The notes beneath the pieces are model-generated. The model searched no databases. It was not told where the DNA came from and saw nothing but the letters and a program-made list of their open reading frames with translations. Shown in pieces: positions 1-64,000 of a DNA stretch of 64,000 nt. Where the stretch lies: the NCBI GenBank assembly GCA_029261035.1, contig JAJDCD010000008.1:300480-364479 (forward strand), in the 5' to 3' direction. Origin of the DNA: Candidatus Omnitrophota bacterium. Lineage in GTDB: Bacteria > Omnitrophota > Omnitrophia > Omnitrophales > JACROU01. Made by a program: the position numbers and the translations under genes. How positions within the stretch are numbered: position 1 is the stretch's first letter; each line of letters opens with the position of its first letter.

Positions 1-692
1 GAAGGAACACCTCCATTTATAAGTCCTTGATGGTTATAACCATAAACTCCAGAAGGAGAAATAACATACTCCGTATTTTGCCCTGCTAATTGTACATCCA
101 TTCCGCTAGGCTGATCTACCGCATGATTTCTTGGATGTGTATGAATAATCAAGTCCGCTTCATTCAATAATGTATTCGCAGGTCCCAAAACTCTAATTTC
201 GGATTCATTCCCACTGGAAAACATAACGATTTCCCCATGAATCACAGCAATACCAACTTCAAAGGGCAAATTCAATAAACTTAAAACATCTTCTTCTTCA
301 ACGTTTTCCAATACAACAGCTGAGGCATATTCAGGGCGAAAAAGGTCCAAAGCCTCTTCAACACTATATCTTTCTAACTCATAAGGAACACGAACCTCCT
401 CTTCAACTTCTTCCACTTCAGATTCACGAATACTTTCTTCCCCTAACATAAAATCAGAAGTGGATGCAGTAACCTCTCTAACAAACAGAGCTTCGCTACG
501 AAGACGTTCTTCTTCTTGCTTTTGATCATATTCTTCCAGACTAATAGTTCTTGCATGAGGACTCGTTTCCTCTTCTGCAAGCATAGTAAAATTTGCAATA
601 ACTTGTTGCGAGTATCCCGGTAAGGTTTGAAACAAAACTAGAAGGAATATTAAGCTAGATGAAATCCATTTTTGATATAATTTGTTTTCCAT
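1..692 (-). CDS. Hypothetical secreted protein; 5' end complete, 3' end runs off the window edge
   Basis: ATG at 690-692 preceded by AGGAGA SD. N-terminal hydrophobic signal-like segment (MENKLYQKWISSSLIFLLVLFQTLPG). ORF stays open to position 1. Confidence 0.5.
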   Translation of the reverse strand, partial: MENKLYQKWISSSLIFLLVLFQTLPGYSQQVIANFTMLAEEETSPHARTISLEEYDQKQEEERLRSEALFVREVTASTSDFMLGEESIRESEVEEVEEEVRVPYELERYSVEEALDLFRPEYASAVVLENVEEEDVLSLLNLPFEVGIAVIHGEIVMFSSGNESEIRVLGPANTLLNEADLIIHTHPRNHAVDQPSGMDVQLAGQNTEYVISPSGVYGYNHQGLINGGVP

Positions 693-714
693 TATAGATC
701 TCCTTTTTTAAAAT

Positions 715-3700
715 CTAAGCTGAAGTCAGAACTCCTTGTACGTAGTTCTTCCATTCTTGAGCCCATTTTTGAATTTGCTCTGACAAGAAATTTGAAGCAT
801 AAGAATCTCTAGAATTTAAATTAATAGAAGCTTTTTGTTCTGGTGAAAGCTCACTAAAAGATAAAACGGCAATTCTTCCACTCAACACACGTACAAAGGC
901 CAAATCAGAATCATAATTAACTTGTTTTTCAGACGTCAAATCATTATAGATTCGAACAGAGTCCCCATACCCAAGGCCTTCAATTCTCTCTGAAGCACCT
1001 AAAAACACGGTGTGATTCATCAGCCCAAGTAAACGGTTCGGCAACTTAATTCCATGCTGCATAATGCCTCTATAAACTTGATTCATAAGCTTATATTTCA
1101 AATATTTTTTCAGTTCTTTTTGACTGATATTCGTTAGGACAATCACATCAAAACGATCTCCAATCACTTTCTGAACCCCATCCATTTGTGATTGAATTCG
1201 ATCAACCACGGATTGAACCTGAGTTACATCAGACCCCGTATAAATCAACCTGACAAATAATTCAGGATGAACTTTTAAGTTAGCAAGAATGCTTTGAATA
1301 TCACTTTCAGATAAAGGAGTATCTTCAATAACTTCGATTTGCAAACCCACTCCCCATTTTAGATCTGTAAGTAAAGTTGAAGCTTTCTGTAACAGATTTA
1401 CTTCTGTTTGAACATTCGATTCAAAATTGCCTGTATCTTCTTGTGATTGAGCGGAAGCTTTTAAATCAACCAGTTCTTCGATAAGAGTTCTCATAATAGC
1501 AATAGAAAATCCTTCAATTCTTTTTGAAAGACTTTCATAAGTAGGTAGAACAGAACCTAATGCAAGTGATGTGGATAAAACCAAAGATCTATTAAAAGAA
1601 GTCTTTTCAGAATTCAGCAAGGTTCCTAAACTGCGCGCAGTCACTCCACCAAGTTCCAATACAAGAGTTGACTGGTGCGGATTCGCGTCGCCCGTAACTT
1701 GTGTAGAAAGAAGTTCTACTTGAACAATCTTGTCTCGGTCTAGAGCCGCTAAAGGAGAGTTTGCTCCAGAAAATATACTGAGTCCTACATTCTGATTTTC
1801 AACTCCTTGGAACAAAAGGCTTTCTGCAATTGCTCCACTATTATCTGTAAAACGAATAATAAATTGTTGAGGCACATCCGTTGTTGTGCGAAGTAAATTT
1901 ATATCTAACTGATCTCCTAAGACAAAAAATGTATTGGGTTGAGTCGGAGTTAAAATAAACCCGCTTTCAGTATTTGTGGAATCTGTTGCAAAATTTAATG
2001 TTAGCTGCTCTGGATTTTGAGCATTCTGAGTTAAACTCGTTCCGCTAGAAGAATTACCTGTCTTTGTGAAGTCTGCATTTTGAGTAGGGTCAATGTTTCC
2101 AAGAGCTGCAAAGCTAGTTGTACTTAGAGCTGGAAAAGAGGCTCCTATACTAGTTTCACTTGAAGCAGCAAAGCCTTGAATTTCAACAATAACTTCCCCT
2201 GTCATTGTCTGGTCATCAGAAAGAACCAAATTAAGCTCTAAAACTTGTGCTAAATCAAAACCTGTAGGAATAGTTGCTGGGTCCAATAGAATTTCAAAAA
2301 CATGGTTATTAGCGGCTACCTGTTGAGCTAGAGTTTTGTATACTTCTCCTGCCCTATCTTTCAACTCAACTATAATACTAGAAGGAATACTCCCTGAAGC
2401 AAACTGAACATTCATACGAAATAAGCCATTCAAATTATTGAAATTCATAAAATCTTCAGGATCGGTAGGCTGAGGGGTGTCATTATTATTAGTCGTAATT
2501 TGCAAACCAGAAAATTCACCATTTTCTGTTTTAAATATTAGTTTAACTTTATTAGCCCCTATCCTCTGAACTGTTGTTCCAGGAACAGAGCCTCCTAATG
2601 TTTTAATTTCTGGAATTCTAGGGTTTGATGAGACAACTACAACAGAACTCAAACTTGTAGTCATCGCTGTTGGAACAGAATTTTGAGCTGTTATTCTTCT
2701 TAAAGAATTCACTCCTTGAAAAGTCACTCTCAGATCCCCCTCAAAACTGCCAGAAACAGATGTGTTCTGACTACTAATCAAACTAATCTCTAAAATACGA
2801 GTTAAGATCAAATTAACACTGGATAAAGGAACCCGTAAAGTCGCTTTAGAACCATCAAATTGAGTGATAGAAAAAGACTTGCTAAACGTAATTCCCATTT
2901 CATCAACAAACTGAACTTTAAATTCATTCGGTAAGTCCCCTGAAATTTTCTCAATATTGAATACTATTTCTGAAAAGGAAGAAATATCCATAAAGTCTTC
3001 GGCTGTTTTATTAGCAATCACTCCATTATCATCTTTATTATCTTTGGTAATAGTAACTCCACTATAATCAAAATTATTATTTGGATTTGTTGGCTGAGCA
3101 GTATGCTTATAGTGCCAAATAACACTATTCTGACTATCAAAAAAGACTGTCGTTTCTATGTTGCTGCCCCCCGTGACCTCTGCGAAGGATGTCCTTAATT
3201 GCCTAGGAAACAAAGTAGTACTGCTATCTACTACAGCCGGCTGAGACACGGCAATCTGCGGCAGACCAGCTGCAGTTCCAGAAGATCCAGAGTCACCTCC
3301 ATGATGACAAGCAGAAAGAGCAAAACTAACTAATCCTAATAGCATAACCATCTTTAAAGACGAAAGAGTAAACTTAAACCGAGGCAGATAACCCTTCAGA
3401 GTTCCACCCAAACTTCGAGCCATCAAAACATCTTCTTTAACAGACTGCTGGTTTTCTAATGCACTATCTAATTCTAATAAATTCCCTACCGAAAACTGAA
3501 CACCTGGTCTAAAGCTTTTCCAAGAAATCCTTAGTAGGGCCACTCCTTCAGAATCCAAAATAGGTAACACCTGAATCTCTTCACCCATAAATAAATCATT
3601 CTTTCTTAACTCTAATTGAAGAGTATGGGCTAACGATTGCAAATCTAATCTAGAGTCTGAATTTTTCACCAAATCAGTTATAGCTTCATGGATGCCCACT

Positions 3701-5460
3701 TTCACAAAAGCTTCCATCATCCATTTAACACGGTTGCGATCCCAAGCACCTAAGTCACTCTGATAGCCTTCTGCCATAAAAAGCTCCGGAACAATGTAAG
3801 ACTCAACAGGCTTCCTACTCTCTTGAACACGCCCTAATAAAACTTCTTCATAAATTTCAGATAAATACTGATCCCCTTCAGTACCTGTTTGATAAACTTG
3901 AGGAGCTATACTGATAAATCCTAAACCCCTACGCTTCATCTCTTCTTGAATTCCTTTTGTATGATACCCTCCAGTTACAAATGCAATAGCTGACGTCTTA
4001 TGTCTGTGACTTAAATGAACTAAATTATCAACAAATGATATTTCCCTCTGCTCTGCACCGTCATAAAACTCTAATGCTAATCGATATTGTTGAAGCAATG
4101 AAGATTTGGTTTCATTAAAATATTCAAAAAAATCAAGATCTAACCCCTCTACGGAAACCCCTAAAGAATCTATTATATTCTCCGATCTGCTTCTCACATG
4201 ATCTAAATCAGAACGTGAAGCTTCTAAAAACAACACTCTTTTCAATAAATGAAACTCTCTTTCAGCATGGATAAGTTCTTCTTCGTCATTAGATTTAGCC
4301 ATATTTCTTTCTAATCGGTATACCAACTGATCAAACTCATTAAAGAAAGCCGTTCCTTCAATCTCTTCCTTTAATATAAGATTTTTTAGAACCCTTAATA
4401 TTGAGGGAAAAGAGTCCCAACCATTAGAACTTTTGACAACATAAGTATGTAATTGCTCAAACATCTCTCTCCAAGTTTTATAATGAGCACTTAATTTAGG
4501 ATCTATTAAATTCATTGTTATTAATTCATGAATTAAAGCATTTAAGTTCAAAAGAGCATGCTTTTCATCCCTGAGTAATGCCCGCAAATTCTCTAACTCC
4601 TCAGAAAAAGTTTCAGCGCTATATTCCTCTGATTCATTTATAAGGAAATACATTCTATAAAGGTTGGGGTAATCTAGTTGAATTAAAGGATTTTCAAAAT
4701 CAAGAGCAAGTCTTTCCTCTGCCTCTTTTAAAGTTTTCTTATAAAAGTAAGGCGCATTCATAGATTTTCTATTTTGAAATGTTTGATATAACTGGTCATA
4801 CTTCAAAAGTTGAGGGTTATAGAAATTTGTTTTAAGCTTTGCTATTTTTAAATCTACTTGTTTCAATTCTTTCTTTACATCAACCTTTTCTTTAAGTGCT
4901 TTTCGAAACAACTTTATATTATCTTTATACCTATCCAAATCCTCTATCCCGCTTACATTGATCTCCGTAGAAGATCCACTCTGTTCTAAAACAAAAAGCT
5001 CGCCACCTGTAATAAGTCCTTTTTCTAATAAATAATTCGCAATTACTAAATTATTATTTTTATTTTCCGTGATCTTTAAGACATTCGGGTCTATTTTTTT
5101 ATGTGCCCCTTCAAAAGCAAACGTGTTTATATTGTAAGTATCTTTTACGTATTTTAATAAATGAGAAATCTTTCTTTGAATTGGAGCATTTGTATGGGCA
5201 TCTTGAATATGAATAAAAGTTGGGAGTTTCTGTGTTTCTTGTTTTGGTAATCGAAAATGTTGAATACTTCCAATATTTTCCGGAACAGAAAAACCTTTGA
5301 GCACTTTTATATTTTCGAAAGAATTAGCTTTAGGATTGATAGTAATGCTAGAAAAGTTAATTGGAGTTTGAGAGAAAACACTTGAAGAAATCATCATGAT
5401 CACAACTAAAAGAGAAATAATTTTTATATTATTTTTATAACTCATATGATTACCCTTCAC
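715..5460 (-). CDS. Giant secreted protein (1581 aa). N-terminal signal peptide, conserved N-terminal domain shared with the 17993-22651 paralog, and an internal hydrophobic lipobox-like segment (MVMLLGLVSFALSAC)
   Basis: Long ORF with a signal peptide. Shares QDAH and GG[YF]H motifs and a block of about 450 aa with the second giant ORF. Confidence 0.75.
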   Translation of the reverse strand: MKGNHMSYKNNIKIISLLVVIMMISSSVFSQTPINFSSITINPKANSFENIKVLKGFSVPENIGSIQHFRLPKQETQKLPTFIHIQDAHTNAPIQRKISHLLKYVKDTYNINTFAFEGAHKKIDPNVLKITENKNNNLVIANYLLEKGLITGGELFVLEQSGSSTEINVSGIEDLDRYKDNIKLFRKALKEKVDVKKELKQVDLKIAKLKTNFYNPQLLKYDQLYQTFQNRKSMNAPYFYKKTLKEAEERLALDFENPLIQLDYPNLYRMYFLINESEEYSAETFSEELENLRALLRDEKHALLNLNALIHELITMNLIDPKLSAHYKTWREMFEQLHTYVVKSSNGWDSFPSILRVLKNLILKEEIEGTAFFNEFDQLVYRLERNMAKSNDEEELIHAEREFHLLKRVLFLEASRSDLDHVRSRSENIIDSLGVSVEGLDLDFFEYFNETKSSLLQQYRLALEFYDGAEQREISFVDNLVHLSHRHKTSAIAFVTGGYHTKGIQEEMKRRGLGFISIAPQVYQTGTEGDQYLSEIYEEVLLGRVQESRKPVESYIVPELFMAEGYQSDLGAWDRNRVKWMMEAFVKVGIHEAITDLVKNSDSRLDLQSLAHTLQLELRKNDLFMGEEIQVLPILDSEGVALLRISWKSFRPGVQFSVGNLLELDSALENQQSVKEDVLMARSLGGTLKGYLPRFKFTLSSLKMVMLLGLVSFALSACHHGGDSGSSGTAAGLPQIAVSQPAVVDSSTTLFPRQLRTSFAEVTGGSNIETTVFFDSQNSVIWHYKHTAQPTNPNNNFDYSGVTITKDNKDDNGVIANKTAEDFMDISSFSEIVFNIEKISGDLPNEFKVQFVDEMGITFSKSFSITQFDGSKATLRVPLSSVNLILTRILEISLISSQNTSVSGSFEGDLRVTFQGVNSLRRITAQNSVPTAMTTSLSSVVVVSSNPRIPEIKTLGGSVPGTTVQRIGANKVKLIFKTENGEFSGLQITTNNNDTPQPTDPEDFMNFNNLNGLFRMNVQFASGSIPSSIIVELKDRAGEVYKTLAQQVAANNHVFEILLDPATIPTGFDLAQVLELNLVLSDDQTMTGEVIVEIQGFAASSETSIGASFPALSTTSFAALGNIDPTQNADFTKTGNSSSGTSLTQNAQNPEQLTLNFATDSTNTESGFILTPTQPNTFFVLGDQLDINLLRTTTDVPQQFIIRFTDNSGAIAESLLFQGVENQNVGLSIFSGANSPLAALDRDKIVQVELLSTQVTGDANPHQSTLVLELGGVTARSLGTLLNSEKTSFNRSLVLSTSLALGSVLPTYESLSKRIEGFSIAIMRTLIEELVDLKASAQSQEDTGNFESNVQTEVNLLQKASTLLTDLKWGVGLQIEVIEDTPLSESDIQSILANLKVHPELFVRLIYTGSDVTQVQSVVDRIQSQMDGVQKVIGDRFDVIVLTNISQKELKKYLKYKLMNQVYRGIMQHGIKLPNRLLGLMNHTVFLGASERIEGLGYGDSVRIYNDLTSEKQVNYDSDLAFVRVLSGRIAVLSFSELSPEQKASINLNSRDSYASNFLSEQIQKWAQEWKNYVQGVLTSA

Positions 5461-5718
5461 ATATTAACTTTAATTTTATTAAACATTTTTTAATATATTA
5501 ATAAAGATTGTTAAAAGTTAGCACATAGCTGAAAAATTGTCAAACTTAAAGTATTATTGAGATATATTGAGATATAAGGGTTTATTAAGAATATTTAGAG
5601 ATATATAAGGATAATTACTTATAAATGGTCTAAAATGGTGTTTTATATAAAGAATTTATAGAATTAGCTTATAAGTGAATTACTTAAAATATCTAATTTT
5701 GAGAGATAATGAAGAAAA

Positions 5719-5795
5719 TGGTGGGCGATGGAGGGATCGAACCCCCGACCTTCTGAATGTAAGTCAGACGCTCTAACCAGCTGAGCTAATCGCCC
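5719..5795 (-). tRNA. tRNA-Val (anticodon TAC)
   Basis: Reverse complement folds as a cloverleaf: acceptor GGGCGAT/ATCGCCC, D-stem GCTC/GAGC, anticodon stem TCTGA/TCAGA with loop CTTACAT, T-arm GGGGG-TTCGATC-CCTCC, discriminator A, encoded CCA. Confidence 0.85.
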
Positions 5796-5797
5796 AC

Positions 5798-6190
5798 AAG
5801 AGGGGTAATACTTACTACTGTTATAACCTTACAAAACTTCTTAGAACTTTCAAGTTCTTGTCCTTCACCTTCTGGTGGAGGGAGCTAATCGCCCTAATTC
5901 GTAGGATATTCGGTATTATTATATACTTCCGGTACTAATTATCAATTACTACTACTTGTCCTTCACCTTTGGTGGAGGAAGCTAATCGCCCACAAGAGGT
6001 GTAATACTTAAAGTGTATATAACCTTACAAAACTTCTTAGGACTTTCAACCACTTGTCCTTCGCCCTATGGCGGAGGGAGCTAATCGCCCACAAGAGGGG
6101 TAATACTTACTACTGTTATAACCTTACAAAACTTCTTAGGACTTTCAACTACTTGTCCTTCAGCCAAGCTGGAGGAAAGCAGTCGCCCAC
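5798..6190. repeat. Tandem array of four approximately 120-bp units, each a copy of the tRNA-Val upstream region plus a degenerate internally deleted tRNA-Val stub (…ggagggagctaatcgcccac…)
   Basis: The 13 nt from the tRNA 5' acceptor/D-arm (gagctaatcgccc) plus the following 2 nt (ac), fused to a T-stem/CCA remnant (tggtggagg), recur at about 5873, 5980, 6070 and 6168. The approximately 75-bp segment found upstream of the real tRNA recurs between them. Confidence 0.8.
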
Positions 6191-6302
6191 TAAGATATAA
6201 TACTAATACAAAGATTTCTATCGAAATAGTTCTACGAGAATAGTTTTTCGAGAAAGTAGTATACTAAATTATATAAGAATGTAAAGGCTTAAGAACAAGA
6301 AA

Positions 6303-7835
6303 TTAAGCTCTTTGTGTGACGAATGCAGTTACTTCTACATTGGGGCTATTCACTCTCTCAACATTAAGTAAAGCTAATGTTTGAGTACCTTCTTCAAAAA
6401 GTAATATATTATTTCCGGGAGCCAATTGAGTTCCTGCTGAACGAACAAACTCCTGAGCTATATTTACACTAATTAGTCTACTCGCAAGATCATCAAAAGC
6501 TGAACTTCCATTATTTTTAGCAATATATAAATCTGTGTTACTAGATGGTGAAGGGAATATACTGGGTGTTCCGGAAGCAAGAAAAGTTCCTGCAACTTCA
6601 TTTGGAACTGAAGAAACTGGAGCAAATTTTAATTGTAGTGTAGCAAAATCAATAAAGATAGATCCTCCACCAGCAGAAAAGCTAAAGCTTTGACGAATAC
6701 CAACATTATCACCCGGCTCATAACTCAACCTTATATCAAAAGGACCACTTTTAGTACCAAGCTTAGGATCAAAGACAAAAGAATTAAATACATCTAAAGT
6801 TCCATCACCAAATTTAGCTGTATTAGCAATTGCATAAGCACTATCTCCGGAATCCTGAATCAGTTCTATTCCAGTTGTTCCAAACCCTTGACTCGATCCA
6901 CCATCTATATCTTCGTTATATTTAATTGAAGGATTAAAACCAATAGCATCATTTCCATAACTGCCTCTAATTCCAATTTGGCCGATAGGATTTTGCGATA
7001 ACTCCAAACCATCTTCAGGCACATTCAAAAGAGCCCCTAGAGCTTTAGCAATATCAATTCTTCCTTTTGTTGATACCGCACTACTTGAACCTGAATCAAT
7101 TCCTTGATTAGTATTCCCTTGATTGTTAATAGCATCATTTCCACTTCGACCGCTAATAGTAGGTGTATTTAAGTTTGTTCCTGGTTGATTAGGAATTGTT
7201 CTTGAATCAAGATCAATAGTTTTTCCATCAACACCCACACTTCCCTCTCCTCTTCTTACTCCATAACCTTCTAAAGCGTCTTCTGCGCCTTGTGTAATAT
7301 CTGCATGAGCGGACTTAAATAACGAAAACCCTGTTTTGTTATTAGCAACAACAATTTGGCGTGGCTGAATTCTAAATGTTGCAGAAGAACCTGAAGAACG
7401 AGTAAGAATTATCTTCCCACTATCTCGATCCGTAATCTCTCGTGTCCACCTATATTGAACTGTAATCAAAAGAGGGTTCCCTCTTTGAACTTCAACGCTA
7501 TCAATTCCATTTAAAACCAGGCGTATATTCTCAACCAAATTATGATCTTCACGTATACTCACAGCAAAGTCAGCTTTTCTAAAACCTCTATCATTGGAAT
7601 AATCATCTGCAATGTATTTCATTACAGAACTATAATTACCTTTACTATACGAATCAAAAATTTTTCTTAGTGTTAAACTAGCAATTTGTTTTAACAGATT
7701 CTCATCAGCTAGTTTAACAAACTCTTCTTCTGAAATAACTGTTTTTGAAAACACGCTAGGATTAGGAACCACAGAACTAACAAAGAATACGCTAATCAAA
7801 ACAAAAATTTTAAGTGGTGTAATTATTTTTTTCAT
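6303..7835 (-). CDS. Secreted Gly/Ser/Asn-rich hypothetical protein (510 aa)
   Basis: Signal peptide MKKIITPLKIFVLISVFFVSSVV. Last gene of a tightly spaced minus-strand operon. Confidence 0.7.
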   Translation of the reverse strand: MKKIITPLKIFVLISVFFVSSVVPNPSVFSKTVISEEEFVKLADENLLKQIASLTLRKIFDSYSKGNYSSVMKYIADDYSNDRGFRKADFAVSIREDHNLVENIRLVLNGIDSVEVQRGNPLLITVQYRWTREITDRDSGKIILTRSSGSSATFRIQPRQIVVANNKTGFSLFKSAHADITQGAEDALEGYGVRRGEGSVGVDGKTIDLDSRTIPNQPGTNLNTPTISGRSGNDAINNQGNTNQGIDSGSSSAVSTKGRIDIAKALGALLNVPEDGLELSQNPIGQIGIRGSYGNDAIGFNPSIKYNEDIDGGSSQGFGTTGIELIQDSGDSAYAIANTAKFGDGTLDVFNSFVFDPKLGTKSGPFDIRLSYEPGDNVGIRQSFSFSAGGGSIFIDFATLQLKFAPVSSVPNEVAGTFLASGTPSIFPSPSSNTDLYIAKNNGSSAFDDLASRLISVNIAQEFVRSAGTQLAPGNNILLFEEGTQTLALLNVERVNSPNVEVTAFVTQRA

Positions 7836-7865
7836 TCTTTTCCCTTTTTATTAATTATGAATGAA

Positions 7866-8378
7866 TTACGGTGTAACACCAAAAATGGCAGCTCCGGTCT
7901 GGTCATTCAGAGTTGCTTTACCATTTTCAACTTCAAAAATAAATTGCGTTTGTCCTTGCATCAAAATTGGGGCTGTTGCCATAACCATCTGAGGCATCCA
8001 AGAACGATCCCAATGAAAATTGATACTTACATTATTTCCTTCTGCTTCTATATCATCAATGAAGTATTCTATACGAATTACGTCAAATGTCTGAAAGTCA
8101 TTCTCAACTCTATCTTTAAAATCCAGGTAGCCTCTATTAAAACGATTATTGATAAGATTGAAAAAAGTAAATAGACTTTCTCTTTCAAAAGCTCGGACTA
8201 AATCATCCAGAGCCTTCTTAGCCGCTTTAATATTCTCAGTTTCATTCGCTGTTACTGGATAATCAGTTTCCTTAGCGTTCGCATTATAATTCTCTGACGG
8301 CTTACTAGCAAAAGCAATGCTAATCGCACTCACCATCATTAAAAAAACAATTATTCTTATTTTATTCATAAGTGTCAC
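7866..8378 (-). CDS. Secreted hypothetical protein (170 aa)
   Basis: Signal peptide ending AFAS. 8-nt gap to the upstream OMP gene. Confidence 0.65.
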   Translation of the reverse strand: MTLMNKIRIIVFLMMVSAISIAFASKPSENYNANAKETDYPVTANETENIKAAKKALDDLVRAFERESLFTFFNLINNRFNRGYLDFKDRVENDFQTFDVIRIEYFIDDIEAEGNNVSINFHWDRSWMPQMVMATAPILMQGQTQFIFEVENGKATLNDQTGAAIFGVTP

Positions 8379-8386
8379 TTCCTTAC

Positions 8387-10033
8387 TTAGTACTTAAATT
8401 GTAGACGTACAGAACCCACATTTTCTTCAAAATCACTGATACTTCTTTGGAATTCTTGGTCATATTGTCTCCAAGAGACTACAAGCATCACATTGTCCAA
8501 GATGTCATATTCTGCGTTAATTCTCCATGACTGCCTATTCGTATCTGTATCCGCAAAAGAACTATCCACATAATTAATACCATAATTAAAATTAACACGA
8601 AGACGGTCGAAAAATTCAGCTCTCATCCCCCAAACAAAATCACGAAAAGTGCTTCTGTTTGGAATATCATCCAAACGATCATTTCTCATTGTCATATCAA
8701 AATAAGGAGCTAACCAAAACTGATCGAATTTCATGCGATGATCAAAACCAATTCGATATTCATGAACTGTTTGATCCGTAACACCTGCATCATCGGTTCT
8801 TTTTCTAATATCATAACCACCACGAAGATTAATCCCATAAATAAGTTGTTTAGAAACTTCAACCCCAGTCAAATGAGTATCTGTATCTGTTAATGAGTTC
8901 GAAGCTTTTACATGTCTGTAATCATAAAAAGGACGAATAACAAAGTCTGTCATATTAGAAAATGGTGTTATGTCTAAACTAAATCGAGGATTAAATGTAC
9001 GCGTTGATGTGATGATGTCATCATCTAAATTATTACGAAGAGTTCTAAGGTTTGAGTTCAAAGTCCAATACTGATTAAAGATTTGTCTCCAACCAGCATA
9101 AAAAGCTTCTCTGTCACCCACAAACGAACCGGATGAAGCAATAAAATCTGGCTTCACACGATCATAATCAAAGCTGATGTACGATTGCCCCATTCGACTA
9201 TCAAAATTGTAATCTGTTTTTAATGTAAAAGCTGTTCCGTGAAGATCCCCGGCAATCACCTGGTCATCATGATCTCCCGTAATGGATTTAGCCAACTCAA
9301 GTTCAATTCTTAAATCATCAATAGCCCTGATCTTAATATTACCACCAACAAGAAAGTTGTTTAAATCAGCCACACCCAGATCAAACTTTGTACTTCCACC
9401 ACTATCAAAGGTATGAACCACCGTCTGACCTAAAGTAATATCATTAATCACATCTTTAATAAAAGGAGTTTCTGAAATCCAACTTTGAGGCACTTTTTGA
9501 TCTACATGATAACCCCAAACATAACGCGTATTTCTGACCCGTTCCAAACTACGAAATTGACGCCCTGCGATTAAATTCAGATTTGTTCCTGCTCGCTTAT
9601 TCCAGTCCGCTTTAAAATTAAAACCTTCAAAAGAACGATTTAAAGTGAGGTTCGTAAATTGTGTATAAAAATCACCAAAAGTTAATTGGTAATTTTTGTT
9701 ATATAACTTTGAGGTTAACTGTAAAAGATGGACATCTTGACGTGTATCTACTTGTTGATCGTCGGTTTTACGAACACGTATGTCGGTGTCCCATCTCCAA
9801 CCATTCTTCAATTTCTTTCGTGCATTTGCAATGAAGTCATTTGTTAAACTATAACCTTCATCTACAAAAGAAAGATTTTCATTCCCATCAATCTGAGAAA
9901 AACTTCCTGTCTCTATAATACTTCCTGAAATGCTTGTATCTAGGATTTCAATCTTCGCATAAGCAGGATTAAGAGAAAGAGCCAAAATAACCAAAAGTGC
10001 AATAAATGATTTTATTTTAAGTTGTTTTTTCAT
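8387..10033 (-). CDS. Outer-membrane β-barrel protein (548 aa)
   Basis: Signal peptide ending AYA. Alternating amphipathic β-strand pattern. C-terminal aromatic residue (…RLQFKY). Confidence 0.6.
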   Translation of the reverse strand: MKKQLKIKSFIALLVILALSLNPAYAKIEILDTSISGSIIETGSFSQIDGNENLSFVDEGYSLTNDFIANARKKLKNGWRWDTDIRVRKTDDQQVDTRQDVHLLQLTSKLYNKNYQLTFGDFYTQFTNLTLNRSFEGFNFKADWNKRAGTNLNLIAGRQFRSLERVRNTRYVWGYHVDQKVPQSWISETPFIKDVINDITLGQTVVHTFDSGGSTKFDLGVADLNNFLVGGNIKIRAIDDLRIELELAKSITGDHDDQVIAGDLHGTAFTLKTDYNFDSRMGQSYISFDYDRVKPDFIASSGSFVGDREAFYAGWRQIFNQYWTLNSNLRTLRNNLDDDIITSTRTFNPRFSLDITPFSNMTDFVIRPFYDYRHVKASNSLTDTDTHLTGVEVSKQLIYGINLRGGYDIRKRTDDAGVTDQTVHEYRIGFDHRMKFDQFWLAPYFDMTMRNDRLDDIPNRSTFRDFVWGMRAEFFDRLRVNFNYGINYVDSSFADTDTNRQSWRINAEYDILDNVMLVVSWRQYDQEFQRSISDFEENVGSVRLQFKY

Positions 10034-10045
10034 AGGCTTATCCTA

Positions 10046-10384
10046 TTAGACTTCAACTTCTTGTTTTATTCTTAATAATTCTCTATTCACCAACTCTGCT
10101 TTACTGCTAAGAGATAAGTTTTCAGAATCTTCCCTGCCATCTAACAATTCAGAATCCGGTATCTTTGTTGGTTCAGGAACTTTCTTGCCCAAAACAACTC
10201 CTATAACTTGTTCCCCTGTGTCCACAAGCTTTTCATCTACAATATTACCGGCACGGTTCAAACTGGCTACGTTTCCTTTACCATTAAAAAAAGCCGCATC
10301 GGTTTGCACGGCAAAAGCTGTGCCTACAGATAAAACAACAATACATACAAATAAAGGTAATACTTTAAATAACTGTTTCATCAT
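10046..10384 (-). CDS. Small secreted/periplasmic protein (112 aa)
   Basis: Signal peptide ending AFA. Sits between the FecR-like and OMP genes. Confidence 0.55.
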   Translation of the reverse strand: MMKQLFKVLPLFVCIVVLSVGTAFAVQTDAAFFNGKGNVASLNRAGNIVDEKLVDTGEQVIGVVLGKKVPEPTKIPDSELLDGREDSENLSLSSKAELVNRELLRIKQEVEV

Positions 10385-10385
10385 A

Positions 10386-10865
10386 TTAATAAACCTTTAC
10401 TCTAAATGAAGTTCCTCTAGCTCCAACAATTGCCGTAGGTGTTTTTACTTTAAATTGGGAACCAGAACGTGTTTTGGTATCAATAAGAATATTACCGATG
10501 GCTAAATCAAGAAGGGTTGACTCTACACCGCTTTTTTCATCAAGAGACAAATCGCTAATCCTTAACTCACTGTTGTTAGCAACTTTAATCATTGAGTTCT
10601 GCCCCACACTCTCAATAGACAAAATAGCGGTTGCATTTGCCGTTGTGCGAACAGCGTCGTTTTGATTTAAAACAACACCTTTACGGGCAACTTTCCAATC
10701 TGTTTTATTTGCTTGAAGATATTCGACGCGGCCATCTACATTAATCACTGTGGCTTGTCTTTGAACTTGTGCGTAGGAAAATGATGGGACTAAATTAACT
10801 AGTAAAAACGCGAGTGCTAAAAAGGATGAAACTTTAAGTAAAAATCCATTTTTTCTTAATGTCAT
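10386..10865 (-). CDS. FecR-domain protein (start probably at internal Met MTLRK…; the ORF extends to 10925)
   Basis: Signal/anchor segment followed by a FecR-like motif (…AIVGARGTSFRVKV). GGAG SD before the internal ATG. Confidence 0.6.
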   Translation of the reverse strand: MTLRKNGFLLKVSSFLALAFLLVNLVPSFSYAQVQRQATVINVDGRVEYLQANKTDWKVARKGVVLNQNDAVRTTANATAILSIESVGQNSMIKVANNSELRISDLSLDEKSGVESTLLDLAIGNILIDTKTRSGSQFKVKTPTAIVGARGTSFRVKVY

Positions 10866-10967
10866 AATTTTTGACTCCATTAAGTTTTGGTCATTATGTC
10901 CTGTAGAAAGAGTTTCGTCCACCAAATTATGAAACTTTAGTAAATAGTTTTGCGATTATAGGACGCT

Positions 10968-12749
10968 CTATTTATTGTCTTCAATACCTTCCTCACCCAC
11001 ACTCCCTTGTGGTTCTTTGGCTGCAAGAACTTTATTTCTACCTGTTTCTTTAGCCACATAAAGGGCATCATCCGCTCTTTTTATAAGTTCTGCTGTTGAA
11101 GCATCTCCTGCAATACAAGCAACACCCGCACTAATCATTACGGTATGAGAAGTATTTCCATCCTTTATTTTATGAAGCTCTGTATTCTTCCTCATACGCT
11201 CAGCAATAATCATCGCTTCGTCTATACCTGTTCCTGGAAGTAAGACAATAAACTCCTCCCCACCATAACGTCCTACGATATCTAACTCTCGAACACTCAA
11301 ACGAAATGTCTTAGCAACCTCTCTAAGAACTAAATCTCCTGTTTGGTGACCATACGTATCGTTAAATCCCTTAAAGTGATCAATGTCTGTCATCACTACA
11401 GAGAATATCTTATCCGGTTTACTTTTTTGTTTTTTAAATTCTGCATCCAAGAATAGCTCGAAATGTCTTCGATTAAACAACCCTGTTAAACCATCCCTTG
11501 TTGCCAACTTCTCCAGACGTTTCTTCTCAACCGCTAAATGAATCTCTGAATAGAGAGTTGCAGAAATAAAATTAAGTAACACAGCTAATACTGGAGAAAG
11601 TATCGCAATCCAAACACCATAAAAAACTAATAGAACAAAACTCCCTAATAGATATAAAACAATCGTAGATAAAACCAGAACAATACTCGTTCCTGTCTTT
11701 TTCCTAAAGATTGCCATACTTGCAAATAACGACAAAACTAAAATAATAACAGCATTCCAAGCCTGACTTACAGGGTATATAAACTTTTGCGTCAAAAGAT
11801 TTTGGATAATATTTGCATGAACCCCCACCCCTGGATAAACTGGCTGCAAAGGAATAATCTTAATATCTGAAAGCCCCAAAGCCGTTAGACCAATAATCGC
11901 AACCTTCCCCTTAAGCTCATTCAAATCAATCATAGGCTCTTCACCCATCTGTTTTTGCTTAAACGCTTGAATAATCTCAAGAAAAGAATAGTGTTTAAAG
12001 GTATTCTTCCAACGCCCAACCCAGTTAATCCAAATACGATAACGGTTATCAATTGGAATAATAATATTGCCCCTTTCTTCCATAGGAACTTCTATCCACT
12101 TCCCTTTCTTAATAATTAAATCCTCAAATAGGACCCCCCATTGATCCAAGCAAGCCTGAAACGAAATAGAAGGATATAATTGACCCCTTTTTTCAATTAT
12201 TAAAGAAAATTGTCTGATAACTCCATCATCCCCAGACTCTATATTGATATGGCCCATTCCTTTAAGCCAATCCCTAAACTGTTTAACGGGTTGATACTGA
12301 GTAGCATAACGAATAACCCCATTTTCTTCAAAAGCCTCAAAAGCATAAGGAAGGTAGACTATCGGGTTTTGTTTTAGAGCGATCTCAAAAAGATTATCTT
12401 CTTCTGGAGGAGAGCTTTCCGTGAATAAAATATCGTAGACAACCTGCTTGACTTCAAGCTGGTTAAGAATAGAAACAATAGCAGCGTGATATTTTCGAGC
12501 CCATGGCCATCGACCAAAAGCCTTAATTCCATCCTCCGCCACTTCAATCAGAACAATTTGGGGATGTGATTGTTGCTCGGGTTTAATTTTTTGGAAGAAA
12601 TCATACGAAAGAAGTTCTAGAGGTCTTAGAAGATGAAACAAAAATAATGAAAGAATCAAAAGACTACCAAGAAACCCAAATACTATTTTTATATCACCAC
12701 TTCGAAATTTCAGTCCCATAAGGTCCTTCACAATGTCACCCTCGAACAT
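10968..12749 (-). CDS. Membrane diguanylate cyclase with periplasmic CHASE2-like sensor and C-terminal GGDEF (GGEEF) domain
   Basis: TM, approximately 300-aa extracytoplasmic region, three TM helices, then RYGGEEF…DHFK GGDEF signature. CHASE2-FecR gene adjacency is a known association. Confidence 0.75.
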   Translation of the reverse strand: MFEGDIVKDLMGLKFRSGDIKIVFGFLGSLLILSLFLFHLLRPLELLSYDFFQKIKPEQQSHPQIVLIEVAEDGIKAFGRWPWARKYHAAIVSILNQLEVKQVVYDILFTESSPPEEDNLFEIALKQNPIVYLPYAFEAFEENGVIRYATQYQPVKQFRDWLKGMGHINIESGDDGVIRQFSLIIEKRGQLYPSISFQACLDQWGVLFEDLIIKKGKWIEVPMEERGNIIIPIDNRYRIWINWVGRWKNTFKHYSFLEIIQAFKQKQMGEEPMIDLNELKGKVAIIGLTALGLSDIKIIPLQPVYPGVGVHANIIQNLLTQKFIYPVSQAWNAVIILVLSLFASMAIFRKKTGTSIVLVLSTIVLYLLGSFVLLVFYGVWIAILSPVLAVLLNFISATLYSEIHLAVEKKRLEKLATRDGLTGLFNRRHFELFLDAEFKKQKSKPDKIFSVVMTDIDHFKGFNDTYGHQTGDLVLREVAKTFRLSVRELDIVGRYGGEEFIVLLPGTGIDEAMIIAERMRKNTELHKIKDGNTSHTVMISAGVACIAGDASTAELIKRADDALYVAKETGRNKVLAAKEPQGSVGEEGIEDNK

Positions 12750-12833
12750 TTTATCGAGGATCTAGATATTAAAGAAAACTGGATTCCCACTTTCACGAGA
12801 ATGACAAAACTAGAGTTTAGCAACCACAGGTTT

Positions 12834-13331
12834 TTATATTTGAGTTCTTAAAAATTCAGAAAGCTCATTATAATTTTTAACTTCAACCGTTGGAACAATA
12901 TTAAGGTTTTTTGATTTCTCATCATGCCGATCACGCCAATGCAAATAAATACTACTTAATCCAGAATCCACAGCACCTTTAATATCCGTATCAAGCCGAT
13001 CACCTATCATAACGACTTCTTCTGGATTTAAATTAAGAGCATCTAAAGCAATCTTATATAATTTAGGGTCTGGTTTAGCTACTCCCATGTCCAAAGAAGT
13101 AATCACACGATGAAAATATTGAGAAAAATTTAGTTGTTCTAAAAGAGACTGAATATCAGCTTCTCTGGAATGAATGGTATTCGACAGAATGATAATAGGA
13201 CATTTAGTAGAAAATTCAGACAAAAAAGCTTCTACGCCCTCCACGATTTCCAAATCCATATCGGACAGTTTTTTACCTTCTTCTTCTACAACAACAGTAT
13301 CTCCGAAATCCATTAAAATTGCTTTTATCAT
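12834..13331 (-). CDS. HAD-family hydrolase (165 aa)
   Basis: N-terminal LMDFGDTVV (DxD motif I). Distal GDRLDTD motif. Confidence 0.6.
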   Translation of the reverse strand: MIKAILMDFGDTVVVEEEGKKLSDMDLEIVEGVEAFLSEFSTKCPIIILSNTIHSREADIQSLLEQLNFSQYFHRVITSLDMGVAKPDPKLYKIALDALNLNPEEVVMIGDRLDTDIKGAVDSGLSSIYLHWRDRHDEKSKNLNIVPTVEVKNYNELSEFLRTQI

Positions 13332-13353
13332 TAAGCTTTCTTCCTCAACAAGG

Positions 13354-13464
13354 TGTCATTGCGAAGCTGCTGACATTTGGGCCGTGGCAATCTCTGACAA
13401 TGGGGGCTTCCCAAGATACCTGAGATTGCCACGACTCTTTTATTCTGTGTCTCGCAATGACATT
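13354..13464. repeat. Dispersed REP-like element, copy A: two units in inverted orientation forming a long palindrome
   Basis: tgtcattgcgaag…cgtggcaatctc // cctgagattgccacg…ctcgcaatgacatt. Same unit as at 28385-28500 and 36567-36616. Confidence 0.8.
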
Positions 13465-13489
13465 CAATAGAAATTATTAAATTCAACTC

Positions 13490-15736
13490 TTACGTTCCGT
13501 TTACTTTACTAAAAATAGATTGATAAAACTCCTGAAAACCTTGCTTCCATTTACCTGCTGAAAAATACGTAAATGCTAATTTCTGCCGAGTTTGCTTTGA
13601 ATTTTTTAAAGCTAAAGCCTTTAAAAAATTCCTCTCTGCCTTATCTGCTTTTTTTAGTTTCAAATAAGCATCTCCCAGATTGACATATGCATCTACATTT
13701 TGAGGATCAATGTCAATTGAAACCAAATAACTTTTTTCAGCTAAAAAATATTTTTTTCCTGCCAAATACACATTTGCAAGTTCGTAATGTGCTAAATTAG
13801 CATTGGGATTAGCATGAATTAATTTGACCAGCAAATCCTCTGCCTTTAAATAGTCTTTTTGCAAACGCAACATCTTAGAAAGACCAACCACTGCTGTTTG
13901 ATTATTCTGATCCCAATCGAGTATTTGCTTATAAATCTTTATCGCTCTCTCTGTATCTTCTTGCTCTTTAGCTATTTCAGCAATTTTGAAATACGCTTTT
14001 AATTGTTTCGGTTTCAAACGAATACATCGATCATATGCCAAAACAGCTTCTTCGGTCTTACCTAAATTTCTCAACGTGTTAGCGTATTGATAAAAATTCT
14101 CCGCAGACTTCGGGTTACTTTCTGTTGCTTTCAGAAATGCTTCTTCTGCTTTTTCTAAGAGCCCTTGTTCTAAATAAATAAATCCCATATCATGATATGC
14201 TAAATCAAAATCGCTCTTTTCTTCAACAATCTTCTGATAAGCCAACAACGCTTCTTCGTACTTCTTTTGATTTAAGAGTTCATAAGCCTTTTCATATTCC
14301 GACTGTACTTTAATCAGCTTATTAAGAGATTCAATTCCAGATAAAATTTCAGGCTGTGCAGGTCGTATTCGGTTTGCTTCCTTGTAATGAAACAATGCTC
14401 TTTTGTATTGTTCTAAATCAGAATAAATAATAGCTAAGTTTAAATGAGCTTCAAAAAAACGAGAGTTTAATTTCAAAGCTTTTTGATATGCGTTCACCGC
14501 TCGAATACTTTCTTGCAACAAGGAGTATGTCCGTGCTAAATCAAAATAATAAATAGGTTCATCCGACTTTAACTTAATAGCCTTTTTTAAACTCAATACG
14601 GCTTCGTGATAATTTGTAAGTCGATTCAACATAATACCAACCCTCCAATAAATACGAGAGTTATTAGGCTCCACTGAAATAGCTTTTTCGTAAAGCTGAA
14701 TTGAGTTTTCAAACTGCCCCTGATCACTATAAATAGTTCCTAAGAACAAAAGCGACGGAACATCCTTGGGGTAACTTTGTATAAGAACATTAAAATACTC
14801 AATAGATTCTTCAATACGGCCCGACTTCTGAAGGATCCACCCTTTCAAATGTTTATACTCCATCTGATCTGGATTTAATTGAATAGCCTTTTCAATACTC
14901 TGTTCTGAAAGACTCCATTGATTCTGATTAAAATAATTTAATGAAATTTGATAATGCGCAACATCCACTTCTGGCATTTTATCTATAATACCCTGATATA
15001 CCTTTGTTGATTCATCTATCTCGCCTTTATTCCTCAACTCTAATGCTTTGTCTAATTTAGACTCAATATGAATTAAATCTTTAAGGGAATTCATCACCTC
15101 TACCACCTCAGGGTGGTTTGGTTCTATCTCCAAAGCTTTTTCGTAATATCTCGTTGCATCGTTAAACAAATTAAGCTGTTCTGAAACAATTGCTAAATTC
15201 AAATACGCTTCATAAAAAACTGGATTCAAATCTAATGCTTTCAAATAAAGCTCTTTTGCTTTTTTAAATTGCTTCTGCAAAAAATACGTATACCCCAAAT
15301 CAAAATAATAGAACGCTTCATTTGGATTCTTTTCAATAGCAATCTCAAAGTTTTTAATAGCTAAATCGTATTGACCAATTTTGTTTTGCACGATACCCAC
15401 ATTTCGATAGGACTCTGCTATCGAAGGATCAACCTCAATCGACTTTCCGAAGCTTTGAAGAGCATAATCCAGCTTACCTATTTGCACTTGCAAAACTCCA
15501 TAGTTTAAATAAACATAAGGATTCACTGAACCTTGCTGCACAATTGCCTGGTATAAGGCTTCTGCTTTTTCCAAGTCCTGAGATCGGTGAGCTGCCAGAG
15601 CTTCTTCTAAGTCTTGATCTTGTTCTGTAATGGAATTTTGGTTCACTTCTTCTTGGGCTAAAACGATAGGACTGCTAAACACATACGCTATTACAAAAAG
15701 TAGGACAAAGAAGATTGAAGGATTAATTCGTCTCAT
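13490..15736 (-). CDS. TPR-repeat protein with signal peptide (748 aa)
   Basis: Signal peptide ending LAQE. Many 34-aa TPR-like repeats (A..Y.KAL.L.P). Confidence 0.8.
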   Translation of the reverse strand: MRRINPSIFFVLLFVIAYVFSSPIVLAQEEVNQNSITEQDQDLEEALAAHRSQDLEKAEALYQAIVQQGSVNPYVYLNYGVLQVQIGKLDYALQSFGKSIEVDPSIAESYRNVGIVQNKIGQYDLAIKNFEIAIEKNPNEAFYYFDLGYTYFLQKQFKKAKELYLKALDLNPVFYEAYLNLAIVSEQLNLFNDATRYYEKALEIEPNHPEVVEVMNSLKDLIHIESKLDKALELRNKGEIDESTKVYQGIIDKMPEVDVAHYQISLNYFNQNQWSLSEQSIEKAIQLNPDQMEYKHLKGWILQKSGRIEESIEYFNVLIQSYPKDVPSLLFLGTIYSDQGQFENSIQLYEKAISVEPNNSRIYWRVGIMLNRLTNYHEAVLSLKKAIKLKSDEPIYYFDLARTYSLLQESIRAVNAYQKALKLNSRFFEAHLNLAIIYSDLEQYKRALFHYKEANRIRPAQPEILSGIESLNKLIKVQSEYEKAYELLNQKKYEEALLAYQKIVEEKSDFDLAYHDMGFIYLEQGLLEKAEEAFLKATESNPKSAENFYQYANTLRNLGKTEEAVLAYDRCIRLKPKQLKAYFKIAEIAKEQEDTERAIKIYKQILDWDQNNQTAVVGLSKMLRLQKDYLKAEDLLVKLIHANPNANLAHYELANVYLAGKKYFLAEKSYLVSIDIDPQNVDAYVNLGDAYLKLKKADKAERNFLKALALKNSKQTRQKLAFTYFSAGKWKQGFQEFYQSIFSKVNGT

Positions 15737-15774
15737 GAAAAAACTTTTCTTTGTTGGTTAAACAGAAAGGAAAA

Positions 15775-16689
15775 CTAATGTGTATGAGCAACAATTAGGT
15801 TAAAAATACCTGAAGGTTCGGGAAATACATGAAACTTCTTGTACCCATACTTAGACAACATTTTCTTTAACGTTTCTGGAGATCTATAATTTAAATAAAA
15901 ATTCATCGTTTTATTTAAAAAACGTTCAATTCCATGCTTGGGCTCATTCGAGCTAATCAAAATAGAACTCGAACTTTGATTTCTAAATTGGCTGATATGA
16001 CTGAATAATTTATCCACCGCCTCATCAGACATATATTCTACAAGACCGATCATTTTAGTTAAATGTGGAGCAATATCTAACTTGTCTTTAACTTCTGTAG
16101 CTTCTGATTGTATAAACTTAACATTTTCATTCAATCCAAATTCCACACTTTTTTTATTTCCGTAATCAATAGCTTCCTGACTTAAATCAAAAAGACGCGC
16201 TTGAATTCCTTTGATATTATCTTTCTCTTTATATATAGACTCCAAAATGTTATTACCCGAACCCGATCCAATAGCGACCATTTCCATAGTTTGATTTTTA
16301 CCATAAACCTGGATGATGTGCTGTAACGTATTAACTACTAATTGCTGCCTATTCCTCAGCGCTTGTGGCCAAGAATTATATCGATTAATAATCTTATCCA
16401 TCCAATTGCTATACTCAACATTATAATGGGTTAACATTGCTTCCCAACTGCCAGGTCCCTCATAAAGACTTTTTATAATGGAGCTTCGTGTGATAAACCA
16501 AAACGCCTTTAATATGGGACGTACCCCCACATAATTCGTGAAAGGATTGAAAATAAATTTCTTCAAAAATTTATCGATTGGATGCACTTTTTTAAGGTTT
16601 AAACCCCTATGATCAAAGTTAAAATCATCATAGCCAATTACAGACTCAGAAGCCTTAATCGTTGAAATGTTTTCTTGCTCTTCAGACAT
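15775..16689 (-). CDS. Putative class I SAM-dependent methyltransferase (304 aa)
   Basis: Gly-rich motif MVAIGSGSGNN followed by an acidic residue, resembling SAM-binding motif I. Confidence 0.4.
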   Translation of the reverse strand: MSEEQENISTIKASESVIGYDDFNFDHRGLNLKKVHPIDKFLKKFIFNPFTNYVGVRPILKAFWFITRSSIIKSLYEGPGSWEAMLTHYNVEYSNWMDKIINRYNSWPQALRNRQQLVVNTLQHIIQVYGKNQTMEMVAIGSGSGNNILESIYKEKDNIKGIQARLFDLSQEAIDYGNKKSVEFGLNENVKFIQSEATEVKDKLDIAPHLTKMIGLVEYMSDEAVDKLFSHISQFRNQSSSSILISSNEPKHGIERFLNKTMNFYLNYRSPETLKKMLSKYGYKKFHVFPEPSGIFNLIVAHTH

Positions 16690-16855
16690 AAAATAGAACC
16701 CTCTCTCTCAATAGAAGACTAAATAGTATTATCGGTTTGAAACCTACTTCTTTTGAGGAATATTGCAATTTCCTAATTATAGCAGTGAAATGCTCGAATA
16801 CAAGGTACGAGTTCACTAAAACCTTTTAGATAAAAGACTTAGAATTAAATTATTT

Positions 16856-17107
16856 TCAACAACCCCTTCTAGACCCGCTAGAAGCCCCTAAACTAAACTG
16901 CCACTTGGGGGACTCTTCTTCTTTTCTTAGCTCAGAAGCATCAATATCAATACGCTCAGGTTCCTCGTTCTGGATCTTTATGAAGATAGGCTTTGGCGAT
17001 GGTTTAGATACAGTAGGCTTATTTACGCTTTTCTGAGGCTCTTGGGCATATAGATAAGGATTATTTAGGGATATCACCATGAATATCAATAACACAAATT
17101 TGCTCAT
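16856..17107 (-). CDS. Small secreted Pro/Lys-rich protein (83 aa)
   Basis: Signal peptide ending YAQE. Confidence 0.4.
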   Translation of the reverse strand: MSKFVLLIFMVISLNNPYLYAQEPQKSVNKPTVSKPSPKPIFIKIQNEEPERIDIDASELRKEEESPKWQFSLGASSGSRRGC

Positions 17108-17335
17108 AAACTAATAGTAACACACCCAACTAATCCTAACACTACAGATTAATTAACTCATAACTCATTTAAATATATATAGTTACATAATATTTAACCC
17201 TTAGCATCCTACTTCCCTTAAATAAGCTTATTCATCTAAGTTATTTCATAGTATGAGTTTAAAGATAAAAATCTTCAAAACTGGCATTTCCATTAAGAGC
17301 TGTTATATTTCTTTTAAGGTGAAAAAGATAAATCA

Positions 17336-17974
17336 ATGATAAAAAGTATTTTTATTCCCGCAATTGTCTTATATTTAGCGATCCCAAAAATCGAGACTTC
17401 AGCTGTAAGCGTACCTCAAATTTCTCAGCTTCAAAAACAGCTCCTGGATCAAGGTCGTGTCCTAGTTGAAGAAGTAGCCACTCCACATAAAAGTGGACAG
17501 ACTTTTAAGGCTATCACTCTGGTTGATGCCAGCGTTAATGATGTATATAAAATTTTAACTCAATTCAAAAACCACAAAGGTTTTATGCCTAATGTAGGTT
17601 CTTCAGATGTTATTGAAAAAAACAAAAAATCTGCACTCATCAATTACACTCTTAATTTACCTTTAAATCAAACAAAGCGTTACCGCATTCAAACCGAATT
17701 TAAGAAACACAAAGATGAAGCATTGATTCAATGGAAAAAATCGGAATGGCCCGAACTAACAGAGAAAGAAACAATTGCAGATACGGAAGGTTATTGGCTT
17801 ATTAAAAATGATCCTCAATTTCAAAACAAAACGCTTTTAATCTACCAACTTTACGCAGATCCAGGACATGTACCGTCTGGATTTAAATGGATTGTAGATC
17901 GCGTTTCCAAACAATGCATTCCAGATACGGTCGCCGCAACAAGAGATTACATCCACAAAAAGTTTAATCGATAA
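17336..17974 (+). CDS. Secreted hypothetical protein (212 aa)
   Basis: N-terminal signal peptide. One of the few plus-strand genes in the first half of the window. Confidence 0.55.
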   Translation: MIKSIFIPAIVLYLAIPKIETSAVSVPQISQLQKQLLDQGRVLVEEVATPHKSGQTFKAITLVDASVNDVYKILTQFKNHKGFMPNVGSSDVIEKNKKSALINYTLNLPLNQTKRYRIQTEFKKHKDEALIQWKKSEWPELTEKETIADTEGYWLIKNDPQFQNKTLLIYQLYADPGHVPSGFKWIVDRVSKQCIPDTVAATRDYIHKKFNR

Positions 17975-17992
17975 GCAAAAGAAAATACAGAT

Positions 17993-20900
17993 TTATGCAG
18001 CGCGGGAAATGAGGAGTTGAGATTCGTTCGCTTGAATTAATGCTAAAAGAGATTCTTTAACAACAGAAAAGAACCCGTCTACTTGTTTTAATCCATACTC
18101 CATCAAAAACAAATTCTTATCTTTAGCTTGAGTGTAAAGTAGAGCTACACCCAGAAGCCCATTGTCATCATTAGGATATCTAAACTTATTACCCCCTATT
18201 AAAGCAAAATCCTTGGAAGGATCTACGGTACGTGAAAGGTGTAAATTATGCTTCGCTTTACGAACTTCTTTAGATGCTTTCTGCTCGCTATGAGAAGTAA
18301 AGTAAATATTAGGAAGGTTAAGTAAAGGGTGTTTGTTGAACGGACTTGCATTTACGACTACCACCTGAAGTTGTTTTTTGTTTCTTAACGCATATTTAAA
18401 TATTTCATCCAGTTGTTCTCGAGAGAAGTTTTTCAAATCTTCATAATTAATAAATAAATTTACTCGCTCTTTAAAAGAACTCAAAGTTGTAATATCCAAC
18501 TTGCTTTGAATCGTTGGCACGACAGCCCCCAAACTCTTCGCATCCGAAAGCCTTCTTTCATTCGGGTGTAATAGTTCAGGAAAATGCTGGCCTAAGTATT
18601 TATACCTATCACTTAGTGGCGCATACCAAACCTTAAGACTTCCATCTTCTGTAGCTGTTGCCAGACGACTTCCATCAGGGCTAAACAAAACAGAAAGAAC
18701 TGGGCTATCATGTACAAGGGGCTCGCCAAGTAAGCGCTGTGTTTTTTCTTTCCAAATACGGACAGTACCGTCATCGCTAGCTGTGGCTACCTTATCACTC
18801 TTAGGGCTTAAGACCGCCGCATTCACAGCTTGATCATGCCTCAGCTTCTTGCCAAAACGACTTGCTTTCTTTGTGTTTCTATATAACTGTCCATAATCGT
18901 TGCTCGCAACTAAAATACGGTTTCCATCAAAATTATAATCTACGTCAGCAACTGCATTTTTGTGTTTTATTTCTTCTCCCACCAGTTCTCCCGCAGCAAT
19001 GTCCCACCGATGTATCGAGTAATCTTCAGTCACGGTAAGCATCTCTGATCCTGTTCTATTAAAACGAACTAAAACCACTTTCTTCTCGTGAATAAAAACT
19101 TTTTCCAATTTCTCCCCTGATTCTCTTTGCCAAAGATAAACATGTTTATTCGATTGACTAAGAGTTGCAACCAACTCCCCACCAGGGCTCATAACTGCAA
19201 AGCTAACTGTTCCAAGAAAAGTCTTAAGTTTCTTAATAATGGGCTCTCCCGTCTCTACATCTAAAATTTGAGCTGCCTTATCTTTGCCATAAGTAACTAG
19301 CTGTAAACCATCTGGGCTAAACCTTTCTCTTCCCCTATTACTAGAAGAAAGCAACCGTTTTACTCCTAACTTCTCTTCCCACAACGAAGGAGATCCCGTA
19401 GCAAGTTCTAATTTTCTTTCTCCATTTTCTCCTGTAACAATTTTTAATACCCCACCCGTTCCCTTGCTTGTTTTCTTAGAGATAGATGCTCGTAACCTTT
19501 CAGATCTAACCATCTTTCTCACAACATTACTTTCCACCAAAAGATGTGATCCCTGTGGATTGAACTCTATATTCGTAATTGATCCATCCAATTTCAAAAA
19601 CTCTCCAACGGGACTTTGTTTTCTTTTATCAACATCCCAAACACGAACATTACCTTCATTGCCTCCTTCAACAATGTGGGTAGCATCTGGATAAAAAGCC
19701 ATTTTTCCTCCACCCCCTGAGCCTGCTTCCATTAAAAACGAATCCTTAACGGGTTGAGACCAATCAAAAACACCTTCAGAATCTATTCTTTGATTAATAA
19801 CTCGTAATACATTTGTTGTTGAAAGCATTTGTTCTAATACTTTTTTATTTTTTGCATAAATTGATTCAAATAGTATTTTCCTTATTCGTAGAAGGTCTTC
19901 TGGCCTAAGCTGGCTGACCCATTCCAACATTTCAGACTCACGAGAAAGACCTAATAGGACAAGTCGTTTTTGTTCTTTGAAATTAGGGTCCGAAAGAGAG
20001 AATGCCAAATCCCACGCTTCACTAAAATCCGGGTTATCTATAAAGGACTCTCCATCCCAAACATACTTACCCGTAGCAGAGTCTTCCTTTGGTTTAGATG
20101 GCACATCCCCTTGTTTATCACTGATAACCATCGTTCTGCCAGAGTCTTTAACTTTCCTAATCTCTACTCTCATAACCTCTACAACACGGGTTAAAAATTG
20201 TGTTGTATTGCTACCTTCATAGATATTTCTTAAATCAATATTCATTTCTGATAAAAATTCCAAAGTTATATCTCTGACACTCGGTTCAAGAGGGGCCATC
20301 ATATCATCCATGCTTCCAAAAATTTGAGTGTTAATGAACAACTCTAGATCATTAGGGTGAACAGCTTTTGCTAACAAATCTTTTGCTAGTTTATGTTCTA
20401 ACGTTTCTCCCTGACTTGATCCTAAAGATTGACCTTCATGTTCTTCTGCTACTCCTACAGCGTCCGAATGTTGCGTCAAAAACTCGGATAAAGGCTGCTT
20501 TGCTAAACGAACAGCTTTAATTTCTATAATTCTGTCTCCTCCTCCAAGCCAAGTAAGTGTGATATGAGTTAAAGGCTTTTCGGATGGAATTAATCCAACT
20601 TGCATTAACTTCCAATAATTATCTCTACCTAATTGAATATTAGCTGAAGCTAAACGAGTATCATAAGAACCTTCAGAATAATTCCATAATTCTAATAACC
20701 ATAAACCACCATCTACTGTCGAAGGGTTTCTGAATTTGATATTTACAAAATTATAATCTGATAAATCTCTCGCCCATTCCAACTTCATCCTTGCTCTTGG
20801 ATCTTCTTGAGAACCTCCTTTATTTTCATAAAAAAGAAGAGTCTCCCTCCCTGGCTTAGCCATTCTTGTGAAGAATTTAGATCCCATAGCCTCATCGTGG

Positions 20901-22651
20901 GTATAATCTAAAAGAATCGGGCCACCTTCTGGCAAGTCAACATAGAACCCTGGGTAATATTTAGAATCCGACGCTAAGCGAATAGATCTGTCTCCAGATT
21001 CTACTGAACCATAAGAAAAGACTGGCGTAGATGGTTCAGGTTTCATGGTTTGATGAATTGAACAAGACACAAGTGTGAGAACACCTCCTAAAGCTGCCAA
21101 ACCAATGGCTCCCGAAAAAAGACGCTTTAAACCCTTTCCCAAACTCGCTGCATTAGATAATACAAAACCTTCTGGATAGGCATTAAATATAAAAGGGTCT
21201 CTTTCCTTAACATCTGCTGACGGAAACACGCCTACTTCTCTTTGCCTTTGCATTAACCGAAGTCTTTGTCTTTGAGCATCAACATCCCTTAAAGCAATCT
21301 CGAAAAAAGAATGTGGCCTGGAGGCTTCACTCATTGTCTTAACATCTTCAATGCCAACACTATCTTCAGACATAATCCTTTTATATTGAGCTTGATGACG
21401 AGAACTTATTTCAGAAATACGAGGAGAAACAACAACATAGGACACACCTTTATCTTTAAGAATTTGCTTAATCGCATTTGAATGGAACCCACCAAAAACA
21501 AGAATGGCCAAATTTTCTTGAGAAAAATCGACAAACTTTCCTATATGGTTTTTTATAGACTGATCTCTAGCATTAGCAATTTCATAAAAACGAATAGATT
21601 TTTCAATATTCGATTCCCATCTCTTAGAAAGTACAATAGACTTTTTTCCATAAGAAGAAATAAAATCAATGCATTCCCGCGTATTTAAAGAGGCAAGAGA
21701 ATCTTTAACAACTTCATACTCCTCCTGAGTAATTTCTACCGCATTCAATCTTTCCAGAAGAGCAAATCCCTTATGATATCCCCAGAGCTTTAAATCCCTT
21801 TCACTATCTAAATATTGAGAAACAAGATCGTTCTCCATCAACTCAACTTCAGCAAACAAAGTCTTAGCATCTATTTTTTTCATCTGTTCTTGAGATCCTT
21901 TTACATCCACCTGCTCTAGTTCTCTTAGTAAAGCAATCGAAGGGTACCTTGAATCCAAATCTATGTTACTTAATAGCTTTTCGGTTCTTTTTAAATAGTC
22001 GAATAAATTCAATTCTTTCCTATCCAATTTTCCTCTAAGTTTCATCCATCGTTTAAGCTCATTCGGAAAGTATCTTTCTGTTAAAACTTTTATTTCTTTT
22101 TGAAGCTCACGCAGGTCGACCTTAACTTGTTGTTTAACAACAGAGGATTCTTTGTATGCCTTAATGTTTTCTAAATGCAGTTTTATTTTATCAACACCTA
22201 TCAATTTAAAATCTTTTTTACGATTAATATGAGCATACTCCGCACCGCTAATCCGAAGTTGATCCATCAAGTCAAAAGATACTTTTTCTTTAACTTTAGG
22301 ATCTTCTATGTCCCCAAAGAACTCATCACTAGGAACAGGTCCTTCATAACCTTCTTCAAAAACAGTTTGAATCCCATTTTCACTCACCATATATTGTATT
22401 ATTTTTGATATGTTCTCTTGCGCTTCTAGAGAGTCGTGCGCATCTTGAATATAGATAATTGTTTTATCACTCTTTCCAACAAAAGACTCTTCCACAGAGC
22501 CCCATTCTTTGGGAATAGTAATCGAAGCCTCCGGATCCGCATACCCCGATGGAGCATATTGAAGAACCGTGAAAAACATGAATGAAATAGACAGAAAAAT
22601 AGCGGTGGGCTTATAAAATAGATGAGGTTTTAACTTAATTTGAAACTTCAT
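17993..22651 (-). CDS. Giant secreted protein (about 1550 aa), paralog of 715-5460. Conserved N-terminal domain, internal lipobox-like segment (LAALGGVLTLVSC), C-terminal WD40 β-propeller
   Basis: Probable start at internal Met MKFQIKL… (ATG 22649-22651, signal peptide ending GYA). WD40-type repeats with VWD/LWQ/RWD/IWK/VWY motifs. Confidence 0.75.
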   Translation of the reverse strand: MKFQIKLKPHLFYKPTAIFLSISFMFFTVLQYAPSGYADPEASITIPKEWGSVEESFVGKSDKTIIYIQDAHDSLEAQENISKIIQYMVSENGIQTVFEEGYEGPVPSDEFFGDIEDPKVKEKVSFDLMDQLRISGAEYAHINRKKDFKLIGVDKIKLHLENIKAYKESSVVKQQVKVDLRELQKEIKVLTERYFPNELKRWMKLRGKLDRKELNLFDYLKRTEKLLSNIDLDSRYPSIALLRELEQVDVKGSQEQMKKIDAKTLFAEVELMENDLVSQYLDSERDLKLWGYHKGFALLERLNAVEITQEEYEVVKDSLASLNTRECIDFISSYGKKSIVLSKRWESNIEKSIRFYEIANARDQSIKNHIGKFVDFSQENLAILVFGGFHSNAIKQILKDKGVSYVVVSPRISEISSRHQAQYKRIMSEDSVGIEDVKTMSEASRPHSFFEIALRDVDAQRQRLRLMQRQREVGVFPSADVKERDPFIFNAYPEGFVLSNAASLGKGLKRLFSGAIGLAALGGVLTLVSCSIHQTMKPEPSTPVFSYGSVESGDRSIRLASDSKYYPGFYVDLPEGGPILLDYTHDEAMGSKFFTRMAKPGRETLLFYENKGGSQEDPRARMKLEWARDLSDYNFVNIKFRNPSTVDGGLWLLELWNYSEGSYDTRLASANIQLGRDNYWKLMQVGLIPSEKPLTHITLTWLGGGDRIIEIKAVRLAKQPLSEFLTQHSDAVGVAEEHEGQSLGSSQGETLEHKLAKDLLAKAVHPNDLELFINTQIFGSMDDMMAPLEPSVRDITLEFLSEMNIDLRNIYEGSNTTQFLTRVVEVMRVEIRKVKDSGRTMVISDKQGDVPSKPKEDSATGKYVWDGESFIDNPDFSEAWDLAFSLSDPNFKEQKRLVLLGLSRESEMLEWVSQLRPEDLLRIRKILFESIYAKNKKVLEQMLSTTNVLRVINQRIDSEGVFDWSQPVKDSFLMEAGSGGGGKMAFYPDATHIVEGGNEGNVRVWDVDKRKQSPVGEFLKLDGSITNIEFNPQGSHLLVESNVVRKMVRSERLRASISKKTSKGTGGVLKIVTGENGERKLELATGSPSLWEEKLGVKRLLSSSNRGRERFSPDGLQLVTYGKDKAAQILDVETGEPIIKKLKTFLGTVSFAVMSPGGELVATLSQSNKHVYLWQRESGEKLEKVFIHEKKVVLVRFNRTGSEMLTVTEDYSIHRWDIAAGELVGEEIKHKNAVADVDYNFDGNRILVASNDYGQLYRNTKKASRFGKKLRHDQAVNAAVLSPKSDKVATASDDGTVRIWKEKTQRLLGEPLVHDSPVLSVLFSPDGSRLATATEDGSLKVWYAPLSDRYKYLGQHFPELLHPNERRLSDAKSLGAVVPTIQSKLDITTLSSFKERVNLFINYEDLKNFSREQLDEIFKYALRNKKQLQVVVVNASPFNKHPLLNLPNIYFTSHSEQKASKEVRKAKHNLHLSRTVDPSKDFALIGGNKFRYPNDDNGLLGVALLYTQAKDKNLFLMEYGLKQVDGFFSVVKESLLALIQANESQLLISRAA

Positions 22652-22817
22652 TGACGCTCTATTCTCCCAAAGACAATAAGGAGAAATATACCACATCTCC
22701 CCCCTGTTTCCAGTCATTAGAGGATGATTTAAGTAAACAATAACCCTAACTTTTGCGGGAGTAAGTGGTTATGAAAATAGAAGGTTTTTATAGATTTAAA
22801 GAATAAGGCGGGGTTAG

Positions 22818-23726
22818 TTATTTCTTGTCTTTATACGTCTTCTTGCCCTTCCATCGTTTATGCGTCCATAACCATTGTTCTGGGTGAGCAACTATCTGTT
22901 CTTCTAATCTGCGATTCAATTCTTGTGTCAAACTCTCAATCGATGCATCTTCATGATCCTTCAAGTATATTTCTGGATGACAATAAATCTCGTACCGGCC
23001 AGGAGCAACCCTAAAACAATAAGTAGGAATCAGAGCGCATCCCGTCTTTTTTGCTAGACGAGCCGGAAGAGAAATTGTTGATGCTTTCCGACCAAAAAAG
23101 TCAACCCAAAGCTCATCGTTCCCAGCCCATTGGTCCGTAGTAATCGCAATCATATGATTCTGTTTTAAGTGGGATAGTATTTCTTTTGCCGCTCCAACTT
23201 TAGGCGTGTTCTTAACACTCACTGATTTTCTTAAACCTAAAATCCATCGATCCACAAAGGGATTTCGGACAGACCTTCCTAACACGGTGCAATCGTATTT
23301 TTTTAAATGTGGTACAAAGGCAAGATATTCCCAAGGGCCCAGATGAGACATAATCAGAATTGCCCCCTTACCCTTCGCAAAAGCCTGATCAAAATGTTCA
23401 GTGCCTTCAAGACGGATGTTTTCTTTAGACACTTTCTCAAACTTAGTAATCCTAAAAAACTCCATAATAGAAACCGTAAGATGATAAAAGGATTGTAAAG
23501 CGATCTTCTTTTTCTCTGCAACAGATTTGGAGTCACCAAAAGCAATCGTAAGGTTATCCATAGCAACTTTACGTCTTCCAGGCATTACAAAATACATAAC
23601 ACCTCCAATTCTTCTGACAATCCAAGTAGAAACAGTAATGGGCAAAAGGTTCATCAACTCCGTTACGCTTCGTAAAAGAGCATACTCAAACATTCTCCAC
23701 AAAATCTTTAATTTACTAAAAAACAA
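22818..23726 (-). CDS. Lysophospholipid/lipid A acyltransferase (LpxL/HtrB-like family)
   Basis: N-terminal membrane anchor. HLGPWE motif (family consensus HxGNWE). Confidence 0.6.
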   Translation of the reverse strand: MFFSKLKILWRMFEYALLRSVTELMNLLPITVSTWIVRRIGGVMYFVMPGRRKVAMDNLTIAFGDSKSVAEKKKIALQSFYHLTVSIMEFFRITKFEKVSKENIRLEGTEHFDQAFAKGKGAILIMSHLGPWEYLAFVPHLKKYDCTVLGRSVRNPFVDRWILGLRKSVSVKNTPKVGAAKEILSHLKQNHMIAITTDQWAGNDELWVDFFGRKASTISLPARLAKKTGCALIPTYCFRVAPGRYEIYCHPEIYLKDHEDASIESLTQELNRRLEEQIVAHPEQWLWTHKRWKGKKTYKDKK

Positions 23727-23759
23727 AATCGCCCCCTAAAAAAATAAAAGAACTGCTCT

Positions 23760-23975
23760 AAAAGGAAAGAAAGTTTGGCCCGCCAAACAAAGATGAGACA
23801 TGCCAGTGCCTTAGCGCCTGCCTACCGTTAGGTAGGTAGTTTGGTGCCCGTGAACCAGACTAATCACTTCGCTAGCGCTTTGTAGTCGGTACAGGGCTAC
23901 CAAATTAAGGAAAGAAAGTTCCTTAATTTGGTGGAGGCGGTTCTTTGCCCACCCTCTTTAAACTTGTCATGTCAT
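23760..23975. other. Intergenic segment with four consecutive stable hairpins (candidate structured RNA, terminator or leader)
   Basis: Hairpins: gtttgg-cccg-ccaaac; cctacc-gtta-ggtagg; long imperfect hairpin 23839-23905 (tttggtgccc…gggctaccaaa); aattaagga-aagaaagt-tccttaatt. ggaaagaaagtt occurs twice. Confidence 0.35.
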
Positions 23976-24012
23976 AATGCACTAATTTTAACACATTAAT
24001 CTGTACGAATAA

Positions 24013-25848
24013 CTAACTTATTAATTTCAAATGTCTGATTCTAACTTTCCCTTTTGGAAATCGTTCTGCATTTTGATTTTCTATCACAAATGCAATATCA
24101 AAATTTTGATAAATGGGATCCGGGAAAGAAATGGATATTTTTTGCCATGCCGGCGTCACCTTAATGTGTTTTAAATATAAGTACTGTCCATTAGACTTTA
24201 ATTCTAATTTTAATAATTTAGGAAAACCTTTATTAGAAAATCCTCTTATTTGAAAATCTAACTGCTTATAATTTGGCCCTTCCATTAAATTCGGAATAAT
24301 ATACACCCCCCCATAGCTGTAACGTCTATGAACATCGTAATAAATATCCAAGTAACTCGCAATATCCTTGGGAGTTATTATTTCGTAATTAAACAAAGCT
24401 CTTCCAGATTCTTGAAATACATCTACCTTTTTATGTTCCCTTAGCAGATCAATAGTAATCCCATTTGATGATTGAACTAGAGCTTCTTCTTTAACATCTT
24501 TTCTTATGCTCTGAAATGAAAGGTGGTCTTGTTCTTCCGCCAAGAATGTGGCTGCTTTTTGAGCCCAACCTTTTTGAGTTAAATAGTCCCAAAAATAATT
24601 ACTGATCGTTTTTTGCCCATTCATAACACTCAATAGATTGGAAATAGCTAGTAACTCCATCCCTTTATCAAGGGCCAGTATATTTCGATTGATCTCCTTC
24701 GTTACAGGGTTAATTGAGTCAGAAAACCCATAATTAGGATTAAAAACATTGGAGTTCAGCTGCTGAATCTGTCTTAAATTCTGCACGCTTCCAGGTAGGT
24801 CATATTTCAATGCTAAAAACGTAGAATAGATAGTAACAAATTCACTGGGAAATTGATTATAGGCAATCTCAGGGACCCCAGCCATTTCATAACGATTTTT
24901 ATTAGGCACTTCCCCATTAGAAAATCCCCAAATACCTTGTCTACTCAGTTTCTTCCCCCGATCTTTATGAATACGAATCATATTAATTGCATTAACTCTA
25001 AAAGCATTAGGAGCCTTCTCGTCTCCAGCAATAAATTCATCTGCAAGGAGTGTTTCATATAAACTCCCTCCCCAAGGGGCTACTACTTTGATCCTCTCAT
25101 TTTCTTTTGTTTCGTATTCCCGAACCAATCTGCTTTGGTCTTTCCAAATTGCTTCGGAAAGATTTTCTTTCAATATAGCGTACAGCAGCACCATACGAGC
25201 TTCCGTATTAAGAATCAGGTAATCACTGTCTGAATAACGTTTTTCTCGAGTATCCCATCCTAAGTTCAGACGAAATTGATTATCTTTTTCCTGAAAGAAA
25301 AAAGTATAGTCTTTGTCACTCAAATAAGCTTCAATCTCTGAGGCAAATAGAGTTCCCGAATACATCTGTGATGTAATCGCCAAACAGATATCTAAAATTC
25401 CATTATCCAATGATGAAACAAATTGGGATAGCGTCACTTGAGGAATTTTTCCTTTTTTTCCCGAAACATAATACCAGTTGAAAAGAAATCCTCTATAAGT
25501 CTCCAGTTGCTTCAATTTAGAGAATAATACTATCCCTCTACTCAAAGCTTCTTTTTCAGTCAAAACCCCTCTTTGTTGAGCAAGAATCAAATGCAAAAAC
25601 CCAAAACCAATATTAGTGGGAGAAGTCTTACTAGAATAATCATTATGATAATCGATCTTTATCCCATCCCCTACAATACGTCCAATGTCCACTGGAAATT
25701 CTGTTTCTGAATCAATGAGTGCGCTAAACCCATTAAATGTAGCCTTCTCAATCTTCTTTAAATAATCCAGCTGATCTTCACTTGCCATAAGAGGCTCACA
25801 CACACCCATCAACAAATAACTTAAGAAAATAAAAGTAAAGTTTCTCAT
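24013..25848 (-). CDS. Secreted glycoside-hydrolase-like protein of the DUF3131/GH144-like (endo-β-1,2-glucanase-related) family
   Basis: Start at internal ATG 25846-25848 (MRNFTFIF…, signal peptide). Shares motifs with the C-terminal domain of 31998-34148 (ILALDKGMELLAISN versus YLALDQAMILVAINN; GFSDSINP). Confidence 0.55.
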   Translation of the reverse strand: MRNFTFIFLSYLLMGVCEPLMASEDQLDYLKKIEKATFNGFSALIDSETEFPVDIGRIVGDGIKIDYHNDYSSKTSPTNIGFGFLHLILAQQRGVLTEKEALSRGIVLFSKLKQLETYRGFLFNWYYVSGKKGKIPQVTLSQFVSSLDNGILDICLAITSQMYSGTLFASEIEAYLSDKDYTFFFQEKDNQFRLNLGWDTREKRYSDSDYLILNTEARMVLLYAILKENLSEAIWKDQSRLVREYETKENERIKVVAPWGGSLYETLLADEFIAGDEKAPNAFRVNAINMIRIHKDRGKKLSRQGIWGFSNGEVPNKNRYEMAGVPEIAYNQFPSEFVTIYSTFLALKYDLPGSVQNLRQIQQLNSNVFNPNYGFSDSINPVTKEINRNILALDKGMELLAISNLLSVMNGQKTISNYFWDYLTQKGWAQKAATFLAEEQDHLSFQSIRKDVKEEALVQSSNGITIDLLREHKKVDVFQESGRALFNYEIITPKDIASYLDIYYDVHRRYSYGGVYIIPNLMEGPNYKQLDFQIRGFSNKGFPKLLKLELKSNGQYLYLKHIKVTPAWQKISISFPDPIYQNFDIAFVIENQNAERFPKGKVRIRHLKLIS

Positions 25849-25853
25849 CAATT

Positions 25854-26114
25854 TTATTCCTCCAATCGTTGCAATAACGCCTTTTCCTGATTTAAGTTCA
25901 CAAAACAAATTTGTTCTATACCTTCTAAATTCTCATCGACAAATATAAAGGTTGTTTTATGAACACGAAAGACCTTAGCCGCTTTCGTTTGAACATGTCC
26001 TTTTTCAATTAAATGAATCTCCTTATTTAACACCTCTAATCCAACTTCTTGAGAATAGTTTAACTCCCCATAAAGATTTTTTATGATTTGCCCCATAACA
26101 TTTGCAGTATTCAT
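25854..26114 (-). CDS. Small hypothetical protein (86 aa)
   Basis: ORF lying between a LacI-type operator and the GH144-like gene. Confidence 0.4.
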   Translation of the reverse strand: MNTANVMGQIIKNLYGELNYSQEVGLEVLNKEIHLIEKGHVQTKAAKVFRVHKTTFIFVDENLEGIEQICFVNLNQEKALLQRLEE

Positions 26115-26133
26115 AGATTTCCTCCTTAATAAA

Positions 26134-26147
26134 TGTAAACGGTTACA
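26134..26147. promoter_or_regulatory. LacI-family operator-like palindrome tgtaaacggttaca
   Basis: Matches the TGTAAnCGnTTACA class of LacI/CcpA-type operators. Upstream of the 25854-26114 / GH144-like gene pair. Confidence 0.55.
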
Positions 26148-26163
26148 TTGTTAAATAAAAATT

Positions 26164-27180
26164 TTATCCGCTTTTTCCTATTACCAATTTAGGATCAAAC
26201 TTGATTCTTTGTATAACTTTAACTGAGTTGTCCATTACCTCAATTAAGACTCTTACAGCCTTTTCCCCCATTTTTTCCAGAGGTTGTTCTATCGTTGTTA
26301 CTTCACACCAATCCGCCTCTTTTAGTTGTGAGCCATCAAACCCTACAACAGCAATATCTTCTGGAACTTTTATTTTCAAATGCTTTAACGCTTTAATCAC
26401 CCCTCTAGCAATATCATCATTTGCTCCAAAAAAAACATCAGGTTTTTTTTGTGTATTCCATTGAGACAGAACGCTGTGATAAGCAGCCTCTACTTCAAAA
26501 CGACTAGAATTAATATTGAAGTTATTGTCTAATTTAAAATTCATTTTTTTTGCTAAGGTTTTAAAAAATTGATACCTCGCTTTTGCATCATAAGAAACAT
26601 ATTCTGGACCTCTAATCATCCCTATTTTATGATACCCTTTTTTCTTAAAATGTTTTAGCAGCTCTTCAACTCCATGCTTTTGATCAGCATAAACTATATG
26701 AGTATTTATTTTGTTATGATAATCATTTATTAAAACAGCTGGGATATGTGAAGAACCCCCAATATTCTGCACCACTTTAGGGAACAAATTCCAATTCAAT
26801 AAAATGATTCCATCCACAAGGTACTGGTCAACTATACTTTTAAGCGTAATACCCTCTTGATCTTCATCTCGGATTAAAATCCATTTTAAGTCATAACTTG
26901 TTTCCTTAATCCCTTCAATAATCCCTGATATTAATCGCTGAAAATAAGGACTTAATACAATGTCAGAGGAAAAAGTTGTAACCATACCAATTGTTTCTGT
27001 TTTATTTTTCGAAAGTATACGAGCCGCCCTATTGGGGATGTAATTAAGGCTTTTAATTACAGCATTCACTTTTTTACGAGTTTCTTCCCGTACCAATTCT
27101 CTTTTTTCAGGGTCCAGACACCGAGAAACAGTGGCAACAGATACTCCTGCTTTTTTTGCAATCTCCCGAATTCCAAGCAT
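26164..27180 (-). CDS. LacI-family transcriptional regulator
   Basis: N-terminal HTH (IREIAKKAGVSVATVSRCL) followed by a periplasmic-binding-protein-like sugar-binding domain. Confidence 0.85.
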   Translation of the reverse strand: MLGIREIAKKAGVSVATVSRCLDPEKRELVREETRKKVNAVIKSLNYIPNRAARILSKNKTETIGMVTTFSSDIVLSPYFQRLISGIIEGIKETSYDLKWILIRDEDQEGITLKSIVDQYLVDGIILLNWNLFPKVVQNIGGSSHIPAVLINDYHNKINTHIVYADQKHGVEELLKHFKKKGYHKIGMIRGPEYVSYDAKARYQFFKTLAKKMNFKLDNNFNINSSRFEVEAAYHSVLSQWNTQKKPDVFFGANDDIARGVIKALKHLKIKVPEDIAVVGFDGSQLKEADWCEVTTIEQPLEKMGEKAVRVLIEVMDNSVKVIQRIKFDPKLVIGKSG

Positions 27181-27195
27181 TTTTACCTCCTTTAA

Positions 27196-27209
27196 TGTAA
27201 CCGGTTACA
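27196..27209. promoter_or_regulatory. Perfect LacI-type operator palindrome tgtaaccggttaca
   Basis: 14-bp perfect palindrome 16 nt upstream of the lacI-family gene start, suggesting autoregulation. Confidence 0.6.
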
Positions 27210-27379
27210 AATATAACAAACTAATAACAGTCTGTCAAATCTATTTCCTGCAATATCTAAGTGAAATTCATTACCGAATTGATACTAACTCAGGTCTCAA
27301 CTAAGAGCAGATTTCAAAAGTACACTGTTTTTGTAATACAACAACTCTATTAGGTATTCATCCTGGTTTACTGCCAAGA

Positions 27380-27787
27380 TGGTGGAGGCGGAGGGAATTG
27401 CACCCTCGTCCAAAGAAATTATTAAAAGAGGTCCTACATGCTTAGTTTTTTCTTTTAATTTAACCGCTTAAGCTCCGAAAAAACAGGATCAGAAGCAGCG
27501 ATTCCCTTTAAAGTTTCGGAACAAAACCAGAGACCTGTTTTATTCCTATCCTGCTAAATTACATCTAAAAGCGCCCGCAGGCTGAAGCTAATAGATGTCG
27601 CTGAACCTAATTAGGCAGCGAGTGGTAGAGCAACAGGAGCAAAATTCACATTGTGAAGTTCTACTCTGTCACCCAGACTGATGTTCTTATCAGCATTTAT
27701 GTTTTGTGAGGTGTTTTAAGAGGCCTCCCCACCACCTCTGCATGCACGCTCTTCCACTAACATTCTCTGTCGATGCTAGTCGCCCCC
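27380..27787 (-). ncRNA. ssrA: tmRNA (SsrA)
   Basis: 5' GGGGGCGACUAGC… pairs with 3' …GGACGAGGGUGCAAUUCCCUCCGCCUCCACCA (tRNA-like acceptor plus T-arm). Internal tag reading frame …NFAPVALPLAA followed by UAA UAG. Adjacent to smpB. Confidence 0.85.
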
Positions 27788-27887
27788 AAAATATTAGCGT
27801 AGAGCGTTTAGCGCATAGCGGATAGTTTCTATTTGCCAAAAGACAAATGACTTCTATACGCTCCACGCTACGCGCTATTCGCTAATA

Positions 27888-28364
27888 TCACTTTTTCATA
27901 GATTGCTTCACACTTCGATCAATTTCTCGCTGAGCAATCTTCTTTTTTAGATCGTCACGCTTATCAAAGTGCTTTTTACCTTCGCAAACGGCTATTTCTA
28001 ACTTAACCCATCCACGCTTAAAGTATAGCTTAATTGGGATACAAGTGAAACCTTTTCGTGTTACCTTTCCCATCAAACGTTCTATTTCTACTCTATTTAA
28101 CAATAACTTACGTTCTCTTACAGGGTCTGGAATATCAAAAGAAATGTGAGAGTATGGATTAATATGCAAATTAATCACAAAGGCTTGAGATCCTTTAAAA
28201 CGAACAAAGGAGTCACCTATGTTTACTCGGCCTTCACGAATGGACTTCACCTCACATCCAGCCAAGGAAATACCAGCCTCATACTTCTCTAAGACATGAT
28301 AATCGTGAAGTGCTTTTCTATTCGTTAAAACAACGCTATGTTTCTTCTGATCTTTTTTATTCAT
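27888..28364 (-). CDS. smpB: SsrA-binding protein SmpB
   Basis: Family signature (…KLYFKRGWVKLEIAVCEGKKHFDKR…). Immediately upstream of ssrA. Confidence 0.9.
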   Translation of the reverse strand: MNKKDQKKHSVVLTNRKALHDYHVLEKYEAGISLAGCEVKSIREGRVNIGDSFVRFKGSQAFVINLHINPYSHISFDIPDPVRERKLLLNRVEIERLMGKVTRKGFTCIPIKLYFKRGWVKLEIAVCEGKKHFDKRDDLKKKIAQREIDRSVKQSMKK

Positions 28365-28384
28365 TTACCTTCTCTCTATTCCTA

Positions 28385-28500
28385 TGCCTGAGATTGCCGC
28401 GCTTCCTTTTTCAATGCTCGCAATGACAATTCCTTCCTTAGCTATTCGTTTTGTCTGAGATTTCCACGACCTCTCTGCTGATAGTCTAGCAATGACAATT
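28385..28500 (+). repeat. Dispersed REP-like element, copy B: two direct tandem units
   Basis: cctgagattgccgcg…ctcgcaatgacaatt and tctgagatttccacg…tctagcaatgacaatt. Confidence 0.8.
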
Positions 28501-28508
28501 TCTTCCTT

Positions 28509-28527
28509 AATCTATCTGGATCCCCGA
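28509..28527. other. Perfect 7-bp-stem hairpin tccccga-tcgag-tcgggga
   Basis: Palindrome immediately after REP-like copy B. Confidence 0.4.
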
Positions 28528-28642
28528 TCGAGTCGGGGATGACAGCGTTTTTATATTTCAAATAGGGTGGTGTATTCTACTATCTAATAGGATAAAATCA
28601 AAATATCTTATATTGAGTCCTTAACAAATAAAAAAGGACTGC

Positions 28643-28676
28643 CCAAATAGGACAGCCCTTTTTACATTTTATAAAA
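28643..28676 (-). terminator. Putative terminator downstream of the PAS gene (A/T-flanked imperfect hairpin)
   Basis: aaaaaggactgcccaaataggacagccctttttac. Stem is imperfect. Confidence 0.3.
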
Positions 28677-28696
28677 TTGACTCCAAAAATCCTACA

Positions 28697-29320
28697 CTAT
28701 TCTGTTCCGTACTTCTTTTCCTTACCTAATTCACATCGTAAATTATCTACTTCTTCATGTAAATCAGCAACCTCATGCTTCCACTGTTCTGCATCTTTAT
28801 CCAATTTTACAAACTTCTCAATACGCTCTTTATTTCCTTCTTGTTTTTCGTTCCGAGCTGAAATATCTCTGATAATCGCCACTCCACCCACCACTTTCCC
28901 AAATTGGTGTAATGGAGATGCATTTACCTCTACAATACGCGTGGTCCCATCTTTATTACGAATTCGAAACATGTTAAAAGTAGAATATTCCCCCTTAAGT
29001 ACATTGTAGAATAGCTTAAATCCTTCCGCCAAATCATCTAAGCTCATAAACATTCTGAAGTGTCGTCCCATTACCTCATCTTTTTCATATCCACACATGT
29101 TAAGTGATGCTTTATTAGAAAATGTAATTCTACCAGCCAAATCGACGATAATAGCCCCGTCTCGCTGGTGTTCCAGGAAGTAGAAAAACTCCTTTTTCAC
29201 ATCTTCAAGTTCACGCATTTTCTTGCTCATAGCACGTTTCAGGTTTAAGTATTTGCTCTTCATTGGGTCATGTGAAGAAACCTGTTTATCTAGCTGTTTT
29301 TTAATGTCCATCTGCATCAA
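28697..29320 (-). CDS. PAS-domain protein (207 aa)
   Basis: PAS-like core (…ITFSNKASLNMCGYEKDEVMGRHFRMF…). Coiled-coil at the C-terminus. Confidence 0.55.
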   Translation of the reverse strand: MMQMDIKKQLDKQVSSHDPMKSKYLNLKRAMSKKMRELEDVKKEFFYFLEHQRDGAIIVDLAGRITFSNKASLNMCGYEKDEVMGRHFRMFMSLDDLAEGFKLFYNVLKGEYSTFNMFRIRNKDGTTRIVEVNASPLHQFGKVVGGVAIIRDISARNEKQEGNKERIEKFVKLDKDAEQWKHEVADLHEEVDNLRCELGKEKKYGTE

Positions 29321-29533
29321 CCCACTTTCATTGTAAATTTATAAAGTATGTAATTTATTTGTATATCTATGGATAATTATACCTGGCAATATAGGGGAAT
29401 ACAAATAGCCTCCTAAGTTATTGCTATCAAAAGACTTGCGTATTTTTTATGTAAGTTGTTTGTTTATATAGGGTTGGGACAATGGGATTAGGTCGTTTTT
29501 TCTTCTAATTAAGCTAAAAGCAGCCCAGTCTCA

Positions 29534-30679
29534 TTACTTCGATCTAAGCTTGAGCCAACCTGATATTTTGGGGTAGACCTCATTATAGACATTTTTACCA
29601 ATAACCAGGTCATCATGTCCATAATCTGTAGAGTAGCCTTCTAAAGTTGAAAATTCGAGATAAGTCTTATCTCTTGAAGCTAACTTTCGGTAACCATACC
29701 GAACGGTTTCAGGAGGGGTTAAATCATCATCCCTGCCCACTAGTAGTAATACGGGAAGAGTTACTTTATCTAGATTTTCAGTGTAGTTCATTTCACCATC
29801 TGCAGAAACAAAGTCTCCTTTTTTCAGCATTGCTCGAAACTGGCCCGCAACGCCCGGAGAAATATTTTCAACGACGTCATCATACAAACGTATAATAGTC
29901 TCTTCATCCATATTTTTATTTTTAAAGAATAAGTCTCCTAACGGATCTTTAAATATCCCTCGAAGTGGTACCAGAAATTGATATAAGTTTTTTTGGTTTA
30001 CCAGTAAATTTAAATCAATGTAATAAGGATGCGTTTCCAGAAAAGAAAGCATCTTATTATGAGGACGCAAAAAGGTAAAAGGAGGTGAAATAGCTACAAC
30101 ATTTCTGATAACTTCTGGGTTTTCCGCTAATTCCAGAAACCCAAAAACAATAACACTACCCATTGAGTGCCCTACCCAGTTCACACTTTCAGCACCCGAT
30201 ACTTCTTGAACTTTTGAAATCAGAGCTGGAATATCTTTTTCTATATGGTCTTCTATATTCCAATCGAGCTTATCTGCGCTCATACTGACATTAGTAAAAT
30301 CATTAAATCGCACACTCAAGATTTCTCTAAATGCAAACCAACCCGTCTTAGAACTTTTCCCAGAACCTCTTAACGAAACAGCCCAAACATCAAAACCTTG
30401 ATCCGCAAGGTACTGAGCCAAACTCCGCTTATCATCGATAGCCCAGAAATTACTGTTGTAACCCATCCCGTGACACAGAATAATAGGCTCTTTATACTGA
30501 ACATGCCCTTTTTGATAGTAACGTTGCAACTCCAAAGTCCAGTCGTCTTCTGTTTTTGCAAAATGAAGCTCCTGATACGTCTTAGGATGAACTTTCAACA
30601 TTGCTAAAGTACTACACCCAGAAACTAATAGTGCGAAAATCACAATTAAATAAATAGAGCTCCATAAATTCTTTCTCAT
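29534..30679 (-). CDS. α/β-hydrolase (lipase/esterase-like) lipoprotein
   Basis: Lipobox LLVSGCST. Nucleophile elbow GHSMGS. Confidence 0.7.
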   Translation of the reverse strand: MRKNLWSSIYLIVIFALLVSGCSTLAMLKVHPKTYQELHFAKTEDDWTLELQRYYQKGHVQYKEPIILCHGMGYNSNFWAIDDKRSLAQYLADQGFDVWAVSLRGSGKSSKTGWFAFREILSVRFNDFTNVSMSADKLDWNIEDHIEKDIPALISKVQEVSGAESVNWVGHSMGSVIVFGFLELAENPEVIRNVVAISPPFTFLRPHNKMLSFLETHPYYIDLNLLVNQKNLYQFLVPLRGIFKDPLGDLFFKNKNMDEETIIRLYDDVVENISPGVAGQFRAMLKKGDFVSADGEMNYTENLDKVTLPVLLLVGRDDDLTPPETVRYGYRKLASRDKTYLEFSTLEGYSTDYGHDDLVIGKNVYNEVYPKISGWLKLRSK

Positions 30680-30680
30680 A

Positions 30681-31235
30681 TTATTCTCTTCCTAAATATT
30701 CCCCAGTATCTGTATTAATTTTAACCTTTTCACCTTGATCAATAAAAATAGGCACCTGAACCTGATACCCTGTCTCCAACTTGGCAGGCTTCGTATTGTT
30801 AGAAACAGAATCTCCCTTTACCCACGGAGGAGACTCTACAACTTCTAAAATAACAGACTTAGGTAAATTAAGTTGAACAGGAGTTTCGTCATGAAATTTT
30901 ACTTCCAACTCCATATTTTCAATTAAATAATTTTTTCCATCCCCCACCAATTCTTCCCCTAATGCATGTGTTTGATAATCTTGCATATCCATAAAGTGAA
31001 AACCCTCACCATCTTTATACAAAAACTGCATTCTTTTCCCTTCGAGAAAAGCAGTTTCAACATCTTCTGTGGAAGAAAATTTATTCGTAATTACCTTTCC
31101 ACTTTTAAGCCCCTTCAGAGTTGCTTGTATAAAACCTCTTTTATTCCCAGGGGTTGCATGATGATGATCTGTAACGATATATATTTCCCCTTTATGAATA
31201 ATTGCAGTACCTTTTCTTAAATTTGTTGCTTGCAT
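30681..31235 (-). CDS. efp: Elongation factor P
   Basis: Characteristic length (184 aa) and N-terminal KOW-like region (…KGLKSGKV…FLYKDGE.FHFMD…). Confidence 0.85.
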   Translation of the reverse strand: MQATNLRKGTAIIHKGEIYIVTDHHHATPGNKRGFIQATLKGLKSGKVITNKFSSTEDVETAFLEGKRMQFLYKDGEGFHFMDMQDYQTHALGEELVGDGKNYLIENMELEVKFHDETPVQLNLPKSVILEVVESPPWVKGDSVSNNTKPAKLETGYQVQVPIFIDQGEKVKINTDTGEYLGRE

Positions 31236-31260
31236 TGTTTTCTCCCTTTATTCCTAGCGT

Positions 31261-31995
31261 TCAGTCTTTTTTTATCACAAAAGATAAGATGCGTCCTGTA
31301 GGCTCCCCATCTCTTCGGTACGAATAGAAGTAATCCGTATTACAAGAAGTGCATTCTTCCGCAATAAAACAATTTTCTTGAAAAACTCCTACGCTGAGAA
31401 GTTGATCCATAACCATTTGTTTTAGATCTAAAAAACTCGTTTCATTTCTGTCTTCAATATAAGAATCAAAATTATGATTCGTTTCCCTTTTAAATTCGTA
31501 GCAGCACGAATGAATAAATGGCCCCACAGCAATCTGCACGTTTCTTAAATTCCAACCATAACGTTTATCTACTGCAAGAAAAGTCCGGGCGATAATTCCA
31601 GCCTCCAAACCTTTCCATCCTGCATGAATCAAACCAATAACTCCTGAATCTTTATCCACAAAAGTAATGGGAACACAATCTGCAGTTTGGATTGAAAGAG
31701 CTACGTCTTTTAGATCCGTAAATACCGCATCGCTATCGCCATAAAAACCTTGATCTTCTTTAACTTCCACAACATGATTAGAATGCGTTTGGCCCAAAAC
31801 AATAACTTGCTTGGGGTTTAATCCAACCTTCTCAAAAAAAAGACCCCTGTCCACAACTTCTTCTCTGAAATTTTTCTTTTTTGTAAATAGAGGAAAGGAT
31901 TTAGTGCTTAGCCCAGCTACAACAGAGTTGTCTTTAAAATAATCATTTAACCAAAAGTCTTTTTCCCGTGCCCAAACACTCTGTGACTGAATCAA
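31261..31995 (-). CDS. YfiH/PgeF-family (DUF152) protein
   Basis: IQTADCVPI and HAGWKG motifs. Confidence 0.75.
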   Translation of the reverse strand: MIQSQSVWAREKDFWLNDYFKDNSVVAGLSTKSFPLFTKKKNFREEVVDRGLFFEKVGLNPKQVIVLGQTHSNHVVEVKEDQGFYGDSDAVFTDLKDVALSIQTADCVPITFVDKDSGVIGLIHAGWKGLEAGIIARTFLAVDKRYGWNLRNVQIAVGPFIHSCCYEFKRETNHNFDSYIEDRNETSFLDLKQMVMDQLLSVGVFQENCFIAEECTSCNTDYFYSYRRDGEPTGRILSFVIKKD

Positions 31996-31997
31996 AG

Positions 31998-34148
31998 TTA
32001 CGTTCTTTGAGTTGGGTTCCCTTGAACCCCTTCAAAAATATTTTCTTCCGTAATCAACGCAAGAGCTATATCGTTTAAGGGATCTTCATGAAAGCGTTTC
32101 CGAATCGCATTATCATTAAGATAATTATTAATTGCTACTAAAATCATAGCTTGATCCAAAGCTAAATATCGGTACGCCACAGTTCCTGTCTCTGGGTTTA
32201 CAGCATCGTAGAAACCATATTCTCCGTAAATATCATACCGGTCGATCAATCGTCTTAAGTTTTCAGCCACAATTTCAGGAGCTATACCCGCGGCTAATAC
32301 ACTTGCATGAGGTGTAACTGCTCCAGCTTTATAACCCTTTAACCCTAATATCTTCACCCCATACTCTGAATAACCTCCTTCGGGAATAGCAGATGGACTC
32401 ATCCCCCATACAGGATAATCTAATTCTTCAAGAGCATGATAAATTTGCCCTTCTACGTGGCGTTGTGCATTTATTCCTAAACTATCTGGAGAATATTGTT
32501 GCTCATCAATAATCAATTCTGGCATCAAGGCTTCAAAAGAAGATCCCCCCCAACTTGGAACATACTTCAGCTTGCGCCACTCATAGTAGCCTCCGTAAAA
32601 ATTAACGCCCAACACTTCTTTTTGTTCTCTCTCAAAAGGTTCCATGGTTTGCCAAAAGAAATCTCGTGGAAATGTTCTAAACATATAGAACCAATGTTCT
32701 ACAGGCACTTGCCCTAACCCAATAGCAATATAACTGCCCGCACGACTCTCATTAAAAAATGCCCCATAATGATAATCCACATACTGATTCATGTGACCAT
32801 AATACCCATGAAACATCTGTCTTTCGACATCATCATAAAAGAAACCAAAATCATATTGATCTAAGTAATTTTGACAAACAGTACCCACTTCATCGGGAAA
32901 TGCATTTTTGGCTACGATCAAACCTGCCGCAACCCATGCGCTATCCACAAAAGACACAAAGTAACTCGTCTTCTCTTTTGTCGTTGTATCGTAATAGTTA
33001 TACGGAAATCCACTTTCATGATGCTCTAAGCTTTGCATCGACGTCACTGTATTTGTAATTCTTTCGACAGCGTCATCTCGAGTTATAAACTTAAGATCAT
33101 AAGCAGATACAACAGCCATTAAATACATGCCGACATTCGTTACGTTCGTATAGTCCCCAATCCATCCCCCTTCACCAATAGGGGTTTCCTCACCCATTTG
33201 AATCGTATCCAACACAAGATGGCTTTCTTTATCAACAATCTCATCAAAGTAACGCCATGTATCTTTAGCTACTTCTCTAAAAAATGCTTTGTCTTCTTTT
33301 GGGAATTCTTTCTTCAACAACTTTTGCTCAGGAAAGCCTCCGAGTCTACCGGCTAAGAAACGAGCGAATTCAACCCCTTCAATCTTAGTCTCTGTCTTCT
33401 CTATCTTCCGTTCTGGACTAGATAATGGAGATGGACCGGGATCTCCCGTCTTTACGAACTTAATGTTATCTACAAAAATAGCGCCTTCTTTTACATCTAC
33501 TCGACGATCTTCCATCACAATTACAAATTCATCTAATTTTTTAAACGCCATTGCGGGGTTTTGCCAAATCTCAGGATCAGCAAAGTCCATCAAACCCGTA
33601 AAATTATTCAAAGCAATACTGTAGGTTTGCCATTCGGAAGTAATACCCTCAATAACATAAATACCTGTCAGCTTTTCAACTCTTTCATCATTTTTAAATT
33701 TCTTAATTTCCAATTTCAAAACTGAAGGAAAGCCTTCTTCAACATCTCCCTTAATATCAATCTCAAGGTGATCAAACATAGAAACATCTAAATTTCTAAG
33801 TTTGGTCCAAAAACCATTTGATGATGGAAGTGGAGAGTCGACATCATAGGTAAGCTTTAATACATAGTTCAGTTTTTCGTTATTAATACCGGGGTCTGAA
33901 ACAACTTCAGGAAAAGCATCTGCAGTATCATCATAAGGGTCCACATCCCAAGCGCCACTTTGCGCGTCCAAGTTATTCAACAGCTCTCCTGTTTCAAAAT
34001 CATGAATCATCATATCTTCCACATATTCAGGAGCTTCAAGCATAGGAGACACTTCTTCTTGAGCAAGTAAAGGGGAAACAGAAAAAACAGAAACAAGAAA
34101 GACTAAAACTAGAATTAACGCTCTAAAATTATTTGGAAGTAATGACAT
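31998..34148 (-). CDS. Secreted two-domain protein: N-terminal CBM-like β-sandwich domain plus C-terminal DUF3131/GH144-like (α/α)6 glycoside-hydrolase-like domain (β-1,2-glucanase-related)
   Basis: Signal peptide. N-terminal domain is paralogous to 46921-47505 and 49197-49778 (AWDVDPYDDT…YDVDS…GFW.KL…SEWQ…FVDNIKFV). C-terminal domain is paralogous to 24013-25848. Confidence 0.6.
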   Translation of the reverse strand: MSLLPNNFRALILVLVFLVSVFSVSPLLAQEEVSPMLEAPEYVEDMMIHDFETGELLNNLDAQSGAWDVDPYDDTADAFPEVVSDPGINNEKLNYVLKLTYDVDSPLPSSNGFWTKLRNLDVSMFDHLEIDIKGDVEEGFPSVLKLEIKKFKNDERVEKLTGIYVIEGITSEWQTYSIALNNFTGLMDFADPEIWQNPAMAFKKLDEFVIVMEDRRVDVKEGAIFVDNIKFVKTGDPGPSPLSSPERKIEKTETKIEGVEFARFLAGRLGGFPEQKLLKKEFPKEDKAFFREVAKDTWRYFDEIVDKESHLVLDTIQMGEETPIGEGGWIGDYTNVTNVGMYLMAVVSAYDLKFITRDDAVERITNTVTSMQSLEHHESGFPYNYYDTTTKEKTSYFVSFVDSAWVAAGLIVAKNAFPDEVGTVCQNYLDQYDFGFFYDDVERQMFHGYYGHMNQYVDYHYGAFFNESRAGSYIAIGLGQVPVEHWFYMFRTFPRDFFWQTMEPFEREQKEVLGVNFYGGYYEWRKLKYVPSWGGSSFEALMPELIIDEQQYSPDSLGINAQRHVEGQIYHALEELDYPVWGMSPSAIPEGGYSEYGVKILGLKGYKAGAVTPHASVLAAGIAPEIVAENLRRLIDRYDIYGEYGFYDAVNPETGTVAYRYLALDQAMILVAINNYLNDNAIRKRFHEDPLNDIALALITEENIFEGVQGNPTQRT

Positions 34149-34367
34149 AATCGCCTCATTATATAATAAGTTAAAAAGGGCTAAAGTAAGCGAACAGTAT
34201 ATCGAACATGGGGGTTTTTTTCAATAGGACGGAAAAAACTAAAGCCAGAGGTCTGAGGGCTGAAGTCAGAATAAAGTTTGTCATCCCCGAATGCTTCTGT
34301 CGGTGATCCAGGGTTGTTGCTTTTTATGCTAAAAGCCAACAGCTAATAGCTATAAACAAAAGGAAAT

Positions 34368-35606
34368 TTATTTTTTCAGGTGTTTTGCTGTAGTTGGCCC
34401 AATAATCCCGTCCACAAAAAGGCCTTTTTTCTTTTGAAATGCATATATTGCAGAAATGGTTGTTGAGGTAAATTTTCCATCCACTTGCCCTGGATTAAAT
34501 CCTTTTTTCTTCAATCTAGACTCAAAGGTTTTTCTAGAACTTAATTTCCAATTCTTATTATTCACAGCAATCGCTAATTTCTTTGAAGTTTCTTTTCCTA
34601 TAATACCATCCGGTGTAAGTCCTTTTTTACTCTGAAATTGTTTAATCGCTTTGACAGTTGTCTTTGTAACACTTCCATCGGCTCGACCTGGGTTGTAACC
34701 TAAATTCTTTAAAGAAATTTCAAATATTTTACGTCTTCTTCTACTCCAGTTCTTTTCGTTCAGAGCTTCTTTTTTACCTTTTTTACCAATCGTAAGCCTA
34801 GAATAAAAATCCAACATTTTCTTCAAATCATTCCAAGGACTTAAGCTACCTAAAATAGAAACTAAAAAGTCACGCTTGTTATAAGAAATTCTTCCAACGA
34901 AACAATAAAGAGCCGCTCTAGTAAAACCTGTCTTTCCAATAATAGGCCTACTATCTCTCCACAACATTTTATTATGATTTTTTAAATAGTACCTTTTACC
35001 TGCCAAATTTTTTATATGCGTTGTTTTTGTCGCCATCGTTTTCATAATAAAAGGATATTTTTTCGCTTCTTTCATAATCAATGCCAAATCATAAGGAGTT
35101 GTGTACTGCCCTTTTCCAGGAAGCCCATGAGGGTTCACAAACCTAGTACTCTTTGCCCCAATCTGCCTCGCCTTCTGATTCATAAGCTTCGCAAAAGAAC
35201 GTTCGGAACCACTAATGTGATGTGCTATCACAGTAGCCACATCATTGGATGATTTGATCAACAAGGCTCTAAGCAAATCCTTAACGTAAAACTTTTCGCC
35301 GGGTTTCAAATAAAGCTTGGTTGGAGATATATGAGAAGTGTTTACATTCACCTTTACCACTTTATTTAGATTCAGACGGTCCAAAACAACTAAGGCCGTC
35401 ATTACTTTAGTCGTACTTGCAGGCTGTCTTTTGGTATTCCTATTTTTGGAATACATAATCTTCCTATTCCCAATATCATAAATAACAGCCGCACGTGCCG
35501 ATAAAGGTGCTCCTAAACTATAACTTGCCTCAGCTGTCTGGGGAACATAGATTGAAACTGCAAAAATAATGAACGCTACAATGGACGAAAATACCTTATT
35601 CAACAT
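34368..35606 (-). CDS. D-alanyl-D-alanine carboxypeptidase (S11, PBP5-type) with two C-terminal PG_binding_1-like repeats
   Basis: Signal peptide. SxxK motif (ASTTKVMTA). Duplicated …GYNPG..DG…T..A…FQ…GL..DGIIG..T motifs. Confidence 0.8.
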
Positions 35607-35773
35607 CGAAAAACACCACCAATTCTATAGTTTTATTTTTAACATGTGATTAACTTTTAATTATACGGCAAAAGGGAGGAATTACTTAAGTAAATAGGTA
35701 TTTTATTAGACTCTCTGGTCTTTGTAAATTAAAAGAGTGCTTAATTTGAAAAAATGAGTAAACTATCCGCATT

Positions 35774-36430
35774 ATGAATAAACAAGAACCTCAAATTATT
35801 TTTGAAGATTCTCATCTAATTGTCCTCAACAAACCTTCTGGGTTACTCAGCCAGGGTGAAAAAACAGGAGACGATAATCTCGTGGACTGGCTAAGAACTT
35901 ATTTAGGTAGAAATTACGTTGGGCTTATTCACCGACTCGACCGAAACACTTCAGGAATTATGGTTGTAGCCAAGCGCACAAAGGCTGCCAGCCGACTAAC
36001 AAAAGCACTTCAAGACAGAGAGATTCAAAGAAACTATCTGGGTTGGGTTGTTGGAACCGTCAAAGAACCCCTTCGCTGGAATCATTTTTTAAGAAAAAAC
36101 AAATCAAAAAATGAAGTTAAAATAGTTCCATCAACATACAAAGATGCCAAAAGAGCTGTTTTGAACCTAAAACCTATAAAAAGCTCTAAGTGGAATGGAA
36201 TGGCTGTAACCCTTGCTGAATTTGAATTGGAAACTGGAAGATCTCATCAAATAAGAGTTCAAGCGGCGGCAGAAGGCCTCCCTCTTTTGGGAGATAATAA
36301 ATACGGTAGAAGAGAAACTGTTTCCTTTGGACGCCCTGCGCTTCATGCTTACAAACTAACTTTCCCACATCCCATCACACAAAAAACAATGTCTTTCAAA
36401 TGCGATCTACCAAAAGAGATGGATTTTTAG
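35774..36430 (+). CDS. RluA-family pseudouridine synthase
   Basis: HRLDRNTSGIMVVAK catalytic motif. Confidence 0.8.
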   Translation: MNKQEPQIIFEDSHLIVLNKPSGLLSQGEKTGDDNLVDWLRTYLGRNYVGLIHRLDRNTSGIMVVAKRTKAASRLTKALQDREIQRNYLGWVVGTVKEPLRWNHFLRKNKSKNEVKIVPSTYKDAKRAVLNLKPIKSSKWNGMAVTLAEFELETGRSHQIRVQAAAEGLPLLGDNKYGRRETVSFGRPALHAYKLTFPHPITQKTMSFKCDLPKEMDF

Positions 36431-36566
36431 AGTTGGGGAAATGGACTTTTGTAACTATTACGCAGTAATTGTGACAAAAGTGCGTGTCCCCTAGGCAAAG
36501 GATGGGCTGTACCCATCAAGAAATTTCATCTTAAGTAACATACTTCAGGTATGAGAATTGCTCTTT

Positions 36567-36616
36567 TGCCTGAGATTGCCACGGTTCCTATATTGCACAC
36601 CTCGCAATGACAAATT
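36567..36616 (+). repeat. Dispersed REP-like element, copy C (single unit)
   Basis: cctgagattgccacggttcctatattgcacacctcgcaatgacaaatt. Overlaps the stop of trhO. Confidence 0.8.
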
Positions 36617-37441
36617 TTATGCCTTGTTAATGCAATAACAACAACTCTCACCCACTCGATAAGATGGAAGTTGCTGTTCTTTAGGCGTTAACGGATGTCG
36701 ACACTGAAAGCACTCTATAACATCGGATTGTTCTAGATTGGGTTTTAAAGCAATGCGTCGATCAAAAACAAAACAGTCTCCATCATAATGATCTCCACCC
36801 ACTTTTTCGAAATAATTTAAAATACCACCATCCAACTGATAAACATCTTTAAAGCCATTTTGAAGCATTAATGGAGAAGCTTTCTCACATCGAATACCTC
36901 CTGTACAAAAAGTAACAACCGTTTTTTCTTTCCAATCTTTTGGCACATCTTGAAGCTTATCTTCATAAGCCCTAAAATCTTCAATGTTAAGATGGGTCGC
37001 ATTTTCAAAAGTTCCAATGTTGAACTCAAACTCATTCCGTGTATCCAATATCACCATATCCTTACCTTCATCGTACCACTGCTTCAATTGTTCAGGAGAA
37101 ACTCTAGGGCCTGTAAACTCTGCAGGCTTAATGGAAGGATCATTAACTGGGATTAATTGATCTTTTGCTTTTACTAACATCTTCAAGAAGGGTTGGTAAT
37201 CAGACCAACTGTCTTTAAAAAATAAATCATCTAGCCCAATTTTTTTTCTTAAAAAATCTTTGAAATTTTCGACATGATCTTCCGTTCCCGAAACCATCAC
37301 ATTCACCCCTTCTCGAGCAATCAAAATAGTTCCCATCAACTCAAGCTCAACACACTTACTTTTATACTCGCGTCGTACTTGCTCTACATCTCCTTCGATT
37401 TCGAAGAAGTAATAAAATGCGGTATTTAAAATTTTACTCAT
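36617..37441 (-). CDS. trhO: Rhodanese-domain protein of the YceA/TrhO family (tRNA U34 hydroxylase)
   Basis: UPF0176 N-terminal region plus rhodanese active-site motif CTGGIRCEKAS. Confidence 0.75.
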   Translation of the reverse strand: MSKILNTAFYYFFEIEGDVEQVRREYKSKCVELELMGTILIAREGVNVMVSGTEDHVENFKDFLRKKIGLDDLFFKDSWSDYQPFLKMLVKAKDQLIPVNDPSIKPAEFTGPRVSPEQLKQWYDEGKDMVILDTRNEFEFNIGTFENATHLNIEDFRAYEDKLQDVPKDWKEKTVVTFCTGGIRCEKASPLMLQNGFKDVYQLDGGILNYFEKVGGDHYDGDCFVFDRRIALKPNLEQSDVIECFQCRHPLTPKEQQLPSYRVGESCCYCINKA

Positions 37442-37442
37442 C

Positions 37443-38096
37443 TTACTTTTCGACTTCCTTTTTATAATAGTCTTTACCCAACTGAACCTTATCTCGTCCC
37501 TGAGACGTCCTCCATTGATTCATGTCTCTTAAAGAATAAACACAACCACAATACTGCTGTTGATAAAACTCTTCTTCTTTTGCGATCTCAATCATTCTTT
37601 GAGAGCCGGCATCTTTTCTCCAGTTATAATCCCAATAAGTAATTTCAGGGAACAAGGATGCCGCTTTAACACCTGCTGCTGTAACCTGTTTAAAATCTTT
37701 CCACCTCGAAATTCCCAAACAACTTGTAATCACTTTAAAGCCATTATGAAAAGCATATTCTGCTGTTTTTACAAAACGCATCTCAAAACACATAGAGCAA
37801 CGCTCACCTCGCTCCTCGTCATTTTCATGTCCTTTTGTAATATCAAACCAACGATCTGTATCATAATCCGCATCCACAAAAGGGATTCCTAGATCCTCAC
37901 AATACCTAATATTCTCTTCCTTTCGGAGCATATATTCCTTCTCAGGGTGGATATTAGGATTGTAAAAATACACTGATAATTCAACCCCAGACTTGTGCAT
38001 ATCCTCTATAACAGAGCCTGAACAGGGGGCACAGCACGAGTGGAGCAAAACCTTCTTTTCCTTGTGGGGTGGGGTAATATTGTCTCTTCGTTTCAT
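37443..38096 (-). CDS. queH: Epoxyqueuosine reductase QueH (DUF208)
   Basis: LLHSCCAPCSG motif and conserved Cys pattern (CGC near the C-terminus). Confidence 0.75.
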   Translation of the reverse strand: MKRRDNITPPHKEKKVLLHSCCAPCSGSVIEDMHKSGVELSVYFYNPNIHPEKEYMLRKEENIRYCEDLGIPFVDADYDTDRWFDITKGHENDEERGERCSMCFEMRFVKTAEYAFHNGFKVITSCLGISRWKDFKQVTAAGVKAASLFPEITYWDYNWRKDAGSQRMIEIAKEEEFYQQQYCGCVYSLRDMNQWRTSQGRDKVQLGKDYYKKEVEK

Positions 38097-38367
38097 GTCG
38101 CTATATTAGCATATTTTACCCCCGACTTAAATCTCCCCTCCCCCTAAAATAAATATTTGACAAATCGACCAAAATAAGGCATCCTTACCACCAGTAGTAA
38201 TTAATTGATAAAAAAACCTATGAGCTTAATGCTTATGGGCGAACGAATTACAATCCCAACCCTAAAAAATCAATAGGGTTGATTATGTACCTGTCATCTA
38301 TCCTCGTTAGTTGGAATTAGTTGGTCTGGTCATTGTTACTACTATTAATCAAAGGAGAACAAGCAAC

Positions 38368-38568
38368 ATGGAACAAGGAACAGTAAAGTGGTTTAACAAT
38401 TCTAAAGGTTTTGGTTTTATTGCACGCGAATCAGGCGAAGATGTATTCGTACATCACACCGCGATTCAAGGCGAAGGTTATAAATCTTTGGATGAAGGCC
38501 AAAAAGTTGAGTTCGAAATAACTCAAGGACCTAAGGGCGACCAAGCAACTAACGTTGTTAAGTTGTAA
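38368..38568 (+). CDS. Cold-shock protein (CspA family)
   Basis: [18 protein letters not shown]…VFVHHTAI (RNP1/RNP2 motifs). Long 5' UTR. Confidence 0.9.
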
Positions 38569-38589
38569 TTTAATTAGGTAATACCAAAA

Positions 38590-38621
38590 GGGCATTCACA
38601 TTTGTGGGTGCCCTTTTTTTT
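38590..38621 (+). terminator. Rho-independent terminator after csp
   Basis: 8-bp stem gggcattc/ggtgccc (with G·U pairs) followed by an 8-T run. Confidence 0.7.
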
Positions 38622-38736
38622 ATGCCAAAAACTTTCAACTGCTGTCATTCCCGAAATCTTTTATCGGGAATCCGTCAACAAAAGAACAAAAGTAAAAGGA
38701 CTTCTGAAAGCTAAAAGCTATCGGCAAAGGACTAAA

Positions 38737-39075
38737 ATGACCTCCGAAGAAAAATCTAAAATCAAAACCGAAATTGAAGAGAAAATCAAACTCACCAAAA
38801 ATAAAATTATTAGTTTAAAAGAACAAACAAAACCTATTCCCCCAGACAGCGCCCTTGGCCGACTTACTCGAATGGATGCTATTCAACAAAAGAGTCTCAA
38901 CGAAGAATCTCTAAGAAAAGCAGAGCAAGATCTTCATAATTCAGAGAACACTTTAAAATTAATCGATAATGAGCACTTCGGAATATGTGTTAAATGCAAA
39001 CAGACAATCCCTATTGGAAGAATTCTTTTAGTCCCAGAATCTAAGTTGTGCGTACCCTGCGCTAATCAAAGGTAG
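38737..39075 (+). CDS. DksA/TraR-family C4 zinc-finger protein (start at internal Met MTSEEK…)
   Basis: Coiled-coil followed by CVKCKQ…CVPC four-Cys finger. Confidence 0.6.
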   Translation: MTSEEKSKIKTEIEEKIKLTKNKIISLKEQTKPIPPDSALGRLTRMDAIQQKSLNEESLRKAEQDLHNSENTLKLIDNEHFGICVKCKQTIPIGRILLVPESKLCVPCANQR

Positions 39076-39078
39076 TTA

Positions 39079-39957
39079 ATGATTCGCTTTATGAAAAACA
39101 TATTAGATACTTTAAAATTTATTCTTAAACACCCTTTGAACAAAAAAAATCCCTTAGGAGCTTTGTGGCGCTGGTTTCAATGGCAAGTCAAAAGCAGGCT
39201 CACAAAAAATCCGATCGCAGTTCCCTTTTTTAACAATTCACAACTTCTAGTCAATAGCGGAATGACAGGCGCTACAGGAAATATTTATTGCGGACTTCAT
39301 GATTTCGAATCTATGGGCTTTTTAGTTCACCTTCTGAATAGGGATAATACCTTTGTTGATGTGGGGGCCAACGTAGGAAGCTACAGCATTCTCAGCGCAA
39401 GCTTAGGAGCTCAGAGCTACTCCTTTGAACCCATACTTAAAGCATACAATAGCCTCAAGGATAATATTAAGCTCAATAGCTATGATTCCATTGTCACCCC
39501 TTTCAACATGGCCGTATCAGACAATGACGGAATAGTGAAAATGTCCTGCGATCTAGACACCGTCAATAGAGTTTTCGAAAACAATAATGATGATTCTCTC
39601 AACACAGTCGAAGTTGAATCTAAAACCCTAGACTCTCTCTTCCCTAACTTAAATCCCATTGCGATCAAAATTGATGTGGAAGGGTTTGAGGATCAAGTAA
39701 TCCAAGGTGGAAAAAACTTTTTTCAAAAAAACTCTTTATTAGCAGCTATCGTGGAGATCAACCAACAATCAACTCATCGATTAATGACTGAAATAGGTTT
39801 CTCCCCTTTTTCATATGACCCTTTCCATAGAAAGCTCAGCCCCATAAAATCTGTTGTAAAAGAAAACTTAAATGTCTTATACTTACGAGATCTTTCATCT
39901 ATCGAGCAAAGGATTAACAGCTCTCCTAAATTTAAAATTCTAGGGCAAGTAATTTAA
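39079..39957 (+). CDS. FkbM-family methyltransferase
   Basis: VDVGANVGSYS motif. Confidence 0.65.
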   Translation: MIRFMKNILDTLKFILKHPLNKKNPLGALWRWFQWQVKSRLTKNPIAVPFFNNSQLLVNSGMTGATGNIYCGLHDFESMGFLVHLLNRDNTFVDVGANVGSYSILSASLGAQSYSFEPILKAYNSLKDNIKLNSYDSIVTPFNMAVSDNDGIVKMSCDLDTVNRVFENNNDDSLNTVEVESKTLDSLFPNLNPIAIKIDVEGFEDQVIQGGKNFFQKNSLLAAIVEINQQSTHRLMTEIGFSPFSYDPFHRKLSPIKSVVKENLNVLYLRDLSSIEQRINSSPKFKILGQVI

Positions 39958-39961
39958 AATC

Positions 39962-40723
39962 ATGACTAACCTATTAAAGAAATTTAAACAAAATATATGT
40001 CGATGGCATAACCAAGCAGAAATATGGTTTATGCAAAATATTCTTATCGCTCCTGAAGGTCATGCAAACGAAATTAAGTCTACTTTAAAAGAATATTCTA
40101 ATGGAACTTCTAAATCAGATAACGGAAACGTTGTCTTCGACATAGGGGGAAGAAAAGGTGTTTGGTCGGAAGCCTGCAAAAATAATAATTTTAATTACGC
40201 CGTATTAGACATAACGAGTCCCGACCACTATTCAGAGCAACTTCCTCAAAACTTTATCCAGGCAGATGCTCACCAACTTCCTGTACAAAATAATTCCGTA
40301 AAAGGAATCCTCTGTTTTGAAATGTTAGAGCATTGCCGTTATCCAGCCAAAATCTTACAAGAGCTTTCAAGAGTATTAAAAGATGATGGTTTTTTAATTT
40401 TATCGACCCGACAATATTGGGCAACACACGGCTGCCCTCAGGACTACTTTCGCTATACCCAATTAGGCCTCATTGAGTTATTTAAAGAAGCTTCGTTTGA
40501 CGTGGTAAAAACAGTCCCTTTAGGGGGGCCAATGAGCATAGTCGCATCAGTAATTAATGTAAATATCCCTTTTTTAAACAAACCTATTTTGAAACAATTA
40601 TTCATTTATCCGTTGTGGTTGATCTGCACAGTTTTAGACAAAGTATTTTTTCTTCCATCCAAACTATTTAAAACCAACCCAGATACGACCGGGTGGATTG
40701 TCGTAGGACAAAAAAAACAGTAA
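39962..40723 (+). CDS. Class I SAM-dependent methyltransferase
   Basis: Methyltransf_11-like layout (…VFDIGGRKG…ILCFEMLEH…). Confidence 0.6.
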   Translation: MTNLLKKFKQNICRWHNQAEIWFMQNILIAPEGHANEIKSTLKEYSNGTSKSDNGNVVFDIGGRKGVWSEACKNNNFNYAVLDITSPDHYSEQLPQNFIQADAHQLPVQNNSVKGILCFEMLEHCRYPAKILQELSRVLKDDGFLILSTRQYWATHGCPQDYFRYTQLGLIELFKEASFDVVKTVPLGGPMSIVASVINVNIPFLNKPILKQLFIYPLWLICTVLDKVFFLPSKLFKTNPDTTGWIVVGQKKQ

Positions 40724-40832
40724 CTACTTATTTAGGTTTCAAATAAATTGAAAGGCTAAAAATGCTTCTCTTAAATAAATAGTAATTAACATACTCACTC
40801 CATCTTTTATAAATCTATTAAGGAGAAACATC

Positions 40833-41135
40833 ATGTCAGAAAAAAATGTAACTGTCGTAGCAGAAATGAAGGCTAAACTAGGAAAAGAAGCTGAATTAAA
40901 AGAAAACTTAATTGGACTCCTCCACCCCACTCATCAAGAAGAGGGCTGTATCAATTATGATATGCATCAATCCGCTGAAGACTCTTCTACTTTTTTATTT
41001 TATGAGAACTGGACTTCTAAAGAAGCCTTAGATCAACATTTAGCTATGCCCCATCTAAAAGCCTTTTTCGCAAAAACACCCGATTTAATAGATGGCGAAG
41101 TTAAGATATCTTTGTGGGATAAAGTGTCCTACTAA
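40833..41135 (+). CDS. Antibiotic-biosynthesis-monooxygenase (ABM) domain protein
   Basis: Approximately 100-aa ferredoxin-like ABM pattern (…YENWTSKEALDQHLAMPH…). Confidence 0.55.
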   Translation: MSEKNVTVVAEMKAKLGKEAELKENLIGLLHPTHQEEGCINYDMHQSAEDSSTFLFYENWTSKEALDQHLAMPHLKAFFAKTPDLIDGEVKISLWDKVSY

Positions 41136-41162
41136 AAAATAATTACAATAAAAGGAGATGGT

Positions 41163-41735
41163 ATGACAAACAATACAATTATTGAAGGAGTTGATTACGG
41201 TCCTTTAGCCGCACTTATTGGAACCTGGGAAGGTAATAAAGGAATGGACCGTTCTCCCGAACCTGATGGAGAGGAAAAGAACCCCTATTTTGAGACTATT
41301 TTATTTGAAGCCATTGGAGATGTCACTAATGCCGAATCACAAACCTTAGCTGCAGTTCGTTACCATCAAGTTGTCAGCCGTCAGTCTGACCAAAAAGTTT
41401 TTCATAACGAAACGGGCTATTGGATGTGGGATTCCAACACAAACACCTTAATGCATTCCCTAACAATTCCACGCGGTGTCTGTGTACTTGCTGGAGGTAT
41501 CTATAACGCTTCTAATACATCCCCTATTACGCTTGAAGTTAAAGCTAAATTAGGAGATGAGAACTGGGGTATTATTCAATCCCCATTCATGCTTAAAAAT
41601 GCTCGGACCGTTTCTTTTGAACACAAAATTTCCATCGAAGGAGATACTCTTACCTACTCCGAATCCGTAGGCTTAGAAATTTATGGAAAAGACTTTGATC
41701 ATACAGATACAAATACGCTAAATCGTTCTAATTAA
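41163..41735 (+). CDS. Hypothetical protein, possibly a nitrobindin/THAP4-like β-barrel (DUF1794)
   Basis: LAALIGTWEGNKGMD motif resembling the GxWxG region of nitrobindins. Weak assignment. Confidence 0.35.
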   Translation: MTNNTIIEGVDYGPLAALIGTWEGNKGMDRSPEPDGEEKNPYFETILFEAIGDVTNAESQTLAAVRYHQVVSRQSDQKVFHNETGYWMWDSNTNTLMHSLTIPRGVCVLAGGIYNASNTSPITLEVKAKLGDENWGIIQSPFMLKNARTVSFEHKISIEGDTLTYSESVGLEIYGKDFDHTDTNTLNRSN

Positions 41736-41756
41736 GAACCTCCTAAAGGAGACTCT

Positions 41757-42023
41757 ATGAAAAAACCTTCAATCATAAAAGGTATCCTCTCTGCTTTGCT
41801 CACTTTTATCTTTTGTTTAGTATTTATACCAGCAATCGTTGCTTTAATATTGCCATTAGCCCTATCTTGGATGGGTGAAGGTTATGTTTCTTTAGCATCG
41901 ATCATTCTGATGGGAGTGGTTGTATTGATGATTCCATTTTCCTTTTGGGCCGCTTGGAAAAGGTACCGAACATTTAACCCACGAAACCCCTTAGAAAGCC
42001 TCTATAAAAATGGCCAACACTAA
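41757..42023 (+). CDS. Small membrane protein (two TM helices)
   Basis: Two hydrophobic helices. Confidence 0.45.
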   Translation: MKKPSIIKGILSALLTFIFCLVFIPAIVALILPLALSWMGEGYVSLASIILMGVVVLMIPFSFWAAWKRYRTFNPRNPLESLYKNGQH

Positions 42024-42363
42024 TAAAATTGACTATATTGAGAGCCCCACGACAGACATTCAAAAAACTAAAAGTTTTTTCAAACAACTCTTTGGTTGGA
42101 CTTTTCAAGATTTTGGACCTGATTATACAGCCTACGATGACGGCTATATGAAAGGTGGTTTTTATAAATCTGAAACAGTTGCTTCTATTGGAACTGGGAG
42201 TGTCTTAGTTGTTTTTTACAGTACTGAGCTAGAAACTTATAAGGAAAAAATTATTCATCTGGGTGGAAACATCACGAAAGATATTTTTTCTTTCCCAGGA
42301 GGACGGCGATTTCATTTTACTGAGCCTGGTGGAAGTGAATTCGCAATATGGTCCGATAAATAA
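42010..42363 (+). CDS. VOC/glyoxalase-like small protein
   Basis: Size and βαβββ-like pattern. Weak assignment. Confidence 0.35.
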   Translation: MANTNKIDYIESPTTDIQKTKSFFKQLFGWTFQDFGPDYTAYDDGYMKGGFYKSETVASIGTGSVLVVFYSTELETYKEKIIHLGGNITKDIFSFPGGRRFHFTEPGGSEFAIWSDK

Positions 42364-42383
42364 CTCCAAACAAAGGATTCCCA

Positions 42384-43040
42384 ATGGAATGGACATCTGA
42401 GATTGATCAAGGGCTTGTGCGTAAAAAACAAGAAGACAGCATTCAACATTGGCCAAAGGAAAATCCCAAACTATTTATCCTTGGAGATGGGCTTGGAGGA
42501 CTCTCTGACGGAGATATAGCAAGTTCTACTGCTGTTAAACATATTTATGAAACAGCAGAAAAACAAAATGGCTTTAAAACAGTAACAGGTCTTAAGAAAG
42601 CAGTTCAGCAATCCAACAACCGCCTCAAAGAGCAAAACTCATCTAGACCTTCAGAGTCTCATATGGCAACCACCTTAACCCTAGCTTATTTTCAAGACGA
42701 AACCATTCGTTTTGCCCACATCGGAGATAGCCGTATTTACCGAATTAGAAATAATAAAATAAAACAGCTTACCACCGACCATTCTTATGACAGGCACACA
42801 TTAAGCCAAGCTATTGGCTTAGACAGCCATTTGGATATAGACGCTAAAAAGCTCAAAACAAACCCAGGAGACGTCTACCTTATATGCAGTGACGGACTTT
42901 ACGGAATGGTTATGGATGAAACCATCATACAAGAGTATAATAAGAATATCGATATAAAGAAGTACTCAAAAGCTCTTTTAAAACATGCTCTTGAAAATGG
43001 AGGCGAAGATAATATCTCTTTATTCTTAATAAAAATTTAA
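42384..43040 (+). CDS. PP2C-family Ser/Thr phosphatase
   Basis: LFILGDGLGGLSDGD metal-binding motif and C-terminal GGEDNIS. Confidence 0.8.
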   Translation: MEWTSEIDQGLVRKKQEDSIQHWPKENPKLFILGDGLGGLSDGDIASSTAVKHIYETAEKQNGFKTVTGLKKAVQQSNNRLKEQNSSRPSESHMATTLTLAYFQDETIRFAHIGDSRIYRIRNNKIKQLTTDHSYDRHTLSQAIGLDSHLDIDAKKLKTNPGDVYLICSDGLYGMVMDETIIQEYNKNIDIKKYSKALLKHALENGGEDNISLFLIKI

Positions 43041-43067
43041 ACGATATTATTGATCTAAAGAACAACC

Positions 43068-43805
43068 ATGAAAAAGAAGCCAAAAAAGCCAAAAAAAATA
43101 ACAGAATTCAATCTTAAATCTGGAAAAATATTTGATAAAAATTATGAAATATTAGACCTTCTTGGAAAAGGCTGGGAAGGTGAAGTTTATCGCATTCAAG
43201 ATTTAAACACAGGCATAGAAAGAGCTGCAAAACTCTTCTTCCCTCACCGCAACATTAAAAACAAAACATCTAACATTTATGCCGCAAAATTACACCGTCT
43301 TAGAGAATGCCCTGTCGTCATTCATTACCATCATCAAGAAATTATCCGAGTTTCTGGGCAACCGGTAACAGTTTTAGTATCCGAGTACGTTGAGGGAGAA
43401 CTGCTCTCAAATTACTTGCTCAAACAACCCAGAAAACGCTTGAGCCCTTTCCAAGCACTCCATCTCCTTTTTGCCCTTGTTCTCGGAATTGAAAACATCC
43501 ATCATCTAGGCGAATACCATGGAGACTTGCACACAGACAACGTCATCGTCCTAAGGCACGGCTTAAACTATCACCTTAAACTACTCGACTTCTTTCACTA
43601 TGGCCGAGCAACCAAAGAAAATAAAAGTGACGACATCGTTTCTGCCATACAGATTTTCCACGAAGCTTTGGGTGGAGCTAAACAATATTCTAAACAACCC
43701 AAATACATCAAAGAAATATGTCTAGGATTAAAGCACAGTCTTATCAAAAAGAAGTTCAAAACTGCCAGCGACCTTCGAGTCCACCTAGAAAATCTCTCAA
43801 TGTAA
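43068..43805 (+). CDS. Protein-kinase-like protein
   Basis: Gly loop GKGWEGEVY, AAKLF lysine motif, catalytic loop HGDLHTDNV. Confidence 0.65.
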   Translation: MKKKPKKPKKITEFNLKSGKIFDKNYEILDLLGKGWEGEVYRIQDLNTGIERAAKLFFPHRNIKNKTSNIYAAKLHRLRECPVVIHYHHQEIIRVSGQPVTVLVSEYVEGELLSNYLLKQPRKRLSPFQALHLLFALVLGIENIHHLGEYHGDLHTDNVIVLRHGLNYHLKLLDFFHYGRATKENKSDDIVSAIQIFHEALGGAKQYSKQPKYIKEICLGLKHSLIKKKFKTASDLRVHLENLSM

Positions 43806-43851
43806 TTCGCTTATCCACTAGCAGGAAAAAAGGTAGGTTTTTTTGAAGGGC

Positions 43852-44583
43852 TTAATCCCCTTTAACAAAGAAAAGCCAATCGGTATGATTTTCATTAACA
43901 AGCGTATTACGAAAGTTAATCTCTTCTACTCGAACTTCACCAAAAACATTCTTAAGCGCCTCGGCAAACGGAGAACTTTCAGCATAAGACCAGAGACCAA
44001 GAATTCCACCAGGAGCCAAATGCTCCTTAGCTCTCTTCAAACCCTCTTCTGTATAAAAAGCATCATTCCCCTCTTTAATATCTAGATGCTCTCCTGGGGA
44101 GTGATCAATATCAATTAAAATCAAATCGTATTGTCTTTCTGGCGAGGTAGAAAGCTGTTCATAAAAATCTCCCTGAATCACTTCTAAACGATTATCAGAA
44201 TTAAGCTCATCCGACAGAGGCACAAGCCCATCTTTAAGCCAGCGGATCACCTGCGGTAAAAATTCAATGACTTGCAGTTGTTTAACACGTTTAGATTGCA
44301 ACGCTGCACGAGCGGTATACCCCAACCCCAAACCACCCACAAGAACACTAAGATCATTCCCCTGATGCATCTGAAGCGCAATATCCGCCAAAGCACACTC
44401 AGAGTCTGTATTATAACTACTCATCAAAAACTCTTGATTCAAAGTTATCTCAGTAACAAATGTACCAGCTTGCCCCAAAAGCTCCCTACGCCTAAGACAA
44501 AGAACTCCAAGAGGTGTAGACTCATAAGCTAAAATTTCAAAAGAAGATGAATTCATAGCCCCATTATATACTAGACCTCTCAT
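43852..44583 (-). CDS. Spermidine-synthase-like class I methyltransferase-fold protein
   Basis: VLVGGLGLGYT SAM-binding motif and ILIDIDHSP. Confidence 0.5.
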   Translation of the reverse strand: MRGLVYNGAMNSSSFEILAYESTPLGVLCLRRRELLGQAGTFVTEITLNQEFLMSSYNTDSECALADIALQMHQGNDLSVLVGGLGLGYTARAALQSKRVKQLQVIEFLPQVIRWLKDGLVPLSDELNSDNRLEVIQGDFYEQLSTSPERQYDLILIDIDHSPGEHLDIKEGNDAFYTEEGLKRAKEHLAPGGILGLWSYAESSPFAEALKNVFGEVRVEEINFRNTLVNENHTDWLFFVKGD

Positions 44584-44658
44584 AAAAAACCCTAAATCTT
44601 AAAAATAACGACCCCTTGATTTTCAAACCGAAACGACTATAATGTGACCTCTTTTGGT

Positions 44659-44735
44659 GGTGGGCGTAGCTCAGTTGGTAGAGCCCCTGATTGTGGTTCA
44701 GGTTGTCGCGGGTTCAAGTCCCGTCGCTCACCCCA
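44659..44735 (+). tRNA. tRNA-His (anticodon GTG) with encoded G-1 and CCA
   Basis: G-1:C73 extra pair, acceptor GTGGGCG/CGCTCAC, anticodon loop TTGTGGT, T-arm GCGGG-TTCAAGT-CCCGT. Confidence 0.85.
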
Positions 44736-46546
44736 TTTGATACCCTCGGACGAACCGGATCTATTAATCCGGTCGTCGGGTTAAATTCCCGCGGCGGTCT
44801 GCCTCTTCCTTGAGGTTGGCCGCCATTTTGGCTAAACTTTAAGCGCTTCGCATTATTCCCATAGCACTTGCCAATTTCTTCTAAAGTTTCAGCCCAAATT
44901 TTTGTCAGACTGGTGTCAATCGCTGGTTTACAAAATAAACCTACAGTAATTTCTCCCGTCCAACTTTTCCTATCATAAACTTTACAAACCGCGTATCTAA
45001 TGAAGCCTGATAGTAAACTTTTCAACTTTTCCGGTTTATCTTCGCATGAATCAACAATCATCTCGAAAAGTTGAAGCGTTTGAATTTGTTCGCGAGCATT
45101 TCCTGCAAGCCTCGTCTCAGCCTTTAATTCCTGATCGAGTCTCCGTTCTTCCTGGTTGAGCTCGTCAATCTCTGTTTGCAATGCCCGGAGTCTATCTTTC
45201 ACGGTCTCCACCCCACAAACCCCCTTATCTGCTAGCACCTCAACTAAATTTTGAATCTTCTGTTCCGTTTGAGGCTTTAGGGCACGTACGCGAATCAAAT
45301 CTTCATCGAGATCTTTGATTCGGGAGTAACTGGCTTTATTAGCTTTGTTTATCACCTTTTCAATAATAGTGGGTCTCAACTTTAATCTTTTAAGAAATTC
45401 TATAACTGCTTGATCAATCGATTCAGCAGGCACATAAACACTTTCGCATTCTGCGCCGTCTGATTTGTCTGCCTTCGAGCACAAATAATAAGGGTAATAA
45501 CGTTTAACTCTCGATCCACCTATACCCGGTTTTGGCACCATTGATGATTGACAGCTTGGACATCTTAAAAGACCTTGCAGCAGATACACATATTTCTTTG
45601 TTGCATCAAGAGTTTTTCTGCTGTGATTTGTTTTCGAATTGCTCTTGATAATGTTTTGAATCTTTTCGTATACCTTCAGGTCCCGAATAGGCTTCCAGTT
45701 CCCGACGTAACGCTTTCCCTCATAATCCTGGTGACCTGCATACCGAATATTTTGAAGGATTCTTAAAACTTGCGGTTTTGTATAGGATTTACCACGTGGG
45801 GTCTTGTATCCCAGCCTCCTGAGTTCGCGAGCTACTTTATTTGAGCTTTCATGTTGGATATAAAGTCTGTCTATTAAATTTATATGTTTCTTAAAATTAT
45901 TATGAATTAGAAAAGTATGGTGACCATTCTTATCTCTTGTCATTTTATATCCAATGGGTGGTGAGCCAAGAGGACGTCCCTGCTGTACGTGTCTTACGTT
46001 AGTTTCTAAACTATACTGCGAAATGCGATCTGCTTGCCACTGCGCAAGATTGGCATGGTTACGCATAATCATTTGGCCATCAGGCGTTGATGTATCAATG
46101 TCTAAATCGAGACAAACTAATGCAACTCCGGACTCATTAAATTGTCCTGAAATCTGAATGTAATCTAGCAAGTTTCTGGCAATGCGATCCAGCTTTGTGA
46201 CCACAACCACATCAATCAAGCCGCTCTTTGCAAGCAGAAGCGCTTGCCTTAACCCCTCGCGTCCAAATATGGTCGTCGCCGTTTTTCCTCGCCGTTCCCC
46301 CTTCTCATTCTCGTTTTCAACAAAGATCTCCGTCAGCATCCACTTCTGAGGAGTTAGCATGGTGGATTTCGCTTTTACCCAGTTAGCGAGAACATCCTTC
46401 TGATGATCTAAGGATTCGCCAATCTTTTTCGCCTGCTTGTCTGATGACACCCTTGTAATGCCAAAGACACGAATAGTGTCCTTTTCTTTAAAGCTGTCAA
46501 TCGTTGTAACATTTTGCCATCTTCTTCGTCTCTTTCTCATGCTCAC
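44714..46546 (-). CDS. Large serine recombinase (resolvase domain, recombinase domain, zinc ribbon, coiled coil). C-terminus overlaps the tRNA-His 3' end
   Basis: GITRVSSDKQ catalytic Ser motif. DIDTSTPDG…LAQWQ. Cys-rich CPSCQ…C…C zinc ribbon. ORF stop lies inside the tRNA. Confidence 0.85.
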   Translation of the reverse strand: MSMRKRRRRWQNVTTIDSFKEKDTIRVFGITRVSSDKQAKKIGESLDHQKDVLANWVKAKSTMLTPQKWMLTEIFVENENEKGERRGKTATTIFGREGLRQALLLAKSGLIDVVVVTKLDRIARNLLDYIQISGQFNESGVALVCLDLDIDTSTPDGQMIMRNHANLAQWQADRISQYSLETNVRHVQQGRPLGSPPIGYKMTRDKNGHHTFLIHNNFKKHINLIDRLYIQHESSNKVARELRRLGYKTPRGKSYTKPQVLRILQNIRYAGHQDYEGKRYVGNWKPIRDLKVYEKIQNIIKSNSKTNHSRKTLDATKKYVYLLQGLLRCPSCQSSMVPKPGIGGSRVKRYYPYYLCSKADKSDGAECESVYVPAESIDQAVIEFLKRLKLRPTIIEKVINKANKASYSRIKDLDEDLIRVRALKPQTEQKIQNLVEVLADKGVCGVETVKDRLRALQTEIDELNQEERRLDQELKAETRLAGNAREQIQTLQLFEMIVDSCEDKPEKLKSLLSGFIRYAVCKVYDRKSWTGEITVGLFCKPAIDTSLTKIWAETLEEIGKCYGNNAKRLKFSQNGGQPQGRGRPPREFNPTTGLIDPVRPRVSNGVSDGT

Positions 46547-46590
46547 TCCATTTATTCATTTAGGTATCATATTATATACATAAATGGTAT

Positions 46591-46887
46591 TTATCGCATT
46601 ACTTTTTCCATACAATTTTCCGCCCATATTTCACTTAGCAAATCAATAATTTCTTCAATTCGCTCTTCATGATCCAGTAGGTTAAAGGGGTTCAGCGGAT
46701 TATCTTGCAACGCCTTATATTCATTATTACCTGCTATGCGCACGACAAAACATCCCCTACGCATTTTTAGGGGCTTTCCCTTCAAACATTTTTGTGGGAA
46801 AGGCATTTTCTTCTCCCTCTTTTTTGATCTTGCGATATTAATCACCTCCAAAGGTTTGAATAGCAAGACAACAGCCTTCAGCCTCAC
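46591..46887 (-). CDS. Small basic hypothetical protein (possible recombination directionality or regulatory factor)
   Basis: Position next to the recombinase only. No recognisable motif. Confidence 0.3.
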   Translation of the reverse strand: MRLKAVVLLFKPLEVINIARSKKREKKMPFPQKCLKGKPLKMRRGCFVVRIAGNNEYKALQDNPLNPFNLLDHEERIEEIIDLLSEIWAENCMEKVMR

Positions 46888-46920
46888 TGTTTGTCAATGA
46901 GACTGAAAGCTGATATTTTT

Positions 46921-47505
46921 TTAAACAAAACTTATCTGATCAATATAAAGCGACCCTGCTTTTGGCCTCGAATTTACATCGTCAAAAACGATCACAAATT
47001 CATTCAGGCTAGTCCAGTCATTGATTCGCCTGAATTTTTCAAAAGGGATCGTGACTCTTTGCCATTCACTGGTAATTCCACTTACCACGTATGCGGACGG
47101 TCTCGCGCTCATGTCCTTCAATTCAATTTTTATTCGATTCGTAAACTCTTTTTCGGCATCACCCTTCACAAAAAAGCTAAGCGAGTTGAATCTGCTTGCA
47201 TCCTCACCGTTTAGCTTCATCCAGAATCCGTTATATGCTGGATTCACAGAATCGACATCGTAATCCAATCTCACGGAATAGCCTGCCGAATCACCTAACG
47301 CATCATCCGGTTCAAAGGATAATTTCGTTCCTTGGGTATCATCATAAGGATCTTTATCCCAGGCTCCGAAATCACCTCCGATATTATTTGGTTTGTCTCC
47401 GGTATCAAAATCAGCTATCACGAGTTCGCTTTGTGCTGCGTTTACGACCGGACTAACCATCGCAAAAATCGCCATGACTAAAACAGCTGCGGTTTCTTTT
47501 TTCAT
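46921..47505 (-). CDS. Secreted CBM-like β-sandwich domain protein (paralog of the N-terminal domain of 31998-34148)
   Basis: ATG 47503-47505 with signal peptide MKKETAAVLVMAIFAMVSPVVNA. Shared motifs AWDKDPYDDT, YDVDS, GFWMKL, SEWQ, YIDQISFV. Confidence 0.7.
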   Translation of the reverse strand: MKKETAAVLVMAIFAMVSPVVNAAQSELVIADFDTGDKPNNIGGDFGAWDKDPYDDTQGTKLSFEPDDALGDSAGYSVRLDYDVDSVNPAYNGFWMKLNGEDASRFNSLSFFVKGDAEKEFTNRIKIELKDMSARPSAYVVSGITSEWQRVTIPFEKFRRINDWTSLNEFVIVFDDVNSRPKAGSLYIDQISFV

Positions 47506-47530
47506 TTGTAAGCACTCTCCTTTTTTTGAT

Positions 47531-48079
47531 TTAAAATATTGAAACAATGGAACCGAGGGTTCCATACTTATGCTTCGCCATGATCTTTCTGAATTCCGGA
47601 TCATTCACAAATTGCTTAAGCGCATCCTTCACAAGAAAGTCTGCGATGCGTTCCTTAGCTTCTGACTCCATAAAAGAATCAATCAACACCTCGTAGCCTC
47701 CTGACTTTTTCCCTTCATATTTAAGGACACCTTTTTCATTGATTACTCTGAGTTCGAGAACGAGTGCGGCTTTAACTGGCCGACTCAAGATATCCGGCGA
47801 TGAAAGCTCAAGTCCTCTCACTCTCAAGATGACCTTTTCACTATCCTTGCTTGAAACAAGTTCGATAATACCTTGCTGATCTTCATTCCTTTCAACCTCA
47901 AGACCCGTTTTAAGACCGATGTAATGAACCAAATAACGTGTAACCATATCTCGAAGACTATTATCAGTTGGGATTATCTCCTGACTCTCTTTTACTTTTT
48001 CGGTCATAACTTGGGGCACCGTGGCTGCACAGCCAATAACCAATGAGAGGAGTAATATCGCAAGACTTGAGATCCTCAT
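47531..48079 (-). CDS. Lipoprotein, hypothetical (182 aa)
   Basis: Lipobox LVIGCAAT. Confidence 0.55.
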   Translation of the reverse strand: MRISSLAILLLSLVIGCAATVPQVMTEKVKESQEIIPTDNSLRDMVTRYLVHYIGLKTGLEVERNEDQQGIIELVSSKDSEKVILRVRGLELSSPDILSRPVKAALVLELRVINEKGVLKYEGKKSGGYEVLIDSFMESEAKERIADFLVKDALKQFVNDPEFRKIMAKHKYGTLGSIVSIF

Positions 48080-49200
48080 GCTTTATTACCCTCTTCCGTT
48101 CGTTGTCTAATTTGGTGCTGCATAAAAAGATCACGGCCACGCTGAAGCTCTCGCTTGAGATCATCAGGTTTTGGGAGTTTAAGCTGATATTTTGAGACAA
48201 ATATTTTGTTACTCATGCCACCCGTGGCATACTTCACACATGCGCTACTTTTATTCGCGCACAATACAACGCCAATGGGATCGCTTTCTGCTTGTGGCAT
48301 TAAATGATCTTTTGCCCAGTTCAAATAGAGATTCATTTGACCGGCGTAAGCGTGTGTAAATCGTCCGATTTTGAGGTCCAATATCACATAACAATTTAAA
48401 GGAATATGATAAAGGACGAGATCCATTCGATACTCATCTCCATCCAGATTAAAACGCTTCTGTCGCGATACGAATGTGAATCCGGCTCCGAGTTCCAAAA
48501 GAAATCGTTCAAGGTGATGTATCAAGGCATCTTCAAGATCAAGCTCTGAATACTCATCTTTAAGATTCAAAAACTCAAGAACGTAGGAATCTTTTATTTC
48601 ATCTTCCGGCCGTACAATAATGGGATGTTCATTGGCTTTCTTTAAAACAAGATCTTTACGCTTTGACAGAGCTGTTCTCTCAAAAAGCGCCGCCTGAATT
48701 TCACGATCAAGTTGTCTTGCAGACCAATGGCTTCGCAGACACTCATTTTCATAGAATCTTCTTTTTACCGAATCATCCAACCTCATAAGCTGCCTGTAAT
48801 GTGACCAAGAAAGGCTAAAGGATCTGATCACATCACCTAATGCGGGCGCTTTGGCCAATTCGCTACACACCGTGTAGCGTTTTTCGATGCCTTTGTAGGT
48901 GAGGTAAAACTGCCGTATGGCTCTTAGATGGGCCTCACCCCACCCTTTTCCAAGCTTATGTTTAAGGTCTCCCGACAAATGCTTGAGTAAAGCCTCCCCA
49001 TAGCGAGCTCGATTCCTTCCTTTTTGCTCAAATTCCACGATCCTTCGGCCGGTCAACCAATAGGTAGCAACTAACGCAGCATTAACCTGCCTGACCACAC
49101 TCTCTCGGCCCTCATGAATTAAGGCTGATATGCTGTTGAGCAACTGCCGATAATCGTCCATCCGCACTGCGTTATTTCCTGATGATTTGAGATGCCTCAT
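48076..49200 (-). CDS. YhcG-like PDDEXK nuclease (DUF1016)
   Basis: N-terminal LVATYWLTGRRIVEFEQKGRNRARYGEALLKHLSGDL…GWGEAHLRAIRQFY is the hallmark of DUF1016/YhcG. C-terminal D…E.K-like block. Confidence 0.75.
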   Translation of the reverse strand: MRHLKSSGNNAVRMDDYRQLLNSISALIHEGRESVVRQVNAALVATYWLTGRRIVEFEQKGRNRARYGEALLKHLSGDLKHKLGKGWGEAHLRAIRQFYLTYKGIEKRYTVCSELAKAPALGDVIRSFSLSWSHYRQLMRLDDSVKRRFYENECLRSHWSARQLDREIQAALFERTALSKRKDLVLKKANEHPIIVRPEDEIKDSYVLEFLNLKDEYSELDLEDALIHHLERFLLELGAGFTFVSRQKRFNLDGDEYRMDLVLYHIPLNCYVILDLKIGRFTHAYAGQMNLYLNWAKDHLMPQAESDPIGVVLCANKSSACVKYATGGMSNKIFVSKYQLKLPKPDDLKRELQRGRDLFMQHQIRQRTEEGNKA

Positions 49201-49778
49201 GAAAGAGTGCCTCCCTTCACAACAGAAACTTCTTTCAAAAACAACACACCTTTTTTGGGCCTTGCGTGGATATCATCAATCACAATCTCAAATGTCTTTA
49301 CCTCTGACCAATCCCGGATTCTTCTAAATTTCTGAAGAGGGACTTCAAATTCCTTCCATTCGCTTCTTACTCCTGACAATAAATAGGGCGCTTTACGATT
49401 ATCTTTATCCGTAAATTGAAGTGCTATATTGCCAGTGAAGGGCGGATCGCTTTCAGCTCTCATCCAAAGATGAAGCGATTCATATTCTGATAAATCATGG
49501 CCCTCGATTTTAAGCCAGAAACCTCCCATTGCAGGAAGCGAAGAATCCACATCAAAGAGCACGTCTACTTCTGCGGCGTTCGCGCTAATCTCATGTCTTA
49601 CGCTCTGCGCAGCATCGAGAATGTTATGCTCCCAGGTTCCCATCATGATCTCAGCATCAAGCCGAGTAAGATCGAGTAGATTCAGTTTTTCGTTCTCAGC
49701 ATTCGCTTGCCCTTTAAATGACACGATACATATAAAAAGGAGCAATGCCCTAGAAAGAGTTCTTAAGCACATTCGCAT
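49197..49778 (-). CDS. Secreted CBM-like β-sandwich domain protein (third paralog)
   Basis: ATG 49776-49778 with signal peptide MRMCLRTLSRALLLFICIVSFKGQANA. Motifs DVDSSLP, GGFWLKI, SEWKEF, FLKEVSVV. Confidence 0.7.
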   Translation of the reverse strand: MRMCLRTLSRALLLFICIVSFKGQANAENEKLNLLDLTRLDAEIMMGTWEHNILDAAQSVRHEISANAAEVDVLFDVDSSLPAMGGFWLKIEGHDLSEYESLHLWMRAESDPPFTGNIALQFTDKDNRKAPYLLSGVRSEWKEFEVPLQKFRRIRDWSEVKTFEIVIDDIHARPKKGVLFLKEVSVVKGGTLS

Positions 49779-50508
49779 GCCTCCTTGCCGAATCGAGAGA
49801 TTCCTTGCTTCCGATATCAAACCACGCCCCGTCAAAGTCCACCGCATAAAGTGACTCTTTCTTACTGAGCCATGCAACAAAATCTCCGATCCTGTCAGGA
49901 TTTAGTTTCTCAAGCTCAAGGTATTCATAAATCCTCATCCGGTACTTGCTTGGAAAATAATAAACACCAATGCACACATCCGTAGACTTCGGGTTCTCCG
50001 GCTTTTCTTCAAAGTCCGTAATGAGGTTATGATCATCTCGCATCACCACGCCACATAGCGATGCAACCGAAGGTTCTCCTACATCATAAATACCGACAAA
50101 GGCATTCTCAGGATCTCCGAGACACGGCAAGAGAAAATGGCTCAATGGAAAATCAAAGTAGTTATCTCCACAAAAAACAAAGAAATCATCACTCCCGCAG
50201 TATCCAGAGCGGAGTGCTAGATCGAGATCCCTCACGGCACCCAGTCTTTTCTCCGGCACAAACGCGTTATTTTCAACGATGTGAATGGGCTTCTGATAAC
50301 ATGAGTTCCTGCACCATTTATAGAAGTCCAGATAAAACTTCCCGCTAGTCACGATAATGATTTCATCCACGGCACTGACCACCTCTAGCTGTTCGATTAG
50401 AAAATCCAGAATCGTTTTATTTCCTAACTTAAGCAGTGCCTTTGGCGTATCCTCTGTAATCGGATAAAGTCTTGTTCCGAACCCTGCGGCGAGAATAATA
50501 GCTTTCAT
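49750..50508 (-). CDS. Sugar-1-phosphate nucleotidyltransferase (NTP_transferase fold)
   Basis: MKAIILAAGFGTRLYPIT…PKAL signature. Confidence 0.8.
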   Translation of the reverse strand: MKAIILAAGFGTRLYPITEDTPKALLKLGNKTILDFLIEQLEVVSAVDEIIIVTSGKFYLDFYKWCRNSCYQKPIHIVENNAFVPEKRLGAVRDLDLALRSGYCGSDDFFVFCGDNYFDFPLSHFLLPCLGDPENAFVGIYDVGEPSVASLCGVVMRDDHNLITDFEEKPENPKSTDVCIGVYYFPSKYRMRIYEYLELEKLNPDRIGDFVAWLSKKESLYAVDFDGAWFDIGSKESLDSARRHANVLKNSF

Positions 50509-50526
50509 ATAAATAAACTCCTTTTA

Positions 50527-51456
50527 TTAAGAATTAATTTTGATAGAAGCGTGCATCCCGTACCTAAAGTTCCCCGGGATTCCATCAAGTTTCACTTCAC
50601 AAGAAACCACATGCCGAATCTTAAAGACCTTCTCAACCTCTTGCGATGTGCGCGGCGCTAACCTCACAACCCGCCCTTTGTAAGTTTTTGAAGAAAACGC
50701 ATGAAACCTTGCTTTTACTTTGCTACCCACTTTAATCTTTTGCACCTCTTCTTCCGGAATTAAGACTTCAACAAAGTAGGTATCTGGGTCTGCGATCTCA
50801 AGCACAAACTCACCTTTTTGGATGGGACTCCCTATCGTGTCTGATGGGTCAGTCAAAAGAACTCCATCAAAAGGCGCTTTAAGCTCAAGAGACTCCATTC
50901 CTTCTTTGATATAATCCAATTCCCTTTTCGCAGACTGAATTTTCTTCTCAAGAATCACAAATTCCTGAGTGGCTTGAATAAAATCAAATTCTTTCTTGCC
51001 CAATTCACTTTTTCCGGTCACACCATTCTCATAAAGCATCTTGGTTCGTTCACGAACCTTGTCCAAATACTTTAATTTTTCATTCACTATCACTTTTTCA
51101 TCTTCTAATCTCCCAAGCTCTAATTCTGCTTGTGTGTGTTGCTTTAAAAGTTCGGGGTTTTCAAATCTCGCAATTAGCTCCCCTTTCGTTAAAACCGATC
51201 CCTTCTCACGCAGCAATTCTTTAAGCACTCCGGAGCTCGTAAGTCCAAGCCTCGCAAATTTATCTGCTTGGAGCACTCCATCGCCTTTAAAGTCTGCTCT
51301 TGGCCAGATAAGGAAAGAAACAACGGCTATCACTAAAATTAAAATCATCTTTCCTTTTTTGCCTTTAGCTTTCTTCTTTACCTCATGATTCTCTTCAAAA
51401 AGCTGCGGTTCATCTTTCGGAGAATCGTCCGTTGGTTCTTTATTAATTTCTGTCAT
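50527..51456 (-). CDS. HlyD-type membrane fusion protein (periplasmic adaptor)
   Basis: N-terminal TM, biotinyl/lipoyl-like hairpin (…KGELIARF), coiled coil, LKAPFDGVL β-barrel motif. Confidence 0.8.
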   Translation of the reverse strand: MTEINKEPTDDSPKDEPQLFEENHEVKKKAKGKKGKMILILVIAVVSFLIWPRADFKGDGVLQADKFARLGLTSSGVLKELLREKGSVLTKGELIARFENPELLKQHTQAELELGRLEDEKVIVNEKLKYLDKVRERTKMLYENGVTGKSELGKKEFDFIQATQEFVILEKKIQSAKRELDYIKEGMESLELKAPFDGVLLTDPSDTIGSPIQKGEFVLEIADPDTYFVEVLIPEEEVQKIKVGSKVKARFHAFSSKTYKGRVVRLAPRTSQEVEKVFKIRHVVSCEVKLDGIPGNFRYGMHASIKINS

Positions 51457-51480
51457 TTTTATCTCTTCTCCTTTTATTTA

Positions 51481-53097
51481 TTAAATCCAGTTTCTCAGTT
51501 CTTGCGGTACTGTCTTTGACGTTAGATAGACTGCCGGAATCGATAAGATCAGGCTCGTCAAAATCGGTGTTGCTTGCCAAATGAAGTAATGCACATTCGT
51601 CAAAATGAAAATTAACCCAAATACGCCAAAGGCTGTTCCTCCCCACATATACTTTGCTGTACTTGTTAAAGTGATCTTCGCAAAGGGATCTTTCAGCATT
51701 GGTTTCCAATTCAACTTCCTTAAAGGAATAGTCAAAATATCAATAGGCGCATAAACAAAATTATTAAGCGTAATAAGCGTTGATAGAAATAGTTCGTACA
51801 AATATTCTCTAAAGTCTCGCCAAGTTTTTAAAATTGTTACTTTGTGAAAAAACACGACACTAATACTAAAAATCAGAACCCATTTAAGAGTACTGTTCGT
51901 ATAAAGTCCCATCCAAATCGAATCTATTTCAAAATGAATAAGCTCACCGGTAAATTCGGAGTGGCTTAAAATCCCAAGGATTACCCAATAAAAGAAAACA
52001 AGATCAGCGAGGTAAAGGTAGATCCCGTAGAAGGCGAGAAAGCGGGTTGCTGGCGTAATACCGCGCTCAAGAACAAGCGGCCATCCTTGAAGCGTACCCT
52101 GTGCCCAACGCTTTGTTCTGGCACGCGATTCAAGATAGTTTGCCGGAGCTTCATCATAGGCGTGAACATCTGGGCAAAAGACTACCCTGTAGCCTAGTTG
52201 TCTGAGCCTGACAGTATCCCAATTATCATGAGAGAGAAGACCTTTGGGGAGACGCACCTTTCGAAGCGCCTCTGTCCTCGCAAGATGATGATGGCCAAAT
52301 GAAACTGTCTCTCCAAAAATTGCTTGAATTGCGATAAAGCTAAATTTTTGTGCAAAGTAGGCTCCTATTCTTTCAAAGCGAGAGTACCAAGTCGTTGCAT
52401 GAGCAATTCGGATAATTGCTTGAAAAATAGCGACATCCTGATTTTTAGGATGCTCAGCTTTCCTCAGTAGCTTTAAGAGCGTCCCTTTAGGAACCATTCC
52501 ATCCGCGTCACAAACGTAAATATACTTATACTCAGGATGTGAGTGGACAAACTCCCCGACATTTCCTTGTTTTCGTTCAACAGGGTTTTCACGTCTTCTA
52601 TAAAACACTCTGCCCGGATGCAATCGTTCTAGCTTTGCAACAAGATTTTTTTCATATGAAATAAAATCCTCAGAAGAATCAGAGAGTAGCCAAAGATCTG
52701 TATCAGGTAATTTATTTCCTGAAAAAGAATAATGAATCCTTTCAGAAAGGCCATGCCCTTCATTACGAATAGGATAGACGAGTGCCATTTTAGGAATTCG
52801 TTTTACAAAAGTTTCTTTTAAAATGGGTCTTCTAATAAATAGGTGAGCAATACTTAGAAGAAAAAGATAAGCTACATTGAAAAATAGAAATTCAAACCCT
52901 ACAATCCAAAGAACTCCAAAAATCCAGGTTTCACTTGTGAACACGATCCTTGATGCCACAAGCCCCATCGTAAAAAGAGAACCGATAAGAGCCGTCCCAA
53001 GAAAGAGCCGCGTTCTTTTAACGGGTGTAAGCCAATCGTTTAAATAAAATCTATTCTTCATAGTCGGTTTCCTCATAAAGAGAATATTCTTCGTCAA
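51481..53097 (-). CDS. opgH: OpgH(MdoH)-like membrane GT2 glucosyltransferase (β-1,2-glucan backbone synthase family). Start may be an internal Met
   Basis: PIRNEG, LLSDSS, YRRRENPVERKQGN, VCDADG, LLSHD, RTKRWAQGTL align with OpgH motifs PIYNE / FVLSD / YRRR..N..RKAGN / VLDADS / ILSHD / RDRRWCHGNL. Multiple TM helices on both sides. Confidence 0.65.
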   Translation of the reverse strand: MTKNILFMRKPTMKNRFYLNDWLTPVKRTRLFLGTALIGSLFTMGLVASRIVFTSETWIFGVLWIVGFEFLFFNVAYLFLLSIAHLFIRRPILKETFVKRIPKMALVYPIRNEGHGLSERIHYSFSGNKLPDTDLWLLSDSSEDFISYEKNLVAKLERLHPGRVFYRRRENPVERKQGNVGEFVHSHPEYKYIYVCDADGMVPKGTLLKLLRKAEHPKNQDVAIFQAIIRIAHATTWYSRFERIGAYFAQKFSFIAIQAIFGETVSFGHHHLARTEALRKVRLPKGLLSHDNWDTVRLRQLGYRVVFCPDVHAYDEAPANYLESRARTKRWAQGTLQGWPLVLERGITPATRFLAFYGIYLYLADLVFFYWVILGILSHSEFTGELIHFEIDSIWMGLYTNSTLKWVLIFSISVVFFHKVTILKTWRDFREYLYELFLSTLITLNNFVYAPIDILTIPLRKLNWKPMLKDPFAKITLTSTAKYMWGGTAFGVFGLIFILTNVHYFIWQATPILTSLILSIPAVYLTSKTVPQELRNWI

Positions 53098-54406
53098 AAA
53101 GCGACCTAAAAGCGGTCTTTCTATCTAAACGCGCCATTAAAATCCTATAATCTGTAACAGCCATAAGTTGATTGATCTTCGCTTCCTCTAAAGCGATAAA
53201 TGAATCAATTAGTTCACCAGCGCCACGCTCACCAGCAATAAGACGGGTCTTTTCGTTCTTATAAATCTCCCGTCTTTCACGCCGAAGCGTTTTTGCAAGA
53301 CGAACCTTTTCACGCAGCGCCCTGCCATCATGAAATAGCTTCCTTATCTCTTTTTCATGTTCACGAACCTTTATTTCACCTTCCCACTTTGTTTCTTCCA
53401 TTTCATGTTCCTTAGCTTGGATTTTGGAACCGAGTCTTCCAAAGTCCCAAATATTCCATTTCACTTCCGCGCCAACCATTGCCCTATTTGTGTCTACAAA
53501 AACATCATCGTTACGATTCCATCTCGCCGTAAGATTGATATGAGGAAATCGATCTGCCTGAAGCTCTCGCCTTTCAAACTTCTTCTCTTTCACCTTATAA
53601 TCCCAAAGCCGGTAGATAGGATCGTTCTTACGCGCAGCTTCAAGGTAATATTCCGAGTTACTCTGAAGCTCTGCGTAGTCAGACAAGGGCTCAAGGCTAA
53701 GAGATTCTCCTTGAGCAATTCCAACTGTCTCAATCAACACATCTAAAAGATAATCATAAGATTCTTTGTGTTTCACAAGCGCATGCTTAGATCTTTGAAG
53801 TAAGGTTTCAACTCTAAACAGCTCATAAAGCGGAAGAATCTCTTTATCTATTAGCCGTTTCATACGTTCGTGCGCCGTTTGAAGCTCACGAACCTGTCCT
53901 TGAGCAATACGGGTAGATTCTTTTTCAAGTAGCACTTGTGCATAAAGAATCCGAATTCCAAGTTCTACATCAAGCTTGGCCGCTTCCAGCTCAGTTTCTT
54001 CTCCCCCAACCCGAGCCTTTTGCTTTCTTTTCCCCGCAATGATTTTCCCGCCTTTAAAAAGAGGCTGCTCAATACCCGCATCAAGGTAATTCACCGTTTT
54101 CTTCTCACCCGTGGACACAGCCCCAAAAAACTCGGCAGAAAGCTTTGGAAGGAACTCTGAAAGACTTCCTTTATAAAGAGCCTTTTCTTTACGAAGTCTT
54201 GCAAATGCCCGTTTCATCTCTGCCTGATTCTTAAGAGCTCTCGTAATAGCATCATTAAGAGTAATGAGAGATCCATATCCCATTAAACCAAGCTCCTCTG
54301 CGGCCTTCGCTTTCACCGGAGTCATTAAAAATATTAAGGCAAAGACAGATACGCCTAATATTCGTATGCCGGACTTTTTCTTTGTATGTGCAAGACTTGC
54401 TCTCAT
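53051..54406 (-). CDS. TolC-like outer-membrane efflux protein (OMF)
   Basis: Signal peptide (ATG 54404-54406). Two-repeat coiled-coil/β layout typical of the OEP family. Confidence 0.75.
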   Translation of the reverse strand: MRASLAHTKKKSGIRILGVSVFALIFLMTPVKAKAAEELGLMGYGSLITLNDAITRALKNQAEMKRAFARLRKEKALYKGSLSEFLPKLSAEFFGAVSTGEKKTVNYLDAGIEQPLFKGGKIIAGKRKQKARVGGEETELEAAKLDVELGIRILYAQVLLEKESTRIAQGQVRELQTAHERMKRLIDKEILPLYELFRVETLLQRSKHALVKHKESYDYLLDVLIETVGIAQGESLSLEPLSDYAELQSNSEYYLEAARKNDPIYRLWDYKVKEKKFERRELQADRFPHINLTARWNRNDDVFVDTNRAMVGAEVKWNIWDFGRLGSKIQAKEHEMEETKWEGEIKVREHEKEIRKLFHDGRALREKVRLAKTLRRERREIYKNEKTRLIAGERGAGELIDSFIALEEAKINQLMAVTDYRILMARLDRKTAFRSLFDEEYSLYEETDYEE

Positions 54407-54461
54407 AAAAAAATCTTCTCCTTCCAAATAGACTGTTTTTCTAGAAACTTTCCTTCGAACC

Positions 54462-54734
54462 TTATCCCGCGAGTTTTTCTCCGAGTTTCTTAAACCCTTT
54501 CAAAAACTCTTCTGGTTTCTCCGGATAGGGAATTCCTCTTTTTTGCGGGAGCATAATGTCTTCCTTACGCCCCTTCTCAAAAAACCGCATATCACCGACC
54601 GTTTGACCATCAATTTCAACTACGGAAAATCGGAACTCTTCACCATCTCCTGTTGGAATCACATGAACGATCTCTTTTTGCACGATCTCTCTTTGCTTAA
54701 ACACCCGCTTCGTTCTTTGTTCTGTTTTTGCCAT
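54462..54734 (-). CDS. Small hypothetical protein (90 aa)
   Basis: ORF between trbI-like and OMF genes. No signal peptide. Confidence 0.35.
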   Translation of the reverse strand: MAKTEQRTKRVFKQREIVQKEIVHVIPTGDGEEFRFSVVEIDGQTVGDMRFFEKGRKEDIMLPQKRGIPYPEKPEEFLKGFKKLGEKLAG

Positions 54735-54758
54735 TGTGATATTTCTCCTTTTTTAAAT

Positions 54759-55721
54759 TTAAATTGCTTCAAGCAAAATCACTTGAATGGGAGTGTAGGA
54801 CTCCACGGTAATGCTTTTCTCCACGCGTGCTTCTCTCAAATTCTGGCGTGCTTCATCATGAAGATTCTGTGAAACATTCAGCCTGAGCTGATCTTCCAAG
54901 CTATAGGGGTCACGCCCTCGTCCCCCAAGAAAAAGAGAACCTACTGAAAGCACAGACTCACCAATAGCTTTTAATACTTTCCTGTCCGTGTGCCGATCCA
55001 CATCACCTTGTATTCCTGCGGCCCCGTCCTCAGAAAGAGCCAGAGCTCGCACACGAACCTCACGACCGTCCGGTAAGATTAAGAGATCAAAGCTGACATT
55101 AATCCGGTCTAAGGACTTCACAACATCTGCTTCTCCAAGAAATCGTGCCCCCTTCGGAATCACCACTTCATCTCCGTAACTGAAATCCTTGGGAAGAATT
55201 GCCTGAACCGGTGCTCGGACGTTAAAAGAAAATATACGGTCTGAAAGAAGCGCAGGAACCTTTGTTCCTGACGGCAACCCGAAACTGAACTCCTCTTTTG
55301 TCTCTCTGAGACGCATATTTTTCTCTTCCTCTGGTTTTGAAACAAAAACTGCAATCTTTGTGTCATATTTTCTTTTTTTGCGTTCTGCTCGGATCTCATC
55401 GGATCTTCTCTTAACCTTTTTGGTAGACCGTGAAGATTTTTTAATCGCCTTTTCCATCGATTCTGCCGTCATTACAATCCTGCCTTCTTCAACCGGAGAA
55501 ATTTTCATTTCTCCTTTTGTTTTTTTAGAACGCGGCGAAAAAACAGAGAACGAGAGAAACACAACGATTAATATGAAAACTACAAATAAAACAGGCCGCT
55601 TTTTAATTGCCTCTTTAAGGCTTTCTGCTTTTTCTCTTGGACCGTCTGGTGAATCAAAAAATTGTTTCTCTGGCGGTCCCTGTTTTTTCTTCTGAGCTTT
55701 CTTAAAAAAATCTTTAAACAT
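54759..55721 (-). CDS. trbI: T4SS VirB10/TrbI-like protein
   Basis: N-terminal cytoplasmic region, TM, linker. C-terminal …VIPKGARFLGEA…LSEDGAAGIQGDVDRHTDRK matches the TrbI/VirB10 barrel domain. Confidence 0.75.
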   Translation of the reverse strand: MFKDFFKKAQKKKQGPPEKQFFDSPDGPREKAESLKEAIKKRPVLFVVFILIVVFLSFSVFSPRSKKTKGEMKISPVEEGRIVMTAESMEKAIKKSSRSTKKVKRRSDEIRAERKKRKYDTKIAVFVSKPEEEKNMRLRETKEEFSFGLPSGTKVPALLSDRIFSFNVRAPVQAILPKDFSYGDEVVIPKGARFLGEADVVKSLDRINVSFDLLILPDGREVRVRALALSEDGAAGIQGDVDRHTDRKVLKAIGESVLSVGSLFLGGRGRDPYSLEDQLRLNVSQNLHDEARQNLREARVEKSITVESYTPIQVILLEAI

Positions 55722-55748
55722 AGTCGGCAGTCCACTCCTTAAAAGTTA

Positions 55749-56771
55749 TTATTCAAACCACTTAAATCCCTTAATCTCAATATCTCGCTTTTTGCCCATC
55801 TCACTATCCTCAAGAATTCGAATAAATGGTTTTTGCTTCTTTCCAAGTACCCGGTAATCAAAAACAAGCACACCATACTCATAGGCATCCGGAGAGATTG
55901 TTTCAGGAAGCTCAAGTTCTGACGGAAGCTCAATAACACCCGTCTCTTTATTTCTCAAAAACTTCCTTTCATGACTCACAGCCCCAACTAAAACCTTCAG
56001 TACCTTGAATGGCGTTCTTGAGTAGTTAAGAACCGAAAATCGCAGATAGGCTTTATCTGCAACTTGAGAAAGGGACAAAAGATTTACCTGCACATCTTCC
56101 TCTGCCTCAGATTTACGAAGCTCTATCGTCTGAACGCCTGAGGCCACCTTCTCAAGTAATTTTTCCTCAGAAAGCTTTTCTGCCTGTTCATTAAGCTCTT
56201 CAGATCTCTCCTGATAAACCTCTTCAAGCTCGTCGGTCTTTTCTTTTACTCGCTCCTCGAAGGCATTCTTAACAAGAGCTTCATCTTCTTTGGGCAATCT
56301 AAAATCCAGTACAAAATCAGCAGTATCCGGCGGACCAACTGACACATCAAAAGCAAGACGATTAGATGCCGTTACAATCACAAGGTTTGAGCGAGCGTCC
56401 GTTTCATCTGTAATAGGCTTTACAAGAACCTGCCGCTCATAGACTTCAACCTTAAAAAGTTCCTGATCTCCAACAAAAACTTTTTGAGCGGGTTCAGGCA
56501 AATCAATCGTTGACACATAACCAAGCGCTGTTTGAAGACGAAAAGCAACCGTAGAACGCATCGTGACCTTGTAAATATTTTGTGTAGTACGTTTTAGTTT
56601 GTTAAATGTTTGGCGAATCTTGAGCGGGTCTGATTTCTTTTCAGTCTCTGAGAATACCCCTCGCTCAAGAGTCATAGGTTCGTTTCCATAGGCTATAAAA
56701 ATTGGTCCTAAGGCTAAAACCGCACATATGAGAACGCTTGTAAGAATTAGTAAACGTGATCTTATTTTCAT
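55749..56771 (-). CDS. trbG: T4SS VirB9/TrbG-like protein
   Basis: Signal peptide. N-terminal YKVTM…YVSTIDLPEPAQKVFVGDQELFKV…VLVKP…SNLVIVTASNRLAFDV fits the VirB9 N-domain pattern. Confidence 0.75.
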   Translation of the reverse strand: MKIRSRLLILTSVLICAVLALGPIFIAYGNEPMTLERGVFSETEKKSDPLKIRQTFNKLKRTTQNIYKVTMRSTVAFRLQTALGYVSTIDLPEPAQKVFVGDQELFKVEVYERQVLVKPITDETDARSNLVIVTASNRLAFDVSVGPPDTADFVLDFRLPKEDEALVKNAFEERVKEKTDELEEVYQERSEELNEQAEKLSEEKLLEKVASGVQTIELRKSEAEEDVQVNLLSLSQVADKAYLRFSVLNYSRTPFKVLKVLVGAVSHERKFLRNKETGVIELPSELELPETISPDAYEYGVLVFDYRVLGKKQKPFIRILEDSEMGKKRDIEIKGFKWFE

Positions 56772-57424
56772 TTTTCTTCCTCCAATTTATTGAGTATGAT
56801 TTCTTTATAATTCTCTACAAGAAGACCCGATGAGGAAGATCGCGTACGCCTTACCTTCTTTAAAACGAGTTCTGCTTTGAACAAACTTGACTCACGATAA
56901 TCAGGATCGTTATAGTTAAAGAGGGTTCTCACTCCGACAAGTGAGACAAAAGCAAAATCGTCTGTCTCACGCTCCACTTTTTCCTCTTTAAATTCAATCC
57001 GGGCATAGAGGCCTGTTCCCTGAAACTTCACAAGAAAACCAGAATCTATGAGATCTCGATTCGCAATCTTCCGGTATCTGGATGTCATCCAGTTCCAGGC
57101 ATACTTTGTCTCTGTAAGCGCATAAGAATTAAGCCCTCTGAATTTCTCTACGAAAAATGTTGAGAATTCAAGAATCTCCACTTCGCTCGGATCATTGTGG
57201 GACTTTATATTTTCAATCACTTCTGCTTTACCTACCTCATTAACCCGAATCACCAGAGGTGGACGTGACATCACCATTAAAAGTGCAGCAATCAAAATAA
57301 AATTGAGTCCTATTGACATAAGGTTTGTGCTTTTCAAAAATTCGTTAAAGACTTCGTAATCCGCAAATACCTCGTAATATTTCCTTTTCATGTTCTTTAG
57401 TTTTTCCTCAAATCTTGTTTTCAT
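56768..57424 (-). CDS. trbF: T4SS VirB8/TrbF-like protein
   Basis: Bitopic: cytoplasmic N-terminus, one TM, approximately 150-aa periplasmic domain. Gene-order position. Confidence 0.6.
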   Translation of the reverse strand: MKTRFEEKLKNMKRKYYEVFADYEVFNEFLKSTNLMSIGLNFILIAALLMVMSRPPLVIRVNEVGKAEVIENIKSHNDPSEVEILEFSTFFVEKFRGLNSYALTETKYAWNWMTSRYRKIANRDLIDSGFLVKFQGTGLYARIEFKEEKVERETDDFAFVSLVGVRTLFNYNDPDYRESSLFKAELVLKKVRRTRSSSSGLLVENYKEIILNKLEEEK

Positions 57425-58311
57425 TTATAAGTTCCTCCTCCTGAAGTGGCGGATGATCCGGCCCGGCCCGCAGCTCCGGCAGCACCACCCGCAAAACGAT
57501 TTCCAGAGGTCGCAGGACGAATTATGTAGCGTCCCGTAACAGCAGCGACCGTCCCTAACACAATTGAACCTAAACCACCTATGCTCGGCCCACCGACAAA
57601 TTGGTTAGTCATGATCGGAACTAGAATGAAAAGCACGATAAAAACAATATTTGCAGTTAGAACTACCAAGAAGTTGGTGTCTTCGGCTGCATAAATTGCC
57701 GTAAGATTCATGACCGATATGACTTTCATGAGAATGGAAAGAAGAACCTTCCAAGCAGAGATTGCAACAAGACTACGTATCCACGCATCGAGCCCGCGAG
57801 AGCTGACTTTGTAAACCGCCATTCCTGCTACGATGGGTCCAATTAAATAGAGTGCTGAGAGAAGCGCAAATCTCAGAATAAAGTTTGCACCAAGCACCGC
57901 ACCGGCGATTGCGTATGTGACATAGTTCATGACCGTTAGGGAAATTCGCTGATCAAATTTCCAAAAATATTTCCAGTCAAATGGAGCATCAAAGAAAGCT
58001 TTTGCAGTCTCGCGGAATTCTTCATGCGGAAGAATTGAATCCGCCAACAGATCCATACCGTAAACAATCATGATAAAAAAGCGGTCGTACATAATGAGAA
58101 GGCCTGCAATAAGCAATACCCTCAGAAAAAGTCCTGTGTAATCAGACTTCCCTTTCATTGCTTGTACGTTTTCGTGAAGTATTGCTACGATGAAAAAGAA
58201 TGAGAATAAAACAAATGAAAGTCTCATAAGCAATGCGAAAGGTTGCTCAAAGAGGTTTGGAATTTGAAGAACATTAGTAAATAAGAATCCGTGATTAAAT
58301 CCTGAAAACAT
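57421..58311 (-). CDS. trbL: T4SS VirB6/TrbL-like polytopic membrane protein
   Basis: 5-6 TM helices. Gly/Ala-rich C-terminal tail typical of TrbL. Confidence 0.6.
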   Translation of the reverse strand: MFSGFNHGFLFTNVLQIPNLFEQPFALLMRLSFVLFSFFFIVAILHENVQAMKGKSDYTGLFLRVLLIAGLLIMYDRFFIMIVYGMDLLADSILPHEEFRETAKAFFDAPFDWKYFWKFDQRISLTVMNYVTYAIAGAVLGANFILRFALLSALYLIGPIVAGMAVYKVSSRGLDAWIRSLVAISAWKVLLSILMKVISVMNLTAIYAAEDTNFLVVLTANIVFIVLFILVPIMTNQFVGGPSIGGLGSIVLGTVAAVTGRYIIRPATSGNRFAGGAAGAAGRAGSSATSGGGTYK

Positions 58312-59082
58312 TTAGAGAGCACCTCCCCCATAAAGCGTACTAAGACCTTCCGCAAAGTCAGAGGAATCCTCTAAAAACTTAACCTTTTCTCGTTCTATGC
58401 GTTTTTCTTCTCGCGTGACCTGTTCTATTTGAGTCGCTTGAAGTTCCAACATTTTCGCGAGAACTTCTTGATTCTGCTGTTCAAGAACCATAAGACGAGA
58501 GACACCCTGAACTTGTAACCTAGCCGCACCTTTTGGGCTTGCGTTCTTTGATTGACTCTGAATTAAGTCCGCAGCATCCCGTGTTTTTTGTCCTGACTCA
58601 CGGATCTGCCCTGCCAAATGAAAGGCATCTACAACTTGAGATTCTTCAAACATGATGTAGGAACGGGCCTCAGTGTCCGGTATTGCGCCTGTCACTGACT
58701 CAAGCGCATTCCGGATGTCCTGAGGAGTACCCCCGCTACCTAACACTTCAATATTGGGTGTGATAAAACCAGCATCAAAAAAGAAATCTTTAAGGCTTCC
58801 TCCTTGATCCATGAGGCCTCTAATAGAATCACCAATTGTGGAATCAAATATTTCGTCTAGACCCGAATGAAAGCGAAATGTTTCTAGGGTTTGGGCTTTG
58901 AGTTCGCTAAGACGATCTACAGCAAGCCCAATTTCTTTGACCCACTTCGCTTGCATAAGAGTGTTTCTAAGCACATTAATCGCGGTGTTAATGGGGTCAT
59001 TAAACGTATAAGCTTTTGAAGCGGGCGTCATTAAAACCATACATAAAGGAATGAGGATAAGAGCTTTCTTCAATTGCTTCAT
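58312..59082 (-). CDS. T4SS VirB5/TrbJ-like secreted α-helical protein
   Basis: Signal peptide ending SKAYT, helical repeats. Position between VirB4-like and VirB6-like genes. Confidence 0.5.
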   Translation of the reverse strand: MKQLKKALILIPLCMVLMTPASKAYTFNDPINTAINVLRNTLMQAKWVKEIGLAVDRLSELKAQTLETFRFHSGLDEIFDSTIGDSIRGLMDQGGSLKDFFFDAGFITPNIEVLGSGGTPQDIRNALESVTGAIPDTEARSYIMFEESQVVDAFHLAGQIRESGQKTRDAADLIQSQSKNASPKGAARLQVQGVSRLMVLEQQNQEVLAKMLELQATQIEQVTREEKRIEREKVKFLEDSSDFAEGLSTLYGGGAL

Positions 59083-61598
59083 GCAGCTACCTCACTTTTA
59101 TTCACGCCGTTTGGATATTTTTTTGCCAATCTTTCAAGCGCAGCCAAATTAGAGTCGCTGGGATATTCACTTCGGAGCCTTTTCTCCTCAGCTAGGTCCG
59201 TTGGATCTGTTGTAGCAATCCAGTATTCAAGAGGACTAGGCTCAAGCTTTGCAAGTACTGATCTTTGATCAAAAAGAATAAATATTTCCGAATAGCGTCC
59301 GGGCTTAACTTCCAATTCCCGTACTGCACGAACCTGATTTTCATTAAATCCAAAATCACCGAGCTCTTCATGCCCTTTCTTAAGGCGCAGGATATACTTC
59401 ACATGCGCGTTATTAGCCATAACACCAGCAATTTCAGAACTGAGAAAGTCTTCTGGGTTTTGACTGATGGCAAGAACCGCTCCATTCATTTTTCGCATTG
59501 TTCTAAAGAACAGTTCTATAAGATCTACGCCTTGCGTTTTTTTGAGAAGATGCCAGCATTCATCAAGTACAAGAATCTTCTTGCGATTTACATTTTCAAA
59601 CTTACGTCTTAAAGCAAACGGAATAATGAGCAGTAAGATTTCTTGAAGTTCTTCGTATTGACTGATCTTCCTAAGATCAAAGATGGCAAAACGTGAATCA
59701 AAATCAAATCGGGCGGGACGATTTAGAATCTTTGAGTACTCACCTTCACAAAAAAGGGTGAGCTCTTTCGCGAACTTATAAGCAAGCTGTCTGTCTTCGT
59801 CATCACCGGCACCATAACTTTGGAGGTATTTTTGAATGTCACCAAGAATAGGCGCTTCTTTTGGGGAAAGATTTTTATAAACATACCGAATAACACGTTC
59901 AAGAATGACTTTCTCGCTAGCAGCCCAAGCCCGTTCGGGATTGATCATCTTCTGGAGGAGTTCCTTCAGAAACTGAAGAAAAGTCGCATCGGCCTCCCCT
60001 TCAGTTGGGAATAGGACTTCTTTCGAAGGAAAGGGATTTAAAGCAAACTCTTCACTACACTCTACCTCAAGATAAGACCCCCCTAAGATGCCAGCAAGTT
60101 TCTTATAGGAACCTCCGAGATCAAGCACGATCACATCATGCTCAGACGCTTCACTTAAAAAGTGCATGAGAAGATGGTTCGTAAAAAAGGATTTTCCTGA
60201 TCCCGTACTACCGAGCATGAGAGCATGTTTTGAAGCGAGCGAAGAATCAAAGAGATCCAATTTTAACGGTTCATTACGATAAGTTTTTAGAAGCAGCCCT
60301 ATTTCCTGAGTCCCCGGCCAACTAGCTTGTACTGGAAGAAGATTTACCGCAGTTTCAGAACTCACAAGAAATGCGATTGGATTCTCTCCGCCTTGGAGTG
60401 GAAGAAGCGAAAGAAATAGCCGGTCATGATTCATATGATCAAGAATGGCTTGAGCACCATCCCCTAAATGTCGGAACCCACGCAAAACCTCACTCGCTTG
60501 ACGAGCTGCGCTTTCTTTCTTTTTACTACGCGTCATTACAATCATCGAAGCATAGAAAAGCTTATCTGAACTCTCCGCTATTTCCGTCAAAAGAGCATCT
60601 GTATCATCTTCCTTTGCAAGCGCATCATGGTTCTTTGTCCTGGAATAATAACTTTCTGCTCGCGCAAGATTTCCGGTGCGCTTAAGTCCTGATTTTTCTT
60701 TATCCTGATCCGGAACTTCTAGTGTTAAAGAAAGGTAATAATCATCCCCAAGCCCACTCTCAAAACTTTTCATACTTTTCAGACTCGTTGTCTCAGGCAT
60801 CTGAGAAAGATTGATCACGTTATGGAAATACTCACTTAGATAAAATGCGTCATAACCAGCGAAGGGATTACTTAAAAGAAGTTTCGAGCGAACGCTTGAG
60901 GGATCAAGCTGATCATTACGACTCGAAAACGCATATTTCTCAAATTCTGAATTTTTTGAATCCAAACTCGGATTCAAAAGCTCATGGCAATACCGCAGGA
61001 CATCTTCATCATTAAGTTCTTTAATCCCTAACCCTAAGTCTTTTAAGGACTCTTTAATCTCCGTTGAAATTGAATGAAGCCTGTCTCTGAGTCTTTCAAA
61101 TTCTTGCTTCTCTAGGCGGACTGCTTTTTTATTGAAAGCAATCGCCATATCTGGAACAAGAGAGTTTCTTGGTTTTTTACTCGATGGATGAATAACTACA
61201 AATAAATAGACTTCTCTTTTAAGAAAAGGTTGTTTCATATGAGTCTCGATCCTTGCTTCTGAAAATCGCTTACTTAACACGTGATCGCTCTGGATGGACT
61301 CACGGTATTGCTCAAGCAAGACTTCATCGCCCTTTTTCTGACGAACAACAAAATGAAGAGTAGTTTTTTCAGGAAGCGAATTAAGGAATCGCCGCATACG
61401 ATGTTCAAAGTCAGAGATTTCAGATTCTTTCTCAAGCAAAAGATCCCTACCTTCCACAAGGAACCCTTTCCCCAAAGATCCTGATACTCCAACGATGGTT
61501 GAATCATCAACATCGTAGAGATCGATCTCTTTTAAAAAGGAAGGTTTATTTTCCCGTTGAATCAAATCTCTTGTTTTAGTAATGAAATTTTTTTTCAT
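59079..61598 (-). CDS. trbE: T4SS ATPase VirB4/TrbE-like (839 aa)
   Basis: Walker A LMLGSTGSGKSF, Walker B ILVLDECWHLL (DEAW-type). Size typical of VirB4. Confidence 0.8.
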   Translation of the reverse strand: MKKNFITKTRDLIQRENKPSFLKEIDLYDVDDSTIVGVSGSLGKGFLVEGRDLLLEKESEISDFEHRMRRFLNSLPEKTTLHFVVRQKKGDEVLLEQYRESIQSDHVLSKRFSEARIETHMKQPFLKREVYLFVVIHPSSKKPRNSLVPDMAIAFNKKAVRLEKQEFERLRDRLHSISTEIKESLKDLGLGIKELNDEDVLRYCHELLNPSLDSKNSEFEKYAFSSRNDQLDPSSVRSKLLLSNPFAGYDAFYLSEYFHNVINLSQMPETTSLKSMKSFESGLGDDYYLSLTLEVPDQDKEKSGLKRTGNLARAESYYSRTKNHDALAKEDDTDALLTEIAESSDKLFYASMIVMTRSKKKESAARQASEVLRGFRHLGDGAQAILDHMNHDRLFLSLLPLQGGENPIAFLVSSETAVNLLPVQASWPGTQEIGLLLKTYRNEPLKLDLFDSSLASKHALMLGSTGSGKSFFTNHLLMHFLSEASEHDVIVLDLGGSYKKLAGILGGSYLEVECSEEFALNPFPSKEVLFPTEGEADATFLQFLKELLQKMINPERAWAASEKVILERVIRYVYKNLSPKEAPILGDIQKYLQSYGAGDDEDRQLAYKFAKELTLFCEGEYSKILNRPARFDFDSRFAIFDLRKISQYEELQEILLLIIPFALRRKFENVNRKKILVLDECWHLLKKTQGVDLIELFFRTMRKMNGAVLAISQNPEDFLSSEIAGVMANNAHVKYILRLKKGHEELGDFGFNENQVRAVRELEVKPGRYSEIFILFDQRSVLAKLEPSPLEYWIATTDPTDLAEEKRLRSEYPSDSNLAALERLAKKYPNGVNKSEVAA

Positions 61599-61873
61599 TC
61601 AAACACTTCCTCTTTTCTTTCTCGTTTAATCAGATATCGCTTTGGCCTCAAAAGGAACTTCACCAAAGAACTAGTCCAATGAGGCGGCTTTCCTCTTTTA
61701 TAGGCTCGTAAAAATAAATAGACTCCTATCATGACAACTAGGTTCACCAAAAGATCTTTTGAAAATGTGAACACCAACCAAAACACAAAAAACAAAAAGA
61801 AGAGGTCAAAGAACTCCAAGCCAAAAAATTTATTTTTATGTTGAATCTTGTTATGTCCTTTAACTGTCTTCAT
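61595..61873 (-). CDS. trbD: T4SS VirB3/TrbD-like small membrane protein
   Basis: 92 aa with a hydrophobic core. Directly upstream of, and overlapping, the virB4-like gene. Confidence 0.55.
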   Translation of the reverse strand: MKTVKGHNKIQHKNKFFGLEFFDLFFLFFVFWLVFTFSKDLLVNLVVMIGVYLFLRAYKRGKPPHWTSSLVKFLLRPKRYLIKRERKEEVFE

Positions 61874-61884
61874 ATTCTGTCCTT

Positions 61885-62202
61885 TTAAAAATTTGTAAGT
61901 CTCTCCAAAATATCAAGAAGCGCTCTACTCAAAAGCATGATCGCTCCCCCGAGTGCCACTAGCCCAAATTTTTGAGCTGTCCTACTGTCTCCAAAAATAA
62001 CCGCCGCGCCGGCCAAACAGATCCCAATAATAAAAAGCGGGCCTGCCACGGTATTAATCAGGAAGTCTCCGATCCCCGAAAGAAAATCTATGAGATCTGC
62101 TTCTGAGGTTGCCTCAGCAAATGCAAACCTTGCATTAAACAAAAGCATTCCGGTAAACATGAGTGCCTTATGAATCATTTTTTGTTTTTCTCGGTCTCTC
62201 AC
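61885..62202 (-). CDS. trbC: T4SS pilin VirB2/TrbC-like
   Basis: 105 aa: long signal peptide followed by two hydrophobic helices (…PLFIIGICLAGAAVIFG…GLVALGGAIMLL). Confidence 0.6.
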   Translation of the reverse strand: MRDREKQKMIHKALMFTGMLLFNARFAFAEATSEADLIDFLSGIGDFLINTVAGPLFIIGICLAGAAVIFGDSRTAQKFGLVALGGAIMLLSRALLDILERLTNF

Positions 62203-62231
62203 TTTTCTTTTACCTCCATTTATTCAAAAAA

Positions 62232-62317
62232 GATGAGGGGAAGCATGATCGAATTCCCTTAGTGCGGCTATTAAGCCTTGTATACCTTACTTGAGTGGAA
62301 TGTCATGCTCCCCTCAT
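62232..62317. promoter_or_regulatory. 15/16-bp inverted repeat (atgaggggaagcatga … tcatgctcccctcat) separated by 54 bp, in the leader region of the T4SS operon
   Basis: Seen directly. Located between the regulator stop (62369) and the trbC-like start (62202). Confidence 0.5.
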
Positions 62318-62368
62318 ATAGGGGCACGAAACACGATTTTTTGAATGAACTTTTAAGGGTGTTACTCT

Positions 62369-63001
62369 CTATACAAATTTCTTAACCCCTTCCCTAATAA
62401 TTTGATGAACTCGAACTATCGAAACTCCAAGCTGCTCGGAAATTTGTTTGAGCGTTCGACCTTGCTTCCTCAGCTTAAGCACTTCTCTTTGTCTTTCTGT
62501 TAAAGGCCGTGATCCCTTTTTCTTTTTCCGGTATGAACGCTGTGAAGATTTCCGGTGGGTTTTGATCAGTTTCGCTTGTATTCGATCTCGCAAATGACAA
62601 AAATGAGATTGAGATATACCTAACCTCTTTTGAACAGTCTCATCCGAATACTTCATCTCATAGAAAAATGTGTAGCATGCTTGCTCCTGAGGACTCAGAT
62701 TTGCTCTGAGAGCCAGAAGCCCCAGCTTTGTTCTTTGTGCATGTTCTTTCTCTTCAAGAACCTCCTCTTCTTCAATTCTCACAAGCTCATCGTAGGGACT
62801 CGGGGAACTTGCCAGCTTTCGTTTCACCTCAAGCTCAAAGATTGAAAGAGGGACTCCTGAATTTGAATTGTTCTCGATACGTTGAAAGTCAACACTCTTC
62901 ACCGTACGTCCTGATTCAAACCATATAAGAGATTCTCTCTCATCCCTCTGGCTCTCCTTGATAAGTCTCTCAAGCGTTGCTCTTCTTTTTTGTTCTTTCA
63001 T
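62369..63001 (-). CDS. Transcriptional regulator with two HTH segments (σ70 region-4 / LuxR-like C-terminal HTH)
   Basis: …TERQREVLKLRKQGRTLKQISEQLGVSIVRVHQIIREG… Start most likely ATG 62999-63001 with AGGAGA SD, rather than the upstream GTG at the ORF's 5' end. Confidence 0.6.
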   Translation of the reverse strand: MKEQKRRATLERLIKESQRDERESLIWFESGRTVKSVDFQRIENNSNSGVPLSIFELEVKRKLASSPSPYDELVRIEEEEVLEEKEHAQRTKLGLLALRANLSPQEQACYTFFYEMKYSDETVQKRLGISQSHFCHLRDRIQAKLIKTHRKSSQRSYRKKKKGSRPLTERQREVLKLRKQGRTLKQISEQLGVSIVRVHQIIREGVKKFV

Positions 63002-63043
63002 TTTGGTTCTCCTATTCCGCCGAACAGGGAGAACCCAACGCAC

Positions 63044-63078
63044 ACAAAAAAAGCGGCAATCCGAAAGGACTGCCGCTT
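63044..63078 (-). terminator. Rho-independent terminator-like hairpin (GNRA loop) plus T-tract, upstream of the regulator gene
   Basis: Minus strand: gcggcagtcc-tttc-ggattgccgc followed by ttttttt. Confidence 0.5.
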
Positions 63079-63654
63079 TTAGGCTTAAAACAAAAAAATT
63101 AGCTTTTTAAAAAAAACAACTCATCTGGGCACAAAAAGGGCCTTGGTTACTTAGAAATACTTATCAACATATAAAGACTCCAAGATTAAAAACAGGAACT
63201 TGATTCTAGGGAAATGGAAAGGAAAGAATACTCCCGTGTGAGATCAGAACAAACACACTACGCCTGCAAGCGGAGATCCTCCGCATTGCCGCGTCCTTGC
63301 GTTGCTTAAAGGTACGCCCCACACGGCTTTGGGTCAAATCGAAATCCGAAGCACCTCATGAACTGCATGCTCTTGATTCCAATTCGCTCCGGATGAGTAC
63401 AAAACTTTGTTTTGCTCATCCAAACCCGTCAAAGGTTTTGGATTTTTTAACGGGCTATAACAATGACGGCCCACCTGCTTCCAGGCGAGTTTGCCGCCGC
63501 AAAGATAAAGAACTTGAGTGCTCTTTATCCAAATTTCGAGTTGTCAAAATAACCGCAAATATATTTTTTTGCAAGTATTAATATTCGAATATCCTGATGC
63601 AGACCAATAACTTATAGCATTTTCTAGCCACTCCTAATTTAGATGATCTGATTT

Positions 63655-63714
63655 TGGGCAAAAAAAAAGACCTTTTTTAGAGAGGAAGGGAGTCTTAATT
63701 ACAGACTCCCTTCC
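63655..63714 (-). terminator. Terminator-like perfect 12-bp hairpin after the partial ORF
   Basis: ggaagggagtct-taattaca-agactcccttcc, then an A/T tract on the transcribed strand. Confidence 0.4.
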
Positions 63715-63720
63715 CTACTT

Positions 63721-64000
63721 CTAACGTCTCCTGAGAAACCTCTGCACGTCGCGAACAATTCCATTTAGAACAGACCAAGTTGATTTTACTTGTGTCTGCA
63801 TAGTTGGCTTTGGACGTTCATACGGGTAGGTCACTGGACTTCTTTCAAAAGACTCTGGCAACTTCTTCTCTTGTAGTTGTGCAGGCTCTTCTACGCTAGT
63901 TTCAATCTGATCATTTTTGAAAATACCAGCTATTAACCGGCATCCACCACCAACGCCAAAGACGAGAAGACCAATAAAACCAAGTCGAAGCAGCCATCGA
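63721..64000 (-). CDS. C-terminal fragment of a membrane protein (gene continues beyond the window)
   Basis: Open minus-strand frame from the window edge to TAG at 63721-63723. TM segment LGFIGLLVFGVGGG. Confidence 0.4.
   Translation of the reverse strand, partial: RWLLRLGFIGLLVFGVGGGCRLIAGIFKNDQIETSVEEPAQLQEKKLPESFERSPVTYPYERPKPTMQTQVKSTWSVLNGIVRDVQRFLRRR

Follow-up and report, generated by a model that had tools for sequence, protein, structure and literature searches.

Modular Omnitrophota proteins with a predicted TIKI-like N-domain and a recurrent linker motif: candidate polyprotein-like precursors

Two probably exported proteins of an Omnitrophota genome, A and B, are members of a family that has not been described before and occurs almost only in this phylum. 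Family proteins carry a predicted TIKI/Ere/ChaN-like N-domain, variable cargo modules and a conserved C-terminal domain, with a short linker motif at the module borders. We tentatively read these proteins as polyprotein-like precursors that would be cut at the motifs, which a genome-specific factor would recognize. Missing from the first-pass annotation were the wider family, whose ORFs are usually very long, the linker motif and its place ahead of an internal lipoprotein signal, and the C-terminal domain.

Two paralogous ORFs and their family

ORFs A and B both lie on the minus strand of the window, the 64,000-nucleotide stretch of DNA that was analysed. The N-terminal block of about 450 aa that they had been said to share is recovered by BLASTP as two collinear segments (E = 3e-8 and 6e-6, ~21% identity), and it spans 410-490 aa. 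Together with the family alignment, this collinearity bears out the proposed paralogy of the N-domains; judged by their sequences, A and B are anciently diverged paralogues. M6 is the likely start of A, and a database protein identical to A (P0052, 1576 aa) begins there. Secretion had also been claimed, and Sec-type signal peptides in A, B and 70 of 75 relatives support export.

Features of protein A
715..5460, minus: ORF A; probable CDS 715..5445, 1576 aa, from M6 (nt 5445)
5371..5445, minus: Sec-type signal peptide, aa 6-30, MSYKNNIKIISLLVVIMMISSSVFS (hydrophobic window; tripartite shape read from the sequence)
3841..5298, minus: TIKI/Ere/ChaN-like N-domain, aa 55-540 (BLASTP against B, family alignment)
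5194-5208, minus: IQDAH motif inside the N-domain, aa 85-89
3961-3972, minus: GGYH motif inside the N-domain, aa 497-500
3406..3420, minus: linker motif copy 1, ARSLG, aa 681-685
3307..3405, minus: internal lipoprotein-signal-like segment, aa 686-718
1639..3306, minus: cargo region, aa 719-1274, Ser/Thr/Asn-rich, homologous to the central parts of P0053-P0056
1624..1638, minus: linker motif copy 2, ARSLG, aa 1275-1279, immediately N-terminal to the C-terminal domain
718..1623, minus: A-type C-terminal domain, aa 1280-1581, ends ...VLTSA, kept at the C-termini of P0053-P0057

Features of protein B
17993..22717, minus: ORF B; probable CDS 17993..22651, 1552 aa, from M23 (nt 22651)
22538..22651, minus: Sec-type signal peptide, aa 23-60, ...FTVLQYAPSGYA, followed by DP
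21308..22537, minus: TIKI/Ere/ChaN-like N-domain, aa 61-470 (AF2 model, Foldseek, 51 and 145 homologues)
22436-22450, minus: IQDAH motif inside the N-domain, aa 90-94
22349-22360, minus: FEEG motif inside the N-domain
22235-22246, minus: GAEY motif inside the N-domain
21482-21493, minus: GGFH motif inside the N-domain, aa 409-412
21137..21151, minus: linker motif copy 1, AASLG, aa 523-527, 114 aa past GGFH
21062..21136, minus: internal lipoprotein-signal-like segment, aa 528-552, KGLKRLFSGAIGLAALGGVLTLVSC
20435..21061, minus: first cargo module, aa 553-761
20420..20434, minus: linker motif copy 2, GQSLG, aa 762-766
18617..19750, minus: WD40 beta-propeller, aa ~990-1367 (PF00400 and many propeller models)
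18527..18541, minus: linker motif copy 3, AKSLG, aa 1393-1397, 181 aa from the C-terminus
17996..18526, minus: family-wide (B-type) C-terminal domain, aa 1398-1574, ends ...LISRAA (HMM match)

A homologue search with the N-domain gave 51 matches, and those with names are nearly all from Omnitrophota. GTDB species-representative genomes hold 145 relatives, with several paralogues per genome. No annotation of the family was found in Pfam, NCBIfam or the searchable literature, and none of the 51 homologues has a Pfam family that spans the N-domain. The earlier label "giant" holds only in relative terms, as A and B, at ~1,550 aa, are small for a family whose ORFs mostly exceed 2,800 aa. Such ORFs are headed by the N-domain in most genomes; 68 of 80 ORFs reach the edge of the 7-kb flank or the contig end, most of them at lengths of at least ~2,800 aa. 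The family also has short members: stand-alone N-domain proteins of 431-514 aa, which lack motif and cargo, and minimal proteins of only the N-domain and the C-terminal domain, which lack the linker motif.

The N-domain resembles the TIKI superfamily

The N-domain is an alpha/beta domain of 410-490 aa, its core interrupted by a helical insertion of ~230 aa. A belongs to a subfamily with a longer insertion and clusters with P0046-P0050 in the family alignment. Parts of the IQDAH and GG[YF]H motifs that had first been noticed in A and B are invariant or almost so across 24 aligned sequences, where the residues kept to this degree are Q-D-A-H, two Glu, one Arg and the G of GG[FY]H.

The weak resemblance to TIKI/TraB/ChaN-type folds suggested by the first-pass annotation finds support in an AF2 model of the B N-domain (pLDDT 88.4, pTM 0.82). 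Its top three Foldseek matches in the PDB, all weak, are EreC (6xcs), the B. cereus Ere-like 3b55 and 2rad, with ChaN (2g5g) at rank 15. Three family members match PF04187 (ChaN, Tiki superfamily) below threshold (E 8.5e-5 to 4.5e-3). The conserved D-x-H, E and H directly follow model strands 27-33, 59-62 and 344-350; on these weak matches, they are predicted to be positioned as the TIKI 2His/2Glu catalytic set. A comparable E-x-H / E / H layout is found in RRSP and Bcr135 (PMC6254334).

Shared with the TIKI superfamily (EreA-C, Bcr135/136, ChaN PF04187, TraB/PrgY, TIKI1/2 and RRSP) are a predicted parallel-sheet alpha/beta core, the order D-x-H, E and then G-G-x-H after core strands, and the best Foldseek and Pfam matches. 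As in RRSP, the N-domain is a module of very large multidomain exported proteins. It differs from the superfamily in that no family model attains threshold, the ~230-aa helical insertion splits the core, and Asp and Gln stand in place of the first Glu. Unlike in the superfamily, it is always N-terminal with a Sec signal ahead, it is almost wholly Omnitrophota, and its activity is putative.

A genome-specific linker motif marks module borders

Most of the phylum has the linker motif as R-[SA]-E-x-R, and the low-GC lineage to which the window belongs has it as [AG]-x-S-L-G. RSE.R occurs 303 times against ~5 expected, and permuted patterns occur 2-7 times. The motif is essentially confined to N-domain proteins: flanking ORFs (177.5 kaa) hold 22 copies, and none is in ORFs without the N-domain that are 5'-complete and at least 700 aa long. 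It is kept as peptide, not DNA; synonymous codons vary freely among copies and the flanking DNA is unconserved.

Its positions within proteins are regular. The first copy lies 58-146 aa past GGFH in 72 of 78 proteins (median 108 aa), and a copy lies 174-214 aa from the C-terminus in eight of 10 complete proteins; B fits both positions. In the A-like homologues, xSLG at the position equivalent to copy 2 of A is found 280-318 aa from the C-terminus.

Variants of the motif sort by genome and not by N-domain phylogeny. All paralogues of one genome have a common variant, though their N-domains are just 42-52% identical, and variant identity within genomes is 0.366 vs 0.127 when shuffled, a value attained by 0 of 2000 shuffles. 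A, B and P0053-57 contain 30 copies of xSLG, with 6.8 expected, and at most one of R-[SA]-E-x-R (in P0057), while in the RSExR lineage xSLG stands at chance (82 vs 76). Ser is the only residue that the two variants have in common, and its codon families differ (AGT vs TCN), so their equivalence rests on position and near mutual exclusivity.

An internal lipoprotein-like signal follows the first motif

The hydrophobic stretch and lipobox that had been noted in mid-ORF are present in both proteins, ending in LSAC in A (aa 697-718) and in LVSC in B (aa 532-552). In A, a basic n-region and the h-region MVMLLGLVSFA precede the lipobox, whose C718 is the sole Cys of the whole protein. True N-terminal lipoproteins of the same window have the lipoboxes LVSGC and LVIGC. 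The motif xSLG lies 27-45 residues ahead of the lipobox Cys in A, B, P0053, P0054, P0055 and P0056, and four of these six have a (T/S/G)RR-x-(V/L)-(L/T)-(K/R/F) twin-arginine motif. The motif stands directly ahead of the internal signal in A, B and all four A-like homologues (P0053-P0056); in these four homologues the signal is of Tat type, and P0056 has a sub-threshold match to PF10518 TAT_signal at aa 847-867.

The first-pass annotation judged the first ORF to be probably a true fusion and named homologues without the internal segment as a possible refutation. The fusion is supported: the four full-length A-like homologues (25-39% identity) retain the order N-domain, hydrophobic segment, Cys, so that refutation fails, and no consistent internal start or Shine-Dalgarno sequence was found. 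Hydrophobic segments follow 7.6% of RSExR copies and 3.2% of random positions, and exposure of a signal peptide is thus a special case and not the general role of the motif.

Cargo and the C-terminal domain

Cargo varies in length and content. A has unannotated Ser/Thr-rich modules (aa 719-1274, no match in Pfam or NCBIfam), and B has an unannotated module (aa 553-761, no family match), a helical region at aa 767-989 and, just after it, the WD40 propeller. Relatives carry radical SAM, HAD, methyltransferase, amylase, transglutaminase and sigma-70 domains. The parts beyond the lipobox, previously described as unrelated, are not wholly so, given that the same xSLG motif stands at module borders in both proteins.

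The propeller previously placed at the C-terminus of B is confirmed (PF00400, 82.6 bits; cut-off 27), but the last ~180 aa form a separate conserved domain. This domain ends proteins of the family, after the final motif copy, and an HMM built from 10 other genomes only matches it in B with E = 2.8e-11. The AF2 model of the A-type C-terminal domain has an alpha/beta core (pLDDT 70-90), and a fold search with it gave no informative match.

Processing at the motifs and alternative readings

On the processing reading, a genome-specific factor would recognize the linker motifs and the chain would be cut there. In A and B, cleavage at the first motif would place an entire lipoprotein signal peptide (27-35 residues) at the start of the downstream fragment. 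This peptide would have a basic n-region, h-region and lipobox Cys, with twin arginines in the A-like homologues, and could allow independent export and lipid anchoring of the cargo. A cut at the motif ahead of the C-terminal domain would free that domain. The most economical candidate cutter is the TIKI-like head itself, which would act as a site-specific endopeptidase in the manner of TIKI and of RRSP, an effector of MARTX toxins. Since the head follows a Sec signal and the second signal needs to be read in the cytoplasm, the cut would have to come before the head is exported. A motif variant that tracks the genome is explained by one trans-acting factor no less well than by each head cutting in cis.

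Each protein might instead remain one unprocessed chain with two membrane anchors, which we consider unlikely, if worth weighing. The N-terminal signal or anchor would put the TIKI-like domain in the periplasm and the internal segment would act as a stop-transfer helix, leaving everything beyond it, with the WD40 and C-terminal domains, in the cytoplasm; the motif would serve as a hinge or partner docking site. Such a topology would suit the WD40 propeller of B and the radical-SAM, sigma-70 and methyltransferase domains of relatives, which are typically cytoplasmic, as well as the several downstream TM helices in many relatives and the published predictions of mostly SP+TM topology for long Omnitrophota proteins (10.64898/2026.06.07.730766). 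However, the h-regions are just ~14 residues long, and the basic residues (4 in A, 3 in B) are N-terminal to them, opposite to where the positive-inside rule would have them for a helix running out-to-in. Twin arginines and a lipobox Cys are kept by the four homologues despite their divergence and would be purposeless here; in A the lipobox Cys is the only Cys, and a hinge role leaves the genome-specific variants unexplained. Internal translation initiation is a very improbable account, in which the TTG Leu codon of SLG or a nearby ATG starts a lipoprotein and the apparent fusion is a nested gene. The Leu of the pre-lipobox SLG is TTG in both genes, a start there would give textbook lipoprotein signal peptides, and in A the in-frame ATG of M680 lies three codons farther upstream, after the weak purine run aaagaaga. 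Yet neither TTG is preceded by a Shine-Dalgarno-like sequence, whereas other genes of the window have a clear AGGA/GGAG; other SLG copies use TTA, the x codon of the RSExR lineage is often no start codon (GCG 28, CTT 16, GTC 14), and the motif ahead of the C-terminal domain is left unexplained.

The N-domain could also be no protease: it might be an esterase or other hydrolase, or bind a cofactor or haem (as an Ere- or ChaN-like protein), and act on prey or the environment. The motifs would then be cut or bound by an unlinked enzyme, for which C39 and S8 peptidases, reported from other giant proteins, are examples. This arrangement seems rather unlikely to us, even though the superfamily takes in esterases and haem-binding ChaN, the best N-domain matches are to just these, and the genome-bound variants and the motif-free stand-alone N-domain proteins fit it. 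Against it, the near-confinement of the motif to N-domain proteins requires some functional connection, the D-x-H / E / H residues are conserved, and domain scans of A, B and four complete relatives turned up no peptidase domain.

Comparison with known systems

MARTX toxins are large modular secreted proteins in which a resident InsP6-activated cysteine protease domain cuts inter-module linkers after Leu inside the host cell, freeing the modules. A and B would share the modular secreted design, a candidate resident protease and inter-module linkers, with cleavage as a proposed parallel; the domain search found no InsP6-activated cysteine protease domain in either. Some membrane proteins, such as actinobacterial Rieske proteins, are assembled jointly by Sec and Tat and have an internal Tat signal. 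The segments in the A/B family are likewise internal and, like lipoprotein and Tat signal peptides, have an n-region, h-region and lipobox, with twin arginines in the A-like homologues. Unlike in those dual substrates, the signal lies 500-850 residues inside the ORF, past a domain with its own Sec signal. That upstream signal makes the number of membrane passes before the internal signal odd, not even, so a single chain would be topologically unworkable. In multi-core RiPP precursors of cyanobactins, recognition sequences flank each core, and viral polyproteins carry cleavage sites. Here too a short, repeated, lineage-specific peptide motif brackets the units of a longer precursor, but the units are whole folded domains of 200-900 aa and the cognate protease is putative.

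Omnitrophota giant proteins ("archaeovorins") are described as having N-terminal regions that lack identifiable domains (West-Roberts et al. 2023, bioRxiv 10.1101/2023.11.21.568195; Seymour et al. 2023, PMC10066038). They come from the same phylum and likewise combine a signal peptide with successive enzyme-like domains downstream of it, whereas A and B reach only ~1.55 kaa. The N-domain, linker motif and C-terminal domain are not described in those two papers. The wider family of long ORFs, the linker motif and the C-terminal domain change the likeliest meaning of the internal lipobox: A, B and many much larger N-domain proteins of Omnitrophota may be cut into separately targeted pieces.

Two paralogous ORFs with a common N-terminal domain

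Two large minus-strand ORFs of the window, A and B, are paralogues:

715..5460, minus strand: ORF A, likely start at M6, with a Sec-type signal peptide at that start
17993..22717, minus strand: ORF B, likely start at M23, with a Sec-type signal peptide at that start

A is 1576 aa long and B 1552 aa; a database protein identical to A (P0052, 1576 aa) also starts at M6. Their N-terminal parts align in two collinear BLASTP segments (E = 3e-8 and 6e-6, ~21% identity), bearing out the common block proposed in the first-pass annotation, with IQDAH at A85-89 and B90-94 and GG[YF]H at A497-500 and B409-412. This N-terminal domain (N-domain, or head) is followed by a variable cargo region and a C-terminal domain (CTD). 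The cargo of B includes a WD40 propeller at ~aa 990-1367 (PF00400, 82.6 bits vs a cut-off of 27, along with many propeller models); the propeller had been taken for the C-terminus, but a further 180-aa domain follows it. By BLAST, the cargo of A has neither internal repeats nor similarity to that of B, and the visual impression is of putative beta-sandwich modules.

The genes surrounding A and B, which include a FecR/CHASE2-GGDEF pair, a TPR protein, a lipid A acyltransferase, and glucoamylase-like proteins, offer no functional clue. Between A and B lie four consecutive minus-strand ORFs (6303-10384; 510, 170, 548, and 112 aa), all with N-terminal signal-like segments. The three that were scanned have no Pfam match, and the 548-aa protein has a C-terminal ...RLQFKY, like an outer-membrane barrel. 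The FecR-like protein and the CHASE2-GGDEF diguanylate cyclase after it (10386-12749) look like a small signaling pair. PF10091 'putative glucoamylase' genes are found at 24013-25908, just upstream of B, and at 31998-34148; one (L001:5188-6945) also occurs near P0002, a stand-alone B-like N-domain gene, suggesting loose synteny.

Elsewhere in the window, GC content rises from about 0.36 to about 0.42 over 44660-64000. The serine recombinase in this segment is followed by a YhcG/DUF1016 nuclease, GT2, a TolC-like OEP, TrbI/VirB10, CagX/VirB9, and a VirB4/TraC ATPase, and the segment probably represents an integrative conjugative element that has integrated at a tRNA. The corresponding features, together with a tmRNA-smpB pair, are as follows:

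44660-44732, plus strand: tRNA, abutting the large serine recombinase
44714-46546, minus strand: large serine recombinase, abutting the tRNA
59079-61598: VirB4/TraC ATPase
27380-27787, minus strand: tmRNA gene (173.7 bits), directly adjoining smpB
27888-28364, minus strand: smpB, directly adjoining the tmRNA gene

A new family in Omnitrophota

The N-domain represents a new family, almost wholly confined to Omnitrophota. Pfam, NCBIfam, PDB phmmer, and PDB profile searches return nothing above threshold for it. A search of 5.8 billion proteins found 51 relatives of the B N-domain, none with a Pfam family over this region; the few that are named are nearly all hypothetical proteins of Candidatus Omnitrophota MAGs, and one is labelled Eisenbacteria. 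A one-genome-per-species scan found 145 relatives, often three or four per genome and one of them labelled Planctomycetales; the 80 that were kept are almost all from Omnitrophota or unclassified MAGs. In an alignment of 24 sequences, Q-D-A-H, two Glu residues, F-Y...R, and G-G-[FY]-H are strictly or almost strictly conserved, and A falls with a longer-insertion group (database proteins P0046-P0050) and B with the main group.

Family members share an architecture of signal peptide, head, pentapeptide motif, cargo, motif, and CTD. A Sec-type signal lies upstream of IQDAH in 70 of 75 relatives, and many members, though not all, have transmembrane segments beyond the N-domain. The N-domain ORF runs past the 7-kb flank or the contig end in 68 of 80 loci; most reach at least ~2,800 aa, a lower bound set by the 7-kb flanks with which loci were fetched. 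The other 12 have a stop codon inside the locus and span 1,248-2,770 aa, one of them being 5'-cut. The N-domain also occurs alone, in proteins of 431-514 aa, and joined only to a CTD, in minimal proteins of ~690 aa.

Cargo domains among the relatives include radical SAM, HAD, methyltransferase, amylase, and sigma-70. By Pfam, four complete members carry, respectively, a transglutaminase core, an alpha-amylase, sigma-70 r2/r4 with a methyltransferase, and radical SAM with HAD; receiver-like, Rossmann-like, and P-loop sequence patterns occur in further members. Two relatives (L007:6836-13057 and L015:6821-13591) have a Sec signal and N-domain followed by typically cytoplasmic modules, namely sigma-70 regions 2 and 4 with a SAM methyltransferase, or radical SAM/4Fe-4S with HAD. 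Such modules sit uneasily with export of the entire chain.

A and B resemble the archaeovorin-type giant proteins of Omnitrophota in origin and signal peptide, and their relatives in having concatenated enzyme-type domains, although neither A (1576 aa) nor B (1552 aa) reaches the archaeovorin-type length of >30,000 aa. Papers on these giant proteins describe the N-terminal regions as having no identifiable domains.

Predicted fold of the N-domain

An AlphaFold2 model of the N-domain, built on the family alignment, has a pLDDT of 88.4 and a pTM of 0.82. Its core is predicted to consist of a beta-alpha-beta unit (strands 27-33, 59-62, and 112-116) and a second such unit (344-350 and 367-373), separated by ~230 helical residues. 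The model thus has the parallel-sheet alpha/beta fold with flanking helices seen in TIKI, Ere, and ChaN proteins. The best three Foldseek matches in the PDB are EreC (6xcs) and the B. cereus Ere-like structures 3b55 and 2rad, and ChaN (2g5g) ranks 15th. The scores are uniformly weak (E = 0.012-0.34, TM about 0.2), in keeping with the large insertion. PF04187 ('Haem-binding uptake, Tiki superfamily, ChaN') matches three family members below threshold (E 8.5e-5 to 4.5e-3; best 17-22 bits vs a cut-off of 27.7) over the FY..R...GGFH part, and does not match A or B themselves; no curated family model scores above its gathering threshold on the N-domain.

Both 3B55 and 2G5G have been assigned to TIKI-superfamily folds, in which a 2His/2Glu catalytic set (E-x-H, E, H) sits at the ends of core strands and of which RRSP has been shown to be a site-specific endopeptidase (PMC6254334). 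In the N-domain, D-A-H, the E of FEEG, and the H of GGFH are invariant or nearly so in the 24 sequences and directly follow the core strands of the model, with Asp in place of the first Glu. These residues would occupy the TIKI catalytic positions, the register relative to RRSP and Bcr135 being taken from the published pattern rather than from superposition. The TIKI/TraB/ChaN likeness suggested in the first-pass annotation is thus supported by Foldseek, PF04187, and the D-A-H/E/H residues, although every match is weak and none is above threshold. The N-domain family very probably adopts a TIKI-superfamily fold.

A protein with the A-type CTD, P0057 (1334 aa), contains two GSSLG motifs and a different N-terminal pattern, G-x-S-H...E...G-A-M-H (HGISHG ... 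SGAMH). This part has no Pfam match and looks like another TIKI/TraB-type domain.

A genome-specific linker motif

Reading the homologues first revealed RSEMR-like strings after the N-domain, which belong to a pentapeptide linker, R-[SA]-E-x-R. RSE.R occurs 303 times in the 80 N-domain ORFs (181.5 kaa); composition alone predicts ~5, and permuted patterns occur 2-7 times. RAE.R occurs 74 times in the same ORFs. The 177.5 kaa of flanking ORFs contain 22 copies, just under half of which are in 5'-truncated huge ORFs whose N-termini are out of view; no copy occurs in 5'-complete ORFs of at least 700 aa that lack the N-domain. Copies mark borders: in 72 of 78 proteins the distance from GGFH to the first copy is 58-146 aa, in eight of ten complete proteins with a CTD a copy lies 174-214 aa before the C-terminus, and others lie between Pfam domains.

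The copies of RSELR in a single genome use six different codons for Leu, six for Arg, and both for Glu, and the sequence around them is unconserved. Judged from these codons, selection on the motif acts on the peptide. A DNA or RNA element (a Shine-Dalgarno sequence with a start, a recombination site, or a repeat) was rejected, since the motif varies freely at synonymous positions, lacks conserved flanks, and often has a non-start codon at x. A general placement of the motif ahead of signal peptides finds little support, as hydrophobic segments follow it only modestly more often than they follow random positions (7.6% vs 3.2%).

The x residue and the choice between S and A are genome-specific. 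RSELR accounts for 18 of 18 copies in four paralogues of one MAG and 21 of 22 in three paralogues of another, RSEAR for 12 of 15 in a third, and RAEVR or RAELR is used in still other genomes. Variant identity within genomes is 0.366 vs 0.127 when shuffled, and none of 2000 shuffles is as high. Paralogous N-domains of one genome are only 42-52% identical, at least as distant from one another as from proteins with other variants in different genomes. A variant shared across a genome despite this divergence suggests that the motif behaves like the recognition site of a genome-shared, co-evolving factor. The motif thus combines peptide-level selection, genome-specific variation, and a family-restricted distribution. 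The papers on giant proteins of Omnitrophota are silent on any motif, linker, or cleavage site, and the literature searched yielded nothing relevant on motif strings or cleavage sites in these proteins.

The xSLG motif and C-terminal domains of the window lineage

A and B contain no RSExR. They carry instead [AG]-x-S-L-G (xSLG) at the following positions:

A681 and A1275, minus strand: ARSLG
B523, minus strand: AASLG
B762, minus strand: GQSLG
B1393, minus strand: AKSLG

A six-frame survey of window ORFs (100 aa or longer) places [RKA]SLG in A, in B, and at just one further site. Five relatives, P0053-P0057 (1,334-2,397 aa), came from an exhaustive HMMER search whose query was the last 1,022 aa of A. 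Together, A, B, and these proteins contain SLG 30 times, where 6.8 would be expected; almost every copy has the form [AG]-x-S-L-G. R-[SA]-E-x-R occurs once in this set, in P0057, and in the RSExR lineage SLG is at chance (82 vs 76). The first xSLG of B lies 114 aa after GGFH (family median for the first motif, 108) and its last lies 181 aa before the C-terminus (family range, 174-214), while in A-type proteins an xSLG lies 280-318 aa before the end, directly preceding a longer CTD. These matching positions support the equivalence of xSLG and RSExR, with the caveat that the two have only Ser in common. B has a main-subfamily head, yet uses the SLG motif of its own genome, the same genome-level concert as in other genomes.

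The Ser of xSLG is AGT in nine of nine true copies (window A/B and L083, the P0053 locus; background 18-35%), whereas RSExR copies write the Ser as TCN in 95% of cases and the first Arg as CGY in 81%. This constancy of codon family suggests one ancestral linker behind all copies of a lineage. Directly downstream of the P0053 gene, on a 2.17-Mb contig, is an ORF of >2,942 aa (L083:10053-18878) with a signal peptide and repeated 'NYDDFGT...' modules; it has neither the N-domain nor motif enrichment.

The CTDs are treated as two types. A ~180-aa domain ending in ...[VIL]-x-x-[AS]-A closes ten of 12 complete relatives, and an HMM of it built without window sequences finds B (E = 2.8e-11) and the database protein P0019 (4e-8), but not A. 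The A-type CTD, ~300 aa long and ending in ...VLT[AS]A, is common to A and P0053-P0057; in the metagenome scan, it is present only at the P0053 locus. The two types do not align significantly by hhalign (E = 0.04, probability 1%), and one CTD common to A and B was therefore rejected. Two large database searches with the CTD found nothing. The AlphaFold2 model of the A-type CTD is marginal (pLDDT 66.6, core 70-90), and its structural matches are generic Rossmann/GT-B halves.

Internal lipoprotein-like signals

Each ORF has one strong internal hydrophobic window, at 697-718 in A (...LSAC) and 532-552 in B (...LVSC), confirming the lipobox-like segments reported initially. C718 is the sole cysteine among the 1581 codons of A. 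Residues 686-718 of A and 528-552 of B comprise a basic n-region, an h-region, and a lipobox [LVI][ASTVI][GAS]C, resembling the signals of two ordinary lipoproteins in the window (LVSGC and LVIGC). In Lgt/LspA precursors, however, the signal is N-terminal, and here it begins at aa 686 (A) or 528 (B); an N-terminal position would arise only by cleavage at the preceding motif.

In A, B, and P0053-P0056, the lipobox Cys follows an xSLG at a distance of 27-45 residues that contain no domain, a conserved pairing of motif and internal signal in this lineage. The segment is retained in P0053-P0056 at 25-39% identity, so its absence from homologues, which would have spoken against the initial reading, is not what was found. 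Four homologues have a twin-arginine n-region (P0053 GRRRVLKG, P0054 TRRKLTFG, P0055 TRRDVLRG, and P0056 SRRTVLKW), comparable to the Tat consensus (S/T)-R-R-x-F-L-K before the h-region, and PF10518 matches P0056 below threshold. A lacks the Arg pair (PRFKF); B carries KRLF. When the chain is read starting at the motif, the segment looks like a complete lipoprotein or Tat-lipoprotein signal peptide.

A split arrangement of head gene and lipoprotein gene was considered for the stand-alone P0002 (431 aa) and rejected, the next gene encoding a fasciclin-domain protein rather than a lipoprotein half. Twin-arginine-like signals also occur deep in the giant ORFs at L057 (MTRRALVKGG...), L066 (TRRQFLGG...), and L070 (TRRVFLTAGA...), roughly at aa 900-1110, shortly after an RSExR copy in L066 and L070 and after an AEVR-type string in L057.

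Processing and its alternatives

The motifs may be sites at which the chain is processed, a reading we hold tentatively and at slightly less than even confidence. The cut would be made by the head or by one shared genome-encoded factor, and in A and B would free a lipoprotein precursor. The alternative of a single, uncut membrane chain would fit poorly with the usual topology rules: the Sec signal would export the head, and an internal signal with its basic n-region 'in' would need the chain back in the cytoplasm, which is difficult with no helix leading there. Scission would remove this problem. A head that is not a protease is a further rival, one that a cut by a shared factor would accommodate.

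Internal translation initiation, which would yield the pieces separately, is a less likely alternative. In its favor, both A and B encode the pre-lipobox Leu as TTG; against it, neither ORF has a Shine-Dalgarno sequence ahead of that TTG, Leu is TTA elsewhere among the SLG copies, and RSExR often has a non-start codon at x. With no consistent internal start in A and B, the earlier view of a true fusion stands. The likeness of processing to MARTX-type toxins is functional only; their cysteine protease domain and RTX repeats have no Pfam match in A, B, or the four relatives scanned.

A broader and more doubtful extension of the processing reading is that the large and giant ORFs of Omnitrophota are bacterial polyproteins, split at a genome-specific pentapeptide by the TIKI-fold head or another co-evolving mechanism, with separately targeted products. 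Cytoplasmic enzymes would then stay inside, and any module starting with a Sec, Tat, or lipoprotein signal of its own would be exported; of such polyproteins, A and B would be the smallest and amenable to experiment.

How the giant proteins of Omnitrophota could be made, exported, and used is a recognized puzzle: their chains of thousands to >100,000 residues place cytoplasmic-type enzymes and surface modules behind one signal peptide. The N-domain with its protease/esterase fold, the motif evolving in concert per genome, and the conserved CTD, none of them described in the accessible literature, are three handles that together make the processing question testable, and A and B (~1.55 kaa) are small enough to clone and express. 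If confirmed, processing would establish a polyprotein strategy in free-living or epibiotic bacteria and would change annotation and topology prediction for such ORFs.

Follow-up and report, generated by a model that had tools for sequence, protein, structure and literature searches.

The window, by which we mean the whole analysed stretch of 64,000 nucleotides, carries on its minus strand an intact tRNA-Val gene with an encoded CCA end (Table 1). This gene forms the 3' end of a tandem array on that strand: the 393 bp directly 5' of it consist of four head-to-tail units of 99, 97, 99 and 98 bp, each made up of a stub that reproduces tRNA bases 1-13, followed by a hairpin of 8 bp and then by some 66 nt of spacer (denoted S, H and P, respectively, and numbered from the unit adjoining the tRNA gene). 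Tandem Repeats Finder scores the array (5783-6161) at 437, with 3.9 copies of a 99-bp period, and a repeat search returns an 85-nt family of 84-96% identity in addition to a 22-nt family corresponding to the stub. No further copy of any part of the units was found in the 64-kb window; the tandem copying of DNA upstream of tRNA-Val is real and local. The first-pass annotation, made from the letters alone, had placed four such units on the 5' side of the tRNA, which is borne out, and had given them a length of about 120 bp, which exceeds the 97-99 bp found. Its view that the spacers copy the upstream flank of the tRNA holds for three of the four, the spacer of unit 2 being without detectable similarity.

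Table 1. Features of the tRNA-Val locus, in window coordinates
Feature	Position	Strand	Remarks
tRNA-Val(TAC), intact, encoded CCA	5719..5795	-	ARAGORN; Rfam RF00005, 70.7 bits
Unit 1, adjoins tRNA-Val, 99 bp	5796..5894	-	S1 5882-5894, H1 5862-5881, P1 5796-5861
Unit 2, 97 bp	5895..5991	-	S2 5979-5991, H2 5960-5978, non-homologous spacer P2* 5895-5959
Unit 3, 99 bp	5992..6090	-	S3 6078-6090, H3 6058-6077 (CCGCC/GGCG variant), P3 5992-6057
Unit 4, most distal, 98 bp	6091..6188	-	degenerate S4 6176-6188, H4 6157-6175 (CCAGC/GCTG variant), P4 6091-6156
Perfect 7+2+7 palindrome AGAACTTGAAAGTTCT over candidate -35 TTGAAA	5843..5858	-	only in the unit next to the tRNA
Near-consensus sigma-70 promoter TTGATA-16-TATAAT, 11/12, in P2*, facing the tRNA	5918..5945	-	consensus match
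Promoter-like TTTACA-16-TATACT, 10/12	6258..6285	-	consensus match only; between the upstream ORF stop (6303) and the array

The stub, GGGCGATTAGCT(C), matches the 5' end of the tRNA at 13/13, 12/13 and 13/13 positions in units 1-3, and the identity extends to 15 nt if the preceding GT is counted, while the distal stub S4 is degenerate, with GTGGGCGA followed by diverged bases. The 22-mer GGGCGATTAGCTCCCTCCACCA occurs three times at no more than one mismatch, against an expectation of 0.00. Following the copy of tRNA bases 1-13, the stub continues with CCTCCA+CCA, which recalls the 3' part of the tRNA; the 8-mer TCCCTCCA is common to the stub and to tRNA positions 60-67, and in all four units the CCTCCxxC segment after the stub doubles as the 5' arm of the hairpin. 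The first reading of the locus had taken the stubs for collapsed mini-tRNAs, which on transcription would yield short acceptor-stem-like RNAs. This description is not sustained by the sequence. Neither ARAGORN nor Rfam, at E values up to 10, calls a tRNA in the stubs, and an acceptor minihelix cannot form from them because the 3' acceptor strand ATCGCCC is missing; folding of the stub region with RNAfold, a check proposed at the outset, accordingly gives not a minihelix of this kind but a 4-bp hairpin (GGGC/GCUC) beside the 8-bp H hairpin. Likewise, discrete short RNAs are not expected, since no terminator follows any of the stubs and transcripts would continue into the tRNA. We infer that the stubs are inert relics, neither tRNAs nor minihelices. 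Two further roles or relationships of the stub region were considered and dropped. The idea that the stubs act as decoys for the 3' acceptor strand of the tRNA derives from a 486-nt fold in which S4 pairs with that strand, but a transcript starting from the unit 2 promoter is predicted to fold the acceptor stem normally; and the 8-mer CAGAAGGT, shared by H1 and the variable region of the tRNA, is treated as a coincidence, being confined to unit 1 and in permuted order relative to the tRNA.

The hairpins are present throughout the array. Their pattern, CCTCCxxC-loop-GxxGAAGG, occurs four times in the window, each time in the array, against 0.53 occurrences expected, and the module is absent both from the rest of the window and from 11 comparison loci. 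Pairing is complete, with 28 of 28 stem cells (seven pairs in each of four units) occupied by complementary bases; two of the pairs are altered on both sides (A-T to G-C and C-G to G-C), the loops vary freely, and the motif GAAGGA is conserved at the hairpin base in each unit. A covariation control, which concerns only four copies related by descent, gave 42 of 500 shuffles matching the observed covariation. In unit 4, substitutions are found at 2 of the 14 positions in the stem and at 9 of the 19 outside it (Fisher p=0.067), and the substitutions in S4 lengthen H4 to a hairpin of approximately 22 pairs (-20.7 kcal/mol, z -2.66), the fold z-scores of single units ranging from -0.4 to -2.6. A scan for terminators on both strands of 5400-6400 found no terminator-like site. 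The hairpins were therefore rejected as intrinsic terminators, the sequence that follows them, ACAAGUAGUUGAAAG, having no U run; a canonical terminator was found elsewhere in the window, e.g. at 28663..28631. In Rfam 15 no family other than tRNA itself is recognised in the array, further matches being far below the gathering scores.

The spacers P1, P3 and P4 are copies of the tRNA gene's own upstream flank, 84-96% identical, P1 and P4 agreeing at 63 of 66 positions and P3 agreeing with either at 58-61 of 67; a spacer 30-mer recurs three times in the array, against 0.00 expected. By contrast with these, P2* (55-65 nt) is nearly equal to the other spacers in length only: its alignment with P4 is no better than with shuffled sequence, and homology to the other spacers was for this reason rejected. 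The promoter-like site in P2* belongs to a small class, for matches to the sigma-70 consensus at 11 or more of 12 positions number only two on both strands of the 64-kb window (128 kb of strand). The transcription start would lie at about 5911, giving a leader of about 116 nt (S1-H1-P1), and in the predicted fold of such a transcript the leader forms a separate structure and the acceptor stem of the tRNA forms normally. The three P-type spacers carry a weaker site, TTGAAA-16-TAAGGT, matching at 8 of 12 positions, and the promoter-like site upstream of the array could, on its consensus match, transcribe the array as a whole. To judge from the tRNA-His promoter in the window (TTGATT-17-TATAAT), the organism would use canonical promoters. 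All three differences between P1 and P4 fall in the palindrome of unit 1 and perfect it; in a simulation, three random substitutions suffice for this in 1156 of 200000 trials (about 0.6%).

The same stretch of the P-type spacers can be read as a coding sequence. The repeats might encode small peptides, notably through a 10-codon ORF, TTG AAA GTY CTA AGA AGT TTT GTA AGG TTA TAA (MKVLRSFVRL), conceivably a leader peptide with Val codons for which GAAGGA, the 3' arm of the hairpin, would provide a Shine-Dalgarno-like motif; plus-strand ORFs such as MSFTFWWRELIA... are also candidates. In the three P-type units GAAGGA stands at an ideal distance (7 nt) from the TTG, the sole difference between units 1 and 4 in the ORF is synonymous (GTT/GTC), and a tiny ORF, tpr, is likewise present in the E. 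coli tRNA-linked repeats. However, the stop codon is gone in unit 3 and unit 2 has no such ORF, Val is specified by only 2 of the 10 codons, there is no terminator or antiterminator to control, and TTGAAA is equally good as a -35 hexamer; the plus-strand ORFs for their part differ non-synonymously among the units and have no ribosome-binding site. We regard a coding function as scarcely credible.

A comparison is provided by one relative, which was found by a metagenome scan with a 28-mer from the 3' part of the tRNA and is represented by locus L003 on a 2.17-Mb contig of GC 0.373; two additional loci, L010 and L011, comprise more of this contig together with a second assembly of the same organism. 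Its tRNA-Val (L003/L010) is identical to that of the window at 77 of 77 positions, and the gene order around it, namely TPR, HAD, CHASE2-GGDEF, FecR, ORFs of 108, 551, 170, 160 and 322 aa, tRNA-Val and a giant protein, is the same as in the window, where on the minus strand it extends from 15736 to 715. Protein identity amounts to 57-65% among the conserved members and to about 32% in the giant protein, and at the DNA level only the tRNA can be aligned. The relative has a single tRNA-Val gene separated from the upstream ORF by an 88-nt spacer, with no stub and no repeat. The first-pass annotation had proposed a comparison with syntenic relatives, in which intact tandem tRNA-Val genes without stubs would have told against its reading; the sole relative found thus offers no such picture.

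Searches further afield gave little. In the contigs of the genome collection neither the stub joint nor a 39-mer of the tRNA had a match (0 in each case), and a metagenome scan for the stub joint likewise returned 0 matches. BLAST searches with the array matched plasmids in the tRNA itself only and phages not at all; a viral match to an 18-mer of the stub lies on a contig of 68.5% GC without a tRNA and was judged to be due to chance. Five distant homologues of the giant protein lie on contigs (L001, L005-L009) that show no synteny and carry no tRNA-Val.

Since integration commonly targets tRNA genes and usually leaves a partial tRNA copy as its scar (PMC9897764), it has to be asked whether the stubs are att scars left by repeated site-specific integration and excision at tRNA-Val. 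As in att duplications, a tRNA fragment lies beside an intact gene (PMC9897764); the relative has a 25-nt direct repeat of the tRNA 3' end downstream of the gene, and the window itself holds a probable integrated conjugative element at tRNA-His. Yet att duplications are single 3' parts, separated from the gene by kilobases of foreign DNA and an integrase, whereas the array consists of four 5' fragments spaced 99 bp apart, with the tRNA's own upstream flank between them, in a syntenic neighbourhood. There is no integrase or foreign DNA at the site and no GC shift, and synteny with the relative holds for the genes to either side. Because gene order is kept there, the neighbourhood of the array does not constitute an island, nor do the stubs represent att scars, in agreement with the original remark that they are not integrase duplications. 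An origin by integration is effectively refuted.

The 3' repeat of the relative deserves description in its own right. At L003 11692-11957 (= L011 9254-9520) the 25-nt sequence CGATCCCTCCATCGCCCACCATAAA, which consists of the last 21 nt of tRNA-Val and 4 nt downstream, recurs exactly 241 bp downstream, and the same locus contains a duplicated 43-nt terminator hairpin, the copies being 88% identical. It is either a 3' tRNA-linked repeat in the E. coli style or an att scar, at the same gene as our array. On the other side of the relative's gene, at L011 9146-9201, a terminator-like hairpin (GGGGCCATCCTATCAGGATAGGCCC then TTTT) is found between a TATAAT and the gene, only about 12 nt before tRNA-Val; transcription of the relative's tRNA-Val would have to pass through it.

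That the array is an assembly artefact, i.e. a repeat expanded or joined chimerically when a draft or metagenome-derived assembly was made, seems very unlikely to us, even though the lineage appears to be poorly sampled. Artefactual expansions give identical copies, whereas the units differ from each other at 4-30% of positions and one spacer is unique, so that one unit can be told from another and ordinary reads could span the junctions.

On balance we consider it likely that the array is a tandem duplication of the tRNA-Val 5' flank, specific to this lineage and largely neutral. The duplication is probably recent: since the units are up to 96% identical and the orthologous intergenic DNA of the relative is unalignable, the expansion, or at least the homogenisation, would be younger than the split of the two lineages. 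The choice of a gain here over a loss in the relative would rest on the high identity of the units and on one relative, not on a phylogeny. Of the two origins put forward at first sight, replication slippage or decay of tandem gene copies, both belong to what is still the best reading, that is, local tandem duplication or decayed copies. A segment of about 99 bp, extending from an upstream hairpin through the leader and promoter region to tRNA base 13, would have been multiplied in place by replication slippage or by unequal crossing-over. Blocks would later have been copied between units, as the mosaic pattern of identity implies: over a block of 85 nt (the second half of H, spacer and stub) P4+S3 matches P1 plus the 5' end of the tRNA at 96% of positions, whereas between S4-H4 and S1-H1 about 29% of positions differ. 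The divergence itself occurs in blocks rather than as scattered point changes, being concentrated in the hairpin tips, in seven consecutive bases of P3 and in all of P2*, and we presume that these short blocks, including the entire spacer of unit 2, were replaced. As a result the one intact tRNA-Val would be preceded by one strong promoter-like site in unit 2, three weak copies and one distal site, all of them consensus matches, and, since no terminator intervenes, all transcripts would run into the tRNA as long hairpin leaders, to be removed by RNase P.

Two routes to the stub appear equally compatible with its joint. In one, full copies of the tRNA would have undergone two deletions, of bases 14-61 via a TC microhomology and of bases 68-74 from between a pair of CCA triplets. 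In the other, a partial duplication would have had its junction at CCTCCA, a 6-mer for which the probability of chance occurrence alone is about 1.4%. Tandem arrays of tRNA genes can decay by duplication followed by pseudogenisation, and the 8-mer TCCCTCCA with the TC and CCA microhomologies fits stubs derived from internally deleted tRNA copies; on the other hand, there is no intact second tRNA-Val here or in the relative, and the stubs share one deletion. As all stubs have the same joint, a single stub-bearing unit would have been amplified, rather than several genes having decayed separately. Two details sit less easily with simple duplication. Duplication of a [hairpin-spacer-stub] segment predicts a distal hairpin without a stub, yet every hairpin is preceded by one, so that an eroded fifth unit must be assumed; no similarity to the units was found in the 114 nt that precede S4, the alignment being no better than with shuffled sequence. 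Nor is the equal-length, non-homologous spacer of unit 2 explained by duplication alone. Small tandem repeats also flank the locus (TTCTACGAGAATAG x2.8 at 6216-6254, immediately upstream of the array, and TATTGAGATA-like 10-mers x2-4 at 5555-5613, downstream of the tRNA), and the whole intergenic region seems to be prone to slippage.

A different interpretation gives the array a function, as a regulatory leader or a promoter cassette in which each unit combines a hairpin with a promoter module. The hairpins might then serve as RNA insulators, processing sites or stabilisers, or as cruciforms or protein-binding sites in the DNA; the multiple promoters might tune the expression of tRNA-Val, with the unit 1 palindrome over TTGAAA as an operator. 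Several of the features described above favour this interpretation: the stems are fully paired, with two pairs changed on both sides and free variation in the loops; the changes in unit 4 largely spare the stem and those in S4 extend it; the replaced spacer of unit 2 both keeps the unit length and holds the 11/12 promoter; and the differences between P1 and P4 build a perfect palindrome, which would rarely arise by chance. The relative, too, has a stable hairpin between TATAAT and tRNA-Val. Against this, only four sequences are available and they are related by descent, 42 of 500 shuffles reach the observed covariation, and the bias in unit 4 has a Fisher p of 0.067; the folds of single units are weak by z-score. 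Templated (quasi-palindrome) mutation can mimic compensatory change at hairpin tips, and would produce such changes without selection. Moreover, no Rfam family is matched, the module is absent elsewhere in the window and in the comparison loci, and the relative manages without the array. A functional cassette is in our estimation rather unlikely, although the compensatory pairs, the extended hairpin of unit 4 and the palindrome in P1 do suggest, on thin support, that the DNA of the array is not purely neutral.

Among known systems, the closest kind to the array is that of the tRNA-linked repeats (TLRs) of E. coli (Egan & Landy 1978; Rudd 1999, as summarised in PMC8144298). There are 22 TLRs at ten loci, with 1-5 per locus, situated downstream of tRNA or rRNA genes and each containing 18-19 bp identical to the 3' end of the gene; their function is mostly unknown, and some are processed into small RNAs (PMC8144298). 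In K-12, our check of tyrT/tyrV gave a period of 178 bp and 3 copies of 95% identity, overlapping the 3' end of tyrV. Both kinds of repeat are short tandem copies abutting a stable-RNA gene, each with an exact piece of the gene end and a spacer, and both were presumably made by local duplication; the four units of the array lie within the copy number of TLRs. The differences are positional above all. TLRs are found downstream, among terminators, and carry 18-19 bp of the 3' end, whereas the array lies upstream, among promoter-like sequences and without a terminator, and carries 13 nt of the 5' end with a possible remnant of the T-stem; there is also no sequence similarity between the two. Since two defining positional features fail, the array is not a member of the TLR family and is, by analogy, better regarded as its upstream, 5'-end mirror image. 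The literature on tRNA-linked repeats retrieved by text search describes no upstream form, and the 258 nt downstream of tRNA-Val in the window contain no copy of the tRNA 3' end.

A second parallel is offered by the tandem promoters of stable-RNA operons, such as P1 and P2 of the E. coli rrn operons. As in that case, several promoters about 100 bp apart could feed one stable-RNA gene; the rrn promoters, however, are not duplicates of each other and are not accompanied by gene stubs, and the promoters of the array are consensus matches only.

It is conceivable, though we hold it to be improbable, that the units are selected tRNA-linked repeats of the 5' side, a class undescribed so far, acting either as an insulated multi-promoter cassette or as the source of a multi-hairpin RNA released by RNase P. 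By analogy, an RNA so released could be the precursor of a small RNA or of a protein sponge, with one GAAGGA in each unit; the TLR RNAs RrA, RrB and RrF, which bind Hfq and CsrA, provide the parallel for this idea. Were the modules functional, the poorly understood tRNA-linked repeats would be extended to the 5' side, and the locus would represent natural tuning of expression by amplification of promoter and leader, rather than of the gene, in an uncultivated, probably Omnitrophota-like lineage. If, as we prefer to think, the array is only a scar of duplication, it would exemplify a tRNA flank that was amplified and then homogenised. For annotation there is a caution in it, namely that short tRNA fragments are not always scars of integration.

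Both ORFs flanking the array are near-orphans. The 510-aa ORF on its 5' side (6303-7835, -) has no homologue but itself in a search of 5.8 billion proteins, and only its first 157 residues can be aligned (34%), to the 160-aa ORF of the relative, which has two ORFs of 160 and 322 aa in the corresponding position; the gene is very fast evolving or remodelled. The window contains two giant ORFs, one encoding 1581 aa (715-5460, -) and without a match in Pfam or NCBIfam, the other encoding 1574 aa (17993-22717, -) with a C-terminal WD40 propeller. Among the named homologues of the relative's ortholog of the 1581-aa protein, giant proteins from Candidatus Omnitrophota MAGs predominate (20-28% identity), which hints weakly at the affiliation of the organism.

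Elsewhere in the window, the region 44660-64000 holds a probable integrative conjugative element, situated at the 3' terminus of tRNA-His (44660-44735, +). The gene for a large serine recombinase of 610 aa (44714-46546, -) adjoins this terminus or overlaps with it, and TrbI-like, CagX-like and VirB4/TraC genes come next, the GC content rising from approximately 0.37 to approximately 0.42. As the window contains the 3' end of tRNA-His only once, the far end of the element is placed outside the window. Finally, a tmRNA of 408 nt, for which an unusually long tag (ADKNISLGDRVELHNVNFAPVALPLAA) is predicted, is located directly downstream of smpB (27380-27787 and 27888-28364, respectively, both -).

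Follow-up and report, generated by a model that had tools for sequence, protein, structure and literature searches.

The carbohydrate-binding module CtCBM11 of C. thermocellum has β-1,4 and β-1,3-1,4 glucans as its ligands, not β-1,2-glucan (titles of structures 6r31 and 6r3m), and Tyr53 is one of four critical sugar-binding tyrosines in its concave cleft (PMC9668296). The same fold occurs in CIA30/NDUFAF1, in which the equivalent cleft binds a peptide loop, that of ND3, and only the aromatic residue equivalent to Tyr53 is kept (PMC9668296). As far as they have been characterised, the enzymes of the SGL clan are specific for β-1,2-glucan (PMC12102758). For the export of glucans by a GT2 glycosyltransferase, a membrane-fusion protein (MFP) and TolC, a precedent is BgsA/BgsB/TolC of S. 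meliloti, which is experimentally supported and makes a mixed-linkage glucan (PMC13438883). Here we compare with these systems a 64,000-nucleotide stretch of DNA (the window) from a Candidatus Omnitrophota bacterium, in which a single type of β-sandwich domain occurs repeatedly, both in enzymes and on its own.

Domain copies, fold and host enzymes

The domain is about 170 aa long, rather than the 150 aa or so estimated in the first-pass annotation, and three clearly homologous copies lie where that annotation had placed them, in reading frames all on the minus strand. One (33414–34031, minus strand; residues c. 40–245) is the N-terminal CBM11-like domain of the 716-aa enzyme A (31998–34148), recognised by BLASTP to B and by our profile A3 (E = 4e-62); the others are the stand-alone exported proteins B (46921–47505, 194 aa) and C (49197–49778, 193 aa, or 191 aa with the start two residues later that gene callers have preferred elsewhere). 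Pairwise BLASTP gave 37% identity for the A domain and B (E = 6e-37), 30% for B and C (E = 7e-38) and 24% for the A domain and C (E = 6e-16), and homology, as judged from these alignments, is far above the level of chance. The description of the domain as triplicated holds for these three, and overlooked a fourth, which has diverged and lies C-terminally in a second enzyme, 24013–25908 (24064–24438, minus strand; profile A3, E = 9e-8, residues 527–603 of the 639-aa reading frame 24016–25932). Likewise, the motifs first quoted for the domain (GAWD.DPYDDT, YDVDS, GFW.KL, SEWQ and [IV]D.I.FV) are present in A and B, and are degenerate in C (GTWEHNILDAA, FDVDS, GFWLKI, SEWK and LKEVSVV). Sec-type signal peptides, already reported for B and C, can be read from the sequence at the N-termini of all three proteins (ending, at the slash, ...SPLLA/QE in A, ...SPVVNA/AQ in B and ...KGQANA/EN in C). 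C and all the C-type proteins of related islands form a separate clade (bootstrap 100/100), and only 11 word-sharing homologues of C were found.

An AlphaFold (AF2) model of B is all-β (pLDDT 88.7). Its best solved match in Foldseek was CtCBM11 (1v0a; E = 1.4e-9, TM 0.58/0.66), the CtCBM11 structures being followed by CBM22, CBM4 and CBM28, so the original label 'CBM-like' stands. A profile-to-sequence search also gave CtCBM11 as the best PDB match (E about 0.003); with Pfam CBM_11, B scored 25.6 bits (1.5e-5), just under the cut-off of 27, and A and C gave no match. On this evidence the domain is a true β-jelly-roll of the carbohydrate-binding-module type, with CBM11 as its nearest structural relative, while by sequence it is a separate, uncurated family expanded in Candidatus Omnitrophota, the source of all named records among its 1,529 cluster representatives. 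In the profile alignment, Tyr53 of CtCBM11 falls on the conserved F/Y of an invariant G-[FY]-W motif, His102 on the invariant Tyr139, Asp128-Tyr129 on the near-invariant Asp163-Trp164 and Tyr152 on an Asn; of the critical tyrosines, three can be aligned, and only two of these have an aromatic counterpart in the domain.

Could such a cleft hold a protein? By analogy with CIA30/NDUFAF1, B and C might bind a peptide loop, serving in the periplasm as assembly factors or accessory subunits for envelope machines of the TolC/adaptor type, namely the RND pumps of the chromosome and the GT2–HlyD–TolC system of the island described below. NDUFAF1 clamps the ND3 loop with the Tyr53-equivalent as its only retained aromatic (PMC9668296), Pfam CIA30 gives weak matches to B (E 0.016) and to nine of 66 long family members (proteins of >260 aa within the top 150 family representatives), OEP and MFP genes are found in two of the four recurrent genomic contexts, and the level of conservation is closer to that of protein–protein interfaces than to that of CBMs. 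We nevertheless think protein binding unlikely, since several invariant aromatic and acidic residues are kept at cleft positions, true CBMs come first in Foldseek (none of the 50 matches listed for the B model being a CIA30/NDUFAF1 structure), and the domain is repeatedly fused to glycoside hydrolases or other CBMs, with A-type enzymes also adjoining it.

The remainder of enzyme A (31998–33413, minus strand) is, from its Pfam and PDB matches, a predicted catalytic (α/α)6-barrel of the SGL (β-1,2-glucanase) clan (PF10091, 7e-20; DUF3131, 1.2e-7). It had been taken to be GH144-like, but is GH189/GH193-like: it aligns along most of its chain with the GH189 structure 8wy1 (E = 1.5e-43, residues c. 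140–276 of 8wy1 being skipped), whereas GH144 structures gave only 1e-7 to 1e-10. GH189 is the transglycosylation domain of cyclic β-1,2-glucan synthase. The second enzyme matches PF10091 at 1.4e-11 and Cgs/8wy1 at about 1e-15, and both PF10091 enzymes of the window carry the domain. One use of the domain in this genome is as a module appended to two secreted SGL-clan enzymes.

The operon of the mobile element

B and C belong to an integrative conjugative element that sits at tRNA-His and recurs elsewhere, 10 related island loci having been found. The tRNA gene (44660–44735, plus strand; ARAGORN) marks the island boundary, where GC content shifts from about 0.37 to 0.40–0.44, and adjoins the island integrase, a large serine recombinase (44714–46546, minus strand; Pfam Resolvase 1.1e-21, Recombinase 6.4e-11 and Zn_ribbon_recom 8.4e-14; NCBIfam XisF and Ccr-type matches). 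The type IV secretion (mating-pair formation) genes (54759–62202, minus strand; NCBIfam TraC-F-type 8.5e-88; Pfam CagX, TrbI, CtnDOT_TraJ and TrbC on orthologues) encode a TrbC/VirB2-like pilin and VirB3-like, VirB4/TraC, VirB6-like, CagX/VirB9-like and TrbI/VirB10-like proteins. Together these features confirm the island location originally proposed for B and C.

Between the type IV secretion genes and the recombinase lie, in order and all on the minus strand, a TolC-family outer-membrane channel (53051–54427; NCBIfam type_I_sec_TolC 1.8e-19, Pfam OEP in orthologues), a membrane GT2 glycosyltransferase of OpgH/MdoH-like type (51481–53097; Pfam Glyco_trans_2_3 4.2e-16, NCBIfam MdoH), an HlyD-like membrane-fusion (periplasmic adaptor) protein (50527–51456; Pfam HlyD_3 2e-17, NCBIfam RND_mfp 2.8e-21), a sugar-1-phosphate nucleotidylyltransferase (49750–50508; Pfam NTP_transferase 2.5e-32), C, a YhcG nuclease that is not always present, a lipoprotein and B. 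The nucleotidylyltransferase is best matched by glucose-1-phosphate types (RmlA, AglF and GlmU types in NCBIfam, every one below cut-off) and is 55–90% identical to its island orthologues; its stop codon overlaps the start of C, an overlap conserved in island loci. The four genes from TolC to the nucleotidylyltransferase are followed by C and/or B in L007, L008, L014, L063, L064, L065, L073, L080 and L088, and in every island locus the glucan module has the type IV secretion genes directly on one side and the integrase directly on the other. The lipoprotein (47531–48079; lipobox LVIGC) is immediately upstream of B, and has homologues in the same position in L007, L008, L009, L064, L065, L073 and L088; its AF2 model was poor, with no significant fold match. 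B is the last gene, and a terminator-like hairpin of 18 pairs (46872–46912, minus strand) starts 9 nt past its stop codon, which is suggestive only, because shuffled sequence contains at least as many such sites overall.

The layout of these TolC, GT2, HlyD and nucleotidylyltransferase genes is, from their sequences, that of a putative tripartite glucan synthase/exporter, and the first-pass idea that the domain proteins are glucan-binding partners of an OpgH-like system has gained from the conserved synteny, the operon being found in 10 other loci. The polymer might conceivably be some other β-glucan, such as a mixed-linkage β-1,3/1,4 glucan or a cellulose-like polymer made by a tripartite synthase of the BgsA/Xcs type, in which case B and C would be lectins of an exopolysaccharide matrix that aids cell–cell contact in conjugation, or host attachment. 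This would suit the β-1,3-1,4 mixed-linkage ligand of CtCBM11 (6r31, 6r3m), the mixed-linkage product of the S. meliloti system (PMC13438883) and the invariable position of the module between transfer genes and integrase. We regard it as distinctly unlikely, given that the best family for the GT2 is NCBIfam MdoH/OpgH (5.3e-47 over almost the whole protein, though its 160 bits fall far short of the equivalog cut-off of 419), that a PDB sequence search with the GT2 gave no match, BcsA-type synthases included, and that the β-1,2-glucan-specific SGL clan (PMC12102758) is the top enzymatic fusion or neighbour partner of the domain.

The nuclease between C and the lipoprotein is of the YhcG/DUF1016 PDDEXK type (48076–49200, minus strand; Pfam YhcG_C 2e-55, DUF1016_N 4.6e-39), so that B and C do flank a nuclease and a lipoprotein, as had been observed. 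The order C–YhcG–lipoprotein–B recurs in L007 and L088, and in L009 with a truncated C, and is thus not unique to this genome. With its tight packing (start and stop codons overlap by 4 nt at both the C/YhcG and the YhcG/lipoprotein junction), this set of four genes might be imagined as one unit, for example a surface-sensing defence or exclusion system, but we give that almost no credence. YhcG is present in eight of the 11 island loci, the window included, and is missing from L008, L014 and L063, which yet keep C and B or the lipoprotein, while L064, L065 and L073 retain YhcG and lack C; in about 70 of 80 B-type loci surveyed there is no YhcG nearby. Because it lacks a signal peptide, it is in a different compartment from the exported C, B and lipoprotein; it also matches a candidate single-gene phage-defence family (PADLOC PDC-S02, 5.3e-130). 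YhcG is an independent, facultative, candidate defence-type nuclease and not a partner of the CBM-like proteins; because it is facultative and matches PDC-S02, the flanking arrangement, once thought worthy of attention in itself, reflects operon packing and not a functional unit.

Settings and fusions across the Omnitrophota

B-type proteins form a family with multiple paralogues that extends across the phylum Omnitrophota, with more than 1,095 homologues at 60–75% identity; B and its L007 copy are 94% identical, where neighbouring genes are 63–90% identical. Such conservation is unusually high for a CBM. Among the 66 long family members, eight carry PF10091, three GH2_C, two GH72, five CBM9 and two a FecR anti-sigma domain, glycoside hydrolase fusions outnumbering those to sensors; the domain is also fused to a Ser/Thr kinase with TPR repeats.

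The commonest settings of B-type genes are chromosomal, not in the island. Among the 80 Omnitrophota loci, about 25 have the order ECF sigma factor, small single-TM anti-sigma-like protein, secreted protein of about 150 aa, B and lipoprotein; about 23 have an RND efflux operon upstream, then a 2TM HAMP-like protein, B and HisKA_7TM kinases; and in 13 an A orthologue (40–44% identity) precedes a stand-alone B-type gene, 3–220 nt away or with a short overlap. The two most frequent of these settings are not glycan operons.

The RsgI anti-sigma factors of C. thermocellum bear CBMs, and by analogy stand-alone B-type proteins might be periplasmic sensors or co-sensors rather than structural binders, binding a glycan of the envelope, such as a periplasmic glucan, and reporting it to adjacent signalling systems; the island copy would be an extra paralogue that tunes envelope signalling while the glucan system of the element is on. 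The ECF sigma and kinase settings and the fusions to FecR and the Ser/Thr kinase accord with this, and strong sequence conservation would suit a fixed endogenous ligand. It seems to us improbable all the same: B beside sigma or kinase genes may simply be a regulated target, the island has no adjacent sensor (the only regulator near its operon is a sigma-70 region 4 protein, 62369–63043), and fusions to glycoside hydrolases are the commoner kind.

A possible role in glucan export

We therefore lean, with confidence a little better than even, to B and C being exported, non-catalytic β-glucan binders that share their module with SGL-clan enzymes and are tied to the glucan synthase/exporter of the island; their ligand is probably β-1,2-glucan, on grounds of guilt by association. 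In such a scheme, the nucleotidylyltransferase would supply NDP-glucose, the GT2 would polymerise a β-glucan, most likely β-1,2-linked, and the HlyD-like adaptor and TolC-like channel would carry it across the envelope. We infer that B and C would cooperate with the synthase by binding the polymer within their conserved aromatic/acidic cleft, whether in the periplasm or on the cell surface, so that it may be retained, organised or presented, while the chromosomal enzymes would be directed by the domain to this polymer, which they would trim or transglycosylate; YhcG would be independent of this and simply share the operon.

A second use of the domain, beside that in the enzymes, is as two Sec-exported proteins, B and C, predicted to be non-catalytic, whose genes close a long operon of the integrative conjugative element. 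Taken as a whole, the evidence points to a hitherto uncharacterised family of putative glucan-binding proteins.

Four copies of a CBM11-like domain

Three minus-strand open reading frames encode the domain with which this analysis is concerned: A (31998-34148, 716 amino acids), in which it precedes the catalytic part of an enzyme, and the exported proteins B (46921-47505, 194 amino acids) and C (49197-49778, 193 amino acids), each of which aligns over its whole mature length with the N-terminal c. 200 residues of A. Pairwise blastp gave 37% identity between the A-domain and B (E = 6e-37), 30% between B and C (E = 7e-38) and 24% between the A-domain and C (E = 6e-16), so the triplication proposed in the first-pass annotation is one of real homology, although the motifs by which the domain was then recognized (AWD.DPYDDT, YDVDS, GFW.KL and others) are present in A and B but degenerate in C. 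The Sec-type signal peptides proposed for B and C could be read at the start of both, and also at the start of A. A fourth, diverged copy was detected with the family profile (E = 9e-8) at the C-terminus of a second enzyme (24013-25908). The fused copy in A seems unusually close to the stand-alone type, as it matches the domain profile at E = 4e-62, compared with values from 1e-9 to above 1e-3 for the A orthologues of other Omnitrophota; in orthologues from 13 of the related loci compared here (L027, L037, L049, L058, L062, L067, L075, L083-L087 and L089), the N-terminal c. 250 residues match the profile weakly or not at all. Domain replacement or conversion could account for this closeness.

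The AlphaFold2 model of B, based on a 55-sequence alignment, is all-β (mean pLDDT 88.7), and the predicted fold is a β-jelly-roll superimposable on CtCBM11, the CBM11 of Clostridium thermocellum Lic26A-Cel5E (PDB 1v0a, 6r31; PF03425), as would be expected from the CBM-like character first suggested for the domain. The top four Foldseek matches in the PDB were all CtCBM11 structures (E from 1.4e-9 to 8e-8, TM 0.58-0.69), after which came CBM22, CBM4, CBM28 and accessory β-sandwich domains of glycosidases. Sequence similarity to CBM11 is weak but consistent over the C-terminal two-thirds of the domain: B scores 25.6 bits (E = 1.5e-5) with Pfam CBM_11, just below the curated cut-off of 27 bits, there is no match in A or C at E ≤ 0.1, precomputed weak matches exist for many homologues, and CtCBM11 was found at E of about 0.003 when the family profile was compared with PDB sequences, identity being just 17-19%. 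In the HMM alignment, an invariant G-[FY]-W motif corresponds to CtCBM11 Gly52-Tyr53-Trp54, an invariant Tyr139 lies opposite His102, and a near-invariant Asp163-Trp164 lies opposite Asp128-Tyr129; on the other hand, Tyr152 is not kept, being opposite Asn, and Tyr22 falls outside the aligned stretch (Tyr22, Tyr129 and Tyr152 are presumably the other critical tyrosines of CtCBM11 besides Tyr53). The CBM11 cleft is on the concave face, and Tyr53 is among its four critical tyrosines (PMC9668296). The model thus passes the test of fold that had been named at the outset as one way to refute a CBM-like domain, but these comparisons do not suffice to place the family within CBM11 in the strict sense. 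CBM11 is an appendage of enzymes and occurs with β-1,4 or β-1,3-1,4 glucanases, whereas the present family consists mostly of stand-alone exported proteins, occurs with β-1,2-glucan enzymes and is much more highly conserved internally.

CIA30/NDUFAF1 (PF08547), to which members of the present family give weak Pfam matches, also has a CBM11-like fold and a cleft on its concave side, but what it clamps is a loop of peptide and not a sugar (PMC9668296). This precedent is one reason for treating a protein-binding role, as an assembly factor, as a live alternative to the binding of carbohydrate. CIA30, however, has lost the sugar-binding tyrosines except for the Tyr53-equivalent aromatic, whereas the present family has aromatic residues at both the Tyr53- and the Tyr129-aligned positions and is found fused to glycoside hydrolases.

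Enzymes and other partners of the domain

The catalytic part of A matches PF10091 and DUF3131, and both A (71.9 bits) and the 24013-25908 enzyme (44.8 bits) score above the PF10091 cut-off of 27. The latter, secreted and also encoded on the minus strand, is thus a second SGL-clan enzyme (PF10091, 1.4e-11; Cgs/8wy1, about 1e-15); its gene lies between those for a lipid A acyltransferase (22818-23726) and a LacI-family regulator (26164-27180). The best solved relative of A is 8wy1 (E = 1.5e-43), the transglycosylation domain of the Thermoanaerobacter italicus cyclic β-1,2-glucan synthase and founding member of GH189, while its match to GH144 structures (CpSGL, 5gzh/5gzk) is no better than about 1e-7 and covers some 70 C-terminal residues. 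The original description of A as GH144-like therefore holds at the level of the clan, A being far nearer to GH189. Nevertheless, in the sequence-level alignment, about 135 residues of 8wy1 (c. 140-276) have no counterpart in A. The long α5 helix and the extra helices between α4 and α5 are conserved only within GH189, and the skipped stretch corresponds to those extra helices, which set GH189 apart from its neighbour family (PMC12102758); A thus appears to lack the insertion distinguishing GH189.

The families of the SGL clan (GH144, GH162, GH189 and GH192-194) were established from enzymes that have β-1,2-glucan as their substrate, and the β-1,2-glucanases characterized in the same study are specific for that polymer (PMC12102758). 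An uncharacterized clan member, PgSGL4, also has putative carbohydrate-binding domains, but none of the members described there is reported to carry a CBM11-like module. If these enzymes point to a β-1,2-linked ligand, the nearest structural relative of the domain, CtCBM11, binds β-1,3-1,4 glucan, and a β-glucan other than β-1,2 is accordingly kept as a live alternative. We found no described β-1,2-glucan CBM in the literature searched (absence there is no proof), nor any account in it of a non-catalytic binding module for β-1,2-glucans or of how cells sense them.

The family is large. A word-indexed search gave more than 1,095 homologues of B, the best 120 of which are 183-223 amino acids long and 62-100% identical to it, and wherever the source of one of these 120 is named, it is Candidatus Omnitrophota. 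When 1.84 billion cluster representatives were searched exhaustively with the profile, 1,529 members were found at E ≤ 1e-3, the majority of them stand-alone proteins of 190-240 amino acids, some with two to five tandem copies and some with fusions. All 66 proteins longer than 260 amino acids among the top 150 representatives were surveyed with Pfam: the partners found were PF10091 (eight proteins), OmpA_C (seven), CBM9 (five), GH2_C (three), GH72, LysM and FecR (two each) and a protein kinase (one), and the domain itself matched CBM_11 in 21, CBM30 in 13 and CIA30 in nine. This set of partners suggests an extracytoplasmic glycan-binding module deployed in enzymes, wall anchors and sensors. 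The only name recovered for the long fusion proteins by cluster look-up was that of an Omnitrophota protein. B-type genes are absent from PLSDB plasmids and from IMG/VR viral contigs.

Elsewhere in the window, the tag peptide predicted for a tmRNA gene (27380-27787, minus strand) is unusually long (ADKNISLGDRVELHNVNFAPVALPLAA), and two minus-strand genes (715-5460 and 17993-22717) encode proteins of about 1,580 amino acids, one with no Pfam match and the other with a C-terminal WD40 β-propeller.

The element at tRNA-His and its OpgH-like operon

B and C belong to an island. A tRNA-His gene (44660-44735) abuts a gene for a large serine recombinase, GC content changes from about 0.37 to 0.40-0.44, and from this point on all the island genes are on the minus strand. 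Read along that strand, they encode a sigma-70 region 4 regulator; a TrbC-like pilin and a VirB3-like protein; VirB4/TraC (8.5e-88); VirB6-, CagX- and TrbI-like proteins; a TolC-family channel (53051-54427) and an OpgH-like GT2 (51481-53097); an HlyD-like adaptor (50527-51456) and a sugar-1-phosphate nucleotidylyltransferase; and then C, a YhcG protein, a lipoprotein and B, followed by a terminator-like hairpin 9 nt past B, a small ORF of about the length of an excisionase gene, and the recombinase. The nucleotidyltransferase and C genes, those for C and YhcG, and those for YhcG and the lipoprotein are joined by overlapping stop and start codons. An integrase at a tRNA boundary is thus combined with genes for a mating-pair-formation type IV secretion system (TrbC, CagX and TrbI being recognized on orthologues), which identifies the island as an integrative conjugative element, whose relaxase, coupling protein and second attachment site, if present, would lie beyond the end of the window. 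Direct repeats of the att type that might mark its far end were absent from 44600-64000, and the literature searched held nothing specific on Omnitrophota islands of this secretion type.

A 39-nt motif that, read on the minus strand, comprises an AAAGGAGA ribosome-binding site, a spacer, ATG and an A-rich second codon occurs at the starts of B (47497-47535), the HlyD-like gene (51448-51486) and the VirB10-like gene (54725-54763); it resembles a strong translation-initiation region common to the three genes more than a repeat with a regulatory role.

Six related loci (L007, L008, L064, L065, L073 and L088) have the same island array, the proteins being about 47% to 94% identical; L014 (the same locus as L003), L063 and L080 have it in more rearranged form, and L009 in a decayed one. 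It is therefore not peculiar to this genome, and the objection that it might be, raised when it was first described, falls away. The idea of a CBM-YhcG-CBM functional unit did not survive the comparison: YhcG is facultative, being missing from L008, L014 and L063, and C is missing from L064, L065 and L073. In L008 the genes for C and the lipoprotein overlap by 4 nt in spite of the absence of YhcG. B is always retained where the region from nucleotidyltransferase to recombinase is complete. In L014, L063 and L088, genes for a c. 400-amino-acid AAA_16 protein with a MarR-type winged helix (e.g. L003 8680-9873) and a 59-amino-acid MerR-like protein of excisionase type lie between B and the recombinase, where the window has only the small ORF.

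YhcG (48076-49200) scores 187.4 bits with YhcG_C and 134.1 bits with DUF1016_N, both above the Pfam cut-offs. It matches the candidate single-gene defence family PDC-S02 of PADLOC over its full length (5.3e-130) and has no signal peptide, and for these reasons we regard it as an independent passenger, indistinguishable from other YhcG/DUF1016 PDDEXK nucleases and unusual only in its placement amid an operon for exported proteins. Just five homologues were found for the lipoprotein (47531-48079, minus strand), the C-terminal third of which is extremely conserved (ADxLVKDALKQFVNDPEFRKIMAKHKYGTLGSIVSIF) and ends in Phe; its AlphaFold2 model is poor (pLDDT 64.7; best Foldseek E 0.018, TM below 0.35), and it could be assigned to no fold or family.

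The C-type proteins form one clade (100% bootstrap), which the domain of A joins at 84%. The B of the window groups with those of L007 and L009 (97%), and this trio lies among proteins from loci with ECF sigma factor genes in the neighbour-joining tree. That the island captured B only once is not supported by the tree (all island copies formed one clade in 8 of 100 bootstraps), but apart from the window trio the alternative groupings of island B proteins are also weak; the limited resolution permits no more than the suggestion that B may have entered this position on more than one occasion.

The GT2 is OpgH-like but is not an OpgH equivalog: its best NCBIfam models are MdoH/OpgH (5e-47), yet the 160.4 bits obtained are far under the equivalog cut-off of 419, and it has no sequence relative in the PDB. 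It is encoded with the membrane-fusion protein and TolC-family channel, an association conserved in L007, L008, L064, L065 and L073, and the nucleotidyltransferase, of the glucose-1-phosphate type, is translationally coupled to C. In the chromosomal part of the window, a CHASE2-GGDEF diguanylate cyclase (10968-12749, minus strand) is possibly relevant, as known GT2/MFP/TolC glucan systems are under c-di-GMP control.

There is experimentally supported precedent for such a triad in the BgsA/BgsB/TolC mixed-linkage-glucan system of Sinorhizobium meliloti, in which a GT2, an HlyD-like adaptor and a TolC-family channel are likewise encoded together and co-directionally (PMC13438883), and the triad also resembles the cyanobacterial cellulose system (PMC8892547, PMC12430437). 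In the known tripartite exporters, however, the GT2 is BcsA/BgsA-like, whereas that of the island is OpgH-like, and the island module differs further in lying on a conjugative element directly after type IV secretion genes and in its continuation, foreign to those exporters, with genes for a nucleotidyltransferase and for one or two exported proteins of CBM-like type. With OpgGH it shares an OpgH-like GT2, in a genome that has genes for secreted enzymes of the clan specific for β-1,2-glucan as well, but its operon has no OpgG/OpgD (GH186) gene, and the linkage to TolC and HlyD suggests that, unlike in OpgGH, export proceeds past the periplasm.

We incline, without great confidence, to the view that the domain binds β-glucan, probably β-1,2-linked, and that B and C would be exported, non-catalytic binders of the polymer made by the island system. 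This is based on the OpgH-like synthase, the coupling of the nucleotidyltransferase to C, the two domain-bearing SGL-clan enzymes and the occurrence of A followed by B in other genomes; every step beyond fold and synteny is inferred. Against such a role for B stands its unusual degree of conservation: its identity between the window and L007 is 94%, compared with 63-67% for YhcG, the lipoprotein and C of the same loci.

Genomic settings and wider meaning

In a scan of one genome per species, B-type genes were found at 80 loci, every one of which bears the label Omnitrophota or uncultured MAG; two loci each came from at least 11 of the MAGs. The neighbours of these genes were classified by tblastn, clustering and Pfam. 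Four settings recur. In the first (25 loci, and a further seven with the lipoprotein only), B is preceded, in this order, by genes for an ECF sigma factor, a small protein with a single transmembrane segment and a secreted protein of c. 150 amino acids, and is followed by that for a lipoprotein of c. 205 amino acids, the last being marginally related to the island lipoprotein (hhalign probability 44%). In the second (23 loci), genes for a TolC-like protein, an adaptor, two AcrB proteins and a HAMP-like protein with two transmembrane segments precede B, with HisKA_7TM kinases downstream. In the third (13 loci), B immediately follows an A orthologue (40-44% identity in the catalytic part), and the fourth is the mobile element at tRNA-His. 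B-type sequences cluster largely by context in the neighbour-joining tree. The c. 150-amino-acid secreted, HAMP-like and anti-sigma-like proteins show no similarity to each other, and had no Pfam matches where they were scanned.

The HAMP-like protein, of c. 212 amino acids (L028 9125-9760, with equivalents in about 23 loci), has two transmembrane segments and a HAMP-like stretch, and is always encoded between an RND efflux operon with two AcrB genes and the gene of B type; several HisKA_7TM histidine kinases lie downstream of the pair. This may be a conserved envelope-signalling locus of Omnitrophota.

Most B-type genes thus adjoin signalling or efflux genes, not glycan genes, which tells against B as a binder of island-made glucan. 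These contexts and the conservation of B keep a role for B-type proteins as periplasmic sensors alive, as the CIA30/NDUFAF1 precedent and the ligand of CtCBM11 do for protein binding and for another β-glucan. A more ambitious proposal, which we consider a long shot, would have the domain as the first β-1,2-glucan-specific CBM family, its stand-alone members being periplasmic or surface glucan receptors of Omnitrophota: the chromosomal copies would be wired to ECF sigma factors, kinases and efflux systems as glucan sensors, and the element copies would be paired with a self-transmissible OpgH-like/HlyD/TolC glucan exporter, which would itself serve in the transfer or host attachment of the element and not be free cargo.

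The CBM-type fold, SGL-clan enzymes, tripartite exporter, integrative conjugative element and YhcG nuclease are all of known kinds, and the mechanism so far is not surprising. The novelty lies in a separate CBM11-like family that spans the phylum and includes stand-alone paralogues, in the consistency with which this family is linked to β-1,2-glucan enzymes, and in its presence among the genes that a family of conjugative elements carries as conserved payload. The domain is compact and highly conserved, and both fusions and synteny connect it with enzymes of the β-1,2-glucan clan and with an OpgH-like synthase, which makes it a concrete candidate for a binding module. Even if it turns out to bind protein or an ordinary ligand, a family found throughout the phylum will have gained a useful annotation. 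If β-glucan binding is borne out, it would provide a function for a secreted protein that ranks among the most conserved of those called 'hypothetical' in Omnitrophota, an uncultivated phylum in which host-dependent lifestyles are suspected, and would define a family of conjugative elements that carry glycan synthesis, export and a binding module as a conserved payload.
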